64,000 bases of DNA from Clostridia bacterium (GTDB taxonomy: Bacteria; Bacillota; Clostridia; CAKSNL01; HGM11501). The position numbers were made by a program, and so were the translations under genes. The notes below the pieces were generated by a model. That model had not been told where the DNA came from. It saw only the letters and a program-made list of their open reading frames with translations, and did not search any database. Below are positions 1 through 64,000 of the stretch, one piece after another. Where the stretch lies: NCBI GenBank assembly GCA_045545475.1, contig JAZQAZ010000010.1:32001-96000 (forward strand), read 5' to 3'. How positions within the stretch are numbered: the first letter of the stretch is position 1; each line of letters begins with the position of its first letter.

Positions 1-2
1 CT

Positions 3-206
3 TTATGCCAAAGCTTATCAAACTCGTTAGAATACAGAAATATTTTTAGTGATACATTCGATGTCAATATTTATGAGATGGCAGCACTAAAGCACATTTT
101 AATCAACGAATACGGATATAACAGAAGTTCGTTTCCGGATATAGTATTGGACTATGCATTTGATTCGGATTATTGTCCGGTTACTTCTAAATATAAATTA
201 GGTTAA
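3..206 (+). CDS. 3' end of a hypothetical protein (runs in from left edge), probable mobile-element cargo
   Basis: Frame 3 is open from the window start to TAA at 204-206 (LCQSLSNSLEYRNIF...SKYKLG*); no recognisable motif. Confidence 0.45.
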   Translation, partial: LCQSLSNSLEYRNIFSDTFDVNIYEMAALKHILINEYGYNRSSFPDIVLDYAFDSDYCPVTSKYKLG

Positions 207-209
207 CAA

Positions 210-312
210 GTCTCAATAGGGTATAGCCTGTTGGGACAGCAGAGAAGCGTTCCAATAAAGTCGGATTGACTTTTTTAGAACGTTTCATTTGTTTTCATAA
301 CCCTATTGGGAT
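210..312. promoter_or_regulatory. res site (resolvase binding sites I-III)
   Basis: 28-bp imperfect palindrome 210-237 (GTCTCAATAGGGTATAGCCTGTTGGGAC, 11/14 pairs, central AT), 35-bp palindrome 248-282, and a third half-site CCCTATTGGGA at 301-311, directly upstream of a resolvase. Confidence 0.75.
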
Positions 313-326
313 ATAAGGAGGCGGTT

Positions 327-872
327 ATGCGTATAGGTTATGTAAGAGTGAGCACGGAAGAACAAAATACGGAAAGACAGGAGGTTTTGATGCGGGAGCT
401 TGGTGTGGATGCAATATATGTCGATAAGACAAGCGGCAAAAATAAAGAAAGAAAGGAACTGCAAAGGATGATTGCATATGTTCGCAAAGGGGACACTGTA
501 ATTGTCGAATCAATAAGCCGTTTTGCCAGGAACACCAAGGATTTACTTGAATTGATAGAAAAGCTTTCGGAAAAGGAGGTTGAATTTGTTTCCAGAAAGG
601 AGGCAATAGACACATCGACTCCGACAGGAAAATTTATGCTGACGGTTTTTGGTGCTGTAGCAGAACTCGAAAGAGAATACATACTGTCACGGCAGAAAGA
701 AGGCATAGAAATTGCAAAGGCAAAGGGAAAGTATAAGGGAAGAAAACCTAAAGAGCTTCCTGGAGATTATGAAAATATAATAAAAAGATGGAAGAGAGGT
801 GAAATCTCCGCTGTCAGTGCTATAAAAAAATTGAATATAAGTAAAAGCACTTTTTATCGTTTGGTCAAGTAA
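327..872 (+). CDS. small serine recombinase (resolvase/invertase family) with C-terminal HTH
   Basis: GYVRVST catalytic Ser motif, VESISRFAR, ERE...RQKEGI, GRKP, ISKSTFYR HTH; RBS AAGGAGG before ATG 327. Confidence 0.95.
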   Translation: MRIGYVRVSTEEQNTERQEVLMRELGVDAIYVDKTSGKNKERKELQRMIAYVRKGDTVIVESISRFARNTKDLLELIEKLSEKEVEFVSRKEAIDTSTPTGKFMLTVFGAVAELEREYILSRQKEGIEIAKAKGKYKGRKPKELPGDYENIIKRWKRGEISAVSAIKKLNISKSTFYRLVK

Positions 873-919
873 AAGTAAGCTACGATATAAAAAGCCAATA
901 TATAAAAGGAGAAGGTTAT

Positions 920-1117
920 ATGAAGAAAATAAGTGCAGATAATAATAGCAGAGAAGAATTCGATCCTAAAACTCCGATAAAGATAACATTTGAGGAGGAC
1001 GGTAAAGAATACTATAATATAATTGTGTGCGAAAGAATGGCAAAAGCTATGCACGAAATAGATGGATATTTTTCAAGAGAGGCAGAATCAGACAGGGAAA
1101 GATATTGCAATATATAA
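920..1117 (+). CDS. small hypothetical protein (65 aa)
   Basis: RBS AAGGAG, followed by a terminator hairpin. Confidence 0.55.
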   Translation: MKKISADNNSREEFDPKTPIKITFEEDGKEYYNIIVCERMAKAMHEIDGYFSREAESDRERYCNI

Positions 1118-1708
1118 ATGAAAAACATCGGTTGTATAATTACAGCCGATGTTTTTTGTGTTTAATTTATGGTCTCCAAGTGTTGCCAGTAGTTCTGCAT
1201 CCCATTGAATTAAGGTTCTGCCGGACTTTTTGGCGGCATTTACAACGGTATTGTTGTATTCGCCGTACGGTGCTCTGAATATAGGAAGGGATTCTCCTGT
1301 TATTGCTTTTATAACAGCGTCGCACTTTTGCATATCGGAAATCAGTTCTTCTTCAGACATGGAATTATAATGAGCATGATTGTAGGAATGCCCTGCAATT
1401 TCGTGGCCGGAATCGTGAATGAGCTTTACACATTCGGGATATTTTTCCGCCCAGGAGCCGACAACAAAGAAGGTCGCACGGCAGTTATGTTCACTTAACG
1501 TGGAAAGGATAATTGGGATATCTTCTGCTGTCCATGCACAATCAAAGGTTACGGATAAAACCTTTTCATCCGTTTCAACGGAATATATGGGAAGAAGTTT
1601 TTCTTCCTCGGCAACCGGCGAAAGTGAAGCAACAAGAAGCAAGGCAACGGAAAAAAGAGCAAGTAAAATACAGGCAAAACGGTATTTATCCAAAACAAAA
1701 ATTTTCAA
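1088..1708 (-). pseudogene. PdaB-like NodB/CE4 polysaccharide deacetylase, 5' part only (native sequence ends near 1199)
   Basis: TFDCAW, ATFFVVG, HEIAGHSYNH, FRAPYGEYN motifs present; after IQWD the expected (V)DxxDW and GxIxLxH motifs are replaced by unrelated sequence. Start probably TTG 1708 after GGGGTG. Confidence 0.75.
1121..1157 (+). terminator. intrinsic terminator
   Basis: AAAAACATCGGTTGTA-TAAT-TACAGCCGATGTTTTTT hairpin with T tract. Confidence 0.75.
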
Positions 1709-1727
1709 AAAAATCACACCCCATAAA

Positions 1728-1754
1728 ATACTATGACGGGTGTGATTTTTATAT
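1728..1754 (-). promoter_or_regulatory. possible sigma-E (mother-cell) promoter of the deacetylase gene
   Basis: Minus strand ATA-N16-CATAGTAT fits the SigE consensus ATA-N16/18-CATAcanT; overlaps a hairpin (1707-1750) that may terminate the upstream gene. Confidence 0.4.
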
Positions 1755-1775
1755 TACTGTTAAGAAAAAATATAT

Positions 1776-2990
1776 TTATTTTTTAATTCTTCTGGCTTCT
1801 GTGTAAAAACGCTTTTCTTCTGCATGCCCCATAGAAAATGTCTTCTTGGGAAGAGGACCGTAAGTATTAATGGAAGTAAACAAGTCTTCTTTTTTTAGGC
1901 AAGGTGCGAAAAATGCAATGTTTCCTTTGGTCTTACTCATCGATTCGGCACTGTCATATCCGTGAATATAGTCTATGCTGCCACCGTTTTTCTTTGCATA
2001 GGCTTCAAGAATTTCCGTAACGGCACCTGAGGGAATGTGACAAGTAGATGAAAAGGTAATTTCTCCCTTTGTATCTCCATAGGAATATGGAATTGTGTAT
2101 GTGAAATTTCCTTCCGAGCTTTTGAATGTTGACAAAAGCTTTTCTTCATCACATCCGAAAAATACTCTGTATATGGGTTCGAATACAAGAGAATCCTCGT
2201 AGAGATTTACAAGCTCGCAAAGAGCATAACGCATAGGATGATCAAGCTTTTCGGAATCCCGGAGATCGGCCTTGACTTCTTCCCAGGCAGCCTTTGCACC
2301 TGCTAAAGAGTGGTTACCGTCGCCCACAGCAATCAACGGATCGCTGTCAAGGCTATGCAGAGCTTTTAATACTTCTTCCGCATCGTCAATTAAATAACCT
2401 TCAATTTTTCCGCCATGTTCCATCAGTGTGAAATCATAAAGTTTCTTGCCCGGTGCTTTCTTCTTGAGGTCGCCTAAAACGGCATCCTTTTTATCATTCA
2501 TAAGTAAAAGAATGTGGGGGAGTTCGATGGGAGCGTTTCTTCTTATTGTGACTCTTGCCGGAATTCTTTCGGCAACAGTTGCTTCGGTTGCTCTTATATT
2601 GGATTTTGAGTTTGCTGAATAGTCATACTCCTCAAGGTCAACTGCACCTATAAGACCGCATCTTACTTCTCCGCTTTCGAAAGTTCGTTTCACAAAAATA
2701 AGTGCATCTTTATACTCTTCAAAAATTTCGCAGTCCAGATATTCTTGCATTGCTGAATTAATCTCATTTATTTTCTCTTCAAAATTTGAAGTTGCAAGGT
2801 AGGCTTCGGGAAATATTAAATTGAGGGTGGAAGGATAGTTTTTTGTGTTTTCTCTAACTCTGTCCCAATATTCCTTTTCAGATGTGTACTGGTCGCAGGC
2901 AACTACGCTCCACTTGGTCATGTCGGTACTTTTGGGGAGAAGAATGTTTGCTTTATTAAAAATGCTCATAATAATTTTGTCCTTTCTCAT
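1776..2990 (-). CDS. DUF1015 family protein
   Basis: WSVVACDQYTS, IRATEAT, AVGDGNHSLA, LPKKTFSMG motifs typical of the family. Confidence 0.85.
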   Translation of the reverse strand: MRKDKIIMSIFNKANILLPKSTDMTKWSVVACDQYTSEKEYWDRVRENTKNYPSTLNLIFPEAYLATSNFEEKINEINSAMQEYLDCEIFEEYKDALIFVKRTFESGEVRCGLIGAVDLEEYDYSANSKSNIRATEATVAERIPARVTIRRNAPIELPHILLLMNDKKDAVLGDLKKKAPGKKLYDFTLMEHGGKIEGYLIDDAEEVLKALHSLDSDPLIAVGDGNHSLAGAKAAWEEVKADLRDSEKLDHPMRYALCELVNLYEDSLVFEPIYRVFFGCDEEKLLSTFKSSEGNFTYTIPYSYGDTKGEITFSSTCHIPSGAVTEILEAYAKKNGGSIDYIHGYDSAESMSKTKGNIAFFAPCLKKEDLFTSINTYGPLPKKTFSMGHAEEKRFYTEARRIKK

Positions 2991-3484
2991 AATTCCTCAA
3001 CCGGGCTGTAGGTTTCTTCGGTTGTTTCAGTACCTTCCGTGGTGGTATCGGGAGTTTCTACAAATGCTTCAGAGGTTTCGGAAGAAGCTGCGGGAGTCTC
3101 GGAATTGCCCTGAGCATCAAGGGGACCGTAAAGTTCATTATATCTGTCGAGCTGTCCCTGAAGTTCTTTTATATCTTCTTCCAATGCAGTACATTTTGCG
3201 GTAAGTTCTTCCAGACGTATCTGAAGGACAGATGTTGAGTCCTCAGGTATTTCTTCAGGCTTTGATGATGCATTGAATATAAGCTTTATAATAAATGAAC
3301 CAACTGCAAAAGCCAGAAGAAAAATGAGAATAACAGCAAGCACGGAAACAGTGTATCTTGTGGTTTTTGAAACTCCTTTGTTTCTGCTTTTCTTGCGTCT
3401 CGCAGCTCTTTTTGCATGCTCTCTGGCAAGCGGTGTGCTTATGGGATCAAAAACTTCTGTAACATCTTTATTTTTATCGGTCAT
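2987..3484 (-). CDS. hypothetical single-pass membrane protein with coiled coil and acidic tail
   Basis: Basic stretch, hydrophobic helix, heptad region; overlaps the next gene by 4 nt. Confidence 0.75.
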   Translation of the reverse strand: MTDKNKDVTEVFDPISTPLAREHAKRAARRKKSRNKGVSKTTRYTVSVLAVILIFLLAFAVGSFIIKLIFNASSKPEEIPEDSTSVLQIRLEELTAKCTALEEDIKELQGQLDRYNELYGPLDAQGNSETPAASSETSEAFVETPDTTTEGTETTEETYSPVEEL

Positions 3485-3498
3485 TTTAAAAATCCTTT

Positions 3499-6400
3499 CT
3501 AAATATGTATAACTTTATTTAACGAGAAGGAATATATCAGCTTTTCCCTGACTGGCATGTTGTATTTATTCCGGAGAGCTTCGGCGTAAATTGAAAGCTG
3601 TATACCGTAACGCTCTTTAAGAATTTCATCACTTACATTTCTGTCTGTTTTATAGTCAAGGAGTATGATGGAATCATCCTCAATAAAATAGCAATCGATA
3701 ATTCCCTGAATCAGAACGGGAGTGTTATCTGCTGGATTTCCTGTCAACTCTGAAAGATTCTTGGTAAAGGTGAAAGGTTCTTCTCTGTATAATTTGTCCG
3801 CAGATTTAAGCCTTGTGCACAGGTCACTTTTCAAAAATGAATCGAGCAGATTTAAATCAATTGCCTGACGCTCGCTGTCCGAAAGGTTCATTTTTGAAAT
3901 TTGCGACATAATATCAAGGTTATTAAAGTTGATATTTTGAAGTACATAGTGTATTATACTACCTTTTTGAGCACTTGTAAATACTTTATCGGAATTTAAA
4001 AAAACGGGTGTCCGCAGATTGGGAACATAGGCATGTGAGGAAAGAGGCATAGAATTATCTTCCGGTGTAACACCGGATTTCAATTCGCTTACCGTGTATT
4101 TACTTTTAACGGTTTTAAGGTGTTCATAGGGGTATATGTATTCCAGGGTAGATGAAATATCATCGGTACATGTTAAAGGCTTGGGGGATGAATTTGTGTT
4201 TTTATTTTCCTCCGTTTCTTCTGAGTCAAATGAAGGATTGTTTATTATGTTTAATTTTATTGCATTGTTATTTATCGACGATGCTAAAAGCCAATCTGTA
4301 TAATTTTTACAGGATAAAACATAATCGGGAGTGATTTCGATATCCTTGTCTGGAAGCACGTAATGATCGTCGTTTTTTCCGAGTGTAGCGGATGTAACTA
4401 TCTCCAATCGCTCCCTGGCTCTTGTGAGAGCAACATATAAAACACGAAGTTCTTCTGAAACACATTCGTCTTTGAGAATTTCGGAGATGGCGGTATTTAC
4501 AGGGATTTTAAACTTGGTACGATCTTCTGTAAATGCATTGATTCCTATTCCGAATTCTTTGTGGAGAAGCAGGTCGGAGGAATAATCCTTGGTACTGAAA
4601 TTACTTTCGGTACGGGCAAGAAATACAATTGGGAACTCAAGACCTTTACTTTTATGTATACTTAATATACGTACTGCATCAAGGGAAGTAGATACCGAAT
4701 CGGCAGTAAGTCCGTCTTCACCTATGGACATTTTATCAACATACTGAAGAAAATTGAATAAGCCTTTGTAAGAAGACTCATCGCTTTTTTTGGCCATGGT
4801 TTGTAAAAGCGAAATGTTGGTAAGGTGAGTTTCGCTTCCGGGCATAGCACTTACATATGATGTGAAATGAGTTTCTTCTATCAGCATGGCCAAAAAGTCA
4901 CTTACAGTTGTAAGAGAAGCTTCTTTACGCCATTTTTCAAGCATTATCAAAAAGTGTAGACATTTTTTGTCAGGATTTTCCTTGTCGTAGGCAGCTTCCT
5001 TCAGTGCTTCGTATAAATATTTTTTCTTTTTTAATGCAAGCGATGCAAGAAGATTTTCATCAAAGTGGAAAATGGGAGAGCGAAGTACACATACTAAGCT
5101 TATATCCTGAAGTGGGTTATCTATTATTCTCAAAAGCGAAAGTAATATCTGTACCTCAATACAGTCGAAAAATGCGGCATCGAGATCGGTATAGACGGGA
5201 ATTCCGTTAAATCTTAACGCTTCTTCAAACACAGCAGCCTGATTTTTAGGTGCTCTTAAAAGAAGGGCTATGTCCTTATATGTGACGTTTCTGAATGAGT
5301 CGGTATCTTTGTCATAAACCTTTGTTTCGTTTTTAATCAGCTCGGTAATTTTGTTTGCCACAAATTGTGCCTGAAGGGCGTGTTCTTCGGCAGAAGAAGT
5401 ACCGTTTTTAGCAACAAGCACGGTGAAATTGCAGGCGGAAGTATCAAGTGGCTCAGTATAGCAATTGCTGCCGCATTCAAAACGCTCCGTGCCCACGTAG
5501 GCAACTTCTCCGGCTTCTTCTGTCATGAGGCGGTCGAAAACGGAATTTACAGCATCAAGTATTTCTTTGCGGCTGCGGAAATTTAATGAAAGGGCTATTT
5601 TTATGTGTTTATCGTTTTCTGTTGCATTTTCCACTTCCGTAAAAGAGGCCGACTTTTCTCCGAAAATTTTTTTTGGATTGGTCATTCTGAACTTGTATAT
5701 ACTCTGCTTCATATCTCCGACCATGAAAAGATTGGGCTTGCCTTTTGATTCGCCTGAAATCATTTTAAGTATGGTTTCCTGAACGTCATTTGTGTCCTGA
5801 TATTCGTCTACAAAAATATCTGTATATTTGTCACGTATTTCATTTGCGGCGGAAGAAGGAATGATATTACCTTCACTATCTCTGCTTGTGAGAATTTTTA
5901 TGGTGAGGTGTTCAAGATCGTTAAAATCAAGGACATTTTTTTCTGCCTTTTTTAAATCATATATTTCCATCGCCTTAAGAGTAACTTCGACTATGGAAGA
6001 TACGGCTTTAGCCATTGATTCTGAGTGCATCAGAGCTTCATCGTATGGCATGGTTATATATTCTTTTATCTTACCAAAGGAATTTTTTGCCTTATCAATA
6101 AGCCTTTTTAGCGGAGCTTTCCATTCAGGCTCTGCCTTTGAAAACTTTCTCATGGAACTTTTTATGCTGTAATCAAGTGCATCATAAATACCGTCCCACG
6201 TTAAGGGGCTTGCGAGAAGCGATGCAAAATATTCTTCATCTTCAAGAAAAGTTTCTGTTTTTGATTCGTATTCCGGGACAGAGCGTATGTATTCTATACA
6301 GTCGCCCATGGCTTCCTTTGCACTTTTTAAGTGAATCTCTGCTTTATTCATAAGAACGTTTGAATAAATATAAAAGTTTTTTCTGATATCTGCATATCTT

Positions 6401-6978
6401 TCTTTGGCGTCGGTGAGCCACTCAGAAGGAAATGGGGTGGAGGATGCGAATTTCCAAAGCTTATCTGCCATTTCGCCTACAGCAGTATCGTTTTTTGAAC
6501 CGCACAAAAGTTCAACAGAAGATAGAAAATCTTCGTTTTCAGTATCATAGAAATAGTCCATAGCCTCTGATAGAGCTTCGGCTTTCATTATTTTAATATC
6601 ATAGTTTTCGGCTATTTTGAATGATGGGTCTATATCGGGAATATAAAAATAGGACTTAAGAACATTCAGGCAAAAACTGTGAATGGTAGAAATGTCGGAG
6701 CTTCCCACCATAGCCAACTGACGTCTTAGGTGTCGGCTTTTGGGATTTTCTGAAACGGCCTCAGCTATCTTTTTTGAAATTCTGCTTCGCATTTCGGCAG
6801 CGGCTGCATTGGTGAAAGTGATAACCAGCATTTTGGAAATGTCGGCATTTTCATTTGTGATTCTGTTTAATATTCTGCCGGTTAAAACCTGAGTTTTTCC
6901 GCTTCCCGCTGCTGCAGTAACAAGAATATCATTTACCGGATAGGTTACGGCTTTCTCCTGCATTTTAGTCCATTTCAT
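3499..6978 (-). CDS. addA: ATP-dependent helicase/nuclease subunit A
   Basis: AAAGSGKT Walker A, VDEYQDTN, SIHKSKGLEFP, LYVALTRA, C-terminal QGIID...LLDYKT nuclease. Confidence 0.95.
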   Translation of the reverse strand: MKWTKMQEKAVTYPVNDILVTAAAGSGKTQVLTGRILNRITNENADISKMLVITFTNAAAAEMRSRISKKIAEAVSENPKSRHLRRQLAMVGSSDISTIHSFCLNVLKSYFYIPDIDPSFKIAENYDIKIMKAEALSEAMDYFYDTENEDFLSSVELLCGSKNDTAVGEMADKLWKFASSTPFPSEWLTDAKERYADIRKNFYIYSNVLMNKAEIHLKSAKEAMGDCIEYIRSVPEYESKTETFLEDEEYFASLLASPLTWDGIYDALDYSIKSSMRKFSKAEPEWKAPLKRLIDKAKNSFGKIKEYITMPYDEALMHSESMAKAVSSIVEVTLKAMEIYDLKKAEKNVLDFNDLEHLTIKILTSRDSEGNIIPSSAANEIRDKYTDIFVDEYQDTNDVQETILKMISGESKGKPNLFMVGDMKQSIYKFRMTNPKKIFGEKSASFTEVENATENDKHIKIALSLNFRSRKEILDAVNSVFDRLMTEEAGEVAYVGTERFECGSNCYTEPLDTSACNFTVLVAKNGTSSAEEHALQAQFVANKITELIKNETKVYDKDTDSFRNVTYKDIALLLRAPKNQAAVFEEALRFNGIPVYTDLDAAFFDCIEVQILLSLLRIIDNPLQDISLVCVLRSPIFHFDENLLASLALKKKKYLYEALKEAAYDKENPDKKCLHFLIMLEKWRKEASLTTVSDFLAMLIEETHFTSYVSAMPGSETHLTNISLLQTMAKKSDESSYKGLFNFLQYVDKMSIGEDGLTADSVSTSLDAVRILSIHKSKGLEFPIVFLARTESNFSTKDYSSDLLLHKEFGIGINAFTEDRTKFKIPVNTAISEILKDECVSEELRVLYVALTRARERLEIVTSATLGKNDDHYVLPDKDIEITPDYVLSCKNYTDWLLASSINNNAIKLNIINNPSFDSEETEENKNTNSSPKPLTCTDDISSTLEYIYPYEHLKTVKSKYTVSELKSGVTPEDNSMPLSSHAYVPNLRTPVFLNSDKVFTSAQKGSIIHYVLQNINFNNLDIMSQISKMNLSDSERQAIDLNLLDSFLKSDLCTRLKSADKLYREEPFTFTKNLSELTGNPADNTPVLIQGIIDCYFIEDDSIILLDYKTDRNVSDEILKERYGIQLSIYAEALRNKYNMPVREKLIYSFSLNKVIHI

Positions 6979-9900
6979 CGGTTATCACCTCCGTTTCATT
7001 ATTTTCTTCCTCGGTAAAAGAATCCCATGTTATGCCTTTTGCTTCTGCTGTCAAAAGAGAGCACGCTCCTTGGTTGGTACAAACGGAAGTATAGTCGCAA
7101 TATTCGCAAGGGGAGGAAGTTATTCCTTTTGGATTAATCGGGAAATGTCCCGCTTTCATTTCATCATATAATGAACTTACCGTTTTTTTCACGCGGTCAA
7201 ACAAATCGTCAAAGTTTTGAAGCGTTGCATAAGTTGCTTTAAAAAATTCGGAACTCTTTTCCTTTTCCGCATCCATAGCAGAAATTATTTCTTCGTCATC
7301 CAGTAAAAGACCGTTCATTGAAGGATTTTTTCCGCTGTTTGAGTTAAGGTTTTCAATGGGGTCATCAAGCTTGAAATACAGCATGGCACCGGGTTTGCTT
7401 TTTGTATGATTGTTCAATGCCAGCATGTAAACTGAAAGCTGGAGATTAAGGCCGTAATACACATCCGAAAGGGAAAAAGTTTTGCTGCCTGATTTATAGT
7501 CTACAATTCTTAAAAAATCTCCACGTTCGCTGTGCAAAACATCTGCACGGTCAATCTTTCCCGTAAGGCGTACTTTCCCGCTTTTGGTGGGAATTACTAT
7601 TTCCGGATAGTCTCCGTTTTTACCGAAGACAAGTTCGCTTCCCATGGGTTCGAAACGGCCCGATTCAAAATGTTTTTTTACAGCGTAAAGCATTTTGACG
7701 GAAAGATTCTGAAGCCTCTTTATAAGGTATATTGCACGGTTGGAATTTTTTATAAAATAAGAGCTGTTTTCAAGGATGTCCTCTGTTACGCTTTTGGCGA
7801 CATCTTTAATTTCCTTGTCCGTTATATTCTGCCAGGTGGTGCCGTTGTCCTTTATATAGCGGCTTACCGAGTCCACATAGCGGTGCAGGATGCTTCCTGT
7901 ATCGGTTGGAGAAAATTCGGCAATTTTCCTGTTTTCCGCACGGAGAATATACTGCATATAATACTTAAAAGGGCATGAGGAATAAGCCTCAAGGCGTGAA
8001 ACGCCTGAGGTTGTATTTTCGTTAAACAGGGCTTCCGTTATTTCCTTATTCAGGGTAACAGTATTTCGCATGGTGTGAAGTGAATTTGGGATTTTGGGAA
8101 GGAGCTCCTTTTTGTTTTTCAAAAACCAGTCATAAACCTTAAGCCATGTATCATCGATTTCTTCTCCCAGAGATTTTCTGTTAAGTGCATCAAGCATATG
8201 TGTAAGTGTGGGAGCGGGAGCGGAAATAAGTGATGCGGCATCGGTAGAAAGAGCATCTGTATTTTCGGTTATTCCGGGGAAAATATCCTTGATTTTTTCT
8301 ATTACCGAGGATGGAGAAATACTGCTTCCCGATTCATTATGAAGAGCATAGGAAAGATATAATCTGTCTTCTGCGGCAGTAAAGGCGGAATATAAAAGTG
8401 CCTGCTCTTCGTAATTTATAAATTCCGAGTCTGCCGAAAGTTCTATGTCATTATCCGAAAGAAACAGTCTGTCGGAGTCTGATAAAATGCCATCCTTTGA
8501 AGGTGTTTTTGGAAATACGTTGTTATTAAGTCCCATTATAAATACAATTGGAGAGGTAGTTCCTTTTGCTCTTATGGCATTTATAAAGTTTACACAGTCG
8601 GTGGAGGAGGGAATGATGTTCATGGTTGTTGCAGATATTCCCTCTGAAAATACTGAATTGAACTTTTGGGCGGAAAAAAGCTCGTCGCCGGCAGATGCGA
8701 TAAGTGAATCCATCGCATCCATAATGGAATTATAAACACTTATAAGCTTTGCAGCATCGTCGGTTCTTCCGTTTTTTTCATAGTTTTTTGCTAAGGTGGA
8801 AATTTTTTCTTCCAGTCCGGTTTCCTTGAAAAATTCATATATGGCTTTGCAGAAATCTGTAGCTGATATTTTACCTTTCAGCTTTTCTGCAAGAGGCAAA
8901 AATGGGGCTGTTACCGCTCGTCTTATAACGTCAATTTCGTCGAATTCCGCTTTTTCTTCGTCGGAAAGTGCATAGTCTGAATATACGGTTTTTCTGTATT
9001 CCCATTTTTCGTCACTTAAAAGAGCACTTCCGTGTATACCGGTGGCAAGCATGTAGTTTTCAAGCTTATCGGCATCTTCTTTCGGACATGTCGAAAAGCC
9101 GCTTTTTAAATAGCGGAACAACGGAACTTTGGAAAAGCCGGAACAAACGGTGTCGGTTATGGCTGTTACGTATATGCTTAAAGCATGCTTACCCGAAGAA
9201 ACAGATTCAGTATCGGTATATGGAATTCCGAAGGCGGGGAAGATGCTTTTAATTGCCGAAGCATAAGTGTTTGTATCTCTTACTATGACGGATATATCTT
9301 TATATCTGGCTTTTTTGCTTTCAGCCAGACGGCGGATTTGCCTTGCAACCTCTTCGGTTTCTGAATTTATGTTCTTGGCGGAAAAAAGCGAAATTGAAGA
9401 ATTTTTGCCGCTGTATTTCTCCGGATAAAAAGAAAAGTAATTTTTCTCAAGATGGGAAAGTTCAGGATCATCAATTTTGGAAGACAAAGTGACTTCCTCT
9501 GTTTCAATTCCCAGGTCAAGGGCCATATCTTTTAATTTTTCTGCAGTATTTATCGCACTTAAAAACTGAAATTCAAAGCTTTTTATGTCGCAGGGGAGCG
9601 TAACTGTTACGGACGCACATTGCAATAAAAGCTCTTTGATTACAGCAAGCTCAGATGGCGTAAAACGTGCAAAACGGTCGATATAGATATGCCTTCCCGA
9701 AAGAGGCTTGTTCTCTGCAAGGTAGATACAAAGCCTTGATAAATCGTCATCTTTATCGGTGTAGCCGGAGGAGAGAAACTCGTTATATTTACTGTAAATA
9801 AGCGAAATATCTTTAAGCTTTGAAGAAAGGATTTTCTGTTCTGTTTTTTCAGAGGCTTGAAAAAGTGCTTCGGGACTTACGTTGTAGCGTTTAAATTCGC

Positions 9901-10255
9901 ATATTAAATCAAGCATCCCTTTTGGAAAACCGGGATGCTCTGCACTGGATTTTAAAACTGTAAGATTTTGCTTTAACTTTTGTGAAATCAAAGCAATGGC
10001 TATGGACTTTCCTGCAGGATTCAGGGAGTTACGGCCCAAGGGTCCGTAATCGGAAAAAGCGTGGGCAAGGCGGTCAAATGATAAAACCTCCGTACCCCTT
10101 AATCCCAATGTTCCTGCAATTGAGGAAAGCTTCTGTTCGGCAAGGAGAGTGAAAGCTTCGGGAACGATAATTATACCGTCGCTGGTGGCGGCATCCGAAA
10201 ACACTTTGTCGCCTTTCTTGCTTTTTGCTCTGCCGTAGATTAATTTAAGAGACAT
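6965..10255 (-). CDS. addB: ATP-dependent helicase/nuclease subunit B
   Basis: SRLEAYSSCPFKY, GKIDRAD, IVDYKSG, CEYCDYTSVC Fe-S cysteines; adjacent to addA. Confidence 0.93.
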   Translation of the reverse strand: MSLKLIYGRAKSKKGDKVFSDAATSDGIIIVPEAFTLLAEQKLSSIAGTLGLRGTEVLSFDRLAHAFSDYGPLGRNSLNPAGKSIAIALISQKLKQNLTVLKSSAEHPGFPKGMLDLICEFKRYNVSPEALFQASEKTEQKILSSKLKDISLIYSKYNEFLSSGYTDKDDDLSRLCIYLAENKPLSGRHIYIDRFARFTPSELAVIKELLLQCASVTVTLPCDIKSFEFQFLSAINTAEKLKDMALDLGIETEEVTLSSKIDDPELSHLEKNYFSFYPEKYSGKNSSISLFSAKNINSETEEVARQIRRLAESKKARYKDISVIVRDTNTYASAIKSIFPAFGIPYTDTESVSSGKHALSIYVTAITDTVCSGFSKVPLFRYLKSGFSTCPKEDADKLENYMLATGIHGSALLSDEKWEYRKTVYSDYALSDEEKAEFDEIDVIRRAVTAPFLPLAEKLKGKISATDFCKAIYEFFKETGLEEKISTLAKNYEKNGRTDDAAKLISVYNSIMDAMDSLIASAGDELFSAQKFNSVFSEGISATTMNIIPSSTDCVNFINAIRAKGTTSPIVFIMGLNNNVFPKTPSKDGILSDSDRLFLSDNDIELSADSEFINYEEQALLYSAFTAAEDRLYLSYALHNESGSSISPSSVIEKIKDIFPGITENTDALSTDAASLISAPAPTLTHMLDALNRKSLGEEIDDTWLKVYDWFLKNKKELLPKIPNSLHTMRNTVTLNKEITEALFNENTTSGVSRLEAYSSCPFKYYMQYILRAENRKIAEFSPTDTGSILHRYVDSVSRYIKDNGTTWQNITDKEIKDVAKSVTEDILENSSYFIKNSNRAIYLIKRLQNLSVKMLYAVKKHFESGRFEPMGSELVFGKNGDYPEIVIPTKSGKVRLTGKIDRADVLHSERGDFLRIVDYKSGSKTFSLSDVYYGLNLQLSVYMLALNNHTKSKPGAMLYFKLDDPIENLNSNSGKNPSMNGLLLDDEEIISAMDAEKEKSSEFFKATYATLQNFDDLFDRVKKTVSSLYDEMKAGHFPINPKGITSSPCEYCDYTSVCTNQGACSLLTAEAKGITWDSFTEEENNETEVITDEMD

Positions 10256-10264
10256 TATATCAAC

Positions 10265-10750
10265 TCACTTTTTTCGTTCGTAAACTAAATATGCAAAAGG
10301 TATATCATTGTGATACATTGTTTCGCCTGTTTCTGTTATTTCCCAGGCACAATCTTCGTCAAGGTTGGGAAAGAATCTGTCTGCATCAAATGCCTTGTCG
10401 ATTTTTGTTATGTATGCCTTGTCAACATAGGGGAGAAGTGCCCTGTAAATACTTTCGCCGCCGAATACAAAGGCACGGTCAAAGGTTTTTGCAACTTCTA
10501 CCGCTTCATCAACGCTGTGAACAACGGTAACATCCTTGTCAATAACTTCATCGGGGAAGCATAAAACTATGTGCGGTCTTCCGGGAAGGGGATTTCCTCC
10601 GGGAAGGGACTCTAAAGTTTTCTTACCCATGATGAGGGCATGGCCCCAGGTTATTTCCTTAACTCTCTTAAGGTCACCGGGAAGATGGCATAAAAGGTCA
10701 TTTCCCTTACCGATACCCCAGTTTTTATCTACAGCAACGATTAATTCCAT
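10265..10750 (-). CDS. folA: dihydrofolate reductase
   Basis: IVAVDKNWGIG, IMGKKTLESLP, PLPGR, FGGESIY, ADRFFP. Confidence 0.93.
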   Translation of the reverse strand: MELIVAVDKNWGIGKGNDLLCHLPGDLKRVKEITWGHALIMGKKTLESLPGGNPLPGRPHIVLCFPDEVIDKDVTVVHSVDEAVEVAKTFDRAFVFGGESIYRALLPYVDKAYITKIDKAFDADRFFPNLDEDCAWEITETGETMYHNDIPFAYLVYERKK

Positions 10751-10788
10751 ATAAATTTTCCTTTCTTTTTCTTGTATAATGTGAATTT

Positions 10789-11622
10789 TTATACAGCTAC
10801 GGGAAGTTTTCCTACTTTTCCGCTGTGTTCATAGTTTTCAAGTATAAAGCTGTCGGGAGTAAAGTCGTAGAAGTTCTTTACCTCGGGATCTATTATAAGC
10901 TTCGGAGCAGGATGCATTTCACGCTGAATAACCTCTTTTACTATGGGAACATGTCTGTCGTATATATGAGCGTCAGCTATTACATGGACAAGTTCGCCTG
11001 CTTTGAGGCCGGAAGATGCGGCAAACATATGAAGTAAAATTGCATACTGTGCAACATTCCAGTTGTTTGCAACCAGAAAGTCGTTGGAGCGCTGATTTAA
11101 GATTGCATTAAGTGTATTTCCGGAAACGTTTAGTGTAAAGCTGTAGGCACAGGGATAGAGAGCCATATCGCAAAGCTCTTCATGATTGAACATGTTGCCG
11201 ATGATTCTGCGGCTTCCGGGATTATGCTTAAGCTCATAGAGCATCATATCAACCTGGTCCATTTCGCCTTCTTTATATTTGCTCTTTTTGCCAAGCTGAT
11301 AGCCGTACGCTTTGCCGATAGTTCCGTTTTCATCTGCCCATGCATCCCAAATTTTGGAATTAAGGTCACAGATACGGTTGGACTTTTTCTGCCATATCCA
11401 CAAAATTTCGTCAACTGCTGCCTTGAAGTTTATATAGCGGAGTGTCTGAATGGGAAATTCCTCTGCCAGGTTGTACCTGTTTACCATGCCGAACTTTTTA
11501 ATGGTGTGGGCAGGAGATAAGTCGTCCGCCCATTTGGGACGTACCGGACGGTCTGTATCCCACACACCGTTAGTTAAGATATCGTTAACGTTTTCTATAA
11601 AGAGTTGATCAGCTTTGCTCAT
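10789..11622 (-). CDS. thyA: thymidylate synthase
   Basis: SRR, MALYPC, QRSND, NVAQY, DAHIYDRH. Confidence 0.95.
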   Translation of the reverse strand: MSKADQLFIENVNDILTNGVWDTDRPVRPKWADDLSPAHTIKKFGMVNRYNLAEEFPIQTLRYINFKAAVDEILWIWQKKSNRICDLNSKIWDAWADENGTIGKAYGYQLGKKSKYKEGEMDQVDMMLYELKHNPGSRRIIGNMFNHEELCDMALYPCAYSFTLNVSGNTLNAILNQRSNDFLVANNWNVAQYAILLHMFAASSGLKAGELVHVIADAHIYDRHVPIVKEVIQREMHPAPKLIIDPEVKNFYDFTPDSFILENYEHSGKVGKLPVAV

Positions 11623-11836
11623 ACAATAATCCCTCGCTTAATATATTTATCTAATATATTATTATAATATAATGCGAAGCAAATTGCAATAGCGGATATC
11701 CTTATTTTTTGATAAAATTGCAACATAAACTACTGCATAAAAGATGTATTTTTATGCTTTAAGTAATATTGATTTTTAATAATTTCCGTGCTATACTTAT
11801 TAAAATAGGTAAAATTTAAATTTCGGAGGTTTTGAC

Positions 11837-12916
11837 ATGAAAAATTATAACGTTGGTATTATCGGTGCGACCGGTATGGTAGGTCAGAGACTTATCACAC
11901 TGTTACATGATCATCCCTGGTTTAAGATAACCGTGCTTGCGGCATCCGGTGCAAGTGCAGGAAAAACATATGAAGAAGCAGTAAAAGGCAGATGGGCAAT
12001 GACTACTCCCATGCCCGAAAGCGTTGCTAAAATAAACGTGCTTGATGCAACGGCAGACGATAAGAAAATTGCAGAGCAGGTTGACTTTGTTTTTTGTGCG
12101 GTAAACATGAAAAAGGACGAAATAAAGGCACTTGAGGAGCATTATGCAAAACTTGAAGTTCCCGTAATCTCCAATAACTCCGCTCACAGAATGACAGAGG
12201 ATGTTCCTATGATTATTCCCGAGATTAACGCAGATCACCTTGAGATAATCGATGTTCAGAGAAAGAGACTTGGTACAAAGAAGGGCTTTATTGCAGTTAA
12301 GTCCAACTGCTCCATCCAGAGCTATGTGCCCGCACTTAATGCTTTAATGAAGTATGGTATAAAGGAAGTTGCGGTATCCACATATCAGGCGATTTCCGGT
12401 GCAGGAAAAACCTTTGAAAGATGGCCCGAAATGATAGATAACGTAATTCCTTATATCGGTGGAGAAGAGGAAAAGAGCGAGAAAGAACCCATGAAGGTTT
12501 GGGGACATATTGAGGACGGAAAAATTGTTATGGCAGAGTCACCCGTAATCACCGCTCAGTGCATAAGAGTTCCTGTAACAGACGGTCATCTTGCAACAGT
12601 TTTTGTAAAGTTTGATAAAAAGCCTACTAAGGAAGAAATATTGAAGGACTGGGCAGAGTTTTCCGGCGAGCCTCAGGCACTTTCACTTCCTCATGCTCCC
12701 AAGCAGTTCTTGCACTACTTTACAGAGGATGACAGACCCCAGACAAAGTCAGAACGTGATTTAGAAGGCGGTATGGCTGTAAGCGTGGGAAGACTCAGAG
12801 AAGATACACTTTTTGACTACAAATTTGTTTCCCTTTCTCACAACACCTTAAGAGGTGCTGCAGGTGGCGGTGTGCTCCTTGCGGAGCTCCTTGCCGCAAA
12901 GGGTTATTTTGACTGA
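11837..12916 (+). CDS. asd: aspartate-semialdehyde dehydrogenase
   Basis: GATGMVGQ, SNCS catalytic Cys, QAISGAG, HNTLRGAAG. Confidence 0.95.
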   Translation: MKNYNVGIIGATGMVGQRLITLLHDHPWFKITVLAASGASAGKTYEEAVKGRWAMTTPMPESVAKINVLDATADDKKIAEQVDFVFCAVNMKKDEIKALEEHYAKLEVPVISNNSAHRMTEDVPMIIPEINADHLEIIDVQRKRLGTKKGFIAVKSNCSIQSYVPALNALMKYGIKEVAVSTYQAISGAGKTFERWPEMIDNVIPYIGGEEEKSEKEPMKVWGHIEDGKIVMAESPVITAQCIRVPVTDGHLATVFVKFDKKPTKEEILKDWAEFSGEPQALSLPHAPKQFLHYFTEDDRPQTKSERDLEGGMAVSVGRLREDTLFDYKFVSLSHNTLRGAAGGGVLLAELLAAKGYFD

Positions 12917-12933
12917 TTTAAGGAGGCAGAAAA

Positions 12934-13821
12934 ATGAAGCACACAATATTTAAAGGTGCGGCAGTTGCACTTATCACTCCCTTTAATGCTGACGGAAGCA
13001 TTAATTATGAGGAGTTTGGTAAAATTATTGACGATCAGATTAACGGCGGAACAGATGCCTTGGTTGTTTGCGGAACAACAGGTGAGCCTTCCACAATGCC
13101 CGACGAGGAGCATATCGAGGCTATGAAGTTTGCCGTTGACTACACTAAAAAGAGAGTTCCTGTTATCGCAGGAACAGGAAGCAACGATACAGCATACTGT
13201 ATCGAACTTTCTGAAAAGGCTGAAAAGATGGGTGCGGACGCACTTTTGCTTGTAACACCTTACTATAACAAGTGCACACAGAAGGGACTTAAGTTTCATT
13301 ATGAGGCGGTAGCTAAAAAGGTTGACCTTCCCATGATTTTATATTCCGTAAAGTCGAGAACAGGTGTAAACATTGCCCCTGAAACTCTTGCGGAACTTTC
13401 AAAAGTCGACAACATCGTTGCTGTTAAGGAAGCCAGCGGAGATATTTCCCAGGTTGCGAAAATCGCATCACTTTGCGGAGACAGACTGGATATTTATTCA
13501 GGTAACGACGATCAGATTATTCCCATCCTTGCCCTCGGCGGTATAGGTGTAATCTCCGTGCTTTCCAACGTAGCTCCCCGCCTTACACACGATATGGTTA
13601 TGGATTACTTAAACGGAAATACTGAAAAGGCACTTGCAACTCAGCTTTCCGTGCTTGACTTGGTTGATGCATTATTCTGTGAGGTTAACCCCATCCCCGT
13701 AAAGACCGCGATGAACCTTATGGGATACAATGCAGGTCCTTTGAGACTTCCTCTTTGCGAAATGGAAGAAAAGAATCTTGAAACCTTAAAGGCGGCATTA
13801 AAGCATCACAATCTTATATAA
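12934..13821 (+). CDS. dapA: 4-hydroxy-tetrahydrodipicolinate synthase
   Basis: GTTGE, VTPYYNK, VKEASG, SGNDD, NPIPVK. Confidence 0.95.
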   Translation: MKHTIFKGAAVALITPFNADGSINYEEFGKIIDDQINGGTDALVVCGTTGEPSTMPDEEHIEAMKFAVDYTKKRVPVIAGTGSNDTAYCIELSEKAEKMGADALLLVTPYYNKCTQKGLKFHYEAVAKKVDLPMILYSVKSRTGVNIAPETLAELSKVDNIVAVKEASGDISQVAKIASLCGDRLDIYSGNDDQIIPILALGGIGVISVLSNVAPRLTHDMVMDYLNGNTEKALATQLSVLDLVDALFCEVNPIPVKTAMNLMGYNAGPLRLPLCEMEEKNLETLKAALKHHNLI

Positions 13822-13835
13822 AAGGACTGTTACAT

Positions 13836-14588
13836 ATGATAAAGATATTACTTAACGGTGCCAACGGAAGAATGGGGCAGGAAATTGCCCGTCTTGCATC
13901 AGAGTCGGAAACTTATGAAATTGCCTGCGGTGTTGACTCCTACACAGAAAAGGAAAACAGCTTTCCTGTGTATAAGACGCTTAATGAGGTTCATGAAGAC
14001 TTTGACGTTATTATAGACTTTTCCAACGCATCCGGCCTTGAGGATTTGCTTCTTTTTGCAGTAAGAACTAAGAAAGGCGTTATAATTTCCACAACAGGGC
14101 ATACACCTGAGCAGAAGGAGCTTATGAAGGAAGCGTCCAAGGAAATCCCGGTATTCTTTTCTGCAAATATGTCCCTTGGAATAAACCTCCTGATTGACCT
14201 TGCAAAGAAGGCGGCACTTATTTTAGGCGATGCTTATGACATCGAAATTGTGGAAAAGCACCACAATCAGAAGCTTGACGCTCCCAGCGGAACGGCCTTG
14301 GCGATAGCTGACGGAATTTCTGAAGTGGAGCCTTCTCCCATGGAGTATACCTATGACCGTCACGCCGTAAGAAAGAAAAGAGATAAAAAGGAAATCGGTA
14401 TATCTTCCGTTCGTGGCGGAACAATCGTCGGTGAACACGAAGTGCTTTTCTGCGGCCCCGATGAAATTATCGAAATCAAGCATCATGCGGCATCAAGAAG
14501 AGTGTTTGCTGAAGGTGCACTCCGTGCGGCGGGATACCTTTACGGTAAGAAACCCGGAATGTACAGCATGAAGGATATGTTAAACTGA
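13836..14588 (+). CDS. dapB: 4-hydroxy-tetrahydrodipicolinate reductase
   Basis: GANGRMG, EKHHNQKLDAPSGTA, GEHEV. Confidence 0.95.
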   Translation: MIKILLNGANGRMGQEIARLASESETYEIACGVDSYTEKENSFPVYKTLNEVHEDFDVIIDFSNASGLEDLLLFAVRTKKGVIISTTGHTPEQKELMKEASKEIPVFFSANMSLGINLLIDLAKKAALILGDAYDIEIVEKHHNQKLDAPSGTALAIADGISEVEPSPMEYTYDRHAVRKKRDKKEIGISSVRGGTIVGEHEVLFCGPDEIIEIKHHAASRRVFAEGALRAAGYLYGKKPGMYSMKDMLN

Positions 14589-14618
14589 AAAAAATGCACC
14601 CGACGGGTGCATTTTTTT
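14588..14618 (+). terminator. intrinsic terminator of asd-dapA-dapB
   Basis: AAAAAAATGCACCCG-A-CGGGTGCATTTTTTT. Confidence 0.85.
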
Positions 14619-14752
14619 CATTATTAAGTTGCTGCATTACATGTTTAAGCGATTTATATGCCCTGGGGAAAAGATGGCATATCGGGCCAGGAAAAGGTGT
14701 TTTTAAACAAAAATATTGCTGTATTTTCGGCATATTAAAAAGCCGATAACTA

Positions 14753-14781
14753 TTGACAATGAATATGGGGTATGATATAAT
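14753..14781 (+). promoter_or_regulatory. sigma-A promoter of the island
   Basis: TTGACA-N17-TATAAT with extended -10 TG. Confidence 0.8.
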
Positions 14782-14917
14782 TTTACAAAATGTGTCATCG
14801 TATGAAATGTTAGGACATTATTTTAACTTTTAATGCTTCATGACAGTTGAATGAAGGCGATGCCGGCATAAAAACTGTTGTTTGGCGGAAAATGAAAACT
14901 TGAAAGGATGTGATTGT

Positions 14918-16225
14918 ATGGGTAAATTTGTTGCCGGAGATAAGCTCGTTTCAAAAAGCGGGGTAAATATCACGGTAAAGAAGTTCATTGGAGAAGGTGG
15001 ACAAGGTGCGGTTTATCTGGTTGATTACGGCGGAACGGAAAAGGCCCTTAAGTATTATCATAAAAGTTATATGAAAAGACTGGATACTGAAAGCTTTTAC
15101 AAAAATCTAAATCAAAACATTGCAAACGGTGCACCGGCAAAGTCATTCCTTTGGCCACAGGACCTTACAAAGTGGAGTGGGAAGGCAGATGAGCAATATG
15201 GATACATAATGGATGTTCGCCCGCCGGAATATAATGAATTGACTGATTTTTATCTGCTGAATGTAAAATTCAAATCGGACTTTGAGTTGTTGACCGCATG
15301 CATAAATATTGTCCAAGCATTCAGAGCTTTACATAACAACGGATGCAGCTATCAGGACCTTAATAACGGTAATTTCTTTATTAATAAAGATACGGGTGAT
15401 GTGCTAATTTGCGATAATGACAATGTGTCCGTTAACGAGGAAAATTTCGGCATAAAGGGTAAGCAGCGATATATGGCTCCGGAGGTGGTATTGGGCGGAA
15501 CGCCTAATAAGTATTCTGACCGTTTTTCTCTGGCTGTTATATTGTTCAGAATGATTTTCGGAGGGCAGCATCCTTTTGAGGGTAAATATTCAACACCTCC
15601 GTGTATGACTTTTGAATACGAAAGGCTGTATTACGGTGAAGATCCTGTGTTCCTTTTTGATCCTGTTGATAAAAGAAACGCTCCCGTTTCTTATTTACAC
15701 TCAGGAGCTATGATGCTTTGGCCGTTATACCCTGAATATTTACGTAATTTGTTCATTGAAACGTTTAATAAAAATGGAATCAAAAACCCCGAAAAAAGAC
15801 CTATAGAAGCTACGTGGCTTGAAACCTTAGTAAAGCTCAGAGGTGAATGGGTAAAATGTCCGAAGTGCGGAAGAGAAGGGTATCTTAATGCTCATGAAGC
15901 TGTACCCTGCTCCAAATGCGGAATAAGTTTGAGAGCACCGTATAACTTCGTTGGAGATTCGATGGAGATTCCTGTTGTGCCGGGAACGTATATATGCAAA
16001 TTTCAAATTGATAACACAAGCAATGAGTTTAACAACTTCATAGGACAAGTGCTGAAGCATGAAGTTACGAAGGAAGTTGGGTTATTCAATACTTCCAAAG
16101 AACCGTGGACAGCAATCCACGCTAATGGGAAAACTGAGGTTGTGAATCGAGGCGAAGTTGTCGTTATCGAACCTGACTTGATAGTGATGATCAGTAATAA
16201 AAAATACACATTTAAAAAAGTATGA
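14918..16225 (+). CDS. Ser/Thr protein kinase, TerY-P triad type, with Zn ribbon and C-terminal beta domain
   Basis: GEGGQGAVY glycine loop, ALK, YQDLNNGN catalytic loop, CDNDN in place of DFG, YMAPE, CPKC..CSKC; RBS AAGGA before ATG 14918. Confidence 0.9.
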   Translation: MGKFVAGDKLVSKSGVNITVKKFIGEGGQGAVYLVDYGGTEKALKYYHKSYMKRLDTESFYKNLNQNIANGAPAKSFLWPQDLTKWSGKADEQYGYIMDVRPPEYNELTDFYLLNVKFKSDFELLTACINIVQAFRALHNNGCSYQDLNNGNFFINKDTGDVLICDNDNVSVNEENFGIKGKQRYMAPEVVLGGTPNKYSDRFSLAVILFRMIFGGQHPFEGKYSTPPCMTFEYERLYYGEDPVFLFDPVDKRNAPVSYLHSGAMMLWPLYPEYLRNLFIETFNKNGIKNPEKRPIEATWLETLVKLRGEWVKCPKCGREGYLNAHEAVPCSKCGISLRAPYNFVGDSMEIPVVPGTYICKFQIDNTSNEFNNFIGQVLKHEVTKEVGLFNTSKEPWTAIHANGKTEVVNRGEVVVIEPDLIVMISNKKYTFKKV

Positions 16226-16243
16226 ATTTAGGAGGAAAAAAAC

Positions 16244-17020
16244 ATGCAGGATATTGAAATAACCGCCCCAATCAGAAAAGTGATGACTTTATTTTTATTG
16301 GTTGACACATCAGGAAGTATGATAGGAGATAAAATACAAGCCGTAAAGTCAGCTATCGAAGAAGTGAAGGTACAGTTGGCTGACTTATCAAAGAAAAATG
16401 ACGATGCGGAAATCAGATTTGCTGTAATGTCATTTGGTAAGGAGGTTAACTGGTTAACACCGAAGCCTGCTGCCCCCGAAAGTATTGACGTTAGCGGTAT
16501 TATCGCAGTTGAAAAGGCTCTTACACCCATGGGTGCAGCATGTGCAGAGCTTGAAAGTAAACTGTCGAGAAGTGAATTTCTTGAAGATGTTGGAAACTAT
16601 CCGCCTGTCACCATTTTGTTGAGTGACGGTTTTCCGACGGATAATTTTACCAGCGGATTAAATACGCTTAAGCAGAATAACTGGTTTAAGCGTGCCATCA
16701 AAGTTGCTTTTGCAATAGGAGCAGAGGCTGACAGGGATATACTGACACAGTTTACCGGAAGCAGCGAAACAGTAATAGGTGTAAACGATGCGGCTACACT
16801 TAAGGCATTGCTCGAAAAGGTTTCTGTTATTACTTCAGATTTCCAGAGTAAGCCTAAAGAAACAAAAGATGCCAAAGATGCCAAAGATGCCGAAGATCCT
16901 ACAGCAGATGCTGAAAAATTAGTTCAACAGGCGATTGAAAACGTTGACGTTGATACTGAAAAAATTGCCGTCGGAGATAATCCTGTAAAAATGCCTGAAG
17001 GTTGGGGTATATGGAAATAA
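16244..17020 (+). CDS. terY: TerY-like vWA domain protein
   Basis: MIDAS DTSGS, TPMG, LLSDG; Gly-Trp C-terminal tail; lies between kinase and PP2C. Confidence 0.85.
   Translation: MQDIEITAPIRKVMTLFLLVDTSGSMIGDKIQAVKSAIEEVKVQLADLSKKNDDAEIRFAVMSFGKEVNWLTPKPAAPESIDVSGIIAVEKALTPMGAACAELESKLSRSEFLEDVGNYPPVTILLSDGFPTDNFTSGLNTLKQNNWFKRAIKVAFAIGAEADRDILTQFTGSSETVIGVNDAATLKALLEKVSVITSDFQSKPKETKDAKDAKDAEDPTADAEKLVQQAIENVDVDTEKIAVGDNPVKMPEGWGIWK
16865..16900 (+). repeat. 9-bp tandem repeat (KDA)x3 in the vWA tail
   Basis: AAAGATGCC x3 plus a degenerate GAAGATCCT. Confidence 0.7.
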
Positions 17021-17038
17021 TAAGTAGGGGAGTGCCTA

Positions 17039-18436
17039 ATGGAAATGTATAAAGCTTTTGCATCCAGTACAATTGGCGCATACCATATCAAAAAAAATAT
17101 ATGTTGCCAGGATGCCGTTGGGAAGTATGAAGACGAGAAAATGAACATCGTCGCTGTGGCTGACGGGCATGGCTCTCCTCAATATTTCCGCTCCGACAGA
17201 GGGGCAAGATTTGCTGTTGAGGCTGCTATTGACTGTGTTAAAAATTTCGTCAATAGTTTTGAAGCTGATTGCGAAAACTCAGAAGAGTCAATATTTGTCC
17301 ATAAGAAAAACCGTGACGTGGTAATGGCTGACCTGCAGAAAAGTATTTTAGTTGCATGGCACCTCAAGGTTGAACAGGATTTTAAGGCTGAACCTTTTTG
17401 CGAAGAAGATATAGAAAAATTTGGAGAAAGGTATGTAACCAGGTTAAAAAAGGGAAAGATTGAGTGGGCATACGGTGCAACGATTATCGTTGCGGTTGTT
17501 ACGGCTGAGTTTTGGCTTGCACTTCAGATTGGCGATGGTAAATGTGTTATCGTTGACGATGAAAAAAATGTGAGCATACCGATTCCGGAAGATCCCAACT
17601 GCGAAGATAATATCACAACTTCGATTTGTCAGGATGAGGCAAGGGACAGTTTCAGATACTATTTGGACAAAAAAATTCCTGTTGCCGTATTCCTGGGAAG
17701 TGACGGCGTTGAGAAGTCTTACAGAGATGACCCCGATCTTCTGATAAAGTTTTACAGAAGTGTTGTTCCTGCATTTAGAGACAACTTTGACGAGGGAGCA
17801 AAAGTGGTTGAAGACTATCTGCCAGTCATCACCCAAAAAGGTTATGGTGATGACACGTCGATAGCGGGAATTATTCACACCGAGAAGATAAAAGCTTGTG
17901 CTGAAGTGTTCTCCGAAATGAGAGCAGAAGAAAAGCATGAAGAGTCCATGAAGGATTTCGACGAGAAATTGCAAAAAAAGAAGACTCAATTTGAAAACAA
18001 TTCTGCTGCAATCGAAGAACTCAATGCAAAGATTTCAGCTTTGGAACAGTTGCATGCAACCCTTAGCGTTGATTTTGAAAGAAAGAATAAAGAAATCGAT
18101 GAGTTAAAGGAAAAAATTACTTCTTTGGAAAAAGAGAAAGAAGACTTCTCAAAACTGATGGAAGAAAAAAAGTGTTTTGCTGAAGAAATCAAGAGAGAAG
18201 TACAAAAGATAAAAACCGACATGGAAGCGGAGATGGGGAAATATAAAGAAGAGCAACTCAAAAAAGAAAAGAAAAACGAAGAAGGTTCAGATGATGTTGC
18301 TCCCGCAGAAGAGCCGGTTGAAACTGAAGATCAAGAGAAAAAAAGTTTCATTAAAAGTATTTCTGAATTTTTATGCAAAACCGGTGCTAAAATTGGCGAA
18401 GAAGCAGAAAAACGCGAAAATACACCTAAAGCATAA
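17039..18436 (+). CDS. PP2C-family phosphatase (TerY-P type) with long C-terminal coiled coil
   Basis: CQD, VADGHGS, QIGDG, GSDGV, DDTS motifs; E/K-rich heptads after ~aa 290. Confidence 0.88.
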   Translation: MEMYKAFASSTIGAYHIKKNICCQDAVGKYEDEKMNIVAVADGHGSPQYFRSDRGARFAVEAAIDCVKNFVNSFEADCENSEESIFVHKKNRDVVMADLQKSILVAWHLKVEQDFKAEPFCEEDIEKFGERYVTRLKKGKIEWAYGATIIVAVVTAEFWLALQIGDGKCVIVDDEKNVSIPIPEDPNCEDNITTSICQDEARDSFRYYLDKKIPVAVFLGSDGVEKSYRDDPDLLIKFYRSVVPAFRDNFDEGAKVVEDYLPVITQKGYGDDTSIAGIIHTEKIKACAEVFSEMRAEEKHEESMKDFDEKLQKKKTQFENNSAAIEELNAKISALEQLHATLSVDFERKNKEIDELKEKITSLEKEKEDFSKLMEEKKCFAEEIKREVQKIKTDMEAEMGKYKEEQLKKEKKNEEGSDDVAPAEEPVETEDQEKKSFIKSISEFLCKTGAKIGEEAEKRENTPKA

Positions 18437-18454
18437 ATCAAATTTATTATGATT

Positions 18455-18483
18455 ATAACGGGGGTGTTCCACACCCCCGTTAT
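18455..18483 (+). other. intergenic 13-bp stem-loop (terminator or RNA processing/stabilising hairpin)
   Basis: ATAACGGGGGTGT-TCC-ACACCCCCGTTAT; no clear T tract, next RBS follows at once. Confidence 0.6.
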
Positions 18484-18503
18484 TAATTGGGAGAGGGAAC
18501 TTT

Positions 18504-19511
18504 ATGCTTGAAGAATATGTGAAATTCTATTATATGGTACTAAACGATAAGGAAAAAGAAATTTACATGACATTTTATAATGCTTTTAAGAAACGGGAAA
18601 AAAGTATTAAAATAAATGCAAATCCTAAAGTGTTTACAATAGATGATATCATCAAAATTATGAAGTATGTTTATAATGATACCCCTGCGTTTTATTACCT
18701 GGATTTATATTGTTGTGAATACTATATATTACCGGATGGTTATATTTATAAGCAAGAATATTTATATACCGAAGAGCAGATCGCAAAGTTTGATGCTATG
18801 CTGGAAAGCGTACTGATAACGTTCAAAAATAACTATATAAAAAAAGGTATGAGCGATTATGACAAAGAACTTGTGATACATGATTATCTTGTTCGGACAA
18901 TAAAATACGATAAAAAAGAAGCGGACGAAGATAGAGTAATTGCTGACGAGGCATACAATGTGTTGGGTGCTTTGATTAAAAGAGAGGCTGTGTGTTGGGG
19001 AATTGCATGTGCATTTAAATTGCTGTGCGATTATTGTAAAGTGAAATGTTTTGTGGCAATTGGAAAGTCTGTTCCCAGTAACGGAGACTCAGGACACGCC
19101 TGGAATATAGTTAGAATAGAAGATAAAGAGTACCATGTTGATGTAACATGGGACCTTAAAGATAAAAAGGATATTTCGTTTTGCTATGATTATTTTAATT
19201 TAGACGATTTTTTGATAAAGTTTGACCATACATGGGACAGCAAACTTTATCCGAAGTGTTGCAGTATAGAACATAACTATTACTATAGACACAAACTATT
19301 TGTAAAAGAACTGTCTGATATTAAGGATTTTGTCAAAGAAAAATTAAAACAGAAAGAAACATATATAGCTTTTAAGTTTGCCGGTGATATGCCATCTAGT
19401 GAAAAAATAGACCGTGAAATCACAAAAGGTTTTTTAATGGCACTTGCATTCAAATCATATGCTTGTCTGATTTCGGAAAAAACGCACAATATATATATTG
19501 AGATACGGTGA
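18504..19511 (+). CDS. transglutaminase-like (Cys-His-Asp) domain protein
   Basis: IHDYL, AVCWGIA (Cys), GHAWN (His), HVDVTWD (Asp). Confidence 0.88.
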   Translation: MLEEYVKFYYMVLNDKEKEIYMTFYNAFKKREKSIKINANPKVFTIDDIIKIMKYVYNDTPAFYYLDLYCCEYYILPDGYIYKQEYLYTEEQIAKFDAMLESVLITFKNNYIKKGMSDYDKELVIHDYLVRTIKYDKKEADEDRVIADEAYNVLGALIKREAVCWGIACAFKLLCDYCKVKCFVAIGKSVPSNGDSGHAWNIVRIEDKEYHVDVTWDLKDKKDISFCYDYFNLDDFLIKFDHTWDSKLYPKCCSIEHNYYYRHKLFVKELSDIKDFVKEKLKQKETYIAFKFAGDMPSSEKIDREITKGFLMALAFKSYACLISEKTHNIYIEIR

Positions 19512-19534
19512 TAAGCACATAAGGAGATTTAGGT

Positions 19535-22500
19535 ATGAGAATAGAGGACAGATTAATCGGACTTGCTACGGAGTTTAAAAATCAGCATGATAAATTTTTA
19601 AGCTTGGGGATGCAGGCGAAAAGTGTAGAAGATAAATATGATGCTCTTTCGAAAGAAATCAAAATGAAATATGAGCAGAAAAAACGAGCTAAAGAACAGC
19701 TTAAGGAAACCATATATAAGTACTACAGAATCGCCAAAGAAAATACAAGTAATGAGATAAGGGCAAATGATGTGGCTTTAATCCCTGATATAGCGAAAAT
19801 CAATAATCTTGTTAACGAAATTGATATTACAAAAGATGACGATTTGAAAGCAAGAGAAGTTGTCAGTCTGGTAAGTAAATATATATCGTATGTTAACAGA
19901 GAAATTTCGATGCTTGCCGGTGAAGAAAAAGCAGAACAAAGAAAAAATGATGAACTTAAAGCGACCGCCATGAATCGGATGTATGCTGAAAGGCAAAAGT
20001 TGTTGGATGGCTGTAAAAAATATTTAAGCAGCGATAATGTTTTAACCTTAGTGCAATTGCTTGGTCTTATTGAAAAGGAATACGAAATTGGGGCGAATTA
20101 TTTCGCGAATTGGAAACCTGCGACAAAAAAAGTAGATACAATGCTGTACGGATACCGAAAGTATCATGTGGATTGTCCCGCATTTTTGCTTGATGATATG
20201 AGCCGCATATTCGGAAAGCATTTTGATAAGAGCAGAAGTTTGATTGATTTCCCTTGCGGATATGATATGGGTAAAACTAATGTTTTTGATATTGAATATA
20301 CTGACAAAACAGCAGGAGAAGTTGCTGATGGTATAAAATCGTGGATTCTTAATTTGCTGAAATATTATAAGCCGAGCGAATTGAGAGTTACATTAATTGA
20401 TCAAATTCATTATAGTCCCGGCATACTCGGTAAACTTTCTGCACTGATTACTGCAAAGAATAGCCTTATATCCAAGGTTCCGTATGACGAAAATGACTTG
20501 CGTTTGGAAATTGCCAAACTGGCAAATTACTACAGAGACGTTGAAAATCTCATAGGTTATTCCACGGTACGTGAATATAATACAAAGAAAGAAAACGTTA
20601 AAAAAATTCCGGAGCGTTTATTTATTATAAACAGAAATGATCAGGTGAGCACAGGATATGAAAAAGCGGAATTGATGTATATTCTTAACAATGCCGAAAA
20701 GTTTGGAATAACGGTTATTATTATGACTCGCAAAAGAGATATTGAACAAAAAACCAGGAACAGCATTAATTTGCCGAATACTAAATTTATTAAAACTGAT
20801 GCCAACGGAAATCTGTATATATTCGATAATGGCAATTGGATAGCGTTTAGTATTAATAAATTGAGTTGTGACATTCCTGCGGATTTTATTCAAAAGATAT
20901 TGAAAGAAACCACCCCTGTTGAGATTGGAACGAAGTATCCTAAGCGATTTCAGATAACTACGCCGAAAAAATCCATAGGAAAGCACAAAGATATTACAAT
21001 TCCCTTTGCTGTCGACAATAATGATAAGGCTGTGTATTGCAACTTTGATAATGAAAACTTTGCGGCATTTATGATGGGGTCATCTCGCTCGGGTAAAAGT
21101 ACATTGCTTCATGTAATGATTTCGCACCTGGTTATGAATTATCATCCCGATGAATTGGAGCTGTGGTTGGTTGACCTTAAAATGAATGAATTTAGTCTGT
21201 ATGCAAATGTATGCCCTCCGCATCTCAAATATCTTTTGCTTGAAAAGTCACCTGATCTTGTGTATGACCTGCTAGATAAACTTACAGAAGAACTTGAAAA
21301 ACGCAAAATAGTATTTTCAAGAAATGATTGGAAAAAAATTACTGATGTTCCGATTAATGTGTATATGCCGGTGATATTCGTCATTATTGACGAATTTGCA
21401 CAGATGTCCCAGATAATAAAAAACGACAACGGAAGAGGATATGCCGGAGTTCTTGAAAATCTCCTAAGACAAGGCGGCGGTTACGGATTTAAATTTATAT
21501 TTGCCGATCAGACATATACAACCGGTGTGGAAGGATTAACCGATCCTGCAAGGGAACAGATTCAACTTCGTTTTGCATTATATAACAATAACAGAAGCGA
21601 AATTAGACACACATTATATCTTTCGGACAATCAGATAACAACGCAGGTTGATGAATGGATAAGCACAATGCCTGTTTATCATACGCTGTTTAAGTGGAGA
21701 GACGAAAAACAAAAAATACATGTGGACCTGTTAAGGAATATGTATATTGAATCCGACGCAAAAGGGTCGAATAAATATATCAGCGAAGTTATAAACACGG
21801 TGAATTCTAAAATTAAAGCGGTTCCTTACGGTACTGTAACCACAGACAATACATATATATATCGAATGCCCGTATGTATAAATGGAAGCCACCCCAGGAC
21901 TATTCAAAGCTTGTCTCAAGCTTATGCGGAATATGAAAGTCGTCTTAAAGGGAATGGATACTTCCCCGAAGATACATTGATTTATCAGGGTGTTCCGTGT
22001 AGCTTTAATTTAGTTAAACCATTCTTGCTGAAAAACACATCTTCAGAAAATATATTTATAATAAAAGATCGAGCCGGTAAACTCGGATATCAGATGAGCG
22101 TGTTGCTTTCAATATTGAAAAGTTTTATGCGTAATTCAGGAGAAATTGAGGTCTGGGCCCACTACAGATCAGGTTTGTATGCTGAATATGGCTCGCTTTT
22201 GTCAAAAAAGTGTACGGTTATTACAGACCTATTGGGAATTTGCAGAAGAGCAGAAGCAATCAAAAATGATATTTTATCCGGTAAAAAGAGCAACAAAATG
22301 GTCGTAGTGTTAGGGTATGAATACATTTGCGACGAGTTGGAAAACTTAAGCTTACTTCAATCCTATGCAAATAAGAATACCAATCAATCCGTTGTTGATT
22401 CGGATGATGATTTTCCGAAAACAGCCGGGGAGTTAAAAAAATTAGTTGACAATACTCCCGACAAGAATGAAAAAGCAAGAATTATTGCTAAATTTAATCA

Positions 22501-22897
22501 ATATGTCAATAATTACAATAATAAACAGGGTGAAAACATAAACAATAGTCCTAAAGTACCTAGTACTTCACTATCAGACATCAAGGATACAATTAAATTA
22601 CTATTACGCATTGCACCGCAATTTGGAGTTCATTTTACATTTTGCTTCGAGGATACAAGCGGATTTATTAAGTTAAGGATGCCTGAAAACGACATTATAC
22701 ATAAAATATATATGGCAATAGCTCCGGTGGAAGCAAGGGCAATAGGGATGAAGAATGCAGGAACGCTGAGAGAAGGAACAAGCTTGTATTTTAATGGTGC
22801 GGAAGAAGTAACTTTCAGGCCTCATATACACTATGAAGTTCCTTATCCTAAGTGGAAGATAAGCAGTACAGGAGAAGTCGTGGAGGACTTTAAATAA
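19535..22897 (+). CDS. FtsK/SpoIIIE (EssC/EccC-like) ATPase, no transmembrane segment seen
   Basis: Walker A GSSRSGKS, LWLVDLK, Walker B IFVIIDEFAQ, GFKFIFADQ; N-terminal coiled coil; degenerate ATPase-like regions on both sides. Confidence 0.85.
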   Translation: MRIEDRLIGLATEFKNQHDKFLSLGMQAKSVEDKYDALSKEIKMKYEQKKRAKEQLKETIYKYYRIAKENTSNEIRANDVALIPDIAKINNLVNEIDITKDDDLKAREVVSLVSKYISYVNREISMLAGEEKAEQRKNDELKATAMNRMYAERQKLLDGCKKYLSSDNVLTLVQLLGLIEKEYEIGANYFANWKPATKKVDTMLYGYRKYHVDCPAFLLDDMSRIFGKHFDKSRSLIDFPCGYDMGKTNVFDIEYTDKTAGEVADGIKSWILNLLKYYKPSELRVTLIDQIHYSPGILGKLSALITAKNSLISKVPYDENDLRLEIAKLANYYRDVENLIGYSTVREYNTKKENVKKIPERLFIINRNDQVSTGYEKAELMYILNNAEKFGITVIIMTRKRDIEQKTRNSINLPNTKFIKTDANGNLYIFDNGNWIAFSINKLSCDIPADFIQKILKETTPVEIGTKYPKRFQITTPKKSIGKHKDITIPFAVDNNDKAVYCNFDNENFAAFMMGSSRSGKSTLLHVMISHLVMNYHPDELELWLVDLKMNEFSLYANVCPPHLKYLLLEKSPDLVYDLLDKLTEELEKRKIVFSRNDWKKITDVPINVYMPVIFVIIDEFAQMSQIIKNDNGRGYAGVLENLLRQGGGYGFKFIFADQTYTTGVEGLTDPAREQIQLRFALYNNNRSEIRHTLYLSDNQITTQVDEWISTMPVYHTLFKWRDEKQKIHVDLLRNMYIESDAKGSNKYISEVINTVNSKIKAVPYGTVTTDNTYIYRMPVCINGSHPRTIQSLSQAYAEYESRLKGNGYFPEDTLIYQGVPCSFNLVKPFLLKNTSSENIFIIKDRAGKLGYQMSVLLSILKSFMRNSGEIEVWAHYRSGLYAEYGSLLSKKCTVITDLLGICRRAEAIKNDILSGKKSNKMVVVLGYEYICDELENLSLLQSYANKNTNQSVVDSDDDFPKTAGELKKLVDNTPDKNEKARIIAKFNQYVNNYNNKQGENINNSPKVPSTSLSDIKDTIKLLLRIAPQFGVHFTFCFEDTSGFIKLRMPENDIIHKIYMAIAPVEARAIGMKNAGTLREGTSLYFNGAEEVTFRPHIHYEVPYPKWKISSTGEVVEDFK

Positions 22898-22922
22898 AAA
22901 TTAAAAGAAAGAAGGTAAAAAA

Positions 22923-23180
22923 ATGGCTGTAGAACTTGAATCCTTAATAGCAGTGTCAAGAGCGTTGGAGGAATACGCTGAAAATGTCACTCAAGATATA
23001 GCTAAAATGGCAGATGCAGCAGTTGATTGCCATGATAACATGGAGAAGGACGAATATAGTAAGAAGGCAATAAATAACCTTAAAGGGTGCCTTGAAGAAT
23101 TAAAAAAGGCTACTGTAAAGGCTATTGAAGTGAAAGAAGATATTGATGAATTGATTAAGAAAATACGTAAAGGTATTTAA
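22923..23180 (+). CDS. small helical hairpin protein, WXG100-like (85 aa)
   Basis: Two amphipathic helices with a central turn (NMEKDEYS), directly after the FtsK-like ATPase; no literal WXG. Confidence 0.6.
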   Translation: MAVELESLIAVSRALEEYAENVTQDIAKMADAAVDCHDNMEKDEYSKKAINNLKGCLEELKKATVKAIEVKEDIDELIKKIRKGI

Positions 23181-23201
23181 AAGTTGAAAGAGGCCATAGC
23201 A

Positions 23202-24221
23202 ATGAGAGTTGAAATAAGCGAAAATGGAGCACGGGAATTAGAGGCTTTAGCGTATTATGTTAAAAAGCTGTTTTCCGATATTGAGAACGAATGCATGGTT
23301 CTGAACAATGTTGTTAAAAATACCGAGGGACTCGGCGTTTATGAAGAAAAAATAAAAGATCTGGTTTTAAATGTTGAGCACATAATAAATCTAAATAAAA
23401 ACTCCGTTGAGACTATAGCATCGGCAATTAATGATATAGCTTACGACATACGTGTATTGCTTAATGCACTTGGAGGAGCTGGTGGTATCGGAGTAATGAA
23501 TGTTAAAAATATGGGAATGTCTACAAAGGCCGGACAAGGAGCTGTGCAAACAGCAGCTAACATTATTCCCGATGTTGCTCCGCTTGCATCAACTGCACAG
23601 ACAATCAGAGTGGTTAAAAATGAAGACGGTACAATTTCCAAAGTGTTCGATCATCCGGAAAAATTGGCTATGGCATTAGGGTGCACACAGGGGAATAACA
23701 ACTATGGTATGCTGGGAACTTGCGGACTAGCCAGTACTGCACAGTGGCTGAAAATTATGGGCAGTCGATACACTGAAAATGATGTTGTGGGCTATGCATA
23801 CAACTCAAATCTATGCAGCTCAACCGGTGGCACAAGCATATTTGATATTGTGAAAATTTGGGATGCGTTCGGAATAAGTGCTCAGTATATGTTTAAACCA
23901 AAGCTTTCGGAACTGGCTGATTACATAGAAGAAGGCCGTGCTGTTGTGGTAGGCGTAAACGCCGGAAAGCTATGGGGGATGGATAATCCTGAAGGCTATG
24001 ATTGCTTTTTACATTACGGCGATGGCGGAGCTAATCATGCTATTTCTATAACCAGTGTAATGCGCGATCCGGTTACAGATGCTATACAGGGATTTTATAT
24101 CAGTGATACAGGACGTGGATATGACAGAGACAGGTGTCGTTTTATTTCCTTGTCGGATATGGAATATGCCTTGTATGTCAACAGAGGTTCTGCGTGTATT
24201 TCTAATAAACCCATGTGGTGA
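23202..24221 (+). CDS. WXG100-like N-terminal domain fused to a papain/C39-like cysteine peptidase; putative effector
   Basis: N-terminal LGVYEEKI hairpin, Gly-rich linker GGAGGIG, then QG...GTCGLAS (Gln/Cys), NHAISI (His), YISDTG (Asp). Confidence 0.7.
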   Translation: MRVEISENGARELEALAYYVKKLFSDIENECMVLNNVVKNTEGLGVYEEKIKDLVLNVEHIINLNKNSVETIASAINDIAYDIRVLLNALGGAGGIGVMNVKNMGMSTKAGQGAVQTAANIIPDVAPLASTAQTIRVVKNEDGTISKVFDHPEKLAMALGCTQGNNNYGMLGTCGLASTAQWLKIMGSRYTENDVVGYAYNSNLCSSTGGTSIFDIVKIWDAFGISAQYMFKPKLSELADYIEEGRAVVVGVNAGKLWGMDNPEGYDCFLHYGDGGANHAISITSVMRDPVTDAIQGFYISDTGRGYDRDRCRFISLSDMEYALYVNRGSACISNKPMW

Positions 24222-24234
24222 TGGAGGGGAAGGC

Positions 24235-24708
24235 ATGAACTTAGAAAAATTAATGGAATATATTAATTCGAATTGCAGTGTATATAACATATGCGATAAT
24301 GAATGTTTGTCACTTCCGATGCCTTTGGGTATAAATGGGAAAATGGTTGTATTTACTTATACCGTTACCATGGGAATGCCTGCAATAATCACGGTTACTA
24401 AAAAAATAATATTGGATGCAGAGTCTTACGAAACCGATTTTGAAATCATCCAAAACCCTGATTTATCAGAAAATGAGAGTTATTTAGAAACCTACAAAGA
24501 TTTACCTGTTACAACATCAGCGGATAAAGTGTATGAGGAAAATATGAGATTGTTGCAAAGAATGCTGGAAAGTAATTTTTCGTGCGACCGAACTGCGGAA
24601 TTTGCAAAATATTTTGCGAATGCAATGCCGCAGTCTTTACAATCGGTATATTATTCTGTTATACCTGAGTTTTTTATCGAGATAAGAGGTATTTTAAGTA
24701 AAGGTTAA
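24235..24708 (+). CDS. hypothetical protein, candidate immunity partner of the peptidase
   Basis: RBS GGAGGGG before ATG 24235; immediately downstream of the putative effector; role inferred from position only. Confidence 0.6.
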   Translation: MNLEKLMEYINSNCSVYNICDNECLSLPMPLGINGKMVVFTYTVTMGMPAIITVTKKIILDAESYETDFEIIQNPDLSENESYLETYKDLPVTTSADKVYEENMRLLQRMLESNFSCDRTAEFAKYFANAMPQSLQSVYYSVIPEFFIEIRGILSKG

Positions 24709-24721
24709 GAAGGTGATAGCT

Positions 24722-25081
24722 ATGGCTAGATATAATATATCAAAGGAAAGCTTGACTTTATTGGACGAGCTGGCTGATAATCTTACAGAGAGCGTAAGTA
24801 ATATCAATATTCAGACATACGAATTATTAAATTTGGTAACAAAACTTGGCGATACACTTGGTGTTTATCAAAAAGGCGTTTTGAAACTTATAAAAGACGT
24901 TATTGCGATTAACGATTCAGCACAGAGTGAAACCAAATATTTGATAGGAACCACCATTCCTGCAATACAGGATAATATAAGATTTCTGTTGAGTCATGAA
25001 CTTGGATCCGGAGAAGAAAGTGATGACGACGAAGACCCGGCAATAAAAAAATTGGTATTAAAACTTCCGAGAAGGATGTAA
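24722..25081 (+). CDS. WXG100-like protein (LGVY turn) with acidic/basic C-terminal tail
   Basis: Aligns with the N-terminus of 23202 and with 25110; ends SGEESDDDEDPAIKKLVLKLPRRM. Confidence 0.65.
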   Translation: MARYNISKESLTLLDELADNLTESVSNINIQTYELLNLVTKLGDTLGVYQKGVLKLIKDVIAINDSAQSETKYLIGTTIPAIQDNIRFLLSHELGSGEESDDDEDPAIKKLVLKLPRRM

Positions 25082-25109
25082 TAGTTAATTTAAAACAGGA
25101 GGAAAAGAG

Positions 25110-25388
25110 ATGACTAAAGTAGATATTAGTGCAAAGGGAATTGAACATTTAGAAAAGCTTAAAGAGGATTTAATAAAAATAAGTAACGAAATTGAAGAAG
25201 AAGGTCAGACACTCAAATCTCTTGTTGTAAGAGAAGGCGACTCTTTAGGAGTTTATGAAGAAAAAATACTTGAGTTAATTGAAGAAATTAAAAAAATTGA
25301 AGAGGTTGGAAGAGAATCCCTTCCTGAATTAAATAAAAAACTGGAAGAAAAAATTGAGGAAATAAAAGATTTGATGAAATATCTTTAA
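25110..25388 (+). CDS. WXG100-like protein (LGVY turn), 92 aa
   Basis: RBS AGGAGG; helix-GDSLGVYEEKI-helix. Confidence 0.7.
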   Translation: MTKVDISAKGIEHLEKLKEDLIKISNEIEEEGQTLKSLVVREGDSLGVYEEKILELIEEIKKIEEVGRESLPELNKKLEEKIEEIKDLMKYL

Positions 25389-25418
25389 GCTTATTCTTTG
25401 AAGGGAAGAGGAAACAGA

Positions 25419-26207
25419 GTGGAACCAATAACTAACAGTGTGGTAAAAGAAAGAATTCGTTTGAGAATTGAAGATGAAATCGGAAAAGAAATATATGAAA
25501 TAAATTGTAAGGCAAATGAAGAGATTTATAAACTGAAGCCTAAAAATCTACCTGATCCGATAGGATGGGGATGTCTCGGATTGATTTTAGCTTGCGGGAC
25601 ATTCGGCATAGGCTTTTTAGTTTGTCTGTTAGGATACCATATACATAAAGCTGCGGTTGAAGGGGATAACGAAGCAATCGAAATTAAAAAGAAAAAAATC
25701 AGAGCTGATGCCGACGCGAAGATTGCTAAGCTTAAACAAACTGCTGACCTGAAAACACGTAAGGAAATTCTTGCATATGATACGGATGTTCAACGACATG
25801 TAAAAAGCGCATCGACTAAGACTAAGGAATTAGGGCCTATGGTTGCACATGTTGCAATGATGTTTGAAAGAATGATTTCTCACGCTGATAAAGGAACAAA
25901 TAAGCGATTCATAGAAGCTTACTTTACATTTGAAGTAACTAAGACTATGATTATATATCATTACCAAAGCACATATACAAACAGCAATGACAATTATGAT
26001 TTTGATAAAAATCGTTATAAATTGCTTACTGAAGATGCAGAATGTGAAGCTCTTGCTCAGGTGCTGACCGTTTTATCTACTAAGAAGGTTATAGCGAAAT
26101 ACCCGGCAAATTCGGTTAATATTAATGTGACGCATAATGATGCGAAAGTAACTATACATTTCAAGGCAGCAAATCCTAATTTTATAAACTCCATAAAAAT
26201 TATTTAA
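25419..26207 (+). CDS. hypothetical membrane protein with coiled coil
   Basis: GTG start after GAGG; hydrophobic stretch WGCLGLILACGTFGIGFLVCLLGY. Confidence 0.7.
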   Translation: MEPITNSVVKERIRLRIEDEIGKEIYEINCKANEEIYKLKPKNLPDPIGWGCLGLILACGTFGIGFLVCLLGYHIHKAAVEGDNEAIEIKKKKIRADADAKIAKLKQTADLKTRKEILAYDTDVQRHVKSASTKTKELGPMVAHVAMMFERMISHADKGTNKRFIEAYFTFEVTKTMIIYHYQSTYTNSNDNYDFDKNRYKLLTEDAECEALAQVLTVLSTKKVIAKYPANSVNINVTHNDAKVTIHFKAANPNFINSIKII

Positions 26208-26248
26208 GGTAGAGTTTGTTGCGAATATATTTTGAAAAGGTATAATAA

Positions 26249-26288
26249 AAAATAGAGTCTTTCGACATGGCTAGAAAGACTCTATTTT
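26249..26288 (+). terminator. 15-bp perfect hairpin between the FtsK module and the radical SAM gene
   Basis: AAAATAGAGTCTTTC-N10-GAAAGACTCTATTTT. Confidence 0.7.
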
Positions 26289-26350
26289 GGATACCGAGTG
26301 TGTTGGCAATCGGTGTCTGCGTTTACATTTTGGGGAGAGATGGTGTGTTT

Positions 26351-27349
26351 ATGAAGTACAAAATTAAAAAATGTGTTTGGGAATTAACTACTGCATGCAC
26401 AATGAACTGTAAACATTGCGGTTCTAAGGCCGGAAATAAAAGGGACAATGAACTTAAATGGGATGAGGCTAAGAAAGTAGCAGAACAGCTTGTTGAATTA
26501 GGATGCGAAAAGGTTGCCTTAATTGGTGGGGAAGTTACATTGGTTCCATATTGGGCAGAGTTAGCACACTTTTTTTCGGTCAATAGTGTAGTGTGTGATA
26601 TTATAACGAACGGATACCGAAAATCCGAAAAAGATTATGAGCAGATTGCGAAATCTAAGGTACGGGCGGTGGCAATTTCTATTGACGGTTTTAGAGATGT
26701 ACATAATAAAATCAGAGGAAAAGATGATGCCTTTGAAGAATTGGAAAAATTCGTGGATAGATTGAATGAAATGCATATAAAGATAACGGCTATTACAACT
26801 ATAACAAAGGAATGTATCGCCGATTTACCTGAAATTTATAATTGGCTGAAGAGTAAAAAGGTAATTGCGTGGCAATGGCAACAAGTATCTCCGATGGGCA
26901 ATGCCAAGGATAATTTATTGAATTGCCTTTCGAAGGATGACTTACGTGAAGTGATAGATATTTATGAGAAACTGAGCGGGGCGGAAGTATTGCTGTCAAT
27001 GGCAGATAATATAGGTTATTATTATGCATATAAGAATAGATTGTTTCAACAATTTAAAGGTTGTGCGGCGGGATTATGCGTTATAGGTATAGATAGTGTT
27101 GGAAATGTAAAGGGTTGCGAGTCACTGTATGATGATAAGTATATAGAAGGAAATTTGCGAGAAGAAACATTAGCCGACATATGGAACGATGACACAAGAT
27201 TTTCTTATAATCGCAATTTCAGTATAGAATTGATGAGTGGCAATTGTAAAGAGTGTGATGTGAAACACATATGTGCCGGCGGATGCAGAAGCTTTAATGC
27301 ATTTAATGGCGAACTATATAATCATGTGAATTGTATAAAAAATATTTAA
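26351..27349 (+). CDS. radical SAM/SPASM enzyme, splicease-like peptide/protein maturase
   Basis: CVWELTTACTMNCKHCGSKAG (CxxxCxxC), IGGE, SIDG, SPASM cysteines GCAAG...VKGC...CKECDVKHICAGGCRS. Confidence 0.9.
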   Translation: MKYKIKKCVWELTTACTMNCKHCGSKAGNKRDNELKWDEAKKVAEQLVELGCEKVALIGGEVTLVPYWAELAHFFSVNSVVCDIITNGYRKSEKDYEQIAKSKVRAVAISIDGFRDVHNKIRGKDDAFEELEKFVDRLNEMHIKITAITTITKECIADLPEIYNWLKSKKVIAWQWQQVSPMGNAKDNLLNCLSKDDLREVIDIYEKLSGAEVLLSMADNIGYYYAYKNRLFQQFKGCAAGLCVIGIDSVGNVKGCESLYDDKYIEGNLREETLADIWNDDTRFSYNRNFSIELMSGNCKECDVKHICAGGCRSFNAFNGELYNHVNCIKNI

Positions 27350-27371
27350 AAATAGCGAATGGGGTGTAAAT

Positions 27372-27965
27372 ATGGAACTTAATAAATTGTTGGTCATAGA
27401 AAAACAATATATAGATGCATATTTAAATGCAACTATATTATCTAAAAATTATCTTGAAAAACTTTTAGCTGAGGTAAAAAACTTATCAACAACCATTACC
27501 GAAACAGTGATATATAAAAATATGTTTAACGTGATATCAACAGCTTATGATCTTGTATTGGATATGGAAGAATTATGTAAGAAAGCAGTTTTTATAGAGG
27601 GTGAGATGGCATATCCTGAAAACTATAAGTTTGAAGAGATATCAAATATAGAAAATAAAGTAAATACAGCAGAAAGATATGAATATTTAATGCATGAGCT
27701 ATATAACGCTATGAGAAAAATAGGAACAGAAAGAACTATTTTTGCAGCGATTAATATAGCTGAGGAAAAGGGAAATATTTACATGATAGAGTTAAAAGTT
27801 GCGAAAAATCAAATTGACAGTATGCAATGTAGAGAGTTATACGGTCCTCCAGATTTTGACGATGACTTTGAAAAAAATAGAGATGACATTACGCAGCAGG
27901 CTACAATATACGGTCCTCCGGATTTTGACGATGACTTTGACACTAGCTTTGGTTCTTGGAAATAA
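27372..27965 (+). CDS. helical protein with duplicated C-terminal (L/I)YGPPDFDDDF motif; candidate rSAM substrate
   Basis: Directly after the rSAM gene; repeat visible in protein and DNA. Confidence 0.75.
   Translation: MELNKLLVIEKQYIDAYLNATILSKNYLEKLLAEVKNLSTTITETVIYKNMFNVISTAYDLVLDMEELCKKAVFIEGEMAYPENYKFEEISNIENKVNTAERYEYLMHELYNAMRKIGTERTIFAAINIAEEKGNIYMIELKVAKNQIDSMQCRELYGPPDFDDDFEKNRDDITQQATIYGPPDFDDDFDTSFGSWK
27838..27940 (+). repeat. 34-bp direct repeat x2 (69-bp period) encoding YGPPDFDDDF
   Basis: TATACGGTCCTCC(A/G)GATTTTGACGATGACTTTGA at 27838-27871 and 27907-27940. Confidence 0.9.
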
Positions 27966-27986
27966 TCTTAAATACAGGAGTGTGTT

Positions 27987-28481
27987 ATGGAAAGGTTGAT
28001 ATTAAAAAACCGCAAGATTTTAGAAATGGTTTTCGTATTACATAAACAGTTGGGTATTATTTTTGATGAGTGGATTGTTGAACTTGAGCATCTCAAAGTA
28101 TTCAGTGGGATGGAAGTTCCGGAAGTTGATGCTGTGCATTTGTTGATGAAATGTCTGGAAGAGATTTTAGAAGAGTGTAATTATGGTAATATCGAAAGAT
28201 ACACCTTAGATTATCCCGAAAATTTCTCGGAAGAGTTTAACGAGACAATACTTCAAATTTATAAAACATACGAAAGAATTCTTCAAAAAATATGTAATCT
28301 CAAAGAAGGCATAACATCACTTATATTTAATAAGAAGATTGTATTAAATATGCCGGACTGTAGCTCTGATATGAGATTATTGTCAATGATAGCTGATGAA
28401 ATTAATATATATTTGAAGTTATTGACAGAAATACAGATTAAATGCAGAGAAATTAATACTATTTACGGAACAGCTTTATGA
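27987..28481 (+). CDS. paralog of the 27372 protein, ending in IYGTAL; candidate rSAM substrate
   Basis: Shares YPEN(Y/F) and CRE...YG motifs with 27372; RBS AGGAG. Confidence 0.7.
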   Translation: MERLILKNRKILEMVFVLHKQLGIIFDEWIVELEHLKVFSGMEVPEVDAVHLLMKCLEEILEECNYGNIERYTLDYPENFSEEFNETILQIYKTYERILQKICNLKEGITSLIFNKKIVLNMPDCSSDMRLLSMIADEINIYLKLLTEIQIKCREINTIYGTAL

Positions 28482-28556
28482 TAAGAGGTATCTTGAAACT
28501 TCAAGGTGTAATATGCTCAAGAAAAGTATCTATGAGAAAACATGGAGAAGCTTATA

Positions 28557-29564
28557 ATGGATAAAGAAATATTGGAGATTTTAAGAAAAACATACGAAGT
28601 GAACGGAGATGCACTTTTTGCGGATAATGTGATTTTAAAGGCTTATTTAACGGATTTACTGGTTGGTTATCCCGCTGAAAAAAAGAGACTTATATTGGCA
28701 GTAAATGAAAATCTTGTTAGAAAGTTAATCGAAAACAAAGCAGATTCTGCAAAATGTGCATTGTATTCAATGATTCTTGTGGATACATATGCATTGCCGG
28801 AAGAAGTAGCTGAAGAAATTATAGATGTATTCTATTATGCTATTAATGGATATCGTGTATCCAAAAGAAAAGTTAACTCCGATGGTCGGACACGAAATGT
28901 GCAGCAAGAAGAAATGAATAAGGAATCAAAGCGTATTTTGGAAGAAAGAAGGAAAGAGGAGTTAATTGCAAGATTGGAAATGGCTGTTGCGGAAAGGAAA
29001 AAAAAGGCCACTGAAGAAAAGCTAAAAGCTACTGAAGAAAGACAGAAAGCCACCGAAGAAAGGCGAAAAGCTACTGAAGAAAGACAGAAGGCCACCGAAG
29101 AAAGGCGAAAAGCTACTGAAGAAAGGCAGAAAGCTATCGAAGAAAGGCAGCTTGCACGAAAGTGGGTTAACGAACAGAAGCTTAAAGAGGAACAAGCGAG
29201 GATTACGGAAGAAAACAGGCTTCGCGAAAAAGAGAAGAAAAGTAAAGCACTGCAGGAGTCTGTTACTTCCTCACTGATGACATGTTTCTTGGTTGGTTGT
29301 ATAATGTTTTCTAACTATATGGTGCCGGCAGAAAGTGTGGCTGAAGCTTGGCTTAAGTGTTTAGGAGCGTTAGGTATTCCTGTGATTCGCATATTTGTTG
29401 AGATGCTTAGTGAAGAAGATGAAATGAAGAAAAAATATATCGGGCGTATTAATTTGGCCATAATTATTGTGGTATTGGGCTGTTTTTATTGCATTGAAGA
29501 ATTATACAACAATAATATCGCAATAAGAACTATAGTAGATTTTCTGAGAGTTTTTATGAGTTAA
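28557..29564 (+). CDS. shared N-terminal domain + heptad-repeat coiled coil + C-terminal TM helices
   Basis: N-terminal ~100 aa aligns with the next two genes; KATEER(Q/R) repeats; about three hydrophobic helices. Confidence 0.8.
   Translation: MDKEILEILRKTYEVNGDALFADNVILKAYLTDLLVGYPAEKKRLILAVNENLVRKLIENKADSAKCALYSMILVDTYALPEEVAEEIIDVFYYAINGYRVSKRKVNSDGRTRNVQQEEMNKESKRILEERRKEELIARLEMAVAERKKKATEEKLKATEERQKATEERRKATEERQKATEERRKATEERQKAIEERQLARKWVNEQKLKEEQARITEENRLREKEKKSKALQESVTSSLMTCFLVGCIMFSNYMVPAESVAEAWLKCLGALGIPVIRIFVEMLSEEDEMKKKYIGRINLAIIIVVLGCFYCIEELYNNNIAIRTIVDFLRVFMS
29004..29150 (+). repeat. 21-bp tandem repeat x7 (KATEERQ/KATEERR) with 42-bp higher-order period
   Basis: Alternating GCTACTGAAGAAAGACAG / GCCACCGAAGAAAGGCGA units. 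Confidence 0.85.
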
Positions 29565-29681
29565 CGGCGGATTTATGAATAAAGAGAATGAAATGTAAAC
29601 AGAAACTAAAGACAGCTTAAAAAGAATGGATTTCGATTACGGTGCTGATTTTTTAATGAGATTATTTACAGAGAGGTTTTT

Positions 29682-30665
29682 ATGAAAAGGGAAGTTTTGG
29701 CCATTTTGCGTAAAACATATTTGGATTACGGAAAGGAAGTTTTTTGCGATAGGAATAGATTAAATGCATTCTTGGGGGACTTATTATATGAATATCCTCA
29801 CGAGCGTAAAAAAATCTCTTTAGCAATAAACGAGAATATGGCATATAAAATTATCACCGAAGTTACTGCTGAAAATCCATTCAGGATAAATGTATTTATA
29901 GAGGAATTAGTAGAGTGCTACGAACTGCCCAGGAATGTAGCGACAGATATTATAAATACTTTATGCTATTCTATAACCGGGAAAAAATATATGTCAAAGA
30001 CTATTGAAAAAATATTAAAAGAATTGTATTATTCTCCGGATGAGGCTGTTGAAAAAGAATATGCGGATGAAATATATCTGGCGGCACAGGAAGGAAACGC
30101 TGATGCACAGTATAGGGTAGGCAATTGGTTTGAAACGGGAAAAATTGTTGAAAAGAATATGTTTATGGCAAAAGAATGGTATACAAAGGCGGCGGAAAAT
30201 AAACATTGCTGGGCAATACATAATCTCGGAAGATTTTGCGAGATTGAAGAAAACGAGACAGATGCATTAAAATACTATCGTACTTCGCTTAACTTTGGCG
30301 AAATTCAAAGTGCGTATAATATTGCGTTGTATTATAAAAATAAGGCAAAAAATAAAGAACCACATGAAAAAGTAGAATGCTATACGTTAGCTATTAAATA
30401 TTTAAAAAAAGGTACGGATATTGTTATTCCTAAATATAACTCATCGTATAAGGTGTTTTTGAAAATAAAGTATGAATGTGCAAAACAGGCAGCGTTTTTA
30501 TGCAAAGACATATTTGATATTATAATGAAAAGAGAAGAGCTTAAAGATTCATTTGATATGAAGGCTAATGTAGAAACTTCCAAATACTTTATGAACATTC
30601 AAAAAGACACAGCGAATGTTATGAGGGATATGTATAATTTAACAATAGATAAAATGTCTTTTTGA
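29682..30665 (+). CDS. shared N-terminal domain + Sel1-like repeats
   Basis: AAQEGNADAQYRVG, AKEWYTKAAE, AIHNLG, SAYNIALYY. Confidence 0.8.
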   Translation: MKREVLAILRKTYLDYGKEVFCDRNRLNAFLGDLLYEYPHERKKISLAINENMAYKIITEVTAENPFRINVFIEELVECYELPRNVATDIINTLCYSITGKKYMSKTIEKILKELYYSPDEAVEKEYADEIYLAAQEGNADAQYRVGNWFETGKIVEKNMFMAKEWYTKAAENKHCWAIHNLGRFCEIEENETDALKYYRTSLNFGEIQSAYNIALYYKNKAKNKEPHEKVECYTLAIKYLKKGTDIVIPKYNSSYKVFLKIKYECAKQAAFLCKDIFDIIMKREELKDSFDMKANVETSKYFMNIQKDTANVMRDMYNLTIDKMSF

Positions 30666-30686
30666 TTTTTTACATAGGGGGAAAAT

Positions 30687-31889
30687 ATGCGAAACGAAGT
30701 ATTAAATATATTTAGGAAAATGTATTTAGACAATGGTGCGGATTTGTTTTTAAATAACAGTAAGCTAGTATCATACTTAAAAGATATGCTTGTTGAATTT
30801 CCAAAAGAAAGAGCTCGTTTATGCTTTGTAGCCAGAGAAAATATTGTATCGAAAATCTATAGAGAAGTATCATCTGAAGACTTATCTAGATGCGGGATAA
30901 TGATTAGCCTTTTGGTGGATACATATTCCATGTCGGATATTATTGCGACAGATATTGTAAATGCAATTTGCTATGCTTTGTTCGGTCGCAATTATTCTGG
31001 CGATAAGCATGAAAACAAAACTGTTACATGCGAAGCCGGAACAGACTTTCTGTTGCAAACAAAATTAATTAAATATACCGGAGCAGATGTTGAAGAAATA
31101 ATAGTTCCTGATGGGGTTGAGGTTATAGGCCAGGATGCATTTTTGGCTATAGAAAATGTAAAGAGAATAGTCCTGCCTAATACAGTTAAAGTAATAGAAG
31201 CAAATGCATTTTATTGGCTTATGAATCTTGAGGAAATTAACTTGCCAGATTCTGTTATAAGTATCGGAGCATGGGCATTTTGCGGTTGCGAATCGCTTAA
31301 GGAACTTACTTTGCCTGATAAAATTGAAACCATTGAGGAATTTGCATTTAGCAGAAGCGGAATCGAAAGGATTGAATTGCCGAAAGGTCTGAAAAAGATT
31401 AAGCACGGCTCTTTTATGAACTGTAAAAGGCTAAAGGAAATCTATATTCCGGAAAAAGTGGAATTGATAGAAGATATGGTATTTACTGCATCTGGAATAG
31501 AAAAGTTCGACATTTCTCCTGATAATCCGAAATTTGAGTTTTGGAATAATGGTGGTATTCTGGTGGAAAACATGGGTGTTAAAGAGAAAATGACATATGG
31601 AATCGATGACCGTATAATAAAGACAAAAGTGATTGAACGAAAATTAATCTGGTTTAGAGATGCTTTTTTATATAATAATATTACAGTTCCTTCGGAAATC
31701 GCTGTTATAGCAAATAGAGCTTTTCCGCATAGTGCCAAAGGAAAGCGTATAATTATTCCTAATTCGGTTACAAAAATTGAAGATGAGGCGTTGCCGCCTC
31801 ATAGTATACTGATATGTGAGCGAGGATCGGCCGCTGAAGGGTATGCGATAAAGAATAACCTGAAATATATATATCGTAACAACATATAA
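30687..31889 (+). CDS. shared N-terminal domain + BspA-type leucine-rich repeats
   Basis: Repeated LP.sV..Ig..AF..C..L units. Confidence 0.85.
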   Translation: MRNEVLNIFRKMYLDNGADLFLNNSKLVSYLKDMLVEFPKERARLCFVARENIVSKIYREVSSEDLSRCGIMISLLVDTYSMSDIIATDIVNAICYALFGRNYSGDKHENKTVTCEAGTDFLLQTKLIKYTGADVEEIIVPDGVEVIGQDAFLAIENVKRIVLPNTVKVIEANAFYWLMNLEEINLPDSVISIGAWAFCGCESLKELTLPDKIETIEEFAFSRSGIERIELPKGLKKIKHGSFMNCKRLKEIYIPEKVELIEDMVFTASGIEKFDISPDNPKFEFWNNGGILVENMGVKEKMTYGIDDRIIKTKVIERKLIWFRDAFLYNNITVPSEIAVIANRAFPHSAKGKRIIIPNSVTKIEDEALPPHSILICERGSAAEGYAIKNNLKYIYRNNI

Positions 31890-31944
31890 TGAGCAATAAT
31901 ATTTAGTGCAGAAGGAGATTTGCAATTCCAAAAGGAGAATTATA

Positions 31945-32688
31945 ATGCCATCGATTAAAGAATATATCAGAAGGGAAAGAGAAGAAACAAAAATATTGCT
32001 TCGGTGCATTCCTGCAACGGTTGTGACTTTGTTTGTAGTAAGCGTAATATGTATGAATCTTCTGGCGAATAAAACGCTTTTCCAAAATAATTGGCTTGCC
32101 CTTGACGGAGGGATACTTATTTCCTGGCTGTCATTTATGTGTATGGATGTTGTGACAAAGCACTTCGGGCCTAAAGCATCCAACAAAATATCGGTTTTAG
32201 CTGCGGGGATAAACCTACTTACATGTCTGATATTTTTCGTTGCAAGTATAATTCCTTCAAACGCCAATGATTACAGTGCTTTCAACGGGATTTTTGGCGG
32301 AACCTGGTTTATACTTTTAGGAAGTACCGTGGCTTTTTTATCTTCTGCCTGCATCAATAATATGCTGAACTGGACAATCGGTAAGGCTTTCAAGAAAAAT
32401 CCTGATGGGAAAATTGCCTTTGCAGTCCAAAGCTATATTTCTACATTTATCGGACAGTTTTGCGACAATTTTATATTTTCCGTTATAGTTTTCGTTTTCT
32501 TTGCTCCGATTTTCTGGGACGGATTTTGCTGGACTTATCTTCAGTGTACAACCTGTGCACTGACAGGTGCAATTGCGGAGCTTATTATGGAAATTGCATT
32601 TTCGCCCATCGGATATAAAATGGTTAGACGCTGGAAGGAAAATTCTGTAGGTAAAGAATATCTGGATTATATCACCGAAGGAAGGTAG
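31945..32688 (+). CDS. VUT/YhhQ-family transporter (queuosine precursor uptake)
   Basis: Multi-TM; NLLANK, DVVTKHFG, GSTVAF, STFIGQFCDNFIF match the family pattern; RBS AAGGAG before ATG 31945. Confidence 0.75.
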   Translation: MPSIKEYIRREREETKILLRCIPATVVTLFVVSVICMNLLANKTLFQNNWLALDGGILISWLSFMCMDVVTKHFGPKASNKISVLAAGINLLTCLIFFVASIIPSNANDYSAFNGIFGGTWFILLGSTVAFLSSACINNMLNWTIGKAFKKNPDGKIAFAVQSYISTFIGQFCDNFIFSVIVFVFFAPIFWDGFCWTYLQCTTCALTGAIAELIMEIAFSPIGYKMVRRWKENSVGKEYLDYITEGR

Positions 32689-32692
32689 AAAA

Positions 32693-33346
32693 ATGAGAGT
32701 ACTTATAACAGGCACGAGTCAGGGTATAGGAAAGGCGATAGCTGAGCTTTTCTTAGAAAACGGACATGAGGTTTTCGGCTTTGACAGAAACGAAGGTACG
32801 ATTTTTAGCGATAATTATATTCATTATAAAGTTGATGTCAGAGATTATGAAAATCTCCCTGAGATTTCAGGAGTAAATATCCTCATAAACAATGCGGGAA
32901 CACAGAATGAAGAAGATATTGATATCAACTTAAAGGCACTTATTCATATAACTGAAAAATACGGCATACAGTGCAAAATAAAATCCGTTTTAAATATAGG
33001 TTCTGCCAGTGGACACACCGGAGCGGAATTTCCCGAATATTGTGCAAGCAAGGGGGGCGTTATGGCGTATACCAAAAATGTGGCAATGCGTATTGCTGCA
33101 TTTGGAGCAACCTGTAACAGCTTAGATCCCGGTGGAGTATTGACACCCCTTAATGCCTGCGTCATAGAGGATAAAGAACTCTGGGCAAAAATTATGGATG
33201 AAACGCCCCTTAAAAGATGGGCAACTTGCGAAGAAATAGCCCAGTGGGCATATTTTCTTACCGTAACAAACGGTTTTTGCACAGGACAGAACATTTTGGT
33301 GGACGGCGGAGAAGCCATAAACTATAACTTTATCTGGAAGGACTGA
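32693..33346 (+). CDS. short-chain dehydrogenase/reductase
   Basis: TGTSQGIG, NNAG, YCASK, VDGG. Confidence 0.92.
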   Translation: MRVLITGTSQGIGKAIAELFLENGHEVFGFDRNEGTIFSDNYIHYKVDVRDYENLPEISGVNILINNAGTQNEEDIDINLKALIHITEKYGIQCKIKSVLNIGSASGHTGAEFPEYCASKGGVMAYTKNVAMRIAAFGATCNSLDPGGVLTPLNACVIEDKELWAKIMDETPLKRWATCEEIAQWAYFLTVTNGFCTGQNILVDGGEAINYNFIWKD

Positions 33347-33351
33347 AGAAA

Positions 33352-34485
33352 ATGGAAGAGGCAATCAAAAGCTATATAGAAGATAATTATTCTGTTATGA
33401 TGGAGCTTTTGAAGGAACTTTGTCATATTCCCGCACCATCTCATCACGAAGAAAAGAGAGCGGAATACTTAAAGGCGTATTTTGAAAAAATGGGTGCAAA
33501 GGGAACGTATATTGACGAAGCACTTAACGTGATTTTTTCCATAAACTGCGAGGGAAGTAGCGAAATAACTGTTTTTGCGGCACATACTGATACGGTTTTT
33601 CCGGATACCACCCCAATGCCTTATACTGATGACGGTGAAAAAATTCACTGTCCCGGTTGTGCTGACGACACGGCAAGCGTCACAGTGCTTACCATGATGG
33701 CAAAGTTTTACATTGAAAATAACATAAAGCCTGAAAAAGGAATCATGTTCGTATGTAACTCCTGCGAAGAGGGGCTTGGAAATCTTAAGGGAACAAGACA
33801 GCTCTTTTCCGATTTTAACGGAAGAATAAAGAATTTTATCACCTTTGACAGTACTCCTGAAGTGGCATGTAATCTTTCAGTGGGGTCTCACCGCTATGAG
33901 GTTACGGTAAAAACAGACGGCGGTCATTCTTTCCAGGATTTCGGAAATGCGAATGCCATAAACGAACTTTCCGGAATTGTAAGAAAAATATACGAAATAA
34001 AAGTGCCTGAAAAAGAAGGTACGAAAACCACTTATAACGTGGGGGATATATTAGGCGGTACATCGGTTAATACCATAGCACAGAGTGCAAGAATGCTTTG
34101 CGAATATCGCTCTGACGACAAGGACGGCCTTGCTTTTATGGAAGAAAGCTTCAAAGCAATTTTTGAGGAAGCAAAAAGCGACAAAGTAGAAGTAATTGTA
34201 GAAAAAGTAGGAGACAGACCCTGCGGAAACGTGGACCGAAGTAAAATAGCATATCTTGAAGGAAAAATCATTCCTGTAATCGAAAAAATTATCGGAAAAG
34301 AAGTAAGGTTTGTAAGCGGCTCCACCGACTGTAACATTCCGCACTCACTTGGTGTAGGTGCACTTTGTATCGGAGTTGATAACCACAAAGGTATTCATAC
34401 AAGAGAAGAATGGGTGGAAAAAGCATCGCTTAAAACCGGACTTGAAATAGCCATAAGATCAGGTCTTACTTTAACGGAGGGATAA
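33352..34485 (+). CDS. M20/M25/M40 family metallopeptidase
   Basis: AHTDTV, ADD, CEEGLG, GSTD, HTREE. Confidence 0.88.
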   Translation: MEEAIKSYIEDNYSVMMELLKELCHIPAPSHHEEKRAEYLKAYFEKMGAKGTYIDEALNVIFSINCEGSSEITVFAAHTDTVFPDTTPMPYTDDGEKIHCPGCADDTASVTVLTMMAKFYIENNIKPEKGIMFVCNSCEEGLGNLKGTRQLFSDFNGRIKNFITFDSTPEVACNLSVGSHRYEVTVKTDGGHSFQDFGNANAINELSGIVRKIYEIKVPEKEGTKTTYNVGDILGGTSVNTIAQSARMLCEYRSDDKDGLAFMEESFKAIFEEAKSDKVEVIVEKVGDRPCGNVDRSKIAYLEGKIIPVIEKIIGKEVRFVSGSTDCNIPHSLGVGALCIGVDNHKGIHTREEWVEKASLKTGLEIAIRSGLTLTEG

Positions 34486-34487
34486 AT

Positions 34488-35777
34488 ATGAAATTTACAG
34501 CTGCGGGAGATGCAATAATTCAGCAGAGAATATATGAAGATTTTCCGGGATTTTCAGAGCTGGCCTCATTTATTGAAAAAGGAGATGCGAGATTCTTCAA
34601 TCTTGAAACAACCTTAAATCACGAGGGAGAAGCCTGTGCTTCTGCCTTTTCGGGCGGAACATACCTTCGCACAAATCCCGAGGTTTTGGGTGACCTTAAA
34701 AAATTCGGCTTCAATATGACAAGCTTTAACAACAATCACGCCATGGACTTTGGCTATGACGGCTTCCGTTTAACATGGGAAGCGGTGGAAAAAAGCGGGC
34801 TTGTCCACAGCGGAGCAGGCAGAAATTTGGCAGAGGCTTCATCGCCCAAATATCTTGAAACTAAAAACGGAAGAGTTGCACTTATTTCGGTAAATGCAAA
34901 TTTTGACCCTTCTATGATAGCGGGAGAAGCATCACCGAGAGTTCAGGGAAGACCGGGCATAAACGCCTTAAGGCTTGATAAATATATTGAACTTCCCGAA
35001 AAAGAGCTTGCCGAAATTAAAAAAATCGCAAATGCAACAAAAATAAATGCGGAAATGGATATCGTGAGAAAGGAAGGCTATCTTCCTGAACTCAGTGATA
35101 AAGAAGCCGAGCTTGGCTCTCTTAGGTTCGTTCTCGGCGACGAAATGCGATATGTGATGAAGGCATGTGAAAAGGATATGGCACGCATAGAAAAGGCGAT
35201 TTATGAGGCTAAGCTTCAGGCAGATTACATAATGGTATCGGTTCATTCACATCATATAAGCGGAGACACAAAAGAAAATCCGGCAGAGTTTTTAAAAGAG
35301 TTTGCCCACAGATGTATTGATGTTGGGGCAAACGCCATCGTAGGTCACGGTCCTCATCTTTTAAGGCCAATAGAAATATACAAAAATTCTCCCATATTCT
35401 ATTCGCTGGGAGACTTTGTGCTTCAGCTATACAGCGTTGAATTTGCACCCGAGGACTTTTTTGATAAGCATGGGCTTACCTCATCTTCAACTGTTCACGA
35501 ATTATTAAAAAAGCGTTCAAAGGACTTTACGGTAGGCCTTATGACGGATACGAGAATGTTCCGTTCCGTAATTCCTTACTGGGAGACTGATGGAACACGC
35601 CTTACAAAAATAATCCTTATGCCGATAGAAATGAAAATGGACGGTCATAAGTCGGAAATCGGGCTTCCCAGAAGAAGTGAAAATATGGAAATTTTCGAAT
35701 ACCTAAAAGAAATGTCAGAGCCTTACGGAACTAAAATAAAAGTTAACGAAGACGGACTTTACGAGTGTGAGTGGTAA
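34488..35777 (+). CDS. CapA-family metallophosphoesterase-like protein
   Basis: AAGD, NLET, NNHAMDFG, SVHSH, GHGPH, YSLGDF. Confidence 0.88.
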   Translation: MKFTAAGDAIIQQRIYEDFPGFSELASFIEKGDARFFNLETTLNHEGEACASAFSGGTYLRTNPEVLGDLKKFGFNMTSFNNNHAMDFGYDGFRLTWEAVEKSGLVHSGAGRNLAEASSPKYLETKNGRVALISVNANFDPSMIAGEASPRVQGRPGINALRLDKYIELPEKELAEIKKIANATKINAEMDIVRKEGYLPELSDKEAELGSLRFVLGDEMRYVMKACEKDMARIEKAIYEAKLQADYIMVSVHSHHISGDTKENPAEFLKEFAHRCIDVGANAIVGHGPHLLRPIEIYKNSPIFYSLGDFVLQLYSVEFAPEDFFDKHGLTSSSTVHELLKKRSKDFTVGLMTDTRMFRSVIPYWETDGTRLTKIILMPIEMKMDGHKSEIGLPRRSENMEIFEYLKEMSEPYGTKIKVNEDGLYECEW

Positions 35778-36048
35778 AATAGTCGGTAGGTGAGGAAATA
35801 TTTTCTGTATCCTTAAAGATGAAAAAATATTTTGAAGAGCTTAAGCCTATGCTTTATATAGGAATACAAATGAGAATGCAGAGTGCAATGTATCAGATTA
35901 TAATTCTATCCTTTGCTCTTATATTCCATATATGGCACAGAATATCGGAGTAGGGAATATTGAAAGAGCGAGAAAAGCAATGCTTTCGGTAACGATGATA
36001 ACAAAGAACTTCAAGAGAAAAGACTTTATTAAATTAAGGGGTTTTATC

Positions 36049-38745
36049 ATGAAAAAAGGTTCTGTTAATAAAAATAAAAAGGCAAGTGTAGCGGAGTTTT
36101 CCGGCTTAAGTTATAAAACCAGGGGAAATTCCGATCCTTTTAATAAGGCCAGAGTATATTTTGCTTGCCACCACAAGGACTTTAAAAAATATTTTAATAT
36201 TATATCCGATGAAATTCTGGAAAAGGAAAACTGTTGTATATGGTACAGAGAAGACAGAGGAGTTTCAGGAAAAGAAGAATTTCTTGAGGAACTGAAACAA
36301 ATGGATTTAATTGTTATACCGGTCACTAAAAATCTTCTCACAACAGAAAATGAAGTGCTTTCTTCGGAATTAAAGTTTGCAACGGAACAGAAAATCCCGG
36401 TATTACCGATTTTAGTTGAAGCAGTATCTGAAAAGGTTTTTAACGAAAAATTCGGAGATATACAGTATCTTGACAGAAAACATGTTGATGAATCAGCTTT
36501 AACATATTCAAAGAAACTCGGGGATTTTCTGGAAAAGATTATTGTTACGGATGATTTGAGAAAAGAAATCTGTGACAATTTTGAAGGCCGTATATTTTTA
36601 AGCTACAGAAAATGCGACAGAGCGCAGGCTACAAAGCTTATGCATATAATACACAAGGAAGAAGGCCTTAAATATGTTGCTGTATGGTATGACGAATTTT
36701 TAAATCTGGGAGAAAATTTTAATGAAAATATAGAAAAAGCTCTGCGTGAAGGGAAACTGTTTGTTATGGCGGTTACGCCCAACACAGTGGAAGGCGGAAA
36801 CTATATTATTACAACAGAATATCCTATGGCGAAAAAGGAAAATAAAATAATAGTGCCCTTTGAAATGGTAGCAACGGACAGAAAAACTCTGGAAAAATGG
36901 TACGAGGGAATACCTTCATGCATAAACGGAAATGATGAGAAGGCCGTTGCAAAAGCTATATTGGAAGAAATGGGAGAGTTTGTCCGAAAGGAAAAAACTG
37001 CAGAGCAGGAATATCTCATGGGAAGTGCATACCTGAGCGGAATAGACGTGGAGGTTGATGCTGAACTTGGATTGAAGCTGATTGAAAACGCCGCAAAAAG
37101 AGGAAGCATAAGAGCAACATGTAAGCTTTCTGACATGTATAGTACCGGAAACGGTGTGGAATATTCACTCAAAAAATCAGCGGAGTGGAGCGAGTGGGAA
37201 ATTAAGCTTCTCAAACAACAGTATTATGACACACGGATTTTTGAAAAATATGCGTTTTTCGTTGATGCATATGTATCTTGTGCAAGGCTTTTAGTATATA
37301 ATGTTAATGATTATAAAAAAGCGAGAAATATGCTTCTTGATGCAATAAAATTTATAGAAGGCTATAAGTCAAGATGCACGGAAAATGAAGATTCGTGTTT
37401 AAAAGACATTGCCGTGTGTAAGCAGGAAATAGGAAGGACCTATTTGTTTGAAGGTAACATGAAGGCTGCCGTAGAATATATTAATTTGGTTGGAGAATAT
37501 TTTTGCAGTAAGTTTAAAGAAAACTTGACGGAAGAAAATTATATCAATCTGGTGGAAAATATCCTGCTTAAAATGGATTGCTTTGACGTCAAAGAAGACA
37601 AAAGCATCATAGATGAGTGCGAAATCCTTTTGGGTTCTGTAGAAGCAGCAGTGAAATTGTTTTCATCAGAAGTGAGTAAGAATCTTTACGAAAAGGCATG
37701 CTTTAAGATGGTAAAGCTTCTGGATGAGGCAGGAGAAAATGAAAGGTGTATTGAGTTTTGTGAAAAATGGGTTGATTTTTCACGCAGCTTAATGGAAGAA
37801 TTTGGAGACATAACATATAAGACTAATTTTATAAAAGCATTGTGTTCCTTGGGAGAAAGCTATTATTGCAGCGAAAAATGTGAAAAAGCCATAGAATGTT
37901 TCAATGAAGTTATGAGACTTTCTTACGAAATAGGAAAAAAGAATATAATAGATAGTGTGCTAAGAGAACAGATAAAAGCTTGTGCTTTTATTGTAGACTA
38001 TAGCCATGAAAAGAAGGAAAATGAAAAGAAAGCTCTTGAGTATTCCTTGAAAGGAATGGAGTATTCCAATAAGATAAAAGACGTTTCGGTAGAAGATTAT
38101 AAATACAGACTGGCCTTTTTGGATATCATTAAGCGGGTTTACAGGGAAATGAGAAAATTCAGGGATGCACAGAAGTATTATGAACAATTTATTGAAGTCT
38201 ATGAAATGCTTTTAATCTTTGATAATGATTTTTCCAAAAAAGTCGAAAAAATAAATGATTTAGGTGTGGCTTATGATGAATTGGGAGAATTGTATGAGGA
38301 GCATGGAGATTATAAAAAAGCATTAAATTGTTACAAAAAAGCTCTTAAAAAATTTAATGAAGCTGAAAAAAAGGATGATGCTGTCAAGATACTTAAGGAT
38401 ACGGCAATATGCGGGATGAAACTTTACGAAATCTATATAAAGCTTAATGATCTTTCAAATGCATATGAAAGCATTCTTATTACGGAGAAATATTGTGAAA
38501 GAGTAAATAAGGTTGAAAAAAGTGTGCAAAGCCTGACTTCACTTTCTTTCTGCTATGCGGCACTTGCTACTTTTTATTCAGGCAGTATAAAGAAAATTGA
38601 AGATCCCGTGCGTTCCGAAGAATATGGAAAAAAACTCAAGAAAATTGCAGAGGAACTTAAGGGATGCGACCTTAAAGGATATATAGAAACTCAAAAAAAT
38701 AAAATGAAGAAAAGGGGATATTTAGGGTGGACGAAAAAAGAGTAA
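36049..38745 (+). CDS. tandem TIR-domain protein with Sel1/TPR repeats
   Basis: TIR-1 RVYFACH...SSELKFA..IPVLPI; TIR-2 IFLSYRK..VWYDEFL..TTEYPMA..IVPF; followed by Sel1 and TPR helices; ATG 36049 after AAGGGG. Confidence 0.8.
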   Translation: MKKGSVNKNKKASVAEFSGLSYKTRGNSDPFNKARVYFACHHKDFKKYFNIISDEILEKENCCIWYREDRGVSGKEEFLEELKQMDLIVIPVTKNLLTTENEVLSSELKFATEQKIPVLPILVEAVSEKVFNEKFGDIQYLDRKHVDESALTYSKKLGDFLEKIIVTDDLRKEICDNFEGRIFLSYRKCDRAQATKLMHIIHKEEGLKYVAVWYDEFLNLGENFNENIEKALREGKLFVMAVTPNTVEGGNYIITTEYPMAKKENKIIVPFEMVATDRKTLEKWYEGIPSCINGNDEKAVAKAILEEMGEFVRKEKTAEQEYLMGSAYLSGIDVEVDAELGLKLIENAAKRGSIRATCKLSDMYSTGNGVEYSLKKSAEWSEWEIKLLKQQYYDTRIFEKYAFFVDAYVSCARLLVYNVNDYKKARNMLLDAIKFIEGYKSRCTENEDSCLKDIAVCKQEIGRTYLFEGNMKAAVEYINLVGEYFCSKFKENLTEENYINLVENILLKMDCFDVKEDKSIIDECEILLGSVEAAVKLFSSEVSKNLYEKACFKMVKLLDEAGENERCIEFCEKWVDFSRSLMEEFGDITYKTNFIKALCSLGESYYCSEKCEKAIECFNEVMRLSYEIGKKNIIDSVLREQIKACAFIVDYSHEKKENEKKALEYSLKGMEYSNKIKDVSVEDYKYRLAFLDIIKRVYREMRKFRDAQKYYEQFIEVYEMLLIFDNDFSKKVEKINDLGVAYDELGELYEEHGDYKKALNCYKKALKKFNEAEKKDDAVKILKDTAICGMKLYEIYIKLNDLSNAYESILITEKYCERVNKVEKSVQSLTSLSFCYAALATFYSGSIKKIEDPVRSEEYGKKLKKIAEELKGCDLKGYIETQKNKMKKRGYLGWTKKE

Positions 38746-39956
38746 AAGTAATTTACGACGAGGTAATGGACAAAATCAAAAATGTGCATATTGCTTGCTT
38801 TAAGGACATGGAAAAGCCGCTGTTCTTGATTTCCGAGCAATATCCCGGCCTTTGGATGGAGCATACATATGATTCCGTTTTCTTTGCGAAAATGGAGCCT
38901 TCTTATATTGAAACGGCGGAAAGCGCGATAAATCTTTTTATCGACAGACAAAAAGAAAACGGACAACTTCCGTTTACCGTTATGGACGGAAACAAGCGTC
39001 CCGGACTTCCGCCTGAAAAAATGGTAGGCTTCGGCCAGATTCAGGAATGTGTATCATTCTTAACTCTTGCTCTTGAAGTTTATGAGATGAACAAAAACAT
39101 TGCTTTTCTCCAAAAGGTTTATGATGCGGGAGTAAAGTGGAATAAGTGGTTCAGAACTTACAGAATGACCACCGGCCGTGGGCTTATTGAAATGTTTGTG
39201 GGTTTTGATACGGGACATGATAACAGCGGAAGACTCACCGGCATGGCATGTAAGGGGAACAACTCCGTAAACGGTGTTACGCAGACAGCGGATGTGCTTC
39301 CTCCTGATGACGGAATTACACCGATTCTTGCGGTTGATATGAACTGTAACTTCTATGCAGATGAAGTAGCACTTTCCAAAATGGCGGAAATTTTGGGAAA
39401 AACGAAAGAAGCCGATGCTTGGGCAAAATCTGCTGCAGAAGTAAAGAAAAAGCTTTTTGAGCATTGCTACGACGAAAAAGATGCTTTCTTCTATGACGTT
39501 GACAGAAACGGCAATAAACGTAAGTTTAAGTCAAGTACAATCTTCCATCTGTTCCTTGAAAAGGTTTTGGATAAGGATGAAGACAAGGAAATAATTGAAA
39601 GAATTTATAAAGAGCACATTAAAAATCCCGAAGAATTCTGGACGAATTATCCTTTCCCGTCAATGGCTATAAACGATCCTTCTGTTGAAGGCCACAAGGA
39701 CTTTAACTGCTGGGGCTATTACACTCAAGGGTTGATTGTCCTTCGTTGCTCACGCTGGATGGACTATTACGGATGGAGCGAGGACTATGAATATATTTTA
39801 AGTAAGTGGCTTGAAACGTGGACCAAGCATTATGATGAAATAAAAATGGCACAGGAAATAGACCCAATAACAGGAGTTCCTACAAAATCATCCGAATGGT
39901 ATTCAAGCTGTATGCTAAACTATGTATATGCAGCAAGAAGACTGGGTTTGGTGTGA
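38727..39956 (+). CDS. (alpha/alpha)6 glycoside hydrolase-like protein (GH63/MGH1/trehalase-like)
   Basis: W.EH..DS, DTGHDNS, VDMNC, FFYDVD, EFWTNYPFPS pattern; substrate unknown. Confidence 0.65.
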   Translation: MDEKRVKVIYDEVMDKIKNVHIACFKDMEKPLFLISEQYPGLWMEHTYDSVFFAKMEPSYIETAESAINLFIDRQKENGQLPFTVMDGNKRPGLPPEKMVGFGQIQECVSFLTLALEVYEMNKNIAFLQKVYDAGVKWNKWFRTYRMTTGRGLIEMFVGFDTGHDNSGRLTGMACKGNNSVNGVTQTADVLPPDDGITPILAVDMNCNFYADEVALSKMAEILGKTKEADAWAKSAAEVKKKLFEHCYDEKDAFFYDVDRNGNKRKFKSSTIFHLFLEKVLDKDEDKEIIERIYKEHIKNPEEFWTNYPFPSMAINDPSVEGHKDFNCWGYYTQGLIVLRCSRWMDYYGWSEDYEYILSKWLETWTKHYDEIKMAQEIDPITGVPTKSSEWYSSCMLNYVYAARRLGLV

Positions 39957-39960
39957 GAAA

Positions 39961-40004
39961 ATAAAAAAACATTCGGTCGCCACCGGCGACCGAATGTTTT
40001 TTAT
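39961..40004. terminator. bidirectional intrinsic terminator
   Basis: AAAAAAACATTCGGTCGCC-ACC-GGCGACCGAATGTTTTTT between convergent genes. Confidence 0.85.
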
Positions 40005-42233
40005 TTATACTTCATCGTGGAATGTTCTGCTTATTACTTCAAGCTGTTGTTCCTTTGAAAGTCTGTGGAAGTTTACGGCGTATCCTGAAACTCTTATGGT
40101 GAGCATGGGATACTTTTCGGGATGTTCATAGGCTTCCATCAGTGTTTCTCTGCTTAATACGTTTACGTTAAGATGCTGTGCACTCTGACAGAAATATCCG
40201 TCAAGGATGTTTACAAGATTTGTTATTCTGGAATTCATGTCCTTGCCGAGAGCTTCTGGCACGATGGAGAAAGTATTTGAAACACCGTCCTGGCAAACAT
40301 CTCTGTAGGGAATTTTAGCAACGGAGGAAAGGGAGGCCAGAGCTCCTGAAATATCTCTTCCGTGCATGGGATTGGCACCGGGAGCCAAAGGCTCTCCTGC
40401 CTTACGTCCGTCAGGTGTGCTGCCTGTTTTCTTTCCGTACATAACATTGCTTGTGATGGTAAGAACCGAGAGAGTATGCTTTGCATCTCTGTAAAGCTTA
40501 TGCTTTTTAAGCTCGTGAATAAATCGGGTTACAATATGAACGCCGATGGAGTCGACATCGTCATCGTTATTTCCGTATTTTGGGAAATCTCCCGTAATTT
40601 CAAAATCAACAGCAACGCCCTGTTCATTTCTTATAGGACGAACCTTTGCAAACTTTATTGCAGACAAGCTGTCTGTTGCAACAGATAAACCTGCAACTCC
40701 GAAGGCCATAAGTCTTTCCGGATCGGTATCGTGAAGAGCGAGCTGGCTTGCCTCATAAGCGTATTTATCGTGCATATAGTGAATGATGTTATTGGCATTC
40801 ACATAAAGCTTTGCTACTTCCTTAAGCACCTTTTTGTAGTTTGCCCATACGGACTCAAAGGATAAATATTCATCGGTTATGGGTTCTATGCCGGGAACAA
40901 CCAAAGCTCCGGTCTTTTCGTCAACACCGCCGTTTATTGCATATAAAAGGCTCTTCGCAAGGTTACATCTTGCACCGAAGAACTGCATCTGCTTGCCCAT
41001 ACGCATAGCAGATACACAGCATGCAATGGCGTAGTCGTCGCCGTATATGGGACGCATAACATCGTCATTTTCATACTGAATGGAGTCTGTTTTTATGGAA
41101 ATTTCCGCACAGTATTTTTTGAAGTTTTCGGGAAGGTGCTCATCCCACAAAACTGTGAGGTTAGGCTCGGGAGAAGACCCTAAGTTTATGAGAGTATGAA
41201 GATAACGGAAAGAGTTTTTGGTAACAAGGCTCTGACCGTTAATTCCAAGACCTCCGACAGATTCTGTTACCCAGGTGGGATCTCCGCCGAACAGCTCATT
41301 GTAATCGGGAGTACGAAGATGTCTTACCAAACGAAGCTTTATAATAAGCTGATCAATTAATTCCTGTGCTTCTTCCTCTGTAATTATTCCTGCCTCAAGG
41401 TCTCTTTCGATGTATATATCAAGGAATGTGGAGGTTCTGCCGAGGGAAGTTGCGGCACCGTTGTTTTCCTTTATGCCGGCAAGATATGCCATATAAAGGG
41501 ACTGGACAGCGTCCTTTGCAGATACTGCAGCATTTTTTATATCAACGCCATAGCTTGCAGCCATTTTTTCCATATCGGAAAGAGCTTTTATCTGCATTGC
41601 AATTTCTTCACGGAGTCTTATGGTGTAATCGTTCATTTCTCCGTCAAGTTCCATAAGCTCTTTTTTCTTTTCTTCGATAAGTCTTGCTGTGCCGTAAAGA
41701 GCAACACGGCGATAGTCGCCGATGATTCTGCCTCTGCCGTATGCATCGGGAAGACCTGTGATGAGGCCTGCATGACGCGCAACTCTTACGGATTCGGGAT
41801 AAGCATCAAAAACGCCCTGGTTGTGAGTTTTTCTGTATTCTGAAAAATGCTCATGGATTTTTTCGTCCATCTCATAGCCATAGGCAGCCAGGCTTTTTTC
41901 CACCATACGCATGCCGCCATAGGGGTTAATCATACGCTTTAAGGGAGCGTCTGTCTGAAGACCTACAATAACTTCGTTTTCTTTGTCGATATATCCGGGT
42001 TCAAAGTTACATATACCTGAAATTCTCTCGGTATCAACGTCCAAAACCCCTCCGTTCTCCAGCTCCTTAGCCAAAAGCTTAACACATTTTGACCACACCT
42101 TTTTGGTTTTTTCGGTGGGGGGAGAAAGAAATGAGGAGTCGCCCACATATTCGGTATAATTTCTCTGTATGAAATCGCGTACATCAATTTCACGTTCCCA
42201 TTTTCCGCCTTTAAATAATTTTCTTTCTGACAT
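40005..42233 (-). CDS. pflB: pyruvate formate-lyase
   Basis: IACCVS active-site Cys pair, TIRVSGYAV glycyl radical loop; RBS GGAGGT. Confidence 0.96.
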
Positions 42234-42246
42234 GGCAACTACCTCC

Positions 42247-42963
42247 TTATAAGGTTTTAAAATGTTTTTCATAAAGCATTTTGCATTTTTCTTTATCCAT
42301 TGCAGGAATGTTTTCCATGGGAATTTTAAGTCCCATGGTTTTATATTTGTGCTGACCTAAAAGATGATAAGGTAAAAGCTCAACGCTTTTCGCTGAAGGA
42401 ATGTTCTCCTTTATGTACTCTTTCAGGGAATGCATATATTCGTCTGTATCGTTATAGACCGGGATTACAACCTGACGTACTATGGTTTTGGTCATGGTCT
42501 TTTTAAGAGCCTTTTGAAACTCTTCGGTTTTCTGTATTTCCTGTCCGCAAAGCTTTTTGTACTTATCAGGCTCTATAGCTTTTACATCATATAAAACAAG
42601 ATCGGTGAGGGAGAGGATTTTGTCATAATCGCCCGTTCCGACTCCTGCTGTGTCCAGACACGTATGAATGTCTTCGGCTTTTAATCTTTTGAATAAGTCA
42701 ATTAAAAAATCTTTCTGTAAAAGCGGTTCTCCGCCCGATGCGGTTACTCCGCCACCACTTTTGTCAAAATACGGCTTTAGCTTAATGAGCTTTTTTGAAA
42801 GTGATTCAGAATCAATTTCACTGCCTTTGTTACAATCCCAGCTTTCAGGATTGTGACAAAACCGACAACGAAGATTGCATCCCTGGAAAAACACCACGGC
42901 ACGGATTCCCGGGCCGTCAACAAGTCCCATTGACTCCAGAGAATGAATTTTCCCCTTTACCAT
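42247..42963 (-). CDS. pflA: pyruvate formate-lyase activating enzyme
   Basis: [29 protein letters not shown]. Confidence 0.95.
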
Positions 42964-43033
42964 TACGACCGTCCTTTCTTTGATATTTTCCGGATTTCTG
43001 CATAAAAAATGCAGGCCGGAGGACATTGAAGTG

Positions 43034-43101
43034 TGCCCAGACGGTCGGCAAATAAAGTCATACTCCCCGTGGTTATTCCACTTCCGTCAGTCATATGACA
43101 G
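43034..43101 (-). ncRNA. ZMP/ZTP (pfl) riboswitch
   Basis: Minus strand GUCAUAUGACUGACGGAAGUGG...CCACGGGGAGUAUGAC...GCCGACCGUCUGGGCA matches the pfl RNA consensus; upstream of pflA-pflB. Confidence 0.92.
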
Positions 43102-43106
43102 TTACT

Positions 43107-43135
43107 ATTATATATGACAAAAATCGATTTGTCAA
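43107..43135 (-). promoter_or_regulatory. sigma-A promoter of pflAB
   Basis: TTGACA-N17-TATAAT on the minus strand, just upstream of the riboswitch. Confidence 0.85.
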
Positions 43136-43179
43136 TACATATTGTATGTTTTTTAAAAAATAAATACTATATATAGTGT
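43132..43179. promoter_or_regulatory. putative tandem NrdR boxes
   Basis: ACACTATATATAGTAT (43179-43164) and ATACAATATGTATTGA (43147-43132), 32 bp apart. Confidence 0.6.
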
Positions 43180-43235
43180 TTTTACATAAAAATAAGGCAC
43201 TTTAAACAAAGCACCTTATTTTGAGCTGTTTAATT

Positions 43236-44102
43236 TTAATCATTTGACCATCTTCCATATATGCCGCAGGGGAGAATGATGGGGGAGTTTTTAACGGGGA
43301 GGCCAACTTCACCGGAAGTGATATTCCCCTTAAATCTGGAGCCAACTGTTATATGCAATATGTTTTCCAACACCGTGGATGAGAGGCCTGTTGTATAGGA
43401 GTTGATGAGGAAAAATAAGGGATTGTCCGAAAGAACTTTTGAGCAAAGTGCAACAAGGTCAAAAAGGTTTTCTTCCAAGCTCCACACTTCTTTTCCGGCA
43501 CCTCTGCCGTATGAAGGGGGATCCATTACAATCGCATCGTATGTATTTCCGCGTCTGATCTCACGCTCAACAAACTTCCTTACATCGTCAATTATAAATC
43601 GCATTGGCTTGTCAGCAAGTCCTGAAAGGGCAACATTTTCCTTTGCCCAGGAGGTCATACCCTTGGAGCTGTCTACGTGACATACAAAAGCTCCTGCAGA
43701 AAGGCAAGCAACAGTAGCTCCGCCTGTATATGCAAACAGGTTAAGAACTCTGATTGGACGGCCGGCATTTTTTATTTTATCAATCATATAATCCCAGTTC
43801 ACAGCTTGTTCCGGGAAAAGGCCTGTGTGCTTAAAGCCCATGGGTTTTACGTAAAATGACAGATTTTTATAGTTTATCTGCCATTTATCGGGAAGCGGTT
43901 TAAAATATTCCCATCTGCCGCCGCCGGATGAGGAACGTATATAGTGAGCGGTTGCCGTTTTTAAGTAATTTTCCTTTGACTGTTTCGGCCATATAACCTG
44001 AGGGTCGGGACGAATAAGTAAAAAATCTCCCCAGCGCTCAACTTTTTCTCCGTCATAAAGGTCAATTATTTCATAATCTTTCCATTCGTTTGCTAATTTC
44101 AT
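43236..44102 (-). CDS. class I SAM-dependent methyltransferase (RlmI/YwbD-like)
   Basis: HTGLFPEQ, LNLFAYTGG, MDPPSYG. Confidence 0.85.
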   Translation of the reverse strand: MKLANEWKDYEIIDLYDGEKVERWGDFLLIRPDPQVIWPKQSKENYLKTATAHYIRSSSGGGRWEYFKPLPDKWQINYKNLSFYVKPMGFKHTGLFPEQAVNWDYMIDKIKNAGRPIRVLNLFAYTGGATVACLSAGAFVCHVDSSKGMTSWAKENVALSGLADKPMRFIIDDVRKFVEREIRRGNTYDAIVMDPPSYGRGAGKEVWSLEENLFDLVALCSKVLSDNPLFFLINSYTTGLSSTVLENILHITVGSRFKGNITSGEVGLPVKNSPIILPCGIYGRWSND

Positions 44103-44121
44103 CAGAAAATTCCTTTCCTTT

Positions 44122-45033
44122 TCATAATGCAAAGGGTTCTTTTATTTCAAAGACCTTATCTTTTAAGTAATTAAGCTTTCCCGCATCCGAGGTGAAAGCA
44201 AATGCTAATCTGAAAGCACAAAGCTTTTGTGTTCCCTTGCCGCCGCCATACTTGAAATCGCCATATAAAGGATGACCGATTGAGGCCATGTGTGCTCTTA
44301 TCTGATGGGAGCGACCGGTAAAAAGCTCAATCTCAAGCAAAGAATGTTTATCGTTACTTGAAAGAACCTTGTATCCGGTTTTAACCGAAAGAGAACCTTT
44401 CTTCTCGGTTTTTATAATTTGGGAAACATTTTTTGCTTTATCTTTAAGTATATAGCCTTTTAGTATATCGGCTTTTTTATCGGGCACACCGACTGCGATG
44501 CAACGATAAAACTTCTTTATTTCTCTGGTTTTGATTTTTTCGTTTAAGATCCTTAAAGCCTCGGCGTTTTTTGCGGCAATTATCAATCCTGATGTATTTA
44601 CATCAAGCCTGTTGCAGATGGCAGGGGCAAAGGTGTTTTCGAGTGCCGGGTTATATTCACCCTTGTTCAGAAGATAGCTTTTAACATATTCGGAAACTGC
44701 ATTTTCTCCCTTTTTATCCGGTTGACTTTTTAAGCCCTCGGGTTTGTTTATAAGTAAAATATCTTCATTTTCGTAAACCACATCCAGCAAAAACGGTTCG
44801 GCGGGTAAAAAAGCTTCCTCTTTTAACGGCTTGAAGAAGGAATCATCAATAAAAAACGAGACCGTGTCTCCGGTGCATAGGATATAGCTGCCGTCCTTTT
44901 TCTTTTTATTTACCTTGATATGGCCGGTTCTTAAAAACTTGTATAAAAGGGCTCTTGGAATATCGGCAATTTTGGATATGTATTTATCAAGACGCTGAGA
45001 TGCGTCGTTTTCATTTGCTACAAAGCTTTTCAT
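44122..45033 (-). CDS. RluA/RluC-family pseudouridine synthase
   Basis: S4-like N-terminus RLDKY, NRLDVNTSG catalytic Asp, TGRSHQIR, GDFKYG. Confidence 0.9.
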   Translation of the reverse strand: MKSFVANENDASQRLDKYISKIADIPRALLYKFLRTGHIKVNKKKKDGSYILCTGDTVSFFIDDSFFKPLKEEAFLPAEPFLLDVVYENEDILLINKPEGLKSQPDKKGENAVSEYVKSYLLNKGEYNPALENTFAPAICNRLDVNTSGLIIAAKNAEALRILNEKIKTREIKKFYRCIAVGVPDKKADILKGYILKDKAKNVSQIIKTEKKGSLSVKTGYKVLSSNDKHSLLEIELFTGRSHQIRAHMASIGHPLYGDFKYGGGKGTQKLCAFRLAFAFTSDAGKLNYLKDKVFEIKEPFAL

Positions 45034-45094
45034 AAAAACCTCCGCAAAAAATCCTCTAATAATTCTAACATGAAATAAAATAAAAAGCAATATA

Positions 45095-45186
45095 AAAATG
45101 CAAAAAACACAGTTGGGGAAACTGTGTTTTTGCTATAATGAGATATAGGAGAGGAAAATGAAAAACTTGTAAGGTGAAACCTTACG
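45095..45186 (-). ncRNA. candidate small RNA
   Basis: TATAAT at 45194-45189, 5' hairpin, CU-rich anti-RBS stretch, terminator hairpin 45133-45100. Confidence 0.45.
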
Positions 45187-45338
45187 ATATTATATTAACA
45201 TACGATTGTTAAAGAAGTATAGCCTAAATAAGAACAAAATGTTAATTTTAAATTAGCAGAGAAATTATTTTTACATATTGCAAAAGACAATAAAAAATGG
45301 TATAATATTATGATATCTTTTATGTTGTGGTGACTTAT

Positions 45339-46187
45339 ATGATAAAAGTGGAAAAATTGAAAGCTAAATACGGAGAAGATGAAGAAATAAAAATTGTTAT
45401 TCACGGAATTGACCTTGAGATAGAAAAAGGAAAGTTCGTGGCAATTTTAGGCCATAACGGATGCGGGAAAAGTACCCTCGCAAAGCATTTTAACGGCATA
45501 CTTTTACCATACTCGGGAAAAGTTACCGTTGAAGGAATGGATACCTCGGACGAGAGTGAAATTTATAACATCAGACAGAAAACCGGAATGGTGTTTCAGA
45601 ATCCAGACAATCAGATGGTATCCTCCATTGTTGAAGATGATGTTGCGTTTGCTCCGGAAAATCTCGGAGTTCCCCGTGAGGAAATAAGGCAAAGAGTGGA
45701 TTTTGCACTTAAAGCGGTGGGAATGTATGAACACCGCCATAAAACTCCTCAAACTCTTTCCGGAGGACAGAAGCAGAGAGTTGCCATTGCCGGAATTATT
45801 GCCATGAGACCTGATTATATTGTTCTTGATGAGCCTACAGCCATGCTTGATCCAAAGGGCAGAGAAGAAGTTATGAAAACCGTTTTGAAACTTAATAAGG
45901 AAAACGGAATAACCGTGGTTATGATAACTCATTTTATGAACGAAGCTGCCATGGCAGACCGTGTGATTGTTATGGATAAAGGTCTCATTAAAATGGATGG
46001 AACGCCAAAGGAAATTTTTGCCCGTAACGAAGAACTTACTGCCCTGGGACTTTCGGTGCCACAGGGAGCAATGCTTATATATGAGCTGAAAAAACGGGGC
46101 GTTTCCATCAACAGCGATGCAATAACTGTTGATGAATGTGTAAATGACCTTGTTGCATTTTATAAAAGCAAGGAGGCGGGAAAATGA
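45339..46187 (+). CDS. ecfA1: ECF transporter ATPase A1
   Basis: GHNGCGKST, FQNPDNQ, LSGGQKQR, DEPTAMLD. Confidence 0.92.
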   Translation: MIKVEKLKAKYGEDEEIKIVIHGIDLEIEKGKFVAILGHNGCGKSTLAKHFNGILLPYSGKVTVEGMDTSDESEIYNIRQKTGMVFQNPDNQMVSSIVEDDVAFAPENLGVPREEIRQRVDFALKAVGMYEHRHKTPQTLSGGQKQRVAIAGIIAMRPDYIVLDEPTAMLDPKGREEVMKTVLKLNKENGITVVMITHFMNEAAMADRVIVMDKGLIKMDGTPKEIFARNEELTALGLSVPQGAMLIYELKKRGVSINSDAITVDECVNDLVAFYKSKEAGK

Positions 46188-47035
46188 TAGAACTTAATAA
46201 CGTCTCCTATATATACGGCGAAGGTTCTCCTTATGAATCCATAGCTTTAAGGGATATTAATCTGAAAATTGAAGACGGAGAAATCGTCGGAATAATCGGA
46301 CATACAGGAAGCGGAAAAAGCACTCTTGTAAATATTATGGGAGGTATTGTAAAGCCGACTGATGGGCGTGTGCTTATTGACGGAGAAGATATAACAGAGA
46401 TGAAATCTGTTGTAAAAAAACTTGGCGGAAAAATAGGCGTAGTTTTTCAGTATCCTGAATATCAGCTTTTTGAAGAAACGGTGTATAAAGATATTGCTTT
46501 CGGCCCGAAAAACCTTGGATTAAGCGATGAAGAAATAGATATAAGGGTGCGCGAAGCGGCAAAAATGACAAATATAAGTGAAGAACTTTTCGATAAATCT
46601 CCTTTTGAGCTTTCAGGCGGACAGAAAAGAAGAGTTGCCATTGCGGGAATATTGTCAATGAAACCTAAGATGCTGATTCTTGACGAGCCTGCGGCAGGTC
46701 TTGATCCCGGCGGAAGAGAGCGTGTGCTTGGCGAAATAAAGGAAATGCACAAAAAATACGGCATAACTGTTATACTTGTTTCACACAGCATGGAAGACGT
46801 TGCGGAAGTGTGTGAAAGAATTGTGGTTATGTCAAAAGGAAGAATGCTTAAATGCTCTCCGATGAAGGAAGTTTTTGAAAACAGCTCCGAGCTTAAGGAG
46901 AATGGGTTATCCATACCGGAGATTACGGAAATAATGCTTTCGCTCAAAAATGCGGGATTACCTGTGAGAGATGACATATTCCGCATGGAAGATGCTCTCA
47001 GCGAGCTTATAGGCTTATTCGGGGAGGTGCATTGA
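46184..47035 (+). CDS. ecfA2: ECF transporter ATPase A2
   Basis: GHTGSGKST, FQYPEYQLFEE, SPFELSGGQKRR. Confidence 0.92.
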   Translation: MIELNNVSYIYGEGSPYESIALRDINLKIEDGEIVGIIGHTGSGKSTLVNIMGGIVKPTDGRVLIDGEDITEMKSVVKKLGGKIGVVFQYPEYQLFEETVYKDIAFGPKNLGLSDEEIDIRVREAAKMTNISEELFDKSPFELSGGQKRRVAIAGILSMKPKMLILDEPAAGLDPGGRERVLGEIKEMHKKYGITVILVSHSMEDVAEVCERIVVMSKGRMLKCSPMKEVFENSSELKENGLSIPEITEIMLSLKNAGLPVRDDIFRMEDALSELIGLFGEVH

Positions 47036-47036
47036 C

Positions 47037-47837
47037 ATGGATATAACAATAGGACAGTTTTACCCCGGAAATTCTGTGATTCATAAAATGGATCCGAGAA
47101 CAAAGCTTCTTTTGGTTATAACTTATATGATAATGGTTTTTGTGGCAAAGGATGTCTGGAGCTTTCTTATTATAGGTCTTCTTACGCTTTGTGTCATTCT
47201 CTTAAGTAAAGTGCCTGTAAAGTACTACTTTAAGGGACTTAAACCAATTCTTATAATTATGATTTTCACATCGGTTCTTAATCTGTTTTTGTCTCAGGGA
47301 AAGGTTATATTTACCGTTCCTTATCTGGGATGGACAATTACTGATGAGGGACTTAAATTGTCAGTATTTATGGTGCTCAGGCTGAGTTTTCTTCTGACAG
47401 GAACATCGGCACTGACCTTTACGACTTCGCCCGTAACTCTTACGGATGGGATAGAAGCACTTTTAAGACCGTTTTCAAAAATAGGAATTCCGTCTCACGA
47501 AATAGCAATGATGATGACGATTGCACTTCGCTTTATTCCGACCTTTGCTGAGGAAGCAGATAAGATTAAAAAAGCTCAGGGAGCAAGGGGAGCGGACTTT
47601 TCATCGGGAAGCCTTCTTTCCAGGGCAAAAGCAATGATTCCTATTTTGGTGCCCTTGTTTGTGGGGGCGTTCAGAAGGGCAGACGAACTTGCAACTGCGA
47701 TGGAAGCAAGGTGCTACAGAGGAGGGAGCGGCAGAACCAGCCTTAAAAGACTTAAGTTTGCAAAGCGTGATTTTCTTGCTTTTGCTTTGATGCTTGTGCT
47801 TCTCGCCTCGGTTATAGCAATTAAAATATATCTTTAA
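47037..47837 (+). CDS. ecfT: ECF transporter T component
   Basis: DPRTK, ALRFIP, AQGARG, AMEARCY. Confidence 0.92.
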   Translation: MDITIGQFYPGNSVIHKMDPRTKLLLVITYMIMVFVAKDVWSFLIIGLLTLCVILLSKVPVKYYFKGLKPILIIMIFTSVLNLFLSQGKVIFTVPYLGWTITDEGLKLSVFMVLRLSFLLTGTSALTFTTSPVTLTDGIEALLRPFSKIGIPSHEIAMMMTIALRFIPTFAEEADKIKKAQGARGADFSSGSLLSRAKAMIPILVPLFVGAFRRADELATAMEARCYRGGSGRTSLKRLKFAKRDFLAFALMLVLLASVIAIKIYL

Positions 47838-47852
47838 GAAAGGATATGTGCC

Positions 47853-48593
47853 ATGGCTAATATAAGAATATGGCTGAAATATGACGGCACGGATTTTCAC
47901 GGTTATCAGATACAGAAAAACGGGATAACCGTTCAGGAACATATTGAAAAAGCCATCATGAAAATTACCGGAGTTAAAACTTCTGTTACAGGATGCAGCA
48001 GGACGGATGCCGGTGTCCATGCTCTTATGTATGCCGCAAACTTTCATTCGGATACAAAGATTCCGGACGAAAAGCTTCCTGTGGCACTTAACACGGCCTT
48101 GCCCGATACCATAAGGGTTTATAAAGCGGAAAGAGTATCTGAAAATTTTCATGCAACATTTTCTGCCGTTGAAAAAACTTATGAATACACTATTGATACC
48201 AACGACATTGCAGACCCTTTTCTTAAACGATATGCCTGGCATTATAATTATTATGTGGATTCTGAACGTATGAAAGAAGGTGCTGTGCATCTTATAGGGA
48301 AACACGATTTTACGGCATTTATGGCGTCAGGCGGTCAGGTGAAAACCACCGTGAGAACCGTGAAAGATATAGAAATTACCGAAAAAGATAAGGTTATAAC
48401 TTTGAGAATAACTGCGGATGGATTTTTATATAACATGGTAAGGATAATTGCAGGCACTTTGGTTTATTGCGGAGCAGGAAAACTTAGTCCGGATGATGTG
48501 AAAAAAATGCTTGAATCAAAGGATAGAAGAGAGGGCGGAGTAACTGCACCGCCGGAAGGACTTAAACTGATTTCTGTAGTATATGAGGAATGA
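47853..48593 (+). CDS. truA: tRNA pseudouridine(38-40) synthase
   Basis: YDGTDFHG, SRTDAGVHA, FLYNMVR. Confidence 0.95.
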   Translation: MANIRIWLKYDGTDFHGYQIQKNGITVQEHIEKAIMKITGVKTSVTGCSRTDAGVHALMYAANFHSDTKIPDEKLPVALNTALPDTIRVYKAERVSENFHATFSAVEKTYEYTIDTNDIADPFLKRYAWHYNYYVDSERMKEGAVHLIGKHDFTAFMASGGQVKTTVRTVKDIEITEKDKVITLRITADGFLYNMVRIIAGTLVYCGAGKLSPDDVKKMLESKDRREGGVTAPPEGLKLISVVYEE

Positions 48594-48595
48594 TT

Positions 48596-49666
48596 ATGAA
48601 AAGAAAAAATATATTAATATATATAATTATAGCAATAGTGGTGATTTCGGGAATATTGTTTTATGCTTTTAGAAACAAAGATGAGGCCGGAAAGGAAATT
48701 ATCATTTCCAAGGAAAACACCAGGGACTATATTTGCGATAAATATGAAGACGGATTTATAACTTACAACGGGGTGGAACTGATACACTACGATTCCGACA
48801 TGGAACAAAAATGGGTATGTGCGGTTGATGAGGTTTCGTCTGACGTTTATGTCGATGGGAAATATGTTATTATTTACAGTGAGAACAATAAGATTGTTAT
48901 TGTTAAGGATGGAAAAATTTTAAGTGAAATTAAAAGCGAAAAAGATCTTCGCAGGGCCTCCGTCAATGAAAACGGATACAACGTACTTTTGACTTCCGAC
49001 AGAGGATATAAGGGACAGTGCTTTGTATATGACAGCAAAGCATCTCTTGCGGCAGAGTTTTCGTTTGGAGAAAAATACATCCTTGGAGCATACCTTATGG
49101 CGGATAACAGGACGCTTGTTATGAATGTTATAGATGATAAGGACGACGGATACAAGGGAAAAATCCTTTACGCTGACATAAAAAGCGGAGAAATAATTAA
49201 AGAAATTGAATCGGACAGTATATATTCTTATATGAAGATTTACAAAGGAAAGGTTTTTGCCGAAAATGACGGAAGATTTTATTGCTACGACAAAAACGGA
49301 AATGAGAAATGGAGCTATGAGGTGGGCTCGGAAGAAATAGTTTACATTGGCTTTTCCGGAAATTATGTTTCCATGGTTGTAAAAGCGAAAGACAGTTTTG
49401 GGGCAAACGAGATTTTGACGTTTAATCTTAGCGGAAGACTTAAGGGAAGTTACCTTACAGAATCGCAGGTTACAGCCTTTGATGCCTCAAAGGGATATGC
49501 GGCAGTTTGTGTAAACGGAAAGGTGTTGCTTCTTAACAGAAGAGGCAAGGTTGTTTCAGAAATAGAAACTGATACTAATACTGTAAACAGCATTAAGCTA
49601 TTCAAGGATGATGACAGGGTACTTATGATATCCGAGAAAGCTGTTATGCAAAAATTCGGAAGGTAG
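48596..49666 (+). CDS. membrane-anchored beta-propeller protein (DUF5711-like)
   Basis: N-terminal TM helix, repeated beta-rich blades. Confidence 0.65.
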   Translation: MKRKNILIYIIIAIVVISGILFYAFRNKDEAGKEIIISKENTRDYICDKYEDGFITYNGVELIHYDSDMEQKWVCAVDEVSSDVYVDGKYVIIYSENNKIVIVKDGKILSEIKSEKDLRRASVNENGYNVLLTSDRGYKGQCFVYDSKASLAAEFSFGEKYILGAYLMADNRTLVMNVIDDKDDGYKGKILYADIKSGEIIKEIESDSIYSYMKIYKGKVFAENDGRFYCYDKNGNEKWSYEVGSEEIVYIGFSGNYVSMVVKAKDSFGANEILTFNLSGRLKGSYLTESQVTAFDASKGYAAVCVNGKVLLLNRRGKVVSEIETDTNTVNSIKLFKDDDRVLMISEKAVMQKFGR

Positions 49667-49681
49667 TAAGGAGGGTAGTGT

Positions 49682-50308
49682 ATGGTACTGGACATTATAG
49701 GAATTATAATCATAGGATATTTTTTGTATTCCGGAGTGAAAAAAGGCTTTGTTAAAAGTATTTTTTCTTCACTGTCCTTTATACTTGCACTGGCACTTAC
49801 GGTTATGACTTTGAATCCCGTGGTGGATTACGTAAAGGAAACTGAGTTTGGAAAGACTGTATACGAAAAAACCGAACTGACCTTTATAGAGGAGAATGCC
49901 GACAACGAAAGTGCTGAGGATGGCGAAGAAGAAATGTCTTTTCTTTCGGAGATTATAGACACCGATGGGATAATTGAAGAAGCCACTAAGATACAAGGAA
50001 ATATTTCGAAATCACTGGGAGATATAGTTATTCGTTCTATTTGTGCGTTGGCACTCTTTGTTATTTATATTATACTTATAAAAATAGCAGCTTCAATTCT
50101 TGATGCTACTGCAAAGCTTCCGGTACTGAAAACATTCAATAAAATCGGAGGAATTCTGGCAGGTGCTGTAAATGCTTACATATTTATGGCGATTTTTTGC
50201 TGCATTATTATGCTACTTATGTCTACGTCATTTAAGGATACAGTTGCGGCACAGTTGGAAGCCTCTTTATTTACCTCGTGGTTTTACAGTAATAACCCAT
50301 TTTTCTAA
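49682..50308 (+). CDS. CvpA family membrane protein
   Basis: LDII...GVKKGFV, NKIGGILAG pattern. Confidence 0.8.
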   Translation: MVLDIIGIIIIGYFLYSGVKKGFVKSIFSSLSFILALALTVMTLNPVVDYVKETEFGKTVYEKTELTFIEENADNESAEDGEEEMSFLSEIIDTDGIIEEATKIQGNISKSLGDIVIRSICALALFVIYIILIKIAASILDATAKLPVLKTFNKIGGILAGAVNAYIFMAIFCCIIMLLMSTSFKDTVAAQLEASLFTSWFYSNNPFF

Positions 50309-50323
50309 AGGCGGAGTTATGTT

Positions 50324-52183
50324 ATGAAAAGAATAACATTATTAATTATTGTTTCTTTAATAGTGCTGTCAAGTTTTAATATATCGGCATCTTCTTTGAG
50401 TGAAGAATGCGGTGCACAAATCATTTCGTATGCACTTTTTGACGGCGAAGAAAAAATTGCTTCTTCAGGCAAAGAAAACTGCTTTGCAATAGGCTCAGTA
50501 AGTAAAGTATTTACTGCGGCACTTACTCTAAAGCTTTGCGAGGAAGATGTGCTTTCTCTTGATGGAAAAGTATGGGAATATCTTCCGGAGTTTTCAATGA
50601 ATGACATAAGATATAAGGATATTACGGTAAAACATTTGCTTAATCACACATCCGGCCTTATGGGTTCTACAATGAAAAACACCATGCTCTATAAAAAATC
50701 AGATTCGTGGAATCATGATAATTTCTTAAGTCTTTTAAAAAATCAGAACTTAAAATATGCCCCGGGACAGATGGCAAACTACTGTAATGACGGATATACT
50801 TTGCTTGAACTTATTATTGAGAAAGTATCGGGAATGGAATATACCGACTATCTTTATAAGGTATTTTCGGCTTTGCCTCAAGATAGGTTTAAAACAGCTG
50901 AAAATGTGGATTTAAGTGTTGAAGAAATTGTAAATTCAATTGCCGCAGGCGGAATTTATTCTGATGCGGAAACGGTTTGCAAAGCAATTTATAAGCTTAT
51001 CTGCACCGATACGATACTTTCGGATAATTCAAGAAAACTCATGCAAAGCCATGGAAATGATGCGAAAAAAGATGGGGAATTCGGTCTTGGATGGGACTCT
51101 GTGACAGCTTATCCCTTTGACAAGTATGGAATAAAGGCACTTACCAAGGGAGGAGACACTCTCTATTATCATTCATCGGTAGTGGTTTTGCCTGAATATG
51201 ATATTACGGCCTGTGTCATTTTGAAAGAAGGCGACAGCAGAGTTGCCGAGGCGGAAGCAAAAAAGTTGATTATTGATTATCTAAAGGAGAAAAACGGAAC
51301 ATTAATAGAGTATTACGGATATGAAAAGCCGGCTGTTGAAAATACCGACGATTTGGATTCTCTTTCGGGATATGAAGGACTTTACCTTTCAGGAAGCGGG
51401 CAGTTTAAGTTTTCTGTTAAATCAGGATTTGGGATACTTTCGGAGCTTTTTACAGGGAAAAACACGCCTCTTACTTATATGGGAAACGGAGTATTTGACG
51501 CAGGGGACGGTATATTGTATTTTTCAGAGGAAGATGGAAATATATATATGATGATTGAAGGTATATCGGCCTTAAAAGGCGGAGCGTTTTACCGCTATTT
51601 TGAGTATTACGGAGTAAAGGTGCAAGATGGCGGGGATGCCAATTCTTCATGGCATGAGCGAAACGGCAAGGTATATTTTATTTGTGACGAGAGATATGAT
51701 TCTCTCTTATATATGGAGGGAATAACTGCCCTGACTGTTGCGTTTTCTTCTGAAATGCCCGGGTATCTGAGTTATCTTAAAACCGTGGATGATAATACTG
51801 CACTTTCTGATATTGCACTTCCCGGTGCCTACGGAAGGGATCTTACGGATATAACAGTATTTAATGAAAACGGAAAAGAGTATCTTAAATCACAGGAGTG
51901 GACGTTTTTAGACAGAGAATATATAGGCAAGATATATAATGGGGAAAAATCCGTGTGCACTATTTTACCGGACGGTTATACCAGATGGTTTGCTTCGGGA
52001 GATGCGGCAGGAAAAACTTTAAAAGCCGAAATTGCAGGAAACGGAATGTTTGCCATATACGATGAAAATGGAAGATTTTTGTATTCTTCGCTAAAAGACG
52101 GTCCTTGTGCAACTATTCCTGAAAACGGCTATATAGCTTTTTCCGGTGAAGTCGGAACGGTATTTGAAATTACACTTGCATAA
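50324..52183 (+). CDS. secreted serine hydrolase (beta-lactamase/PBP-like)
   Basis: Signal peptide, IGSVSK (SxxK), LLNHTSG, YCNDGY (YxN), KGGD. Confidence 0.85.
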   Translation: MKRITLLIIVSLIVLSSFNISASSLSEECGAQIISYALFDGEEKIASSGKENCFAIGSVSKVFTAALTLKLCEEDVLSLDGKVWEYLPEFSMNDIRYKDITVKHLLNHTSGLMGSTMKNTMLYKKSDSWNHDNFLSLLKNQNLKYAPGQMANYCNDGYTLLELIIEKVSGMEYTDYLYKVFSALPQDRFKTAENVDLSVEEIVNSIAAGGIYSDAETVCKAIYKLICTDTILSDNSRKLMQSHGNDAKKDGEFGLGWDSVTAYPFDKYGIKALTKGGDTLYYHSSVVVLPEYDITACVILKEGDSRVAEAEAKKLIIDYLKEKNGTLIEYYGYEKPAVENTDDLDSLSGYEGLYLSGSGQFKFSVKSGFGILSELFTGKNTPLTYMGNGVFDAGDGILYFSEEDGNIYMMIEGISALKGGAFYRYFEYYGVKVQDGGDANSSWHERNGKVYFICDERYDSLLYMEGITALTVAFSSEMPGYLSYLKTVDDNTALSDIALPGAYGRDLTDITVFNENGKEYLKSQEWTFLDREYIGKIYNGEKSVCTILPDGYTRWFASGDAAGKTLKAEIAGNGMFAIYDENGRFLYSSLKDGPCATIPENGYIAFSGEVGTVFEITLA

Positions 52184-52214
52184 ACAGATTTTTTGTGATA
52201 AAATATTAAAGAAA

Positions 52215-52323
52215 TCAGAGTAGAATCCTCTGCGTAAAGTGCCTGAAGGACGGGGAGTTGTCTTCGGGACGAAAGTGAGAGTCGGTTGGCTTAAGCTGCG
52301 GTAGAGGTTTCGCATCCCGCTGT
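52215..52323 (+). ncRNA. THF riboswitch
   Basis: CAGAGUAG...GCGUAAAGUG...ACGGGGAGUUG...ACGAA...GCGGU...CGCAUCCCGCUG; followed by a hairpin (52339-52375) that sequesters AAGGAGG of folT. Confidence 0.9.
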
Positions 52324-52382
52324 ACATATTAAAGGAATCCTCCTTGTGTATGTAGCGAGAAAATACATAAGGAGGTTTTTTT

Positions 52383-52922
52383 ATGAAAAAAATCAAAACT
52401 AAAAAGCTTTGCGTAATAGCGATGCTTCTGGCAATCACGGTTGTTCTTTCATACATTTCTGGATATCTGAGGATAGGAATGGGAATAAAGCTTACAATAA
52501 GCTTTATTTCGGTGTATCTGGCTGCAGCATTATATGGGCCTTTTGCAGGAGCTTTTGTCGGTGCGATGGCGGATGTTATATCCTGCATCGTAAATCCTGT
52601 GGGAGCACTGATTTGGCAACTTACCCTTATTGAGCTGTGCTACGGTTTCATGTACGGCATCTTTTTTTCAAGAAAAAAATATGCATGTTCTATAAAAAAC
52701 AGATACATAAAAGCAGTTATTTGCTCTTTTATAAGATTTTTATCGGACGTTTTTATTAAAACGGAAATTTTGTCTGAAGCAGGGTTTATGCCCGACGATT
52801 TTTGGTATGCAGTTACATTAAGACTTTCAAGCTGTCTTGCTATGATGGTATTAACGGCGGCAGCGATAATGTTTTTTGAAAAACACTATACGGATAAATT
52901 CAGCGAAATGGTAAATAAGTAA
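52383..52922 (+). CDS. folT: folate ECF transporter S component
   Basis: S-component TM pattern (AMLLA, LYGP..GA..G..ADV) directly under a THF riboswitch. Confidence 0.85.
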   Translation: MKKIKTKKLCVIAMLLAITVVLSYISGYLRIGMGIKLTISFISVYLAAALYGPFAGAFVGAMADVISCIVNPVGALIWQLTLIELCYGFMYGIFFSRKKYACSIKNRYIKAVICSFIRFLSDVFIKTEILSEAGFMPDDFWYAVTLRLSSCLAMMVLTAAAIMFFEKHYTDKFSEMVNK

Positions 52923-53002
52923 TTAAAAAAATCTTTACTTATCTTAAAAACGGTGGTATAATAATACATTATAGTGATTTTATGAAAGGAAGAGTGAATT
53001 AA

Positions 53003-53293
53003 ATGGCAGAAGAAAAGAAATATTTTGAATATAAGGGTAAACCTTTTATCCGCCGCGGAGATGTTCTCTTTTACGGAGATCCTAAGGAAAAGTACATTGT
53101 TAAGTTCACTATCAACAGCTATGAAAAAGTCGGAGATAAAGAGGTTGCAAATTCTGTAAAGGTACAGCTTTTGCAGAACACCTTGGGAGACAAAGAAAGG
53201 GTTATTAAGCAGGCCGAGCGTGACGGACTTTTCCGTGCGTTTGACGTAGGGGAATATTGGCTTAACGAAGCTTTTGAAGCAATGAAAGCATAA
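53003..53293 (+). CDS. conserved hypothetical protein (96 aa)
   Basis: RBS AAGGAAG, upstream TGGTATAAT, normal composition. Confidence 0.75.
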   Translation: MAEEKKYFEYKGKPFIRRGDVLFYGDPKEKYIVKFTINSYEKVGDKEVANSVKVQLLQNTLGDKERVIKQAERDGLFRAFDVGEYWLNEAFEAMKA

Positions 53294-53334
53294 TTCCGGC
53301 AATTTATTAGACTCCGTAAGAAAGGAAGATAGCT

Positions 53335-54789
53335 ATGTCTCAGTTCTGGAAAGATAATAATAATTACACCATGCTTTGCGACTTTTACGAGCTTACGATG
53401 GCAAACGGATATTTTGAAAGCGGAATGAAGGATCAGGTCGCTTATTTTGATATGTTTTACAGAACAATCCCGGATAAGGGCGGCTATGCTCTTATGATGG
53501 GAACTGAACAGCTCGTGGAATATATCGAAAAACTCAAGTTTGACGAGGATGATATAAGCTATTTAAGAGGAAAGAAAATCTTTTCCGAAGAATTCCTTTC
53601 CTACCTTGCCAATATGAATTTTTCCTGTGATGTCTGGGCAATGGAAGAGGGAACGCCCATTTTCCCGGGAGAACCAATCGTAATAGTAAGGGGGCCTGCA
53701 ATCCAGGCACAGTTTGTTGAAACAATGATTCTTCTTACTGTAAATCATCAGTCGTTAATCGGTACAAAAGCAAACAGAATTGTAAGAGCGGCACAGGGAA
53801 GAGCCGTTATGGAATTCGGATCACGCCGTGCTCACGGCTATCACAGTGCGATTTACGGAGCAAGAAGTGCTTATATCGCTGGTTGTACAGGAACTGCCTG
53901 TACCATGACGGATAAGCTTTTCGGGATTCCGGCTCTCGGAACAATGGCTCATAGCTGGATTCAGATGTTTGATTCTGAATACGAGGCATTTAAGGCATAT
54001 GCCGAGTGTTATCCCGCCGACTGTACACTTTTAATTGATACATACAATGTATTAAAGTCCGGTTTGGTTAATGCAATAAAGGTTTTTGACGAGGTAATAA
54101 AACCCAGAGGTTTTCGTCCTAAGGGTGTAAGAATCGACAGCGGTGACGTAACATATCTTTCAAAGAAAATCAGAAAAGCTTTGGATGATGCAGGATACCC
54201 CGACTGTAAAATTGTTGTGTCAAACTCTCTTGACGAATATATAATCCGTGATACCATAATGCAAGGTGCATGCATAGATTCTTTCGGTGTCGGCGAACGT
54301 CTAATTACAGCAAGCTCCGCTCCTGTTTTCGGAGGGGTTTATAAGCTTGTGGCTGTAGAGAAAAACGGGGAGATAATACCTAAAATAAAAATCAGTGAAA
54401 ACAGTGCCAAAATTACAACTCCGGGATTTAAACAGGTATACAGACTTTACAACAACGAAACCGGCAAAGCAATTGCTGACGTTGTAACATTGCACGACGA
54501 AGAAATAAATGACAAGGAGCCTTATACACTTTTTGATCCCATTGAAACATGGAAGAAGAAAGTGGTAACCGATTTTACCGCCAGAAAGCTCCTTATGCCT
54601 GTTTTCAAAGAGGGCAGATGTGTCTATAAAACAAAACCTATTGCCGAAATCAGAAAATATTGTGCAGAGCAGGTTGATGCATTGTGGGAAGAAGTTTTGA
54701 GATTTGAGAATCCTCACAGATATTATGTCGATCTTTCAGATAAACTTTGGAAGATGAAGCAGTCAATGCTTGAACAGTACTCTAAGTGA
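53335..54789 (+). CDS. pncB: nicotinate phosphoribosyltransferase
   Basis: DFYELTM, EFGSRRAHG, GTMAHSW, RIDSGD, GGVYKL. Confidence 0.95.
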   Translation: MSQFWKDNNNYTMLCDFYELTMANGYFESGMKDQVAYFDMFYRTIPDKGGYALMMGTEQLVEYIEKLKFDEDDISYLRGKKIFSEEFLSYLANMNFSCDVWAMEEGTPIFPGEPIVIVRGPAIQAQFVETMILLTVNHQSLIGTKANRIVRAAQGRAVMEFGSRRAHGYHSAIYGARSAYIAGCTGTACTMTDKLFGIPALGTMAHSWIQMFDSEYEAFKAYAECYPADCTLLIDTYNVLKSGLVNAIKVFDEVIKPRGFRPKGVRIDSGDVTYLSKKIRKALDDAGYPDCKIVVSNSLDEYIIRDTIMQGACIDSFGVGERLITASSAPVFGGVYKLVAVEKNGEIIPKIKISENSAKITTPGFKQVYRLYNNETGKAIADVVTLHDEEINDKEPYTLFDPIETWKKKVVTDFTARKLLMPVFKEGRCVYKTKPIAEIRKYCAEQVDALWEEVLRFENPHRYYVDLSDKLWKMKQSMLEQYSK

Positions 54790-54793
54790 CATT

Positions 54794-54820
54794 AAAGGAC
54801 AAACTTTTGTTTGTCCTTTT
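54794..54820 (+). terminator. intrinsic terminator
   Basis: AAAGGACAAAC-TTTT-GTTTGTCCTTTT. Confidence 0.75.
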
Positions 54821-54933
54821 GTGCTTTTGTTAATAGTAAAATGCATTTACTATTTTTTACATATTATTTACAAATTGATTATTACTGATATATAATTTTA
54901 TGATATAATAATTTATAAGCAGAATAAGGAGGA

Positions 54934-56790
54934 ATGTATATGGCAGAAAAAGAACCGCTTACCCTTAAAAAAAGGATGAAAAAGAAAAAGCTGATACTCA
55001 TAATAGTTATTGCTGCAATATTGGTTATTGCCGGAATAGTCACGGCAGCTTTGGTTATGAGCAACGATACTGCGGAAGAAAAAGAAACAGTTATTATGAC
55101 ATCAAAGCCGTTTATAAGTACGATAGAACTTACTGTTTCTGGTTCGGGAACGGTGGAGCCGATGGACAGATATGAAATAGTATCGCTTGTCAGCGGAGAT
55201 ATTATATCTTCTCCTTTTGAAGAAGGTGATCTTGTGGACGAGGATGATATAGTTTACGTCATTGACCATGAGACACAGGACAAGAATATTGAAAGTGCAA
55301 AAAATTCTCTGACAAAGTCTAAAATCAGGAATAAAATATATCTTGATGAAGAGGAGTTTAATAAAACTCTTGCAAAATATACTGTCAGAGCTGAGGAAGA
55401 CGGAATTATAAGTGACTTTTCTCTTGAAGTTGACGATAAGGTTACCGCAAACGGAAAGCTTGGTACAATACAGAATTTCGATGAGATAATAGCAACTGTT
55501 CCTTTTAATGCGGCACAGTTTGAGAAAATTGCTGAGGGCGACAGAGCCACGGTTTATCTTTATCCATCGATGTATACTGCCGAGGGAACCGTTACATATA
55601 AAAGTTATAAGACAACCGGAAGTATAGGCGGAGCTGTTGTCTATGATGTAGAAATTACATTTGACGGAAGCAACCTTACGCTTACTGATACAGGAGCCAG
55701 TGCAACAGTGCATACAGCATTAGGCGATGTGGACGCTCCTGCATCGGGAACACTCGGATATGATGAACCTGTAAACATCTTTGCTGAAGTGACAGGGGAT
55801 GTTTTGTCTGTACCGGACAATATAAAAAATGGTGCAAAGGTTAAAAAAGGAGATATTCTTTTTGTAATTGATTCCGAGGATTTTCTTGAAGAGAAAACTT
55901 TGATAGAATTTGAATATCATGATCTGGAGCTTAGTTTGGAAAGTGCACAGGACAGACTTGATGACTATGAGATAAAAGCACCCATAAGCGGTACTGTAAT
56001 AACCAAAAATGCAAAAAAAGGTGATACAGTATCAGCCGGAAACAATACTTCTGCATTAATGGTTATTGCAGACATGTCGGCAATGAAATTTATATTCCAG
56101 GCTGATGAAACAGACATTGAAAAAATAAAGGTAGGACTGGTTGTTAAAGTTACTGCAGAAGCGGTAACGAACAAAGTTTTCAGCGGTGTTGTTGAGTCCG
56201 TGGCTACTGAAGGCGTTTCTGCCAACGGCGTATCCTACTATGATGTTGAGGTAGTTGTTTCCGATTACGGACAAAATGACGAGTCTGGAATGCTTCGTTC
56301 AGGAATGAATGTTTCTGCTGAAATTGTTTATGAAAAAACTGAAAATGCCATGTGTTTACCGGTGTCTGCGGTTACATCGATGGGCGGCGAATCCTATGTA
56401 TTTGTAAAGAATGCAAAAGCTGTAAACGCTGAAGATTCGGGTGAAGAAACTGACGAAACAGAAAACGGTGGTATGGCTGAATCCGGTAAAATGGGATTTG
56501 GAAGCGGCGACAAAAACAATTTCATTAAAGAGCGTATCGACGAGATGACTCCGGAAGGATTTACAGCCGTAAAAGTAGTAACAGGTGTTACCAATGGCCT
56601 GACAATAGAAATTATTTCCGGAATTGACCAAAGTGCCGAAGTATATCTTGCGGAAAACGATAATGTGCAGTCACCTATAACATTCGGTGGTCCTATGGGA
56701 TTCACAGGCGGCATGGGCGGTGGCATGTACGGCGGTGGCATGTACGGCGGTGGAATGTATGGCGGCGGCATGGGCGGTTCAAGAAGATAA
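54934..56790 (+). CDS. efflux membrane-fusion/adaptor protein (MacA/HlyD-like) with Gly/Met-rich tail
   Basis: N-terminal TM, two lipoyl-like halves (EEGDLV, IKAPISGTV), GMNVSAEI, LPVSAV; GGMYG repeats at C-terminus. Confidence 0.85.
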   Translation: MYMAEKEPLTLKKRMKKKKLILIIVIAAILVIAGIVTAALVMSNDTAEEKETVIMTSKPFISTIELTVSGSGTVEPMDRYEIVSLVSGDIISSPFEEGDLVDEDDIVYVIDHETQDKNIESAKNSLTKSKIRNKIYLDEEEFNKTLAKYTVRAEEDGIISDFSLEVDDKVTANGKLGTIQNFDEIIATVPFNAAQFEKIAEGDRATVYLYPSMYTAEGTVTYKSYKTTGSIGGAVVYDVEITFDGSNLTLTDTGASATVHTALGDVDAPASGTLGYDEPVNIFAEVTGDVLSVPDNIKNGAKVKKGDILFVIDSEDFLEEKTLIEFEYHDLELSLESAQDRLDDYEIKAPISGTVITKNAKKGDTVSAGNNTSALMVIADMSAMKFIFQADETDIEKIKVGLVVKVTAEAVTNKVFSGVVESVATEGVSANGVSYYDVEVVVSDYGQNDESGMLRSGMNVSAEIVYEKTENAMCLPVSAVTSMGGESYVFVKNAKAVNAEDSGEETDETENGGMAESGKMGFGSGDKNNFIKERIDEMTPEGFTAVKVVTGVTNGLTIEIISGIDQSAEVYLAENDNVQSPITFGGPMGFTGGMGGGMYGGGMYGGGMYGGGMGGSRR

Positions 56791-56802
56791 TGAGGTATCC
56801 TT

Positions 56803-57498
56803 ATGATATTAATAAAGGACTTATATAAAATTTATCAGATGGGTGATTCTGAGGTAAGGGCACTTGATGGCATAAATTTGCATATTGCTCCAAAGGAATT
56901 TGTGGCAATAATAGGCCCCTCCGGAAGCGGAAAATCCACACTTATGAATATGATAGGGTGCCTTGACGTTCCCACGAGCGGAGAATATTTTTTGAACGGC
57001 AACGATGTAAGTAACTTAAGTGATGATGAACAGGCTTTTATAAGAAACAGACAAATTGGGTTTATATTTCAGCAATACAATCTGCTTCCTAAACTTACAG
57101 CATGGGAAAATGTAGAACTACCTCTTATATACAGAGGCATTAACGGAAGCGAAAGAAAAAAAATGGTTATGGAGGCTCTTGAAAGAGTGGGGATGGAAGG
57201 ACGTGCTGACCATTTACCGAAAGAACTTTCGGGAGGGCAGCAACAGCGTGTATCCATTGCACGTGCTCTTGCCGGAAAACCTCCGGTAATTCTTGCGGAC
57301 GAACCCACAGGAGCACTTGATTCGAAAACGGGAGCAGAGCTTATGGAAATGCTTAAAGAGCTGCACAGTGAAGGGAACACTATAGTCCTCATAACACACG
57401 ATTCTGATGTTGCGAGACAGGCAAAAAGAATAGTGAGGATTCAGGATGGCAAAATTACAAGGGATTCTGCTTCCGACAGCGAGGTGGTGTGCGAATGA
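56803..57498 (+). CDS. ABC transporter ATP-binding protein (MacB/LolD-like)
   Basis: [26 protein letters not shown]. Confidence 0.93.
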
Positions 57499-58679
57499 GA
57501 CTTTTCGGTTCATCACTTAAAATGGCGTGGGAGAGTATTATCGCCAATAAAATGCGAAGCTTTTTAACCATGCTTGGAATTATAATCGGGGTTGGTGCTG
57601 TTATTATTCTTGTAAGCCTTGTGGAAGGTGTATCTTCTGAGGTTGAAGACAGCTTCAGCGAAATGGGAACAACCAGTGTTATGGTTATGGCAAGGCAGAA
57701 TTTTGCCACACGAAGCTTTGATTATGACGATGTTGAAGATATGGTGTGGGAAAACGCCCAATACATCAACGGCTTTGTGCCATCTGCTTCAACGGCAGCC
57801 ACTTTGCGTAAGGGCGGAAATAACGGCATGACAACAGTTAACTGTGTAAACAGCTATTACTGGACTATGAATAACTTGGATACACAGCTTGGAAGAAAAA
57901 TAAGTGATATTGACTTGTCTAACGATTCTGCGGTTATTGTAATCGGAGAATGGAATGCCATTCAGTATTTCGGCTCTGTCAAAGAAGCGGTAGGGAATGA
58001 AATAAAGGTAAACGGACTGCCCTTCACGGTTGTCGGAGTTTTAGAGAGACAAACAGATGATGTGGTGCAATATGGTGCTGATGACTGTGCCTATATTCCT
58101 TATACAACCGCTGTTAAGAAGCTTAATGTAGGAGCACTTTCCGGTTTTACCTTAGATGCGGCTTCAACAGAGGATGTTGACAGAGTTGTGACAATTGCAA
58201 AAAACTTTATGTATGATATATATAAAGATACCGACAGGTATTCAGTTAACAACATGCAGACAATAATTGATACTCTTGATGAAATGATGGGTATGATGTC
58301 AGGAGTGCTTGGCGGAATAGCAGCGATTTCCCTTTTGGTTGCAGGTATCGGAATTATGAATATAATGCTTGTATCCGTTACTGAAAGAACCAGGGAGATT
58401 GGTATAAGAAAATCAATCGGAGCAAAAAGAAGCAGCATTTTGCTCCAGTTTGTGGTAGAGGCAACAGCGTTAAGCTTTTGCGGCGGTGTTATCGGAGTGG
58501 TATTCGGAATAGTTGTGGCTGTTATAGTCGGAAATATCATAGGCATTACGGCAAAGCCTACACCGGCAATTATTTTATTGGCATTGCTGTTCTCCTGTGC
58601 TGTTGGTCTTTTCTTCGGATTCAATCCGGCAAGAAAAGCATCAAAGCTTAATCCGATAGACGCACTGCGTTCAGAATAA
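57495..58679 (+). CDS. ABC transporter permease (MacB/FtsX-like)
   Basis: RSFLTMLGIIIG, GIGIMNIMLVSVTERTREIGIRK, PIDALR. Confidence 0.93.
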   Translation: MRLFGSSLKMAWESIIANKMRSFLTMLGIIIGVGAVIILVSLVEGVSSEVEDSFSEMGTTSVMVMARQNFATRSFDYDDVEDMVWENAQYINGFVPSASTAATLRKGGNNGMTTVNCVNSYYWTMNNLDTQLGRKISDIDLSNDSAVIVIGEWNAIQYFGSVKEAVGNEIKVNGLPFTVVGVLERQTDDVVQYGADDCAYIPYTTAVKKLNVGALSGFTLDAASTEDVDRVVTIAKNFMYDIYKDTDRYSVNNMQTIIDTLDEMMGMMSGVLGGIAAISLLVAGIGIMNIMLVSVTERTREIGIRKSIGAKRSSILLQFVVEATALSFCGGVIGVVFGIVVAVIVGNIIGITAKPTPAIILLALLFSCAVGLFFGFNPARKASKLNPIDALRSE

Positions 58680-58693
58680 TTCAATGGAAAGGA

Positions 58694-61423
58694 ATGACTG
58701 AGATGATAAAAAGAATATTATGTATATCGCTTTGCTTTGTTTTTCTTTTGCCTATTGCTACAGAAGCTGAGTTTTATGACGTTGAAAGCGATAGCGTATA
58801 TGCCGAGGCAATTGAGCGTCTCTCGGAAGCAGGGATTTTATCAGGATATGGAGATGGGAGCTTCGGAAGCAAGGATCCTTTGACAAGGGCACAATTTGCA
58901 AAAATTGTTGTTACAATGTCCGGAAATGAGGATGCGGCAAAGTCTAAAAATACCGAAGCCTTTACTGATGTGGATAAGAATCATTGGGCAATAGGGTATA
59001 TAAACGAGGCTGCTAATCTCGGACTTATAACAGGTTATCCCGACGGAAGCTTCGGGGCAGATGAAAAAATTACCTATGCTCAGGCTATTACTGTGGTAAT
59101 AAGAATGCTTGGGTATACTGAGGAAGAAGTAGGAAAAAACTGGCCGACAGATTATATAAATAAAGCCTCAGAGCTTGGACTTACGGATAAGCTTACCTTC
59201 GGGAGAAATGAGTTTATTACCCGTGAAGTGGCTGCATATATTATATATAATTCCCTTTCTGCAAAGGAAGGAACGGGAAACAAAGTTTCGAAGCTTACCA
59301 AGTTTGAAGACGTAATTGTCTACGGCGTAAATTCCGTAAATTCCGGTATAGCAGAGGACGAAGTTGCAACCAGCGGAGGAACTTTTAAGAAGGGAACTGC
59401 ATACAAAGACGAATATCTTGGGAAGAAAGTTACATTAAGGGTAAATTCGGACAACGAAATTGTAATGGTAATTCCGGAAAAGCAGGAAGCAAAGGTTTAT
59501 ACCGTGATTGCAGGATACCCCGATGAAATAGAAACCATTGAAAACGGAAGTGTAAAGATTGATTCCGGAAGCAATGTGTATTACAAAGGGGCGAAAGTTT
59601 CATATGCCTCCGTTAACTCCTCTCTTGCGGCGGGAAGCAAGGTTTATATTTACGGTGACTATATCTACATTGACAGCAGCGAAAAGAGCGATAAGGAAAA
59701 AGAAGATGTAGACTACAGTGCACTGCAGGATTCTTTCGGAGAGGTAATAACCAAGGTTGAAGATGTAATTATTTACGGTGTAAATTCCATAAATTCCGGA
59801 ATAGCGGAGGATGAAGTTGTAACAAGTGGAGGAACTTTCAAAAAGGGAACTGCATATAAAGACGAATATCTCGGAAAGAAAGTTACATTAAGGGTAAATT
59901 CGGATAAAGAAATAGTTTTTGTAACACCTTCCAAAACCGAAAGTACGGCTTATACTCTTATTTCTGCATCAAATGATAAAATCGAAACAAAGGAAAAAGG
60001 CTTTTCTGAAATAGACGGAAATATTACGGCTTATTACAAGGGAGTAAAGTCAACGTACGAGGCACTCTACACATCTTTTACCCAGGGCAGCAAAATTTAT
60101 ATTTATGACGATTATATTTATGTAGAAGAAAACAAGCTTAAAGGTCCTTACACCGTGACTAGGGATTACAGTCAGGTGTCGGAATTTTTCGGAAATGTTG
60201 AAAATGCCACCGTTACGGTTGACGGAGAAGCAGCAAAGCTTTCTGATATAAAGCGTTATGATGTGGTTTACTACAATGATGTAACTGAAAGACTCTATGT
60301 ATATACTGATCGTGTTACAGGAATTTATGAAAAGGCTATTCCGGCAAAGGAAAATATTACAGGATTGGTGCTTTCCGGCACAACATATTCTTCCATAAGC
60401 GTGGACGCTAAAAAGAAGCTTGACGATACAGAAGGTTCGTTTAAGATAAATGATAGAATAACCCTTCTTTTTGGCCGTGACGGCTCTGTAGTTGATGTTG
60501 TTGACATTGACGGAAGAACATTAAGCGACATGGGAATTCTGCTTAAAGCATATTCTGCAATATCAGCAGAAGAAGATACAAAGGGCAAGAAAGAGTTTTT
60601 TGCAGATATTATGCTGGCAACAGGAACAAGCGTGACATACAAGACGGACATAGAGTATACAGATAAAGATTATAAACAATATACAGGAAAGTTTGTTTAT
60701 ATTAAAAATCTCAATAACGGAACCGTTAAAATAGAACTTGCGGCGGAAAATAAACTTACAGGTACCTTTGATAAGAGCGTTCCTTCCTATGCGGGACACA
60801 GTTTCCAGCAAAATTATTCAATCCTTGAATTGGTGTATTCGGAAAAGTATGATGAAGCCATAGTAAGAAAAGTTAATCTGAGAGATATCTCCGTATCAGA
60901 TCTAGATGCAAAGGAAATAATTCACGTTGAATATGCCAACGATATGGAAGATATAGCTGTTATTTATGTGAATAACGTAACTTATGACGGCTATACTTTC
61001 GGAGTGCTTAATAAGGCTTTGCGTGATGAAGAGTCAAATTATAACTATGAGCTTAAGTCCTTCTCGGGGGTTACCAATTATTCGGGAACTGCAGGTTGGT
61101 CATTTGTAAAAGGTGAAGCAGTAATGGTATTGCTAAAAGACGGAAAAATAAAGGAAATTTATGAACTTCCGGAAATTGCTTCGGTTGCAAAAATTGATAG
61201 TTTTACAGATACTAAAATAAAAGTTAACGGAAAAGTTTATGCAATGGATGAAGATGTTTCCGTAGTGTATAAAAGTATCGGAGATTCTGACTGGAACATG
61301 ACGATGCTTGAAGATCTTTCGGATAATCTGGAATCGGGGACATGGAAGGCAAATGTAATAAATGTCTATGCGGATAGGGTTACTAACGGAAAGGTAAGAG
61401 TAATCAGAGTTACCTTGAAATGA
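58694..61423 (+). CDS. S-layer homology (SLH) domain protein with internal duplication
   Basis: Signal peptide, three SLH motifs (GYGDGSF..LTRAQF, GYPDGSF..ITYAQA, ITREVAA). Confidence 0.88.
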   Translation: MTEMIKRILCISLCFVFLLPIATEAEFYDVESDSVYAEAIERLSEAGILSGYGDGSFGSKDPLTRAQFAKIVVTMSGNEDAAKSKNTEAFTDVDKNHWAIGYINEAANLGLITGYPDGSFGADEKITYAQAITVVIRMLGYTEEEVGKNWPTDYINKASELGLTDKLTFGRNEFITREVAAYIIYNSLSAKEGTGNKVSKLTKFEDVIVYGVNSVNSGIAEDEVATSGGTFKKGTAYKDEYLGKKVTLRVNSDNEIVMVIPEKQEAKVYTVIAGYPDEIETIENGSVKIDSGSNVYYKGAKVSYASVNSSLAAGSKVYIYGDYIYIDSSEKSDKEKEDVDYSALQDSFGEVITKVEDVIIYGVNSINSGIAEDEVVTSGGTFKKGTAYKDEYLGKKVTLRVNSDKEIVFVTPSKTESTAYTLISASNDKIETKEKGFSEIDGNITAYYKGVKSTYEALYTSFTQGSKIYIYDDYIYVEENKLKGPYTVTRDYSQVSEFFGNVENATVTVDGEAAKLSDIKRYDVVYYNDVTERLYVYTDRVTGIYEKAIPAKENITGLVLSGTTYSSISVDAKKKLDDTEGSFKINDRITLLFGRDGSVVDVVDIDGRTLSDMGILLKAYSAISAEEDTKGKKEFFADIMLATGTSVTYKTDIEYTDKDYKQYTGKFVYIKNLNNGTVKIELAAENKLTGTFDKSVPSYAGHSFQQNYSILELVYSEKYDEAIVRKVNLRDISVSDLDAKEIIHVEYANDMEDIAVIYVNNVTYDGYTFGVLNKALRDEESNYNYELKSFSGVTNYSGTAGWSFVKGEAVMVLLKDGKIKEIYELPEIASVAKIDSFTDTKIKVNGKVYAMDEDVSVVYKSIGDSDWNMTMLEDLSDNLESGTWKANVINVYADRVTNGKVRVIRVTLK
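59297..60125 (+). repeat. intragenic domain duplication, 453-bp period
   Basis: TK(F/V)EDVI.YGVNS.NSGIAEDEV.TSGGTFKKGTAYKDEYLGKKVTLRVNSD starts at 59297 and 59750. Confidence 0.85.
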
Positions 61424-61829
61424 TTAATAAACCGTGAGGCAGTGCCTCACGGTTTATTTTAAGGATGCGAATTATAGACTTTTCTTTTGTTTTTTCCAGC
61501 ATAGTTCTTATGCCGGAGGCTGATGCCAGAGCCTCGGATTTATCTTCTGTCTTTATGAAACTCAAAAGCTTTTCGCATTCTGTGAAAGCATCATCAATCA
61601 AAGCTCTGTCTGTTACATAGTAAAGGAGTGTGGACTTTTCCTTAAGTTCCTTTTTGAAAGTCCTTGAAATTTCACCTGCTAATATAAAGTCTTCGCTTTC
61701 TATAGCAGTTTCGATTTTATAAATTTCGGAAGAAAGATAAGAAAATGTTCCTTCAATATAAAATGTGTAAATACAAAGAAGAATGATTAAACAAAGTATA
61801 ATAATTAATGCACTTAAAAATCCTTTCAT
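61410..61829 (-). CDS. DUF4363-like small protein
   Basis: N-terminal TM plus helical body; usual partner downstream of DUF421. Confidence 0.65.
   Translation of the reverse strand: MKGFLSALIIILCLIILLCIYTFYIEGTFSYLSSEIYKIETAIESEDFILAGEISRTFKKELKEKSTLLYYVTDRALIDDAFTECEKLLSFIKTEDKSEALASASGIRTMLEKTKEKSIIRILKINREALPHGLLIISR
61426..61458. terminator. terminator hairpin between convergent genes
   Basis: AATAAACCGTGAGGC-AGT-GCCTCACGGTTTATT. Confidence 0.8.
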
Positions 61830-62500
61830 TTTAAGCCTCGCTTCTGTATGTGTAAGTCGTTTCCGGATGCTGCTGCATAAAATATTTCGGATATGCTTTT
61901 AACGCCTTGCTTCTTGAGCATGGAATAAAGCCATTTTTCATCATGGCCTAGGCCTTTTAAACTATCGATTAAAAGCTCTCCGTCTGAAATTACCGTAATC
62001 ATAAGCTTGGAATCAGGAACGCATAAATTAAGATCTTCGGGAGTCAAAGGCCGTTTGCTGGCAACAGGTATAATATTAAGAGCACCGGTGGTTTCCAAAA
62101 CTGCATATTCCACATCTCTTATGTCGGGATAACCAGCAGTTCTTAGTTCTTCGGTAAGGTCAGATATGCTGTAGCGCATTTTCTGGAGTTCTGTTTCGGA
62201 AATAATTCCGTGACTTATCAATATGCATGGCCTTCCCGTAAGGGCGTCTCGCATTTTGCGGCTTTTAAGCGATATGAAAGAAAGTATAACCTCCATGCAC
62301 ATTAAAGTGGCTATGGGGATAAGTCCGCTTAAAAGAGGCTGATTCATGTCCTGCATCGGAATTGAAGCAAGGTCAGAAATGGCGATTGATACCACAAGCT
62401 CACTGGGTTGAAGTTCTCCGACTTGCTTTTTTCCCATAAGCCTCATGGCAAAAATCATCGAAAAATAGAGTATAACAGTCCTGAAAAATAAAGTTACCAT
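61826..62500 (-). CDS. DUF421 (YetF/YrbG-like) membrane protein
   Basis: RLMGKKQVGELQPSELV, AVLETTG. Confidence 0.88.
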   Translation of the reverse strand: MVTLFFRTVILYFSMIFAMRLMGKKQVGELQPSELVVSIAISDLASIPMQDMNQPLLSGLIPIATLMCMEVILSFISLKSRKMRDALTGRPCILISHGIISETELQKMRYSISDLTEELRTAGYPDIRDVEYAVLETTGALNIIPVASKRPLTPEDLNLCVPDSKLMITVISDGELLIDSLKGLGHDEKWLYSMLKKQGVKSISEIFYAAASGNDLHIQKRGLK

Positions 62501-62579
62501 TTAATCACCGGATTTATTATTGGTAGATTTTTAAAAACTATTTAATTTTCAGAAAGTAAAAAATGGAAGGGGAGATTCG

Positions 62580-62608
62580 TTGACATTTTGACAAAATTCG
62601 TGTATAAT
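62580..62608 (+). promoter_or_regulatory. sigma-A promoter of the amidase gene
   Basis: TTGACA-N17-TATAAT. Confidence 0.75.
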
Positions 62609-62646
62609 ATTACAAGAGAAAATAGCAACAATCGGTGGGAAATAAA

Positions 62647-64000
62647 ATGAAAAAACTATTTATAATGATATTGGCAATTATTTTGCTTTTAAATTCTTTT
62701 TATATCTATGCAGATAGCGAAATTACACTTTATCTCGACGGTGAAAAGATAGATTGTGATCCTGCTCCTGTAATTGTAAATAACCGCACCATGATTCCTG
62801 TGAGAGCTGTTTATGAAAAAATGGGTGCAAAGGTTTCATGGGACGATGAAACCAGAACGGTTACCGTAACGTATAAAGATATAAAAATTGAAATGAAAAT
62901 CGGCTCGGATGTGGCTACCGTAAACGGTATAGGCATGAAGCTTGATTCGCCTGCAATTATAAAAAATGACAGAACTATGATACCGTTAAGGTTCGTGGGT
63001 GAAGCCGTAGGGTCCTATGTGCTGTGGGAAGATAAGACGAGAAGCGTACATATAACATCGCCTGAGGAGGTTCCGTTGGTTATAATAGAAAATGTGGTCT
63101 TCAGAAAAAAAGCAGACCACGATTCGCTGACAATGACTTCATCTGGTAAAGCTGCTGTAAGGATAATGAAACTTAAGGAACCGGACAGGCTAGTCTTTGA
63201 TATACAAAATTCTTCTCTTGCAGTTAAAAATGCAAGTTATGAAGGCGGTGCGGTATCTGTATTACGCTACGGAGGACACGATAATTTTGTCAGGATAGTG
63301 GCAGAGAATCCGAAAACTCCAAGATACATATTTACTGACGTAAACGGTGTAACTGAACTTAAGCTTTATGGCGAAAAAGGAAATTTCGACTATCTCGGAA
63401 TGTCGGAATATCGCCTTATATTCAAAGAAGGCAGTTATATAAGCTATAAAGAAAAAAGCGGAATGAAGCTTAAGTTTACTTCCAATGAGAAGCTTATCGA
63501 TGAGGTATATAAAATTGGTGACGAGCTTATAGATACTGTGACTACCGAAAACGGAGAGATAACCGTAAGCCTGAAAAAGGCGGCAGACTTTACCATAACG
63601 GAGAACACGGTGGTTTTCTCGGTGAAAGAAGAAGTTAAAAACGAGGTAGATAATGAAACCGGAATCGTTGTTCTTGATGCAGGACATGGCGGAAAGGACC
63701 CTGGAAGCTTGGGATATGACGAAGACGGAAAGACGATTCTGGCAACAGAAAAGGACATGAACCTTACAATAACCCTTATGGTGTATGAAATGCTTATGAA
63801 TCAGGGGGTTAATGTTATCCTGACAAGAAAGGACGACACCTATATCGGATTGGTTGAAAGAGCTGAAATTGCAAACAAGCATAAAGCGGAGCTTTTTGTT
63901 TCGATTCATAATAACAGCATTCCGGATCCTGAATATAAAGGCTCCATGGTTCTTTACAGCCTTAAGAGTAAAGGCGGAAGGACATTGGCATCAAATATAC
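62647..64000 (+). CDS. N-acetylmuramoyl-L-alanine amidase (Amidase_3) with copper-amine-oxidase-N-like stalk domain; runs off the right edge
   Basis: Read from DNA (absent from the ORF track): signal peptide MKKLFIMIL, NRTMIPVR..GAKVSWD, PDRLVFD, VVLDAGHGGKDPG, EKDMNL, LTRKDD, FVSIHNN. Confidence 0.9.
   Translation, partial: MKKLFIMILAIILLLNSFYIYADSEITLYLDGEKIDCDPAPVIVNNRTMIPVRAVYEKMGAKVSWDDETRTVTVTYKDIKIEMKIGSDVATVNGIGMKLDSPAIIKNDRTMIPLRFVGEAVGSYVLWEDKTRSVHITSPEEVPLVIIENVVFRKKADHDSLTMTSSGKAAVRIMKLKEPDRLVFDIQNSSLAVKNASYEGGAVSVLRYGGHDNFVRIVAENPKTPRYIFTDVNGVTELKLYGEKGNFDYLGMSEYRLIFKEGSYISYKEKSGMKLKFTSNEKLIDEVYKIGDELIDTVTTENGEITVSLKKAADFTITENTVVFSVKEEVKNEVDNETGIVVLDAGHGGKDPGSLGYDEDGKTILATEKDMNLTITLMVYEMLMNQGVNVILTRKDDTYIGLVERAEIANKHKAELFVSIHNNSIPDPEYKGSMVLYSLKSKGGRTLASNI

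Follow-up and report, generated by a model that had tools for sequence, protein, structure and literature searches.

A TerY-P-linked, mobile type VII-like island in a Clostridia genome, probably exporting hairpin-toxin complexes, with a separate radical SAM module in its operon

The window analysed here is a stretch of 64,000 nucleotides from the genome of a Clostridia bacterium (GenBank assembly GCA_045545475.1, contig JAZQAZ010000010.1, positions 32,001 to 96,000). It holds an island of 17 co-oriented genes extending from the dapB terminator to a Vut_1 gene. A preliminary description had counted 16; the common orientation stands, but an ORF of 157 aa at 24235-24708 had been missed. Its gene order and domain assignments were confirmed by Pfam and the ORF list. 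The features are as follows.

14589..14619, + strand: intrinsic terminator of dapB (GC-rich stem-loop, then a T run), marking the island's left border
14753..14781, + strand: consensus sigma-70-type promoter with extended -10 (TTGACA-17-TATAAT with TG)
14918..16225, + strand: Ser/Thr kinase (TerY-P kinase) with C-terminal Zn ribbon and a beta-rich tail without assignment (Pkinase, 9.7e-15)
16244..17020, + strand: TerY-like vWA protein; MIDAS motif of the DxSxS type, DTSGS in the sequence (VWA, 3.9e-9)
17039..18436, + strand: PP2C phosphatase with C-terminal coiled coil (PP2C_2, 7e-32)
18504..19511, + strand: cytoplasmic transglutaminase-like protein, Cys-His-Asp fold (Transglut_core, 1.9e-6)
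19535..22897, + strand: soluble EccC/EssC-like ATPase, 1120 aa (FtsK_SpoIIIE match, AF2 model, Foldseek)
22923..23180, + strand: 85-aa helical hairpin protein (h85) of a family with a conserved DC.DNMG.D turn (alignment A4, 17 sequences)
23184..24221, + strand: candidate polymorphic toxin, a fusion of an LGVY hairpin domain with a papain-like (C39_2-like) Cys peptidase
24235..24708, + strand: 157-aa ORF directly 3' of the toxin fusion, whose position and size make it a candidate immunity protein
24713..25081, + strand: 122-aa LGVY hairpin protein with acidic C-terminal tail (alignment A3)
25110..25388, + strand: 92-aa LGVY hairpin protein (alignment A3)
25398..26207, + strand: single-pass transmembrane (TM) protein; hydrophobic segment 55-82, long helix and C-terminal alpha/beta domain (hydropathy; AF2 pLDDT 90.8)
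26351..27349 (ORF opens at 26267), + strand: radical SAM (rSAM)/SPASM enzyme (Radical_SAM and SPASM, Pfam); homologues start at M29
27372..27965, + strand: orphan helical protein, 197 aa, with two YGPPDFDDDF copies, tail repeats x-Y-G-P-P-D-F-D-D-D-F; candidate rSAM substrate
27987..28481, + strand: orphan helical protein with tail ...CREINTIYGTAL (IYGTAL end); possible second substrate
28542..29564, + strand: shN domain, charged KATEERxK repeats and C-terminal TM segments (271-323, hydropathy; shN profile match)
29682..30665, + strand: shN domain and Sel1 repeats (Sel1, 2.8e-9)
30687..31889, + strand: shN domain and BspA-type LRR (LRR_5, 5.4e-43); final gene of the island

The island is accessory and lies in a variable locus. 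Synteny with the closest relative (G002, 91% nucleotide identity) stops at window position 14593 and similarity starts again at 31932; G002 carries other genes 3' of dapB, and its right flank is on a separate contig. As previously proposed, a consensus promoter follows the dapB terminator, and it is the sole 12/12 match to TTGACA-17-TATAAT with TG in 14400-32800, a region in which the scan counted 81 promoter-like sites and shuffled sequence gave 68.3 +/- 8.4. The kinase ATG is at 14918, in an ORF opening at TTG 14882. The reported AT-richness from about 18.5 kb is seen in 1-kb windows from about 18 kb (GC 0.40-0.44 at 12-18 kb and 0.316-0.399 at 18-32 kb). No integrase or transposase family was found by Pfam in the 17 genes, in agreement with the earlier claim for integrases. 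A resolvase is encoded at 306-872, 14 kb upstream of the island.

The ATPase has no TM segment by hydropathy, and its AF2 model (pLDDT 80.7) consists of a coiled coil (residues 3-183) followed by three alpha/beta domains. Walker A (GSSRSGKS at 515) is found in the middle domain only, an arrangement shared by all 20 family members compared. The best Foldseek match of the model is the EccC cytoplasmic domain (4nh0, E 5.5e-24, 1042 columns), followed by EssC (4lya), while EccC and YukB lead the PDB profile search. The protein, presumably hexameric, corresponds to the "mobile T7SS" ATPase of Zhang et al. (2012) and Bell et al. (2024). Since neither the WXG100 nor the EssC model was matched above family cut-off anywhere in the genome, no canonical T7SS was detected by these two models.

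Four small helical proteins are encoded downstream, with an LGVY turn in three of them and none in h85 (22923-23180). The 122-aa protein belongs to a subfamily with a common GLG..DDE.P..KKLVL tail. These proteins had been called WXG100-like, a name that rests on size, a conserved central turn and context because the island hairpins match neither the WXG100 nor the LXG models of Pfam. Even with relatives included, none exceeds the Pfam threshold for WXG100, LXG or EspC; relatives of the 92-aa protein score 21.6-22.2 bits against T7SS_ESX_EspC, below its cut-off of 23.5. PDB profile searches with the hairpins returned generic coiled coils only.

The fusion of one hairpin to a Cys peptidase was upheld, but the peptidase match is weak (Peptidase_C39_2 at 20.6 bits, below the Pfam cut-off of 24). 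The C-domain of this toxin has phmmer matches in six loci (E 3e-15 to 3e-11), and elsewhere the LGVY N-domain is fused to Gln_amidase or WHH nuclease. Among 18 long hairpin fusions, Pfam placed Gln_amidase over cut-off in four, Peptidase_C39_2 over cut-off in two and under it in three (the window's included) and WHH nuclease in one, and assigned no family to eight. The toxin domains thus swap between loci. Directly 3' of the fusion, the 157-aa ORF is a probable immunity protein, judging from position and size. ORFs of 158-174 aa occupy the equivalent position in three other loci (L015, L027 and L018), but the comparison by hhalign reaches a probability of just 2.5%.

ATPase homologues form 45 clusters at 32-43% identity and were surveyed in 26 loci (genome contigs), mostly of gut Clostridia from several families, with the neighbourhoods of the closest homologues (P0002-P0006, 40-43% identity) standing outside the counts. 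The LGVY family occurs in 22 of the 26 loci, h85 in 18, the TM protein in 17, PP2C in 13, the kinase and the vWA protein in 12 each, and the transglutaminase in eight. Thirteen loci are flanked by at least 6.7 kb on either side of the ATPase. All 13 encode hairpin proteins (h85 in 13, LGVY in 12) and 11 the TM protein, and the full TerY-P triad and the transglutaminase are present in seven and five, respectively. The triad, being absent from six of the 13, is an accessory regulator and not an obligate one. Its kinase family has four invariant cysteines (12-sequence alignment A11), and Zn-ribbon chains rank first in the PDB profile search with the kinase. The transglutaminase has neither a TM segment (hydropathy) nor a signal peptide.

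The three last genes share shN, an N-terminal domain of about 105 aa, which aligns with LRR/Sel1 proteins of the other loci (hhalign 97.9%, E 3.8e-13); no signal peptides were found in the LRR/Sel1 candidate sensors. Since triad, transglutaminase, ATPase, hairpins, TM protein and shN LRR/Sel1 proteins recur together elsewhere, the core is one conserved system. It is very improbable that the whole region arose by chance accumulation of unrelated conflict or defence modules, the case named in advance as refuting the preliminary description. The variability of the locus, the GC of the triad (0.40-0.415, compared with 0.32-0.40 for the rest) and the affinities of the triad and transglutaminase, which are closest to L034 while the ATPase is closest to other loci, would suit such an origin; it is contradicted by the recurrence of the gene set with the ATPase over 26 loci in several families, the rSAM module alone behaving like an independent insertion. 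The neighbourhood check then proposed thus shows TerY-P, LGVY hairpins and shared-domain genes co-occurring, without the rSAM (0/26), and the idea of one system holds for the core but not for the rSAM and xYG proteins.

The rSAM and the tyrosine-motif proteins are a separate module, outside the conserved core. Homologues of the enzyme cover about 91% of the ORF among the best 120 listed, and the CX3CX2C and SPASM cysteines are invariant. The best NCBIfam match is TIGR04103 (rSAM_nif11_3, the splicease family), with a score of 209.5 bits, far below the cut-off of 725. Six of seven rSAM-homologue loci have a neighbour with a Y[AG][GP]P motif; the partners elsewhere are Zn-ribbon proteins with repeated V-Y-[AG]-G-P-[ED]-[YFM]-[FM], many of them with Y-A-G instead of Y-G. 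Novel helical domains replace the usual Zn-ribbon partner here. The 197-aa protein is the only window gene product with [VILMA]Y[AG][GP]P, and its single homologue among 1.84e9 representatives is a 192-aa protein of 99% identity (the copy of its own or a near-identical genome). The search with the 27987..28481 protein returned only itself, and BLASTP against the 197-aa protein gave E 0.28. Complex prediction of the rSAM with the 197-aa protein gave weak support (0.45, best control 0.01). Of 80 solved complexes, 58 attained this mark, as did two of 110 mismatched pairs; at scores of 0.60 or less just seven of the 80 passed, plus both mismatches. Partner pLDDT was at least 34 and contact agreement between runs at least 47%.

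The module may nevertheless be integrated, its Tyr-Gly tails being converted to reactive groups (ketoamides, if the enzyme is a splicease) that inhibit or regulate the papain-fold enzymes of the island (toxin peptidase and transglutaminase), or serving as cargo. Within the operon the three genes are spaced by 21-22 bp, with gaps of 59-143 and 60 bp at the module's edges and no strong terminator; both window motifs are x-Y-G, like splice sites (PMC11414181), spliced peptides inhibit Ser and Cys proteases (PMC11626197), and the closest curated family, the novel helical domains and the predicted complex point the same way. Such integration is nonetheless quite unlikely: neither the rSAM nor a Tyr-motif protein occurs in any of the 26 ATPase loci, the four rSAM loci with Pfam-scanned neighbours have no TerY-P or FtsK genes nearby, the score is far under cut-off, partners elsewhere often have Y-A-G, and the two tailed proteins have no detectable relation to the hairpin families. 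Enzyme and tailed proteins more likely form an enzyme-substrate module, conserved in its own right, that was inserted at a variable site of this operon. In binary spliceotide systems (PMC11414181, PMC11626197) an rSAM splicease likewise adjoins proteins with XYG sites; the island's enzyme differs in its score and in the Zn-ribbon, often Y-A-G partners of its relatives.

We consider that the island, the rSAM module apart, probably belongs to the "mobile type VII-like" systems linked to TerY-P, as a Clostridial representative that exports hairpin-toxin complexes under phospho-control. The triad, the cytoplasmic transglutaminase and the shN LRR/Sel1/TM proteins may form the sensing and switching part, in which a signal perceived by the repeat proteins or the vWA protein would shift the phosphorylation state. 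This change could license the ATPase to load hairpin-toxin complexes, the hairpin-peptidase fusion acting as toxin and the small ORF 3' of it probably as immunity protein. The complexes would then be passed over the membrane and aimed at competitors, with the single-pass protein as the likely membrane partner. No export channel was identified, because the ATPase is unanchored and the sole conserved membrane protein has one hydrophobic segment and no recognisable fold, its AF2 model giving no informative match.

The system might instead act in intracellular defence without export, TerY-P sensing phage or stress and the soluble ATPase working in the cytoplasm, where it would free or unfold toxins bound to hairpins or act on nucleic acid; the toxin would then arrest or kill the infected cell, as in abortive infection. 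The ATPase lacks a TM segment, and according to Bell et al. missing TM domains suggest "a different mechanism" from secretion. Triads of the TerY-P-like type act against phage on their own, and CoCoNuT restriction operons contain this type of ATPase (PMC11090510). The system is found within a Ter stress operon in L013 and L016 (four TerD genes, ATPgrasp_Ter and AIM24), and PADLOC gave weak matches of the kinase to the defence kinases mad6 (2.9e-14) and PD-T4-6. On balance this reading appears rather unlikely, given that exported polymorphic toxins are recognised by C-terminal toxin domains that swap, here Gln_amidase, WHH/colicin DNase and C39-like, and by a small ORF after each (PMC3482391), that a membrane protein is present in 11 of the 13 well-flanked loci, and that PADLOC had no meaningful match for the vWA protein, TM protein, transglutaminase or hairpins.

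Export of hairpin-toxin complexes also invites comparison with T7SSb. The LXG toxins of that system have an N-terminal helical domain and a C-terminal toxin part that varies, with an immunity-like ORF next in line, as in the island. They are accompanied by small helical partner proteins (Lap), and the island likewise encodes small helical proteins. It differs in having no Pfam LXG match, no EssA, EssB, EsaA or membrane EssC, and an LGVY turn.

In the Esr-Esx pathway of Actinomycetota (bioRxiv 2026, PMC13622651) a vWA protein, Ser/Thr kinase, phosphatase and transglutaminase likewise stand beside a type VII system and act on Esx; they were shown to turn on secretion and defence upon outside threat, a published parallel to the proposed control. 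That pathway also has MoxR, FHA proteins and a surface beta-propeller sensor anchored by the transglutaminase, whereas the island has no MoxR or FHA match, and both its transglutaminase and its LRR/Sel1 candidate sensors lack signal peptides. T7SSc of Bacillota (Garrett, Higginson & Palmer, 2024, PMC11217815) offers another parallel for phospho-control of type VII secretion: a kinase (TscD), cytoplasmic vWA protein (TscE) and PPM phosphatase (TscF) accompany a WXG100 protein and an EssC-type ATPase without FHA. The survey behind it was seeded with RefSeq sequences of membrane EssC. In T7SSc, TscC sits in the membrane and TscD carries a TM helix, whereas the ATPase and kinase of the island are soluble; Pfam found no island counterpart of YukD-like TscB or EspG-like TscG, and no WXG100 match among the hairpins.

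The preliminary description knew of no report of the complete combination, which is wrong for the core, because the ATPase matches the mobile T7SS type already linked to TerY-P triads. The association of TerY-P with WXG and FtsK is in print (Anantharaman 2012, as cited in PMC4978471 and PMC11090510), and so is the ATPase type (PMC3482391, PMC11090510). Like the island, mobile T7SS (Zhang et al. 2012; Bell et al. 2024) is there described with an ATPase of three FtsK/HerA domains, the middle one alone active, with an N-terminal coiled coil but no FHA or TM domain, and with adjacent small helical hairpins and flanking TerY-like vWA, PP2C and Zn-ribbon kinase genes. The Clostridial form, combining hairpin-toxin fusions, single-pass TM protein, transglutaminase and shN LRR/Sel1 proteins, was not found in the literature searched. 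Compared with mobile T7SS as described there, the island is Clostridial, lacks McrBC/CoCoNuT genes and has LGVY or DC.DNMG in place of WxG at the hairpin turn; it joins the hairpin domain to toxin domains that swap, and its conserved neighbours are the TM protein, the transglutaminase and the shN-LRR/Sel1 proteins.

Seventeen co-oriented ORFs, separated by gaps of 3-143 bp, run from the dapB terminator to a Vut_1 transporter gene. The preliminary description had 16 co-oriented genes; the orientation stands, and the number rises to 17 with a 157-aa ORF (24235-24708) that was overlooked directly 3' of the peptidase fusion. Its domain calls were borne out across the island by Pfam, which recognised the kinase, the vWA protein, the PP2C, a transglutaminase core, a 1120-aa FtsK_SpoIIIE protein, an rSAM protein with SPASM, Sel1 and LRR_5. 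The consensus promoter described after the dapB terminator (TTGACA-17-TATAAT) proved to be the sole perfect match in 14400-32800 and precedes the 17 ORFs, and a scan returned no convincing + strand terminator within the island. The AT-richness was likewise recovered, with GC at 0.316-0.399 over 18-32 kb against 0.40-0.44 over 12-18 kb, and Pfam found no integrase in the island, as had been stated.

In the closest relative compared (G002), whose dapB is 96% identical at the amino-acid level, nucleotide similarity to the window ends at 14593 and restarts at 31932 on a different G002 contig, and dapB is followed by other genes of unknown function. Given these breaks at both ends and the different genes after dapB, the island is an accessory segment of 17.3 kb at a variable locus. 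It is also a mosaic: the vWA, PP2C and transglutaminase match one locus (L034, from a MAG labelled Bacilli) at E 1e-74, 3e-84 and 7e-73, far exceeding every other locus, and the ATPase has its best matches in L013-L017, with L034 at 27% identity only. The features referred to by position are as follows.

306-872 (+), serine resolvase gene, upstream of asd-dapA-dapB
3499-10255 (-), AddAB-type helicase-nuclease pair, upstream of asd-dapA-dapB
19535-22897 (island direction), FtsK/EssC-like ATPase
24235-24708 (island direction), ORF following the peptidase fusion
27372-27965 (island direction), first Tyr-tailed protein, 197 aa
27987-28481 (island direction), second Tyr-tailed protein
28542-29564 (island direction), protein with shared domain and C-terminal TM segments
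35932-38745 (+), 937-aa protein with TIR_2, Sel1 and TPR repeats, 4 kb downstream of the island

Scanning a single genome for each species gave 40 loci, 26 of which (L013-L038) encode clear relatives of the ATPase; most of these come from Lachnospiraceae or other gut Clostridia, and a few from MAGs labelled Bacilli. Components were counted by profile searches with the window's proteins, over all 26 loci and over the 13 that are flanked by 6.7 kb or more on either side.

Table. Island components at loci encoding ATPase relatives
Component; all loci; well-flanked loci
LGVY hairpins; 22/26; 12/13
85-aa hairpin; 18/26; 13/13
TM protein; 17/26; 11/13
PP2C; 13/26; full triad 7/13
Kinase; 12/26; full triad 7/13
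vWA; 12/26; full triad 7/13
Transglutaminase; 8/26; 5/13
Window-type rSAM; 1/26 (L035, weak match, E 3e-10); 1/13 (same match)
Tyr-tailed proteins; 0/26; 0/13

These counts identify the core as a recurrent system. Of the array that had been drawn as a single unit, the triad, hairpins, TM protein, transglutaminase and LRR/Sel1 proteins recur with the ATPase across genomes, whereas the Tyr-tailed proteins and, apart from one weak match, the rSAM do not. Pfam analysis of seven loci placed LRR_5 and Sel1 proteins, a TerY_C protein and the transglutaminase in the same operons as the ATPase, with the kinase-vWA-PP2C triad either upstream or downstream of it. At L016 the run of hairpin genes is interrupted (15537-19611) by genes for an HD_4 protein and an ADP-ribosylglycohydrolase and by an Lgt-like gene, which makes the region downstream of the ATPase a variable cargo slot.

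All three members of the triad are present in the window. The vWA is TerY-like (Pfam VWA, 3.9e-9) with an intact MIDAS (DTSGS); the PP2C gene (PP2C_2, 7e-32) lies 18 bp from it; and the kinase (Pkinase, 9.7e-15) bears a C-terminal zinc ribbon, with four invariant cysteines among the 12 aligned kinases and zinc-ribbon proteins topping its PDB profile search (E 6.8e-4). At L013 and L016 the whole set lies within a Ter operon, where four TerD genes are accompanied by ATPgrasp_Ter, AIM24 and a HAD phosphatase; these genes, together with one for a cation ATPase, surround the kinase-to-transglutaminase system at L013 607-3777 and 19879-22360 and at L016 1980-4534 and 22457-23311. This Ter-gene link is present at those two loci and absent from the window's genome (95% complete), in which no TerD was found; the cited descriptions of TerY-P triads, in the parts that concern it, do not make the link a requirement. 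Assignment to a known defence system through PADLOC was rejected, only generic kinase, FtsK and viperin-like rSAM matches being returned: the kinase matched mad6 and PD-T4-6, the PP2C gave coiled-coil noise only and the vWA no family at E <= 0.01. The triad is a frequent but dispensable part of the system, which fits the 'mobile, stand-alone' characterisation that Bell et al. quote.

The ATPase is EccC-like, with a Walker A motif in its middle domain only. In its AlphaFold2 model, for which 20 homologues were used (mean pLDDT 80.7), a long coiled coil over 3-183 (helices 3-68 and 104-183) precedes three alpha/beta domains. Foldseek placed first the three-domain cytoplasmic part of Thermomonospora EccC (4nh0, E 5.5e-24, 1042 columns), then two-domain fragments of EssC and EccC, then FtsK motors, and the PDB profile search agreed, with EccC and YukB at the top. 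The single Walker A ([AG]x4GK[ST], about residue 515-533) occurs in 20/20 aligned members. No hydrophobic or TM segment was detected in the protein and no FHA by Pfam, and it scored 56.1 bits against a cut-off of 778.4 with TIGR03928, the NCBIfam test for membrane-bound EccC/EssC. Pfam and NCBIfam matched no YukD/EsaB-like ubiquitin-fold component or other membrane subunit among the 17 genes, a search that small divergent proteins may escape. In a large protein collection the ATPase has 45 clusters (P0002-P0046) at 32-43% identity, 43 of which cover at least 95% of the query. An orthologue is missing from all 60 relatives of the genome that were compared, whose matches stay at P-loop level (best E 1.8e-9). 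Additional Pfam matches of NTPase type, NACHT and AAA_22 among them, occur in longer relatives of 1589-1604 aa (P0047, P0049 and L035 7946-12724). Weak actinobacterial relatives (L039-L051) were also considered, and the context at L046 was uninformative.

The accompanying hairpins fall into two helical families, about 90 aa long and each with a conserved turn at its centre, D.LG.Y (LGVY) in one and DC.DNMG.D (the 85-aa hairpin) in the other; the two are weakly related (hhalign 67.6%). None reached the Pfam thresholds for WXG100 (PF06013), LXG or EspC, the best scores being 21.6-22.2 bits for EspC in relatives (cut-off 23.5). Identification as WXG100 by PDB profile search also failed, with only generic, designed or viral coiled coils returned. 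In the window's genome nothing matched WXG100, no protein passed the family cut-off for EssC, and the LGVY proteins are confined to the island.

The LGVY domain also forms the N-terminus of longer proteins, usually encoded directly 3' of the ATPase, and their toxin domains swap. Among 18 long LGVY fusions analysed with Pfam, four carry Gln_amidase (papain-fold toxin 1) and two Peptidase_C39_2 above cut-off, three (the window's included, at 20.6 bits) Peptidase_C39_2 below cut-off, one a WHH nuclease with a colicin-DNase match, and eight no family. Gln_amidase, C39_2-like and WHH nuclease C-termini thus all sit on a common N-domain, and no LXG was found at E <= 0.01 in the window fusion or 17 related ones (four scanned at E <= 0.001 only). 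By phmmer the window peptidase domain matches six loci (E 3e-15 to 3e-11), two of them without a Pfam match. The ORF at 24235-24708, which has no phmmer match (hhalign 2.5%), is a candidate immunity protein by its position and size.

The TM protein has a single hydrophobic segment (55-82), and its model (pLDDT 90.8) comprises a helical hairpin, a long helix and a small alpha/beta domain. Foldseek against the PDB gave nothing at E <= 0.001, a wide VIA search gave matches to the helical hairpin alone (12-131), with Z <= 10, no more than is expected of helical models, and the best protein Atlas score (0.76) was uninformative. The transglutaminase has neither signal peptide nor TM segment. The three proteins closing the island have in common a helical domain of about 105 aa (shN), also found at the N-termini of LRR and Sel1 proteins of other loci, often after a zinc ribbon; profile-profile comparison of the window and other-locus versions gave 97.9% probability (E 3.8e-13). 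Three further shN copies occur on another contig of the window's genome (C8), at L092 5699-6646 and 6786-7850 and L093 4310-5008. They include an adjoining Sel1 and LRR pair, with no FtsK/TerY-P genes nearby; shN is therefore not exclusive to the system. In the 28542-29564 protein, charged KATEER(Q/R)K tandem repeats (28930-29130) lie between shN and the TM segments. The TIR/Sel1/TPR protein downstream was ruled out as an shN carrier, having no such domain; it lies in a second AT-rich patch (GC 0.345-0.355 at 36-39 kb) and may be a separate defence-type gene.

A working scheme can be proposed from these parts. As a hexamer, the form known for its superfamily, the ATPase would engage hairpin dimers and hairpin-toxin complexes, with the TM protein providing a membrane site. 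The kinase and PP2C would set the phosphorylation state of a component in response to a signal that the vWA or the repeat proteins might read, and the toxin would be exported against competitors, the producer being protected by the small ORF. In the passages of Zhang et al. on the subject (PMC3482391), a constant targeting domain with swapping toxin domains and a small ORF after each is the pattern of exported polymorphic toxins. Parallels for the phospho-control are found in sections of published work on T7SSc (PMC11217815) and, studied experimentally, on the Esr-Esx pathway (PMC13622651). Export is the reading that we favour, with moderate confidence. Its main rival, an intracellular, abortive-infection-type use of the same parts, is kept alive by the membrane anchor missing from the ATPase and by the defence context of TerY-P, and we consider it rather unlikely. 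If export is correct, phosphorylation-gated toxin export would extend from T7SSc and Esr-Esx to a third architecture.

The rSAM and Tyr-tailed proteins stand apart from this core. The best NCBIfam models for the rSAM were TIGR04103 (rSAM_nif11_3, 209.5 bits, cut-off 725) and TIGR03913 (rad_SAM_trio, 187.5 bits), which outscored all other SPASM maturases; its homologues gave the same ranking, at up to 270.5 bits. We take rSAM_nif11_3 to be the splicease family. The hallmark of spliceotides is loss of a tyramine unit (-135.06 Da), leaving a ketoamide. The rSAM family comprises 1325 metagenomic proteins, the best 120 of the 1325 at 42-55% identity, and is rare in species genomes, being found in 4/398 other scored genomes of the class (E <= 1e-60) and in 0/400 other genomes of the phylum sample.

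At six of seven examined loci with rSAM homologues (L054-L057, L059 and L060, as opposed to L058; L061, at 21% identity, was left out), [VILMA]Y[AG][GP]P is found one to four times in an adjoining ORF, typically as V-Y-A-G-P-E-Y-F. A CxxC...CxxC zinc ribbon accompanies the motif at 5/6 loci, the exception being the cysteine-rich 87-aa ORF of L060; it is part of the same ORF except at L055, where another ORF with the motif, on the opposite side of the rSAM, contains it. The motif was absent from all 674 genes (221,408 residues) of L013-L052 and occurs in the window in 27372-27965 only. The rSAM and the Tyr-motif protein are therefore a putative enzyme-substrate pair conserved in its own right, inserted in the window with the TM protein gene on one side and the shN genes on the other. 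Pfam found ordinary genes and no TerY-P/FtsK genes among the rSAM neighbours at four loci (L065/L054, L066/L055, L058 and L059). With Tyr-tailed proteins at none of the 26 ATPase loci and the pair occurring elsewhere without TerY-P/FtsK, the earlier claim that both belong to one system falls, and the pair is independent of the core. Near its ATPase relative, L035 encodes a 377-aa rSAM, the source of the weak match (E 3e-10).

Both Tyr-tailed proteins are orphans. The sole real match to 27372-27965 is a 192-aa representative of 99% identity, which is either its own copy or that of a near-identical genome; two further matches proved on inspection repetitive and false. Among proteins of 90-287 aa, 27987-28481 matched only itself. 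A kinship with the hairpins was discarded, there being no relation to the hairpin profiles. Common YPEN[YF] and CRE[LI]..YG elements suggest paralogy between the two, whose mutual BLASTP E is 0.28. LYG and IYG sites lie in 27372-27965 and an IYG site in 27987-28481; the rSAM partners of relatives often have Y-A-G. Complex prediction, in which the rSAM was combined with residues 125-197 of the 197-aa protein, SAM and three clusters, lends weak support to binding: the median score was 0.45 (best control 0.01), partner pLDDT was at least 34 and runs agreed in at least 47% of contacts. The score mark is reached by 58/80 solved complexes and 2/110 mismatched pairs, and those passing at 0.60 or under are only 7/80 solved complexes plus both mismatches. 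Published accounts, in the portions dealing with these points, have spliceases acting at XYG sites, include binary systems without a Y protein and report ketoamide products that inhibit Ser and Cys proteases (PMC11414181, PMC11626197).

Taken jointly, the island might represent an undescribed type VII subtype, in which a soluble middle-only ATPase docks on the conserved single-pass TM protein and, controlled by TerY-P, exports polymorphic toxins fused to hairpins, together with a captured splicease-related rSAM that would turn the Tyr-Gly tails of two orphans into ketoamide warheads inhibiting the island's papain-fold enzymes. We regard this whole as a long shot; if true, a secretion system would carry an immunity or regulatory layer armed by post-translational modification.

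Soluble-ATPase type VII-like machines have been mentioned in passing since 2012. The preliminary description knew of no account of the combination, a claim that fails for the core because this is already in print in outline (in parts of PMC3482391, PMC11090510 and PMC4978471). A table footnote of Zhang et al. (PMC3482391) has the same ATPase type. Bell et al. (2024; PMC11090510), where they treat EssC homologues, describe some in which the central domain alone is active and which have a coiled coil at the N-terminus and lack FHA and TM regions; TerY-like vWA genes bracket their genes and those of two WXG100 proteins. Passages there and in PMC4978471 cite Anantharaman et al. (2012) for TerY-P triads linked to a WXG/FtsK 'minimal type VII' operon. 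The literature searched, with supplements and most subscription papers outside reach, yielded no description of the Clostridial form whose LGVY hairpins are fused to toxins (its relatives may be listed among the members in Garrett 2024 and Bell 2024), of the conserved TM protein, cytoplasmic transglutaminase and shN-LRR/Sel1 proteins as system parts, or of the rSAM and Y[AG][GP]P pair, Tyr motif included. The Clostridial form joins classic polymorphic toxin domains on hairpin proteins to a conserved membrane partner, so that secretion can be put to a direct test in gut anaerobes. The pair is predicted to act on whole proteins, and its nearest curated relative is rSAM_nif11_3.

Compared with known systems, the island differs from canonical T7SS (a, b, c), in which EccC/EssC is membrane-bound, by an ATPase without a TM segment. 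As in spliceotide systems, an XYG site lies in proteins adjoining the rSAM; that rSAM may belong to a splicease family, TIGR04103 being its best match, at a score below the cut-off. LXG polymorphic toxins likewise combine a constant N-domain, swapping C-terminal toxins and a downstream immunity gene, here a candidate by position, although the LGVY fusions have no LXG domain by Pfam. The mobile T7SS-like system has adjoining WXG100 proteins, to which the island's hairpins of about 90 aa, without a PF06013 match, may correspond; its ATPase, like the window's, has three FtsK/HerA-type domains with Walker A in the middle one only, and an N-terminal coiled coil in place of FHA and TM regions.

Follow-up and report, generated by a model that had tools for sequence, protein, structure and literature searches.

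A radical SAM/SPASM enzyme and its adjoining tyrosine-motif proteins in a Clostridia genome: a candidate system for the modification of full-size proteins

Gene organization of the locus

The window analysed herein is a stretch of 64,000 nucleotides from a Clostridia bacterium (assembly GCA_045545475.1, contig JAZQAZ010000010.1, positions 32,001 to 96,000). Within it, a three-gene unit on one strand comprises a gene for a radical SAM (rSAM)/SPASM enzyme followed by genes for two candidate substrate proteins, with intergenic gaps of 22 and 21 nt. An ORF check bore out the positions that a first-pass annotation, made by a model from the sequence, had given for the three genes. The features of the unit are as follows.

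26219..26246, + strand: sigma-70-like promoter match TTGCGA-16-TATAAT, upstream of the rSAM gene; weak evidence
26351..27349, + strand: rSAM/SPASM enzyme, 332 aa (Pfam, NCBIfam, alignment A1)
27372..27965, + strand: substrate candidate 1, 197 aa, with YPENY and two Phi-Y-G-P-P-D-F sites
27612..27626, + strand: YPENY, residues 81-85 of the 197-aa protein, the clade's second element YPxN[F/Y]
27837..27857, + strand: site 1 of the 197-aa protein, L-Y157-G-P-P-D-F
27838..27871, + strand: direct repeat copy 1, 34 nt, encoding YGPPDFDDDF
27906..27926, + strand: site 2 of the 197-aa protein, I-Y180-G-P-P-D-F
27907..27940, + strand: direct repeat copy 2, 34 nt
27987..28481, + strand: substrate candidate 2, 164 aa, a possible divergent paralogue, with YPENF and C-terminal ...CREINTI-Y160-G-T-A-L
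28212..28226, + strand: YPENF, residues 76-80 of the 164-aa protein
28461..28478, + strand: C-terminal I-Y-G-T-A-L, an X-Y-G site outside the clade's Y-x-x-P pattern

The promoter match is to be read against a region holding 37 promoter-like sites, which is no excess over shuffled sequence (31.5 +/- 6.2), and no terminator-like sites were seen on the + strand from 26200 to 32098. Among the neighbouring genes, Pfam and NCBIfam searches found no RRE, RiPP protease or exporter, as had been noted from the sequence at the outset. In addition, the three genes have no free small ORF of at least 20 aa between or next to them, so that the unit is without a PlpY-like RRE partner. No RNA run carrying the stretch was listed, and one DNA run carried a small share (0.06) of the sampled words.

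The radical SAM enzyme and its family

The rSAM ORF spans 26267-27349, and the ATG at 26351 (MKYKIKKCVWELTTACTMNCKHCGSKAG) is the likelier start because a Shine-Dalgarno-like stretch (GGGGAGAG) lies upstream and homologues begin at an equivalent MYxLKSCVWELT; starting at the alternative ATG, 26267, would lengthen the protein by 28 hydrophobic residues. Its identification as an rSAM/SPASM gene was upheld by Pfam, in which the Radical_SAM (81.9 bits) and SPASM (PF13186, 30.9 vs cut-off 21.5) matches are both above their cut-offs. The CX3CX2C motif (ACTMNCKHCGS; C16, C20 and C23) is invariant in all 18 sequences of alignment A1, as are seven SPASM cysteines (C238, C256, C299, C302, C308, C312 and C328).

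Three NCBIfam families had been proposed for an HMM comparison, and they do rank first to third, namely TIGR04103 (209.9 bits), TIGR03913 (186.6) and TIGR04133 (133), followed by MftC (117.2, about 117) and AhbD (115). Membership, on the other hand, did not follow, every score lying below its curated cut-off (209.9/725 for TIGR04103, 186.6/591.75 for TIGR03913, 133/425 for TIGR04133 and 117.2/265 for MftC). Since these scores are far below the cut-offs, the enzyme is a member of no curated family; the TIGR04103 match, moreover, stops at model position 326 of 412. Each of the 18 clade members in A1 matches both models, TIGR04103 with a best E of 3.7e-80 and TIGR03913 with one of 1.2e-75. We place the enzyme in an extensive clade that has no curated model of its own and is closest, among curated families, to those of PlpX type; as a clade it stands outside every Pfam or NCBIfam model.

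Searches elsewhere gave more distant matches. The PDB sequence search gave SkfB as its nearest entry (58 bits) and returned no structure of a splicease; a scan of metagenomes with the single rSAM query returned relatives at 21-37% identity only; one phage match was obtained, at 23% identity; and PADLOC gave a generic pVip match (71 bits).

The two candidate substrate proteins

The 197-aa ORF bears ...CRELYGPPDFDDDF... (LYGPPDFDDDF) and ...IYGPPDFDDDF..., and its C-terminus is ...SFGSWK. The observation that this segment is duplicated at the DNA level proved correct, the 34-nt copies at 27838-27871 and 27907-27940 being identical at 33 of 34 positions (97%). When all stop-to-stop frames of the genome were scanned (1.86 million aa), the strict motif [VLIMCA]Y[AG][GAPS]P[EDPQ] occurred in four frames, and the 197-aa ORF was the sole one with two copies plus YPxN[FY]; given this genome-wide rarity, the motif is not attributed to chance.

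The 164-aa ORF ends in CREINTIYGTAL (...KCREINTIYGTAL). Its IYGTAL lacks the Pro and the acidic residue of the clade motif, and a further internal N-Y-G (residues 65-67) had gone uncounted in the first-pass annotation. Of the three splice sites proposed there, LYGPP and IYGPP in the 197-aa protein fit the clade motif, whereas IYGTAL falls outside it. The two proteins had also been described as paralogues. They do have collinear motifs in common, with YPEN near residue 80, NIY[ML], and QI..[QK]CRE[LI] just before the Tyr, but BLASTP gives E = 0.28 and a MAFFT alignment 25% identity, and on such similarity paralogy is weakly suggested.

Relatives were sought by k-mer search, which returned each protein itself only. 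For the 197-aa protein, a full HMMER search of 1.84 billion representatives likewise returned the protein itself and two repeat-protein artefacts (P0122 and P0123). Neither protein contains a Pfam or NCBIfam family above cut-off, nor a Nif11/NHLP leader. AlphaFold2 models built from single sequences lacked the quality that a fold search requires, with a mean pLDDT of 43.3 for the 197-aa protein and of 57.5 for the 164-aa protein, the latter all-helical; in the ESM Atlas the best score for the 164-aa protein was 0.84, to PA28-like helical clusters with low recognition, which is uninformative. A complex prediction of the enzyme (with A1) and the 197-aa protein, run without controls, gave two ipSAE values, both 0.01, where the mark is 0.32; we let this weigh on neither side of the question of binding.

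Clade-wide pairing of the enzyme with tyrosine-motif proteins

The pairing was followed in 80 homologous loci with enzymes 40-54% identical, mostly from related Clostridia MAGs and not independent of one another. An adjoining same-strand ORF carrying Y[AGS][GAPS]P or YGPP is present in 62 of the 80, a count that is partly post hoc, the pattern having been widened after the loci were viewed. These partners hold 192 sites in 11,841 aa (16.2 per 1000 aa), compared with 20 sites in 268,071 aa (0.075 per 1000) among 1,034 non-adjacent ORFs of the same loci, none of which has two or more; the motif is therefore enriched more than 200-fold in the partners. The narrower pattern derived from the window's sites, [LIVMFCAT]Y[AG]?GPP, matches ORFs in 19 of these 80 loci; each matching ORF is separated from the rSAM gene by 0-71 nt, and the remainder of the loci, which measure up to 17 kb, gave no match. 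By the wide pattern, the 197-aa protein of the window has two sites and the 164-aa protein none.

The consensus of the partners is P-x-M-x-x-V-Y-A-G-P-E, in which the residue after Tyr is Ala at 171 of 192 sites and the residue before it Val at 160 of 192. The first-pass annotation had anticipated X-Y-G sites; this describes the sites of the window, but not the clade, whose consensus is V-Y-A-G-P. The central position of the site speaks for a requirement for Tyr: of the 191 occurrences of [VLIM]x[AG][GAPS]P in partners, 181 have Tyr as x, and Phe and Trp are never seen there. Of the 62 partners, 23 also bear a second motif, YPxN[F/Y], which the two window proteins share (as YPENY and YPENF), and the related pattern YPx[NRSQ][FY] reaches 1.94 per 1000 aa in partners vs 0.019 in controls, or about 100-fold.

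The partners are diverse. They include zinc-ribbon, FHA, ACT and WXG100 proteins together with a few leader-type peptides, and many are full-size proteins with known domains, in line with the initial suggestion of full-size substrates. For instance, L027 pairs the enzyme with a WXG100 protein (PF06013 40.1 > 27.3; TIGR03930 46.8 > 44.85) that has LYGAP at its C-terminus; the L023 partner has three V-Y-G-P-P-E sites, and the L017 and L032 partners carry V-Y-A-G-P-E. GG-leader peptides adjoin the enzyme in four loci (L004, L008, L062 and L069), and the leaders of L008 and L062 are Nif11/NHLP-like as judged by eye; the cores of L004, L008 and L062 carry YP(x)N-type plus Y-[G/A] sites, and that of L069 carries T-Y-G only.

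By the wide-pattern rule, the motif ORF is missing in 18 of the 80 loci. L003 carries the motif on the tail of the enzyme itself, as a fusion; a protein of 158 aa is encoded in L009, L010, L013 and L020, its last residues being VVLYMAQ(P/A)K except in L013, where they are VVLYMAKPE; and L024, L053, L074 and L076 encode proteins of about 100-170 aa, with an N-terminal LYLxxWQKRM in L024, L053 and L074. More distant homologues (33-37% identity) follow multi-pass membrane proteins, four of which have Y-G tails, and L088 has Y-G in its N-terminal part.

Altogether, the early proposal that the two downstream proteins are likely substrates is strengthened by this clade-wide association, and we regard the enzyme-substrate pairing, taken alone, as highly probable. 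It might be argued instead that the adjacency is fortuitous, with the enzyme acting on a cofactor or on some other substrate that is not a protein (heme, in the manner of NirJ/AhbD) beside two unrelated orphans; the AhbD and NirJ models do score 112-115 bits and both ORFs are without homologues. We consider this very improbable, as motif adjacency extends across the clade, the motif is rare genome-wide, and the two ORFs share the YPxN[F/Y] and Y-motif elements at tight same-strand spacing.

The surrounding island and the question of type VII secretion

The unit had been placed in a conflict locus. An accessory island does surround it, but canonical type VII markers (EssC, WXG100, YukD, YukC/EssB) are absent. 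The island encodes an FtsK/SpoIIIE-like ATPase with weak EssC/EccC similarity (56.1 bits vs cut-off 778.4), small helical proteins, a protein combining a helical N-terminus with a C39-like peptidase domain (23184-24221), a transglutaminase-like protein and an LRR protein. PADLOC returned generic mad6 (kinase) and mad8 (ATPase) matches, and a search of the 14-kb island against plasmids gave no match. When 16 island proteins were compared with the 80 loci by tblastn, the LRR protein alone was matched.

These neighbours raise the question of whether the two helical proteins are exported by the FtsK-like ATPase or serve it as adaptors, with Y-x-x-x-D/E tails as the signal and an rSAM enzyme that tunes the signal or acts elsewhere. 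Y-G-P-P-D fits Y-x-x-x-D/E, a mycobacterial type VII signal, and the ATPase, the small helical proteins, the C39-like peptidase protein and the bona fide WXG100 partner in L027 are all compatible with such a role. Nevertheless, we judge it unlikely: WXG100 and YukD are unmatched in the 95%-complete genome, YukC/EssB reaches 18.2 bits, under its cut-off, and the EssC model scores 56 against 778. Furthermore, zinc-ribbon, FHA or ACT proteins account for many of the partners, and the failure of island proteins other than the LRR protein to match in the 80 loci places most clade members outside such islands.

Proposed modification and alternative chemistries

Pairing together with Tyr-directed modification of full-size proteins is well supported as a prediction from the sequence comparisons, and the enzyme probably alters motif tyrosines of both orphan helical proteins. 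Substrates would be recognised by YPxN[F/Y] plus at least one hydrophobic-Tyr-[Ala/Gly]-small-Pro-[Asp/Glu] site, which in the window would be L-Y-G-P-P-D-F and I-Y-G-P-P-D-F in the 197-aa protein and, more loosely, the C-terminal I-Y-G of the 164-aa protein. The CX3CX2C cluster would cleave SAM reductively, the two auxiliary SPASM clusters would be used, and the motif tyrosine would be attacked. The most likely outcome would then be excision of tyramine, as in spliceases, to yield an alpha-keto-beta-amino amide (of beta-Leu or beta-Ile type) with a change of -135.06 Da per site (C8H9NO) in an otherwise full-size helical protein.

Gene order, the motifs, the adjacency of enzyme and motif proteins across the clade and the HMM ranking are observed; Tyr as the point of attack, the splicing chemistry and any protease-inhibitor role are what we infer. 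Tyramine excision is the leading guess and is not taken as given, because the clade consensus is Y-A and not the canonical Y-G; to our knowledge, all characterised spliceases described in the literature consulted act on X-Y-G. For the explanation as a whole, comprising pairing, attack on Tyr and tyramine excision, we put the chances at about even.

The same pairing could also serve another tyrosine chemistry, such as a C-C or C-O cross-link, beta-hydroxylation, epimerisation or an MftC-related Val-Tyr rearrangement, and the product would be an unspliced protein or a protein-derived cofactor. The clade consensus V-Y-A-G-P in place of X-Y-G speaks for it, as do the prevalence of Val at -1, which recalls the Val-Tyr pair of mycofactocin, the fourth rank of MftC among the HMM matches and PlpX-type model scores of less than one third of their cut-offs; rSAM/SPASM enzymes close in sequence can, moreover, differ in chemistry. 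We regard this alternative as less likely, as the TIGR04103 and TIGR03913 scores exceed that of MftC by about 70-90 bits and the TIGR04133 score does so by about 16, all three sites in the window read X-Y-G, and distant homologues are paired with Y-G-tailed proteins. In addition, MftC-type decarboxylation requires a C-terminal Tyr, which the sites do not have.

The argument may be carried further. A large clade of splicease-like enzymes from anaerobes would place a backbone modification, probably an electrophilic alpha-ketoamide, at V-Y-A-G-P-type repeats of ordinary full-size proteins (WXG100, FHA, ACT, zinc-ribbon and helical), and the pair in the window would act as covalent warhead inhibitors or partners of the island's papain-fold enzymes (C39-like peptidase and transglutaminase-like protein), forming an armed immunity/effector pair. 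This extension is speculative, and we hold it to be doubtful.

Reach and significance

The clade extends well beyond the 80 loci. Relatives are encoded in 297 of the 335 candidate stretches from GTDB species genomes, and 1,277 proteins of a protein collection match at E <= 1e-10. The partners are full-size proteins with repeated V-Y-A-G-P-E, and their hosts are mostly gut and rumen Clostridia. The spliceases characterised so far mostly take leader-core peptides bearing X-Y-G as their substrates, and the locus opens onto a much larger set. If splicing holds true, the site rule would widen from Y-G to Y-A, ribosomal beta-amino acids and ketoamide warheads would occur in normal proteins with signalling or secretion domains, and new tags and enzymes would become available for protein engineering. 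If the chemistry differs, the system would represent a new tyrosine modification.

Comparison with known systems

Literature searches on radical SAM enzymes with YAGP or with WXG100, and on VYAGP, turned up no account of such a system in a body of papers that did not take in Scott et al. 2022 (Chem). The closest relatives by HMM are PlpX/PlpA and PcpX/PcpA (type I spliceotide, TIGR04103, cyanobacteria), which share with the window an rSAM/SPASM enzyme, a Tyr site after a hydrophobic residue (L/I-Y-G in the window) and the possibility of several sites per precursor. The PlpA splice tag GPIRPLYGLPI contains Y-G-x-P with the spacing of the window sites, and the source for this tag also mentions '939 predicted' systems (PMC10533398). 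In contrast, the unit has no PlpY-like RRE gene and no Nif11/NHLP leader on its substrates, which are 164-197-aa orphan helical proteins encoded downstream, and Y-A-G-P is the consensus across the clade.

Binary type II spliceases (RhaX/RasX/RcsX, Rheinheimera) are described as an enzyme and a precursor with no Y protein or RRE partner (PMC11414181); activation of the enzyme has been proposed to depend on a helix in the precursor, and the ketoamide products inhibit Ser/Cys proteases (PMC11414181; PMC11626197). Compared by description, the two-component arrangement of enzyme plus substrate without a Y protein is alike, whereas their precursors are of the leader-core type and come from RiPP clusters that include peptidase-exporters; no protease or exporter adjoins the unit in the window, and its proteins are larger. 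TIGR03913 (GDL-motif peptide-associated rSAM) is the second-best HMM match, but the window proteins have no GDL motif; likewise, TIGR04133 (rSAM/SPASM, rSAM_w_lipo) is the third-best, and no lipoprotein partner adjoins the enzyme. Finally, MftC, which acts with MftA (C-terminal Val-Tyr), resembles the window enzyme as an rSAM/SPASM protein paired with a Tyr after a branched hydrophobic residue, whereas the window sites are internal and repeated, with no C-terminal Tyr and no adjoining mft genes.

A radical SAM gene and two downstream candidate substrates

The core of the system consists of three closely spaced forward-strand genes, a radical SAM (rSAM)/SPASM gene and two tyrosine-motif ORFs, located as the first-pass annotation had described them:

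26267/26351–27349, forward strand: rSAM/SPASM enzyme (Pfam Radical_SAM 81.9 bits, SPASM 30.9 bits)
27372–27965, forward strand: 197-aa ORF, 22 nt 3' of the rSAM gene, containing MQCRELYGPPDFDDDF and QQATIYGPPDFDDDF
27987–28481, forward strand: 164-aa ORF, 21 nt beyond the 197-aa ORF, with the C-terminus IQIKCREINTIYGTAL

The ATG at 26351 is the preferred, predicted start of the enzyme because a Shine-Dalgarno-like GGGGAGAG precedes it and homologues open at the equivalent MYxLKSCVWELT. The longest ORF is 84 nt longer (26267–26350) and adds 28 hydrophobic, TM-like N-terminal residues (MARKTLFWIPSVLAIGVCVYILGRDGVF); the gene caller of the protein collection took this 26267 start, giving a 360-aa protein.

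The DNA-level duplication reported for the 197-aa gene proved real: a 34-nt direct repeat (27838–27871 and 27907–27940, 97% identity) encompasses both of its sites. The suggestion that the two proteins are paralogues is plausible but weak. BLASTP detects hardly any similarity (E = 0.28), although they align collinearly at 25% identity and have in common YPEN[Y/F] near residue 80, NIY[M/L], and QI..[Q/K]CRE[L/I] directly before the tyrosine. K-mer searches with either protein returned only the query, and a full HMMER search of the 197-aa protein against 1.84 billion representatives yielded itself and two repeat artefacts only. Single-sequence structure models of both were of low confidence; that of the 164-aa protein consists of four long helices, the last of them leading into IYG, and places YPENF in a loop.

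Relationship of the enzyme to curated families

The enzyme had been called splicease-like, and an HMM search had been proposed. Among 18,950 NCBIfam models, none matched at or above its cut-off. The order was TIGR04103 (nif11-class maturase 3, PlpX type; 209.9 bits), TIGR03913 (186.6) and TIGR04133 (133), followed by MftC (117), AhbD (115) and NirJ (112 bits). TIGR04103 and TIGR03913 also matched all 18 sequences of a clade alignment (best E 3.7e-80 and 1.2e-75), in which CX3CX2C and seven SPASM cysteines do not vary. By sequence, SkfB came closest among solved structures, at only 58 bits. Since the HMM ranking is clear, yet every score lies below cut-off, the enzyme appears to be close to the PlpX-type splicease family and a member of no curated one; the splicease likeness held in rank, but not as family membership.

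Motif enrichment next to related enzymes

In the protein collection, 1,277 relatives of the enzyme were found at E <= 1e-10 (best non-self match, 55% identity), and 297 of 335 candidate stretches from GTDB species genomes encoded one; a search for the enzyme itself in 11 same-genus genomes and in 60 relatives did not find it. The best 80 loci (40–54% identity to the enzyme) were compared. A strict pattern, [LIVMFCAT]Y[AG]?GPP, derived from the sites in the window itself, matched ORFs in 19 of them, all 0–71 nt from the rSAM gene and nowhere else in these loci (spans up to 17 kb). In the whole genome (1.86 million aa of stop-to-stop frames), a related strict motif, [VLIMCA]Y[AG][GAPS]P[EDPQ], occurred in 4 frames, and only the 197-aa ORF combined two copies with YPxN[FY].

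A wider pattern (Y[AGS][GAPS]P or YGPP), broadened after the loci had been inspected, made 62 of the 80 loci positive, defined as having one or more sites in a neighbouring ORF on the same strand; these loci are not independent, because they come mostly from related Clostridia MAGs. Adjacent ORFs carried 192 sites in 11,841 aa (16.2 per 1000), against 20 in 268,071 aa (0.075 per 1000) in 1,034 non-adjacent control ORFs of the same loci, none of which had two or more. Another element, YPx[NRSQ][FY], is present in 23 of the 62 partners (1.94 per 1000 aa versus 0.019 in controls) and in both window proteins, with YPENY identical in locus L057. Only in the three closest loci (the window, L002 and L003) does the motif follow the enzyme or form part of it; in the rest it lies upstream. 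Altogether, enzyme-substrate pairing is strongly supported by these genomic comparisons.

The 192 sites share the consensus P-P-M-x-x-V-Y-A-G-P-E-[Y/M]-[F/M], with Val at -1 in 160, Ala (171) or Gly (19) at +1, G (117), A (39), P (21) or S (15) at +2, and E (68), P (29) or D (24) at +4. Tyrosine fills position x of the frame [VLIM]x[AG][GAPS]P in 181 of 191 cases; Phe and Trp never do. L/I-Y-G-P-P-D-F, the form seen in the window, is a less common version of this consensus, of a kind also present in L023 and L045. Given the Y-A consensus and the strong conservation of Val at -1, some other tyrosine chemistry is a serious alternative. The first-pass interpretation as a whole is partly supported: clade-wide adjacency strongly backs the pairing, whereas the Y-A consensus and an enzyme outside curated families weigh against taking its splicing chemistry as read.

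Diversity of partner proteins

The motif region of the partners lies outside all Pfam and NCBIfam models, and the flanking domains vary: double zinc ribbons in many, FHA in L022 and L045, and ACT in L014. Two loci encode further distinctive arrangements:

L027, 1005–1415, forward strand: true WXG100 partner (PF06013 40.1 bits against 27.3; TIGR03930 46.8 against 44.85)
L003 (Blautia schinkii), 7983–9155, forward strand: 390-aa rSAM ORF with a C-terminal tail of about 55 aa ending LLYAGPPLPR

The L027 protein, encoded directly upstream of the clade rSAM gene (at 1508), combines a GGGAGG linker with MLYGAPQ at its C-terminus. This was the only locus found that clearly ties the clade to a family of type VII substrates. 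L003, an apparent natural enzyme-substrate fusion, counts as negative under the wider-pattern rule. L070 encodes three helical proteins in tandem, each about 100 aa long, of which at least two end AVYAPP.

Among the 18 negative loci, L004, L008, L062 and L069 encode GG-leader peptides, the leaders of L008 and L062 being Nif11/NHLP-like as judged by eye; the first three have cores with YP(x)N-type and Y-[G/A] sites, and L069 has T-Y-G only. From the zinc-ribbon, FHA, ACT and WXG100 domains of the partners, the clade therefore seems to target full-size proteins as well as peptides, in agreement with the earlier guess of full-size substrates.

Alternative partners outside Clostridia, encoded in other negative loci, all carry Tyr in a hydrophobic context and have no Pfam or NCBIfam match. 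L009, L010, L013 and L020 (Campylobacterota and Bacteroidota, including Prolixibacteraceae) encode a conserved upstream 158-aa protein ending VVLYMAQ(P/A)K (VVLYMAKPE in L013); L024, L053, L074 and L076 encode proteins of about 100–170 aa, with an N-terminal LYLxxWQKRM common to the first three. Distant homologues (33–37% identity) follow multi-pass membrane proteins; in four of these proteins Y-G forms a C-terminal tail, whereas L088 has it in the N-terminal part. In addition, a C-V-Y-A/N-G-P-[D/E]-F-F site in the partner proteins of L011 (residues 71–87) and L071 (residues 23–39) weakly matches Pfam PF23498 'MgtT' (27.0 and 17.9 bits; no stretch passes alone), which may point to a family of small proteins based on this motif.

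The surrounding accessory island

GC content drops to 0.32–0.36 at about 18–32 kb (18001–32000), against about 0.40–0.44 in the flanks. The neighbouring genes are:

14882–19511: four consecutive genes immediately ahead of the ATPase, for a Ser/Thr kinase, a VWA protein, a PP2C phosphatase and a transglutaminase-like protein
19535–25388: cassette of ATPase, helical proteins and C39-like protein
28542–29564, 29682–30665 and 30687–31889: three consecutive proteins with a common N-terminal domain, downstream of both substrates

The kinase and the ATPase weakly match PADLOC mad6 (50.9 bits) and mad8 (35.8 bits). Behind the FtsK/SpoIIIE ATPase (1120 aa) come a helical protein of 85 aa and then a 345-aa protein that is helical at its N-terminus and C39-like at its C-terminus (20.6 bits, below cut-off), with a GGAGGIG linker. 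Next come a likely immunity ORF (24235–24708) and helical proteins of 122 and 92 aa; LGVY[E/Q] is common to the 345-aa (N-terminal), 122-aa and 92-aa proteins. Taken together, these genes look similar to a WXG/LXG-like toxin cassette. The island also encodes a 269-aa membrane protein after them. A canonical type VII system was rejected: no WXG100 or YukD turned up in this genome, which is 95% complete, YukC reached only 18 bits, and the ATPase's EssC/EccC similarity is weak (56 bits against a cut-off of 778).

The three downstream proteins resemble a polymorphic family built around one adaptor domain of ~105 aa (36% identity; EvLxILRKTY..G..F.D...L.a.L.DLL..yP.E.k) with no Pfam or NCBIfam match. 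Their C-termini comprise a KATEERQ/R-repeat coiled coil plus TM, Sel1 repeats, and BspA-type LRR_5 (146 bits). A few kb from the island lies a possible defence-type gene (35932–38745), whose 937-aa product has a TIR_2 domain (48.8 bits) and Sel1 and TPR repeats.

A search of 20 relatives did not find the ATPase, and the island had no plasmid match. Because searches of genus relatives found neither the rSAM nor the ATPase, the island was probably horizontally acquired. Its proposed role in conflict is retained in a broader form: it looks like an accessory conflict or secretion locus, but not a canonical type VII system.

Proposed chemistry and comparison with known systems

Reviews credit Scott et al. 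2022 with mining the YG-rich neighbours of rSAM/SPASM genes, and give totals of 27 characterised and 939 predicted systems in 189 genera (PMC10849128; PMC10533398). The present clade may be listed among them; a YG-frequency screen would see few Y-G sites in Y-A-G-P partners. Full-text literature searches on YAGP/VYAGP motifs and on radical SAM enzymes with WXG100 returned nothing relevant. The window's system is an entry point to a large, uncurated family.

Tyramine excision at the window's three X-Y-G sites would be the most likely chemistry, and splicing itself is plausible, because of the PlpX-type nearest model, X-Y-G precedent, RRE-free binary spliceases and the spacing in PlpA. Characterised spliceases are described as excising a tyramine equivalent at X-Y-G to leave an alpha-keto-beta-amide (-135.06 Da; PMC11626197; PMC5995677), and binary spliceases as working without an RRE protein, with the precursor helix proposed as activator (PMC11414181). 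The PlpA splice tag is given as P-L-Y-G-L-P-I (PMC10533398), and its Y-G-x-P spacing is that of the L/I-Y-G-P-P-D-F sites.
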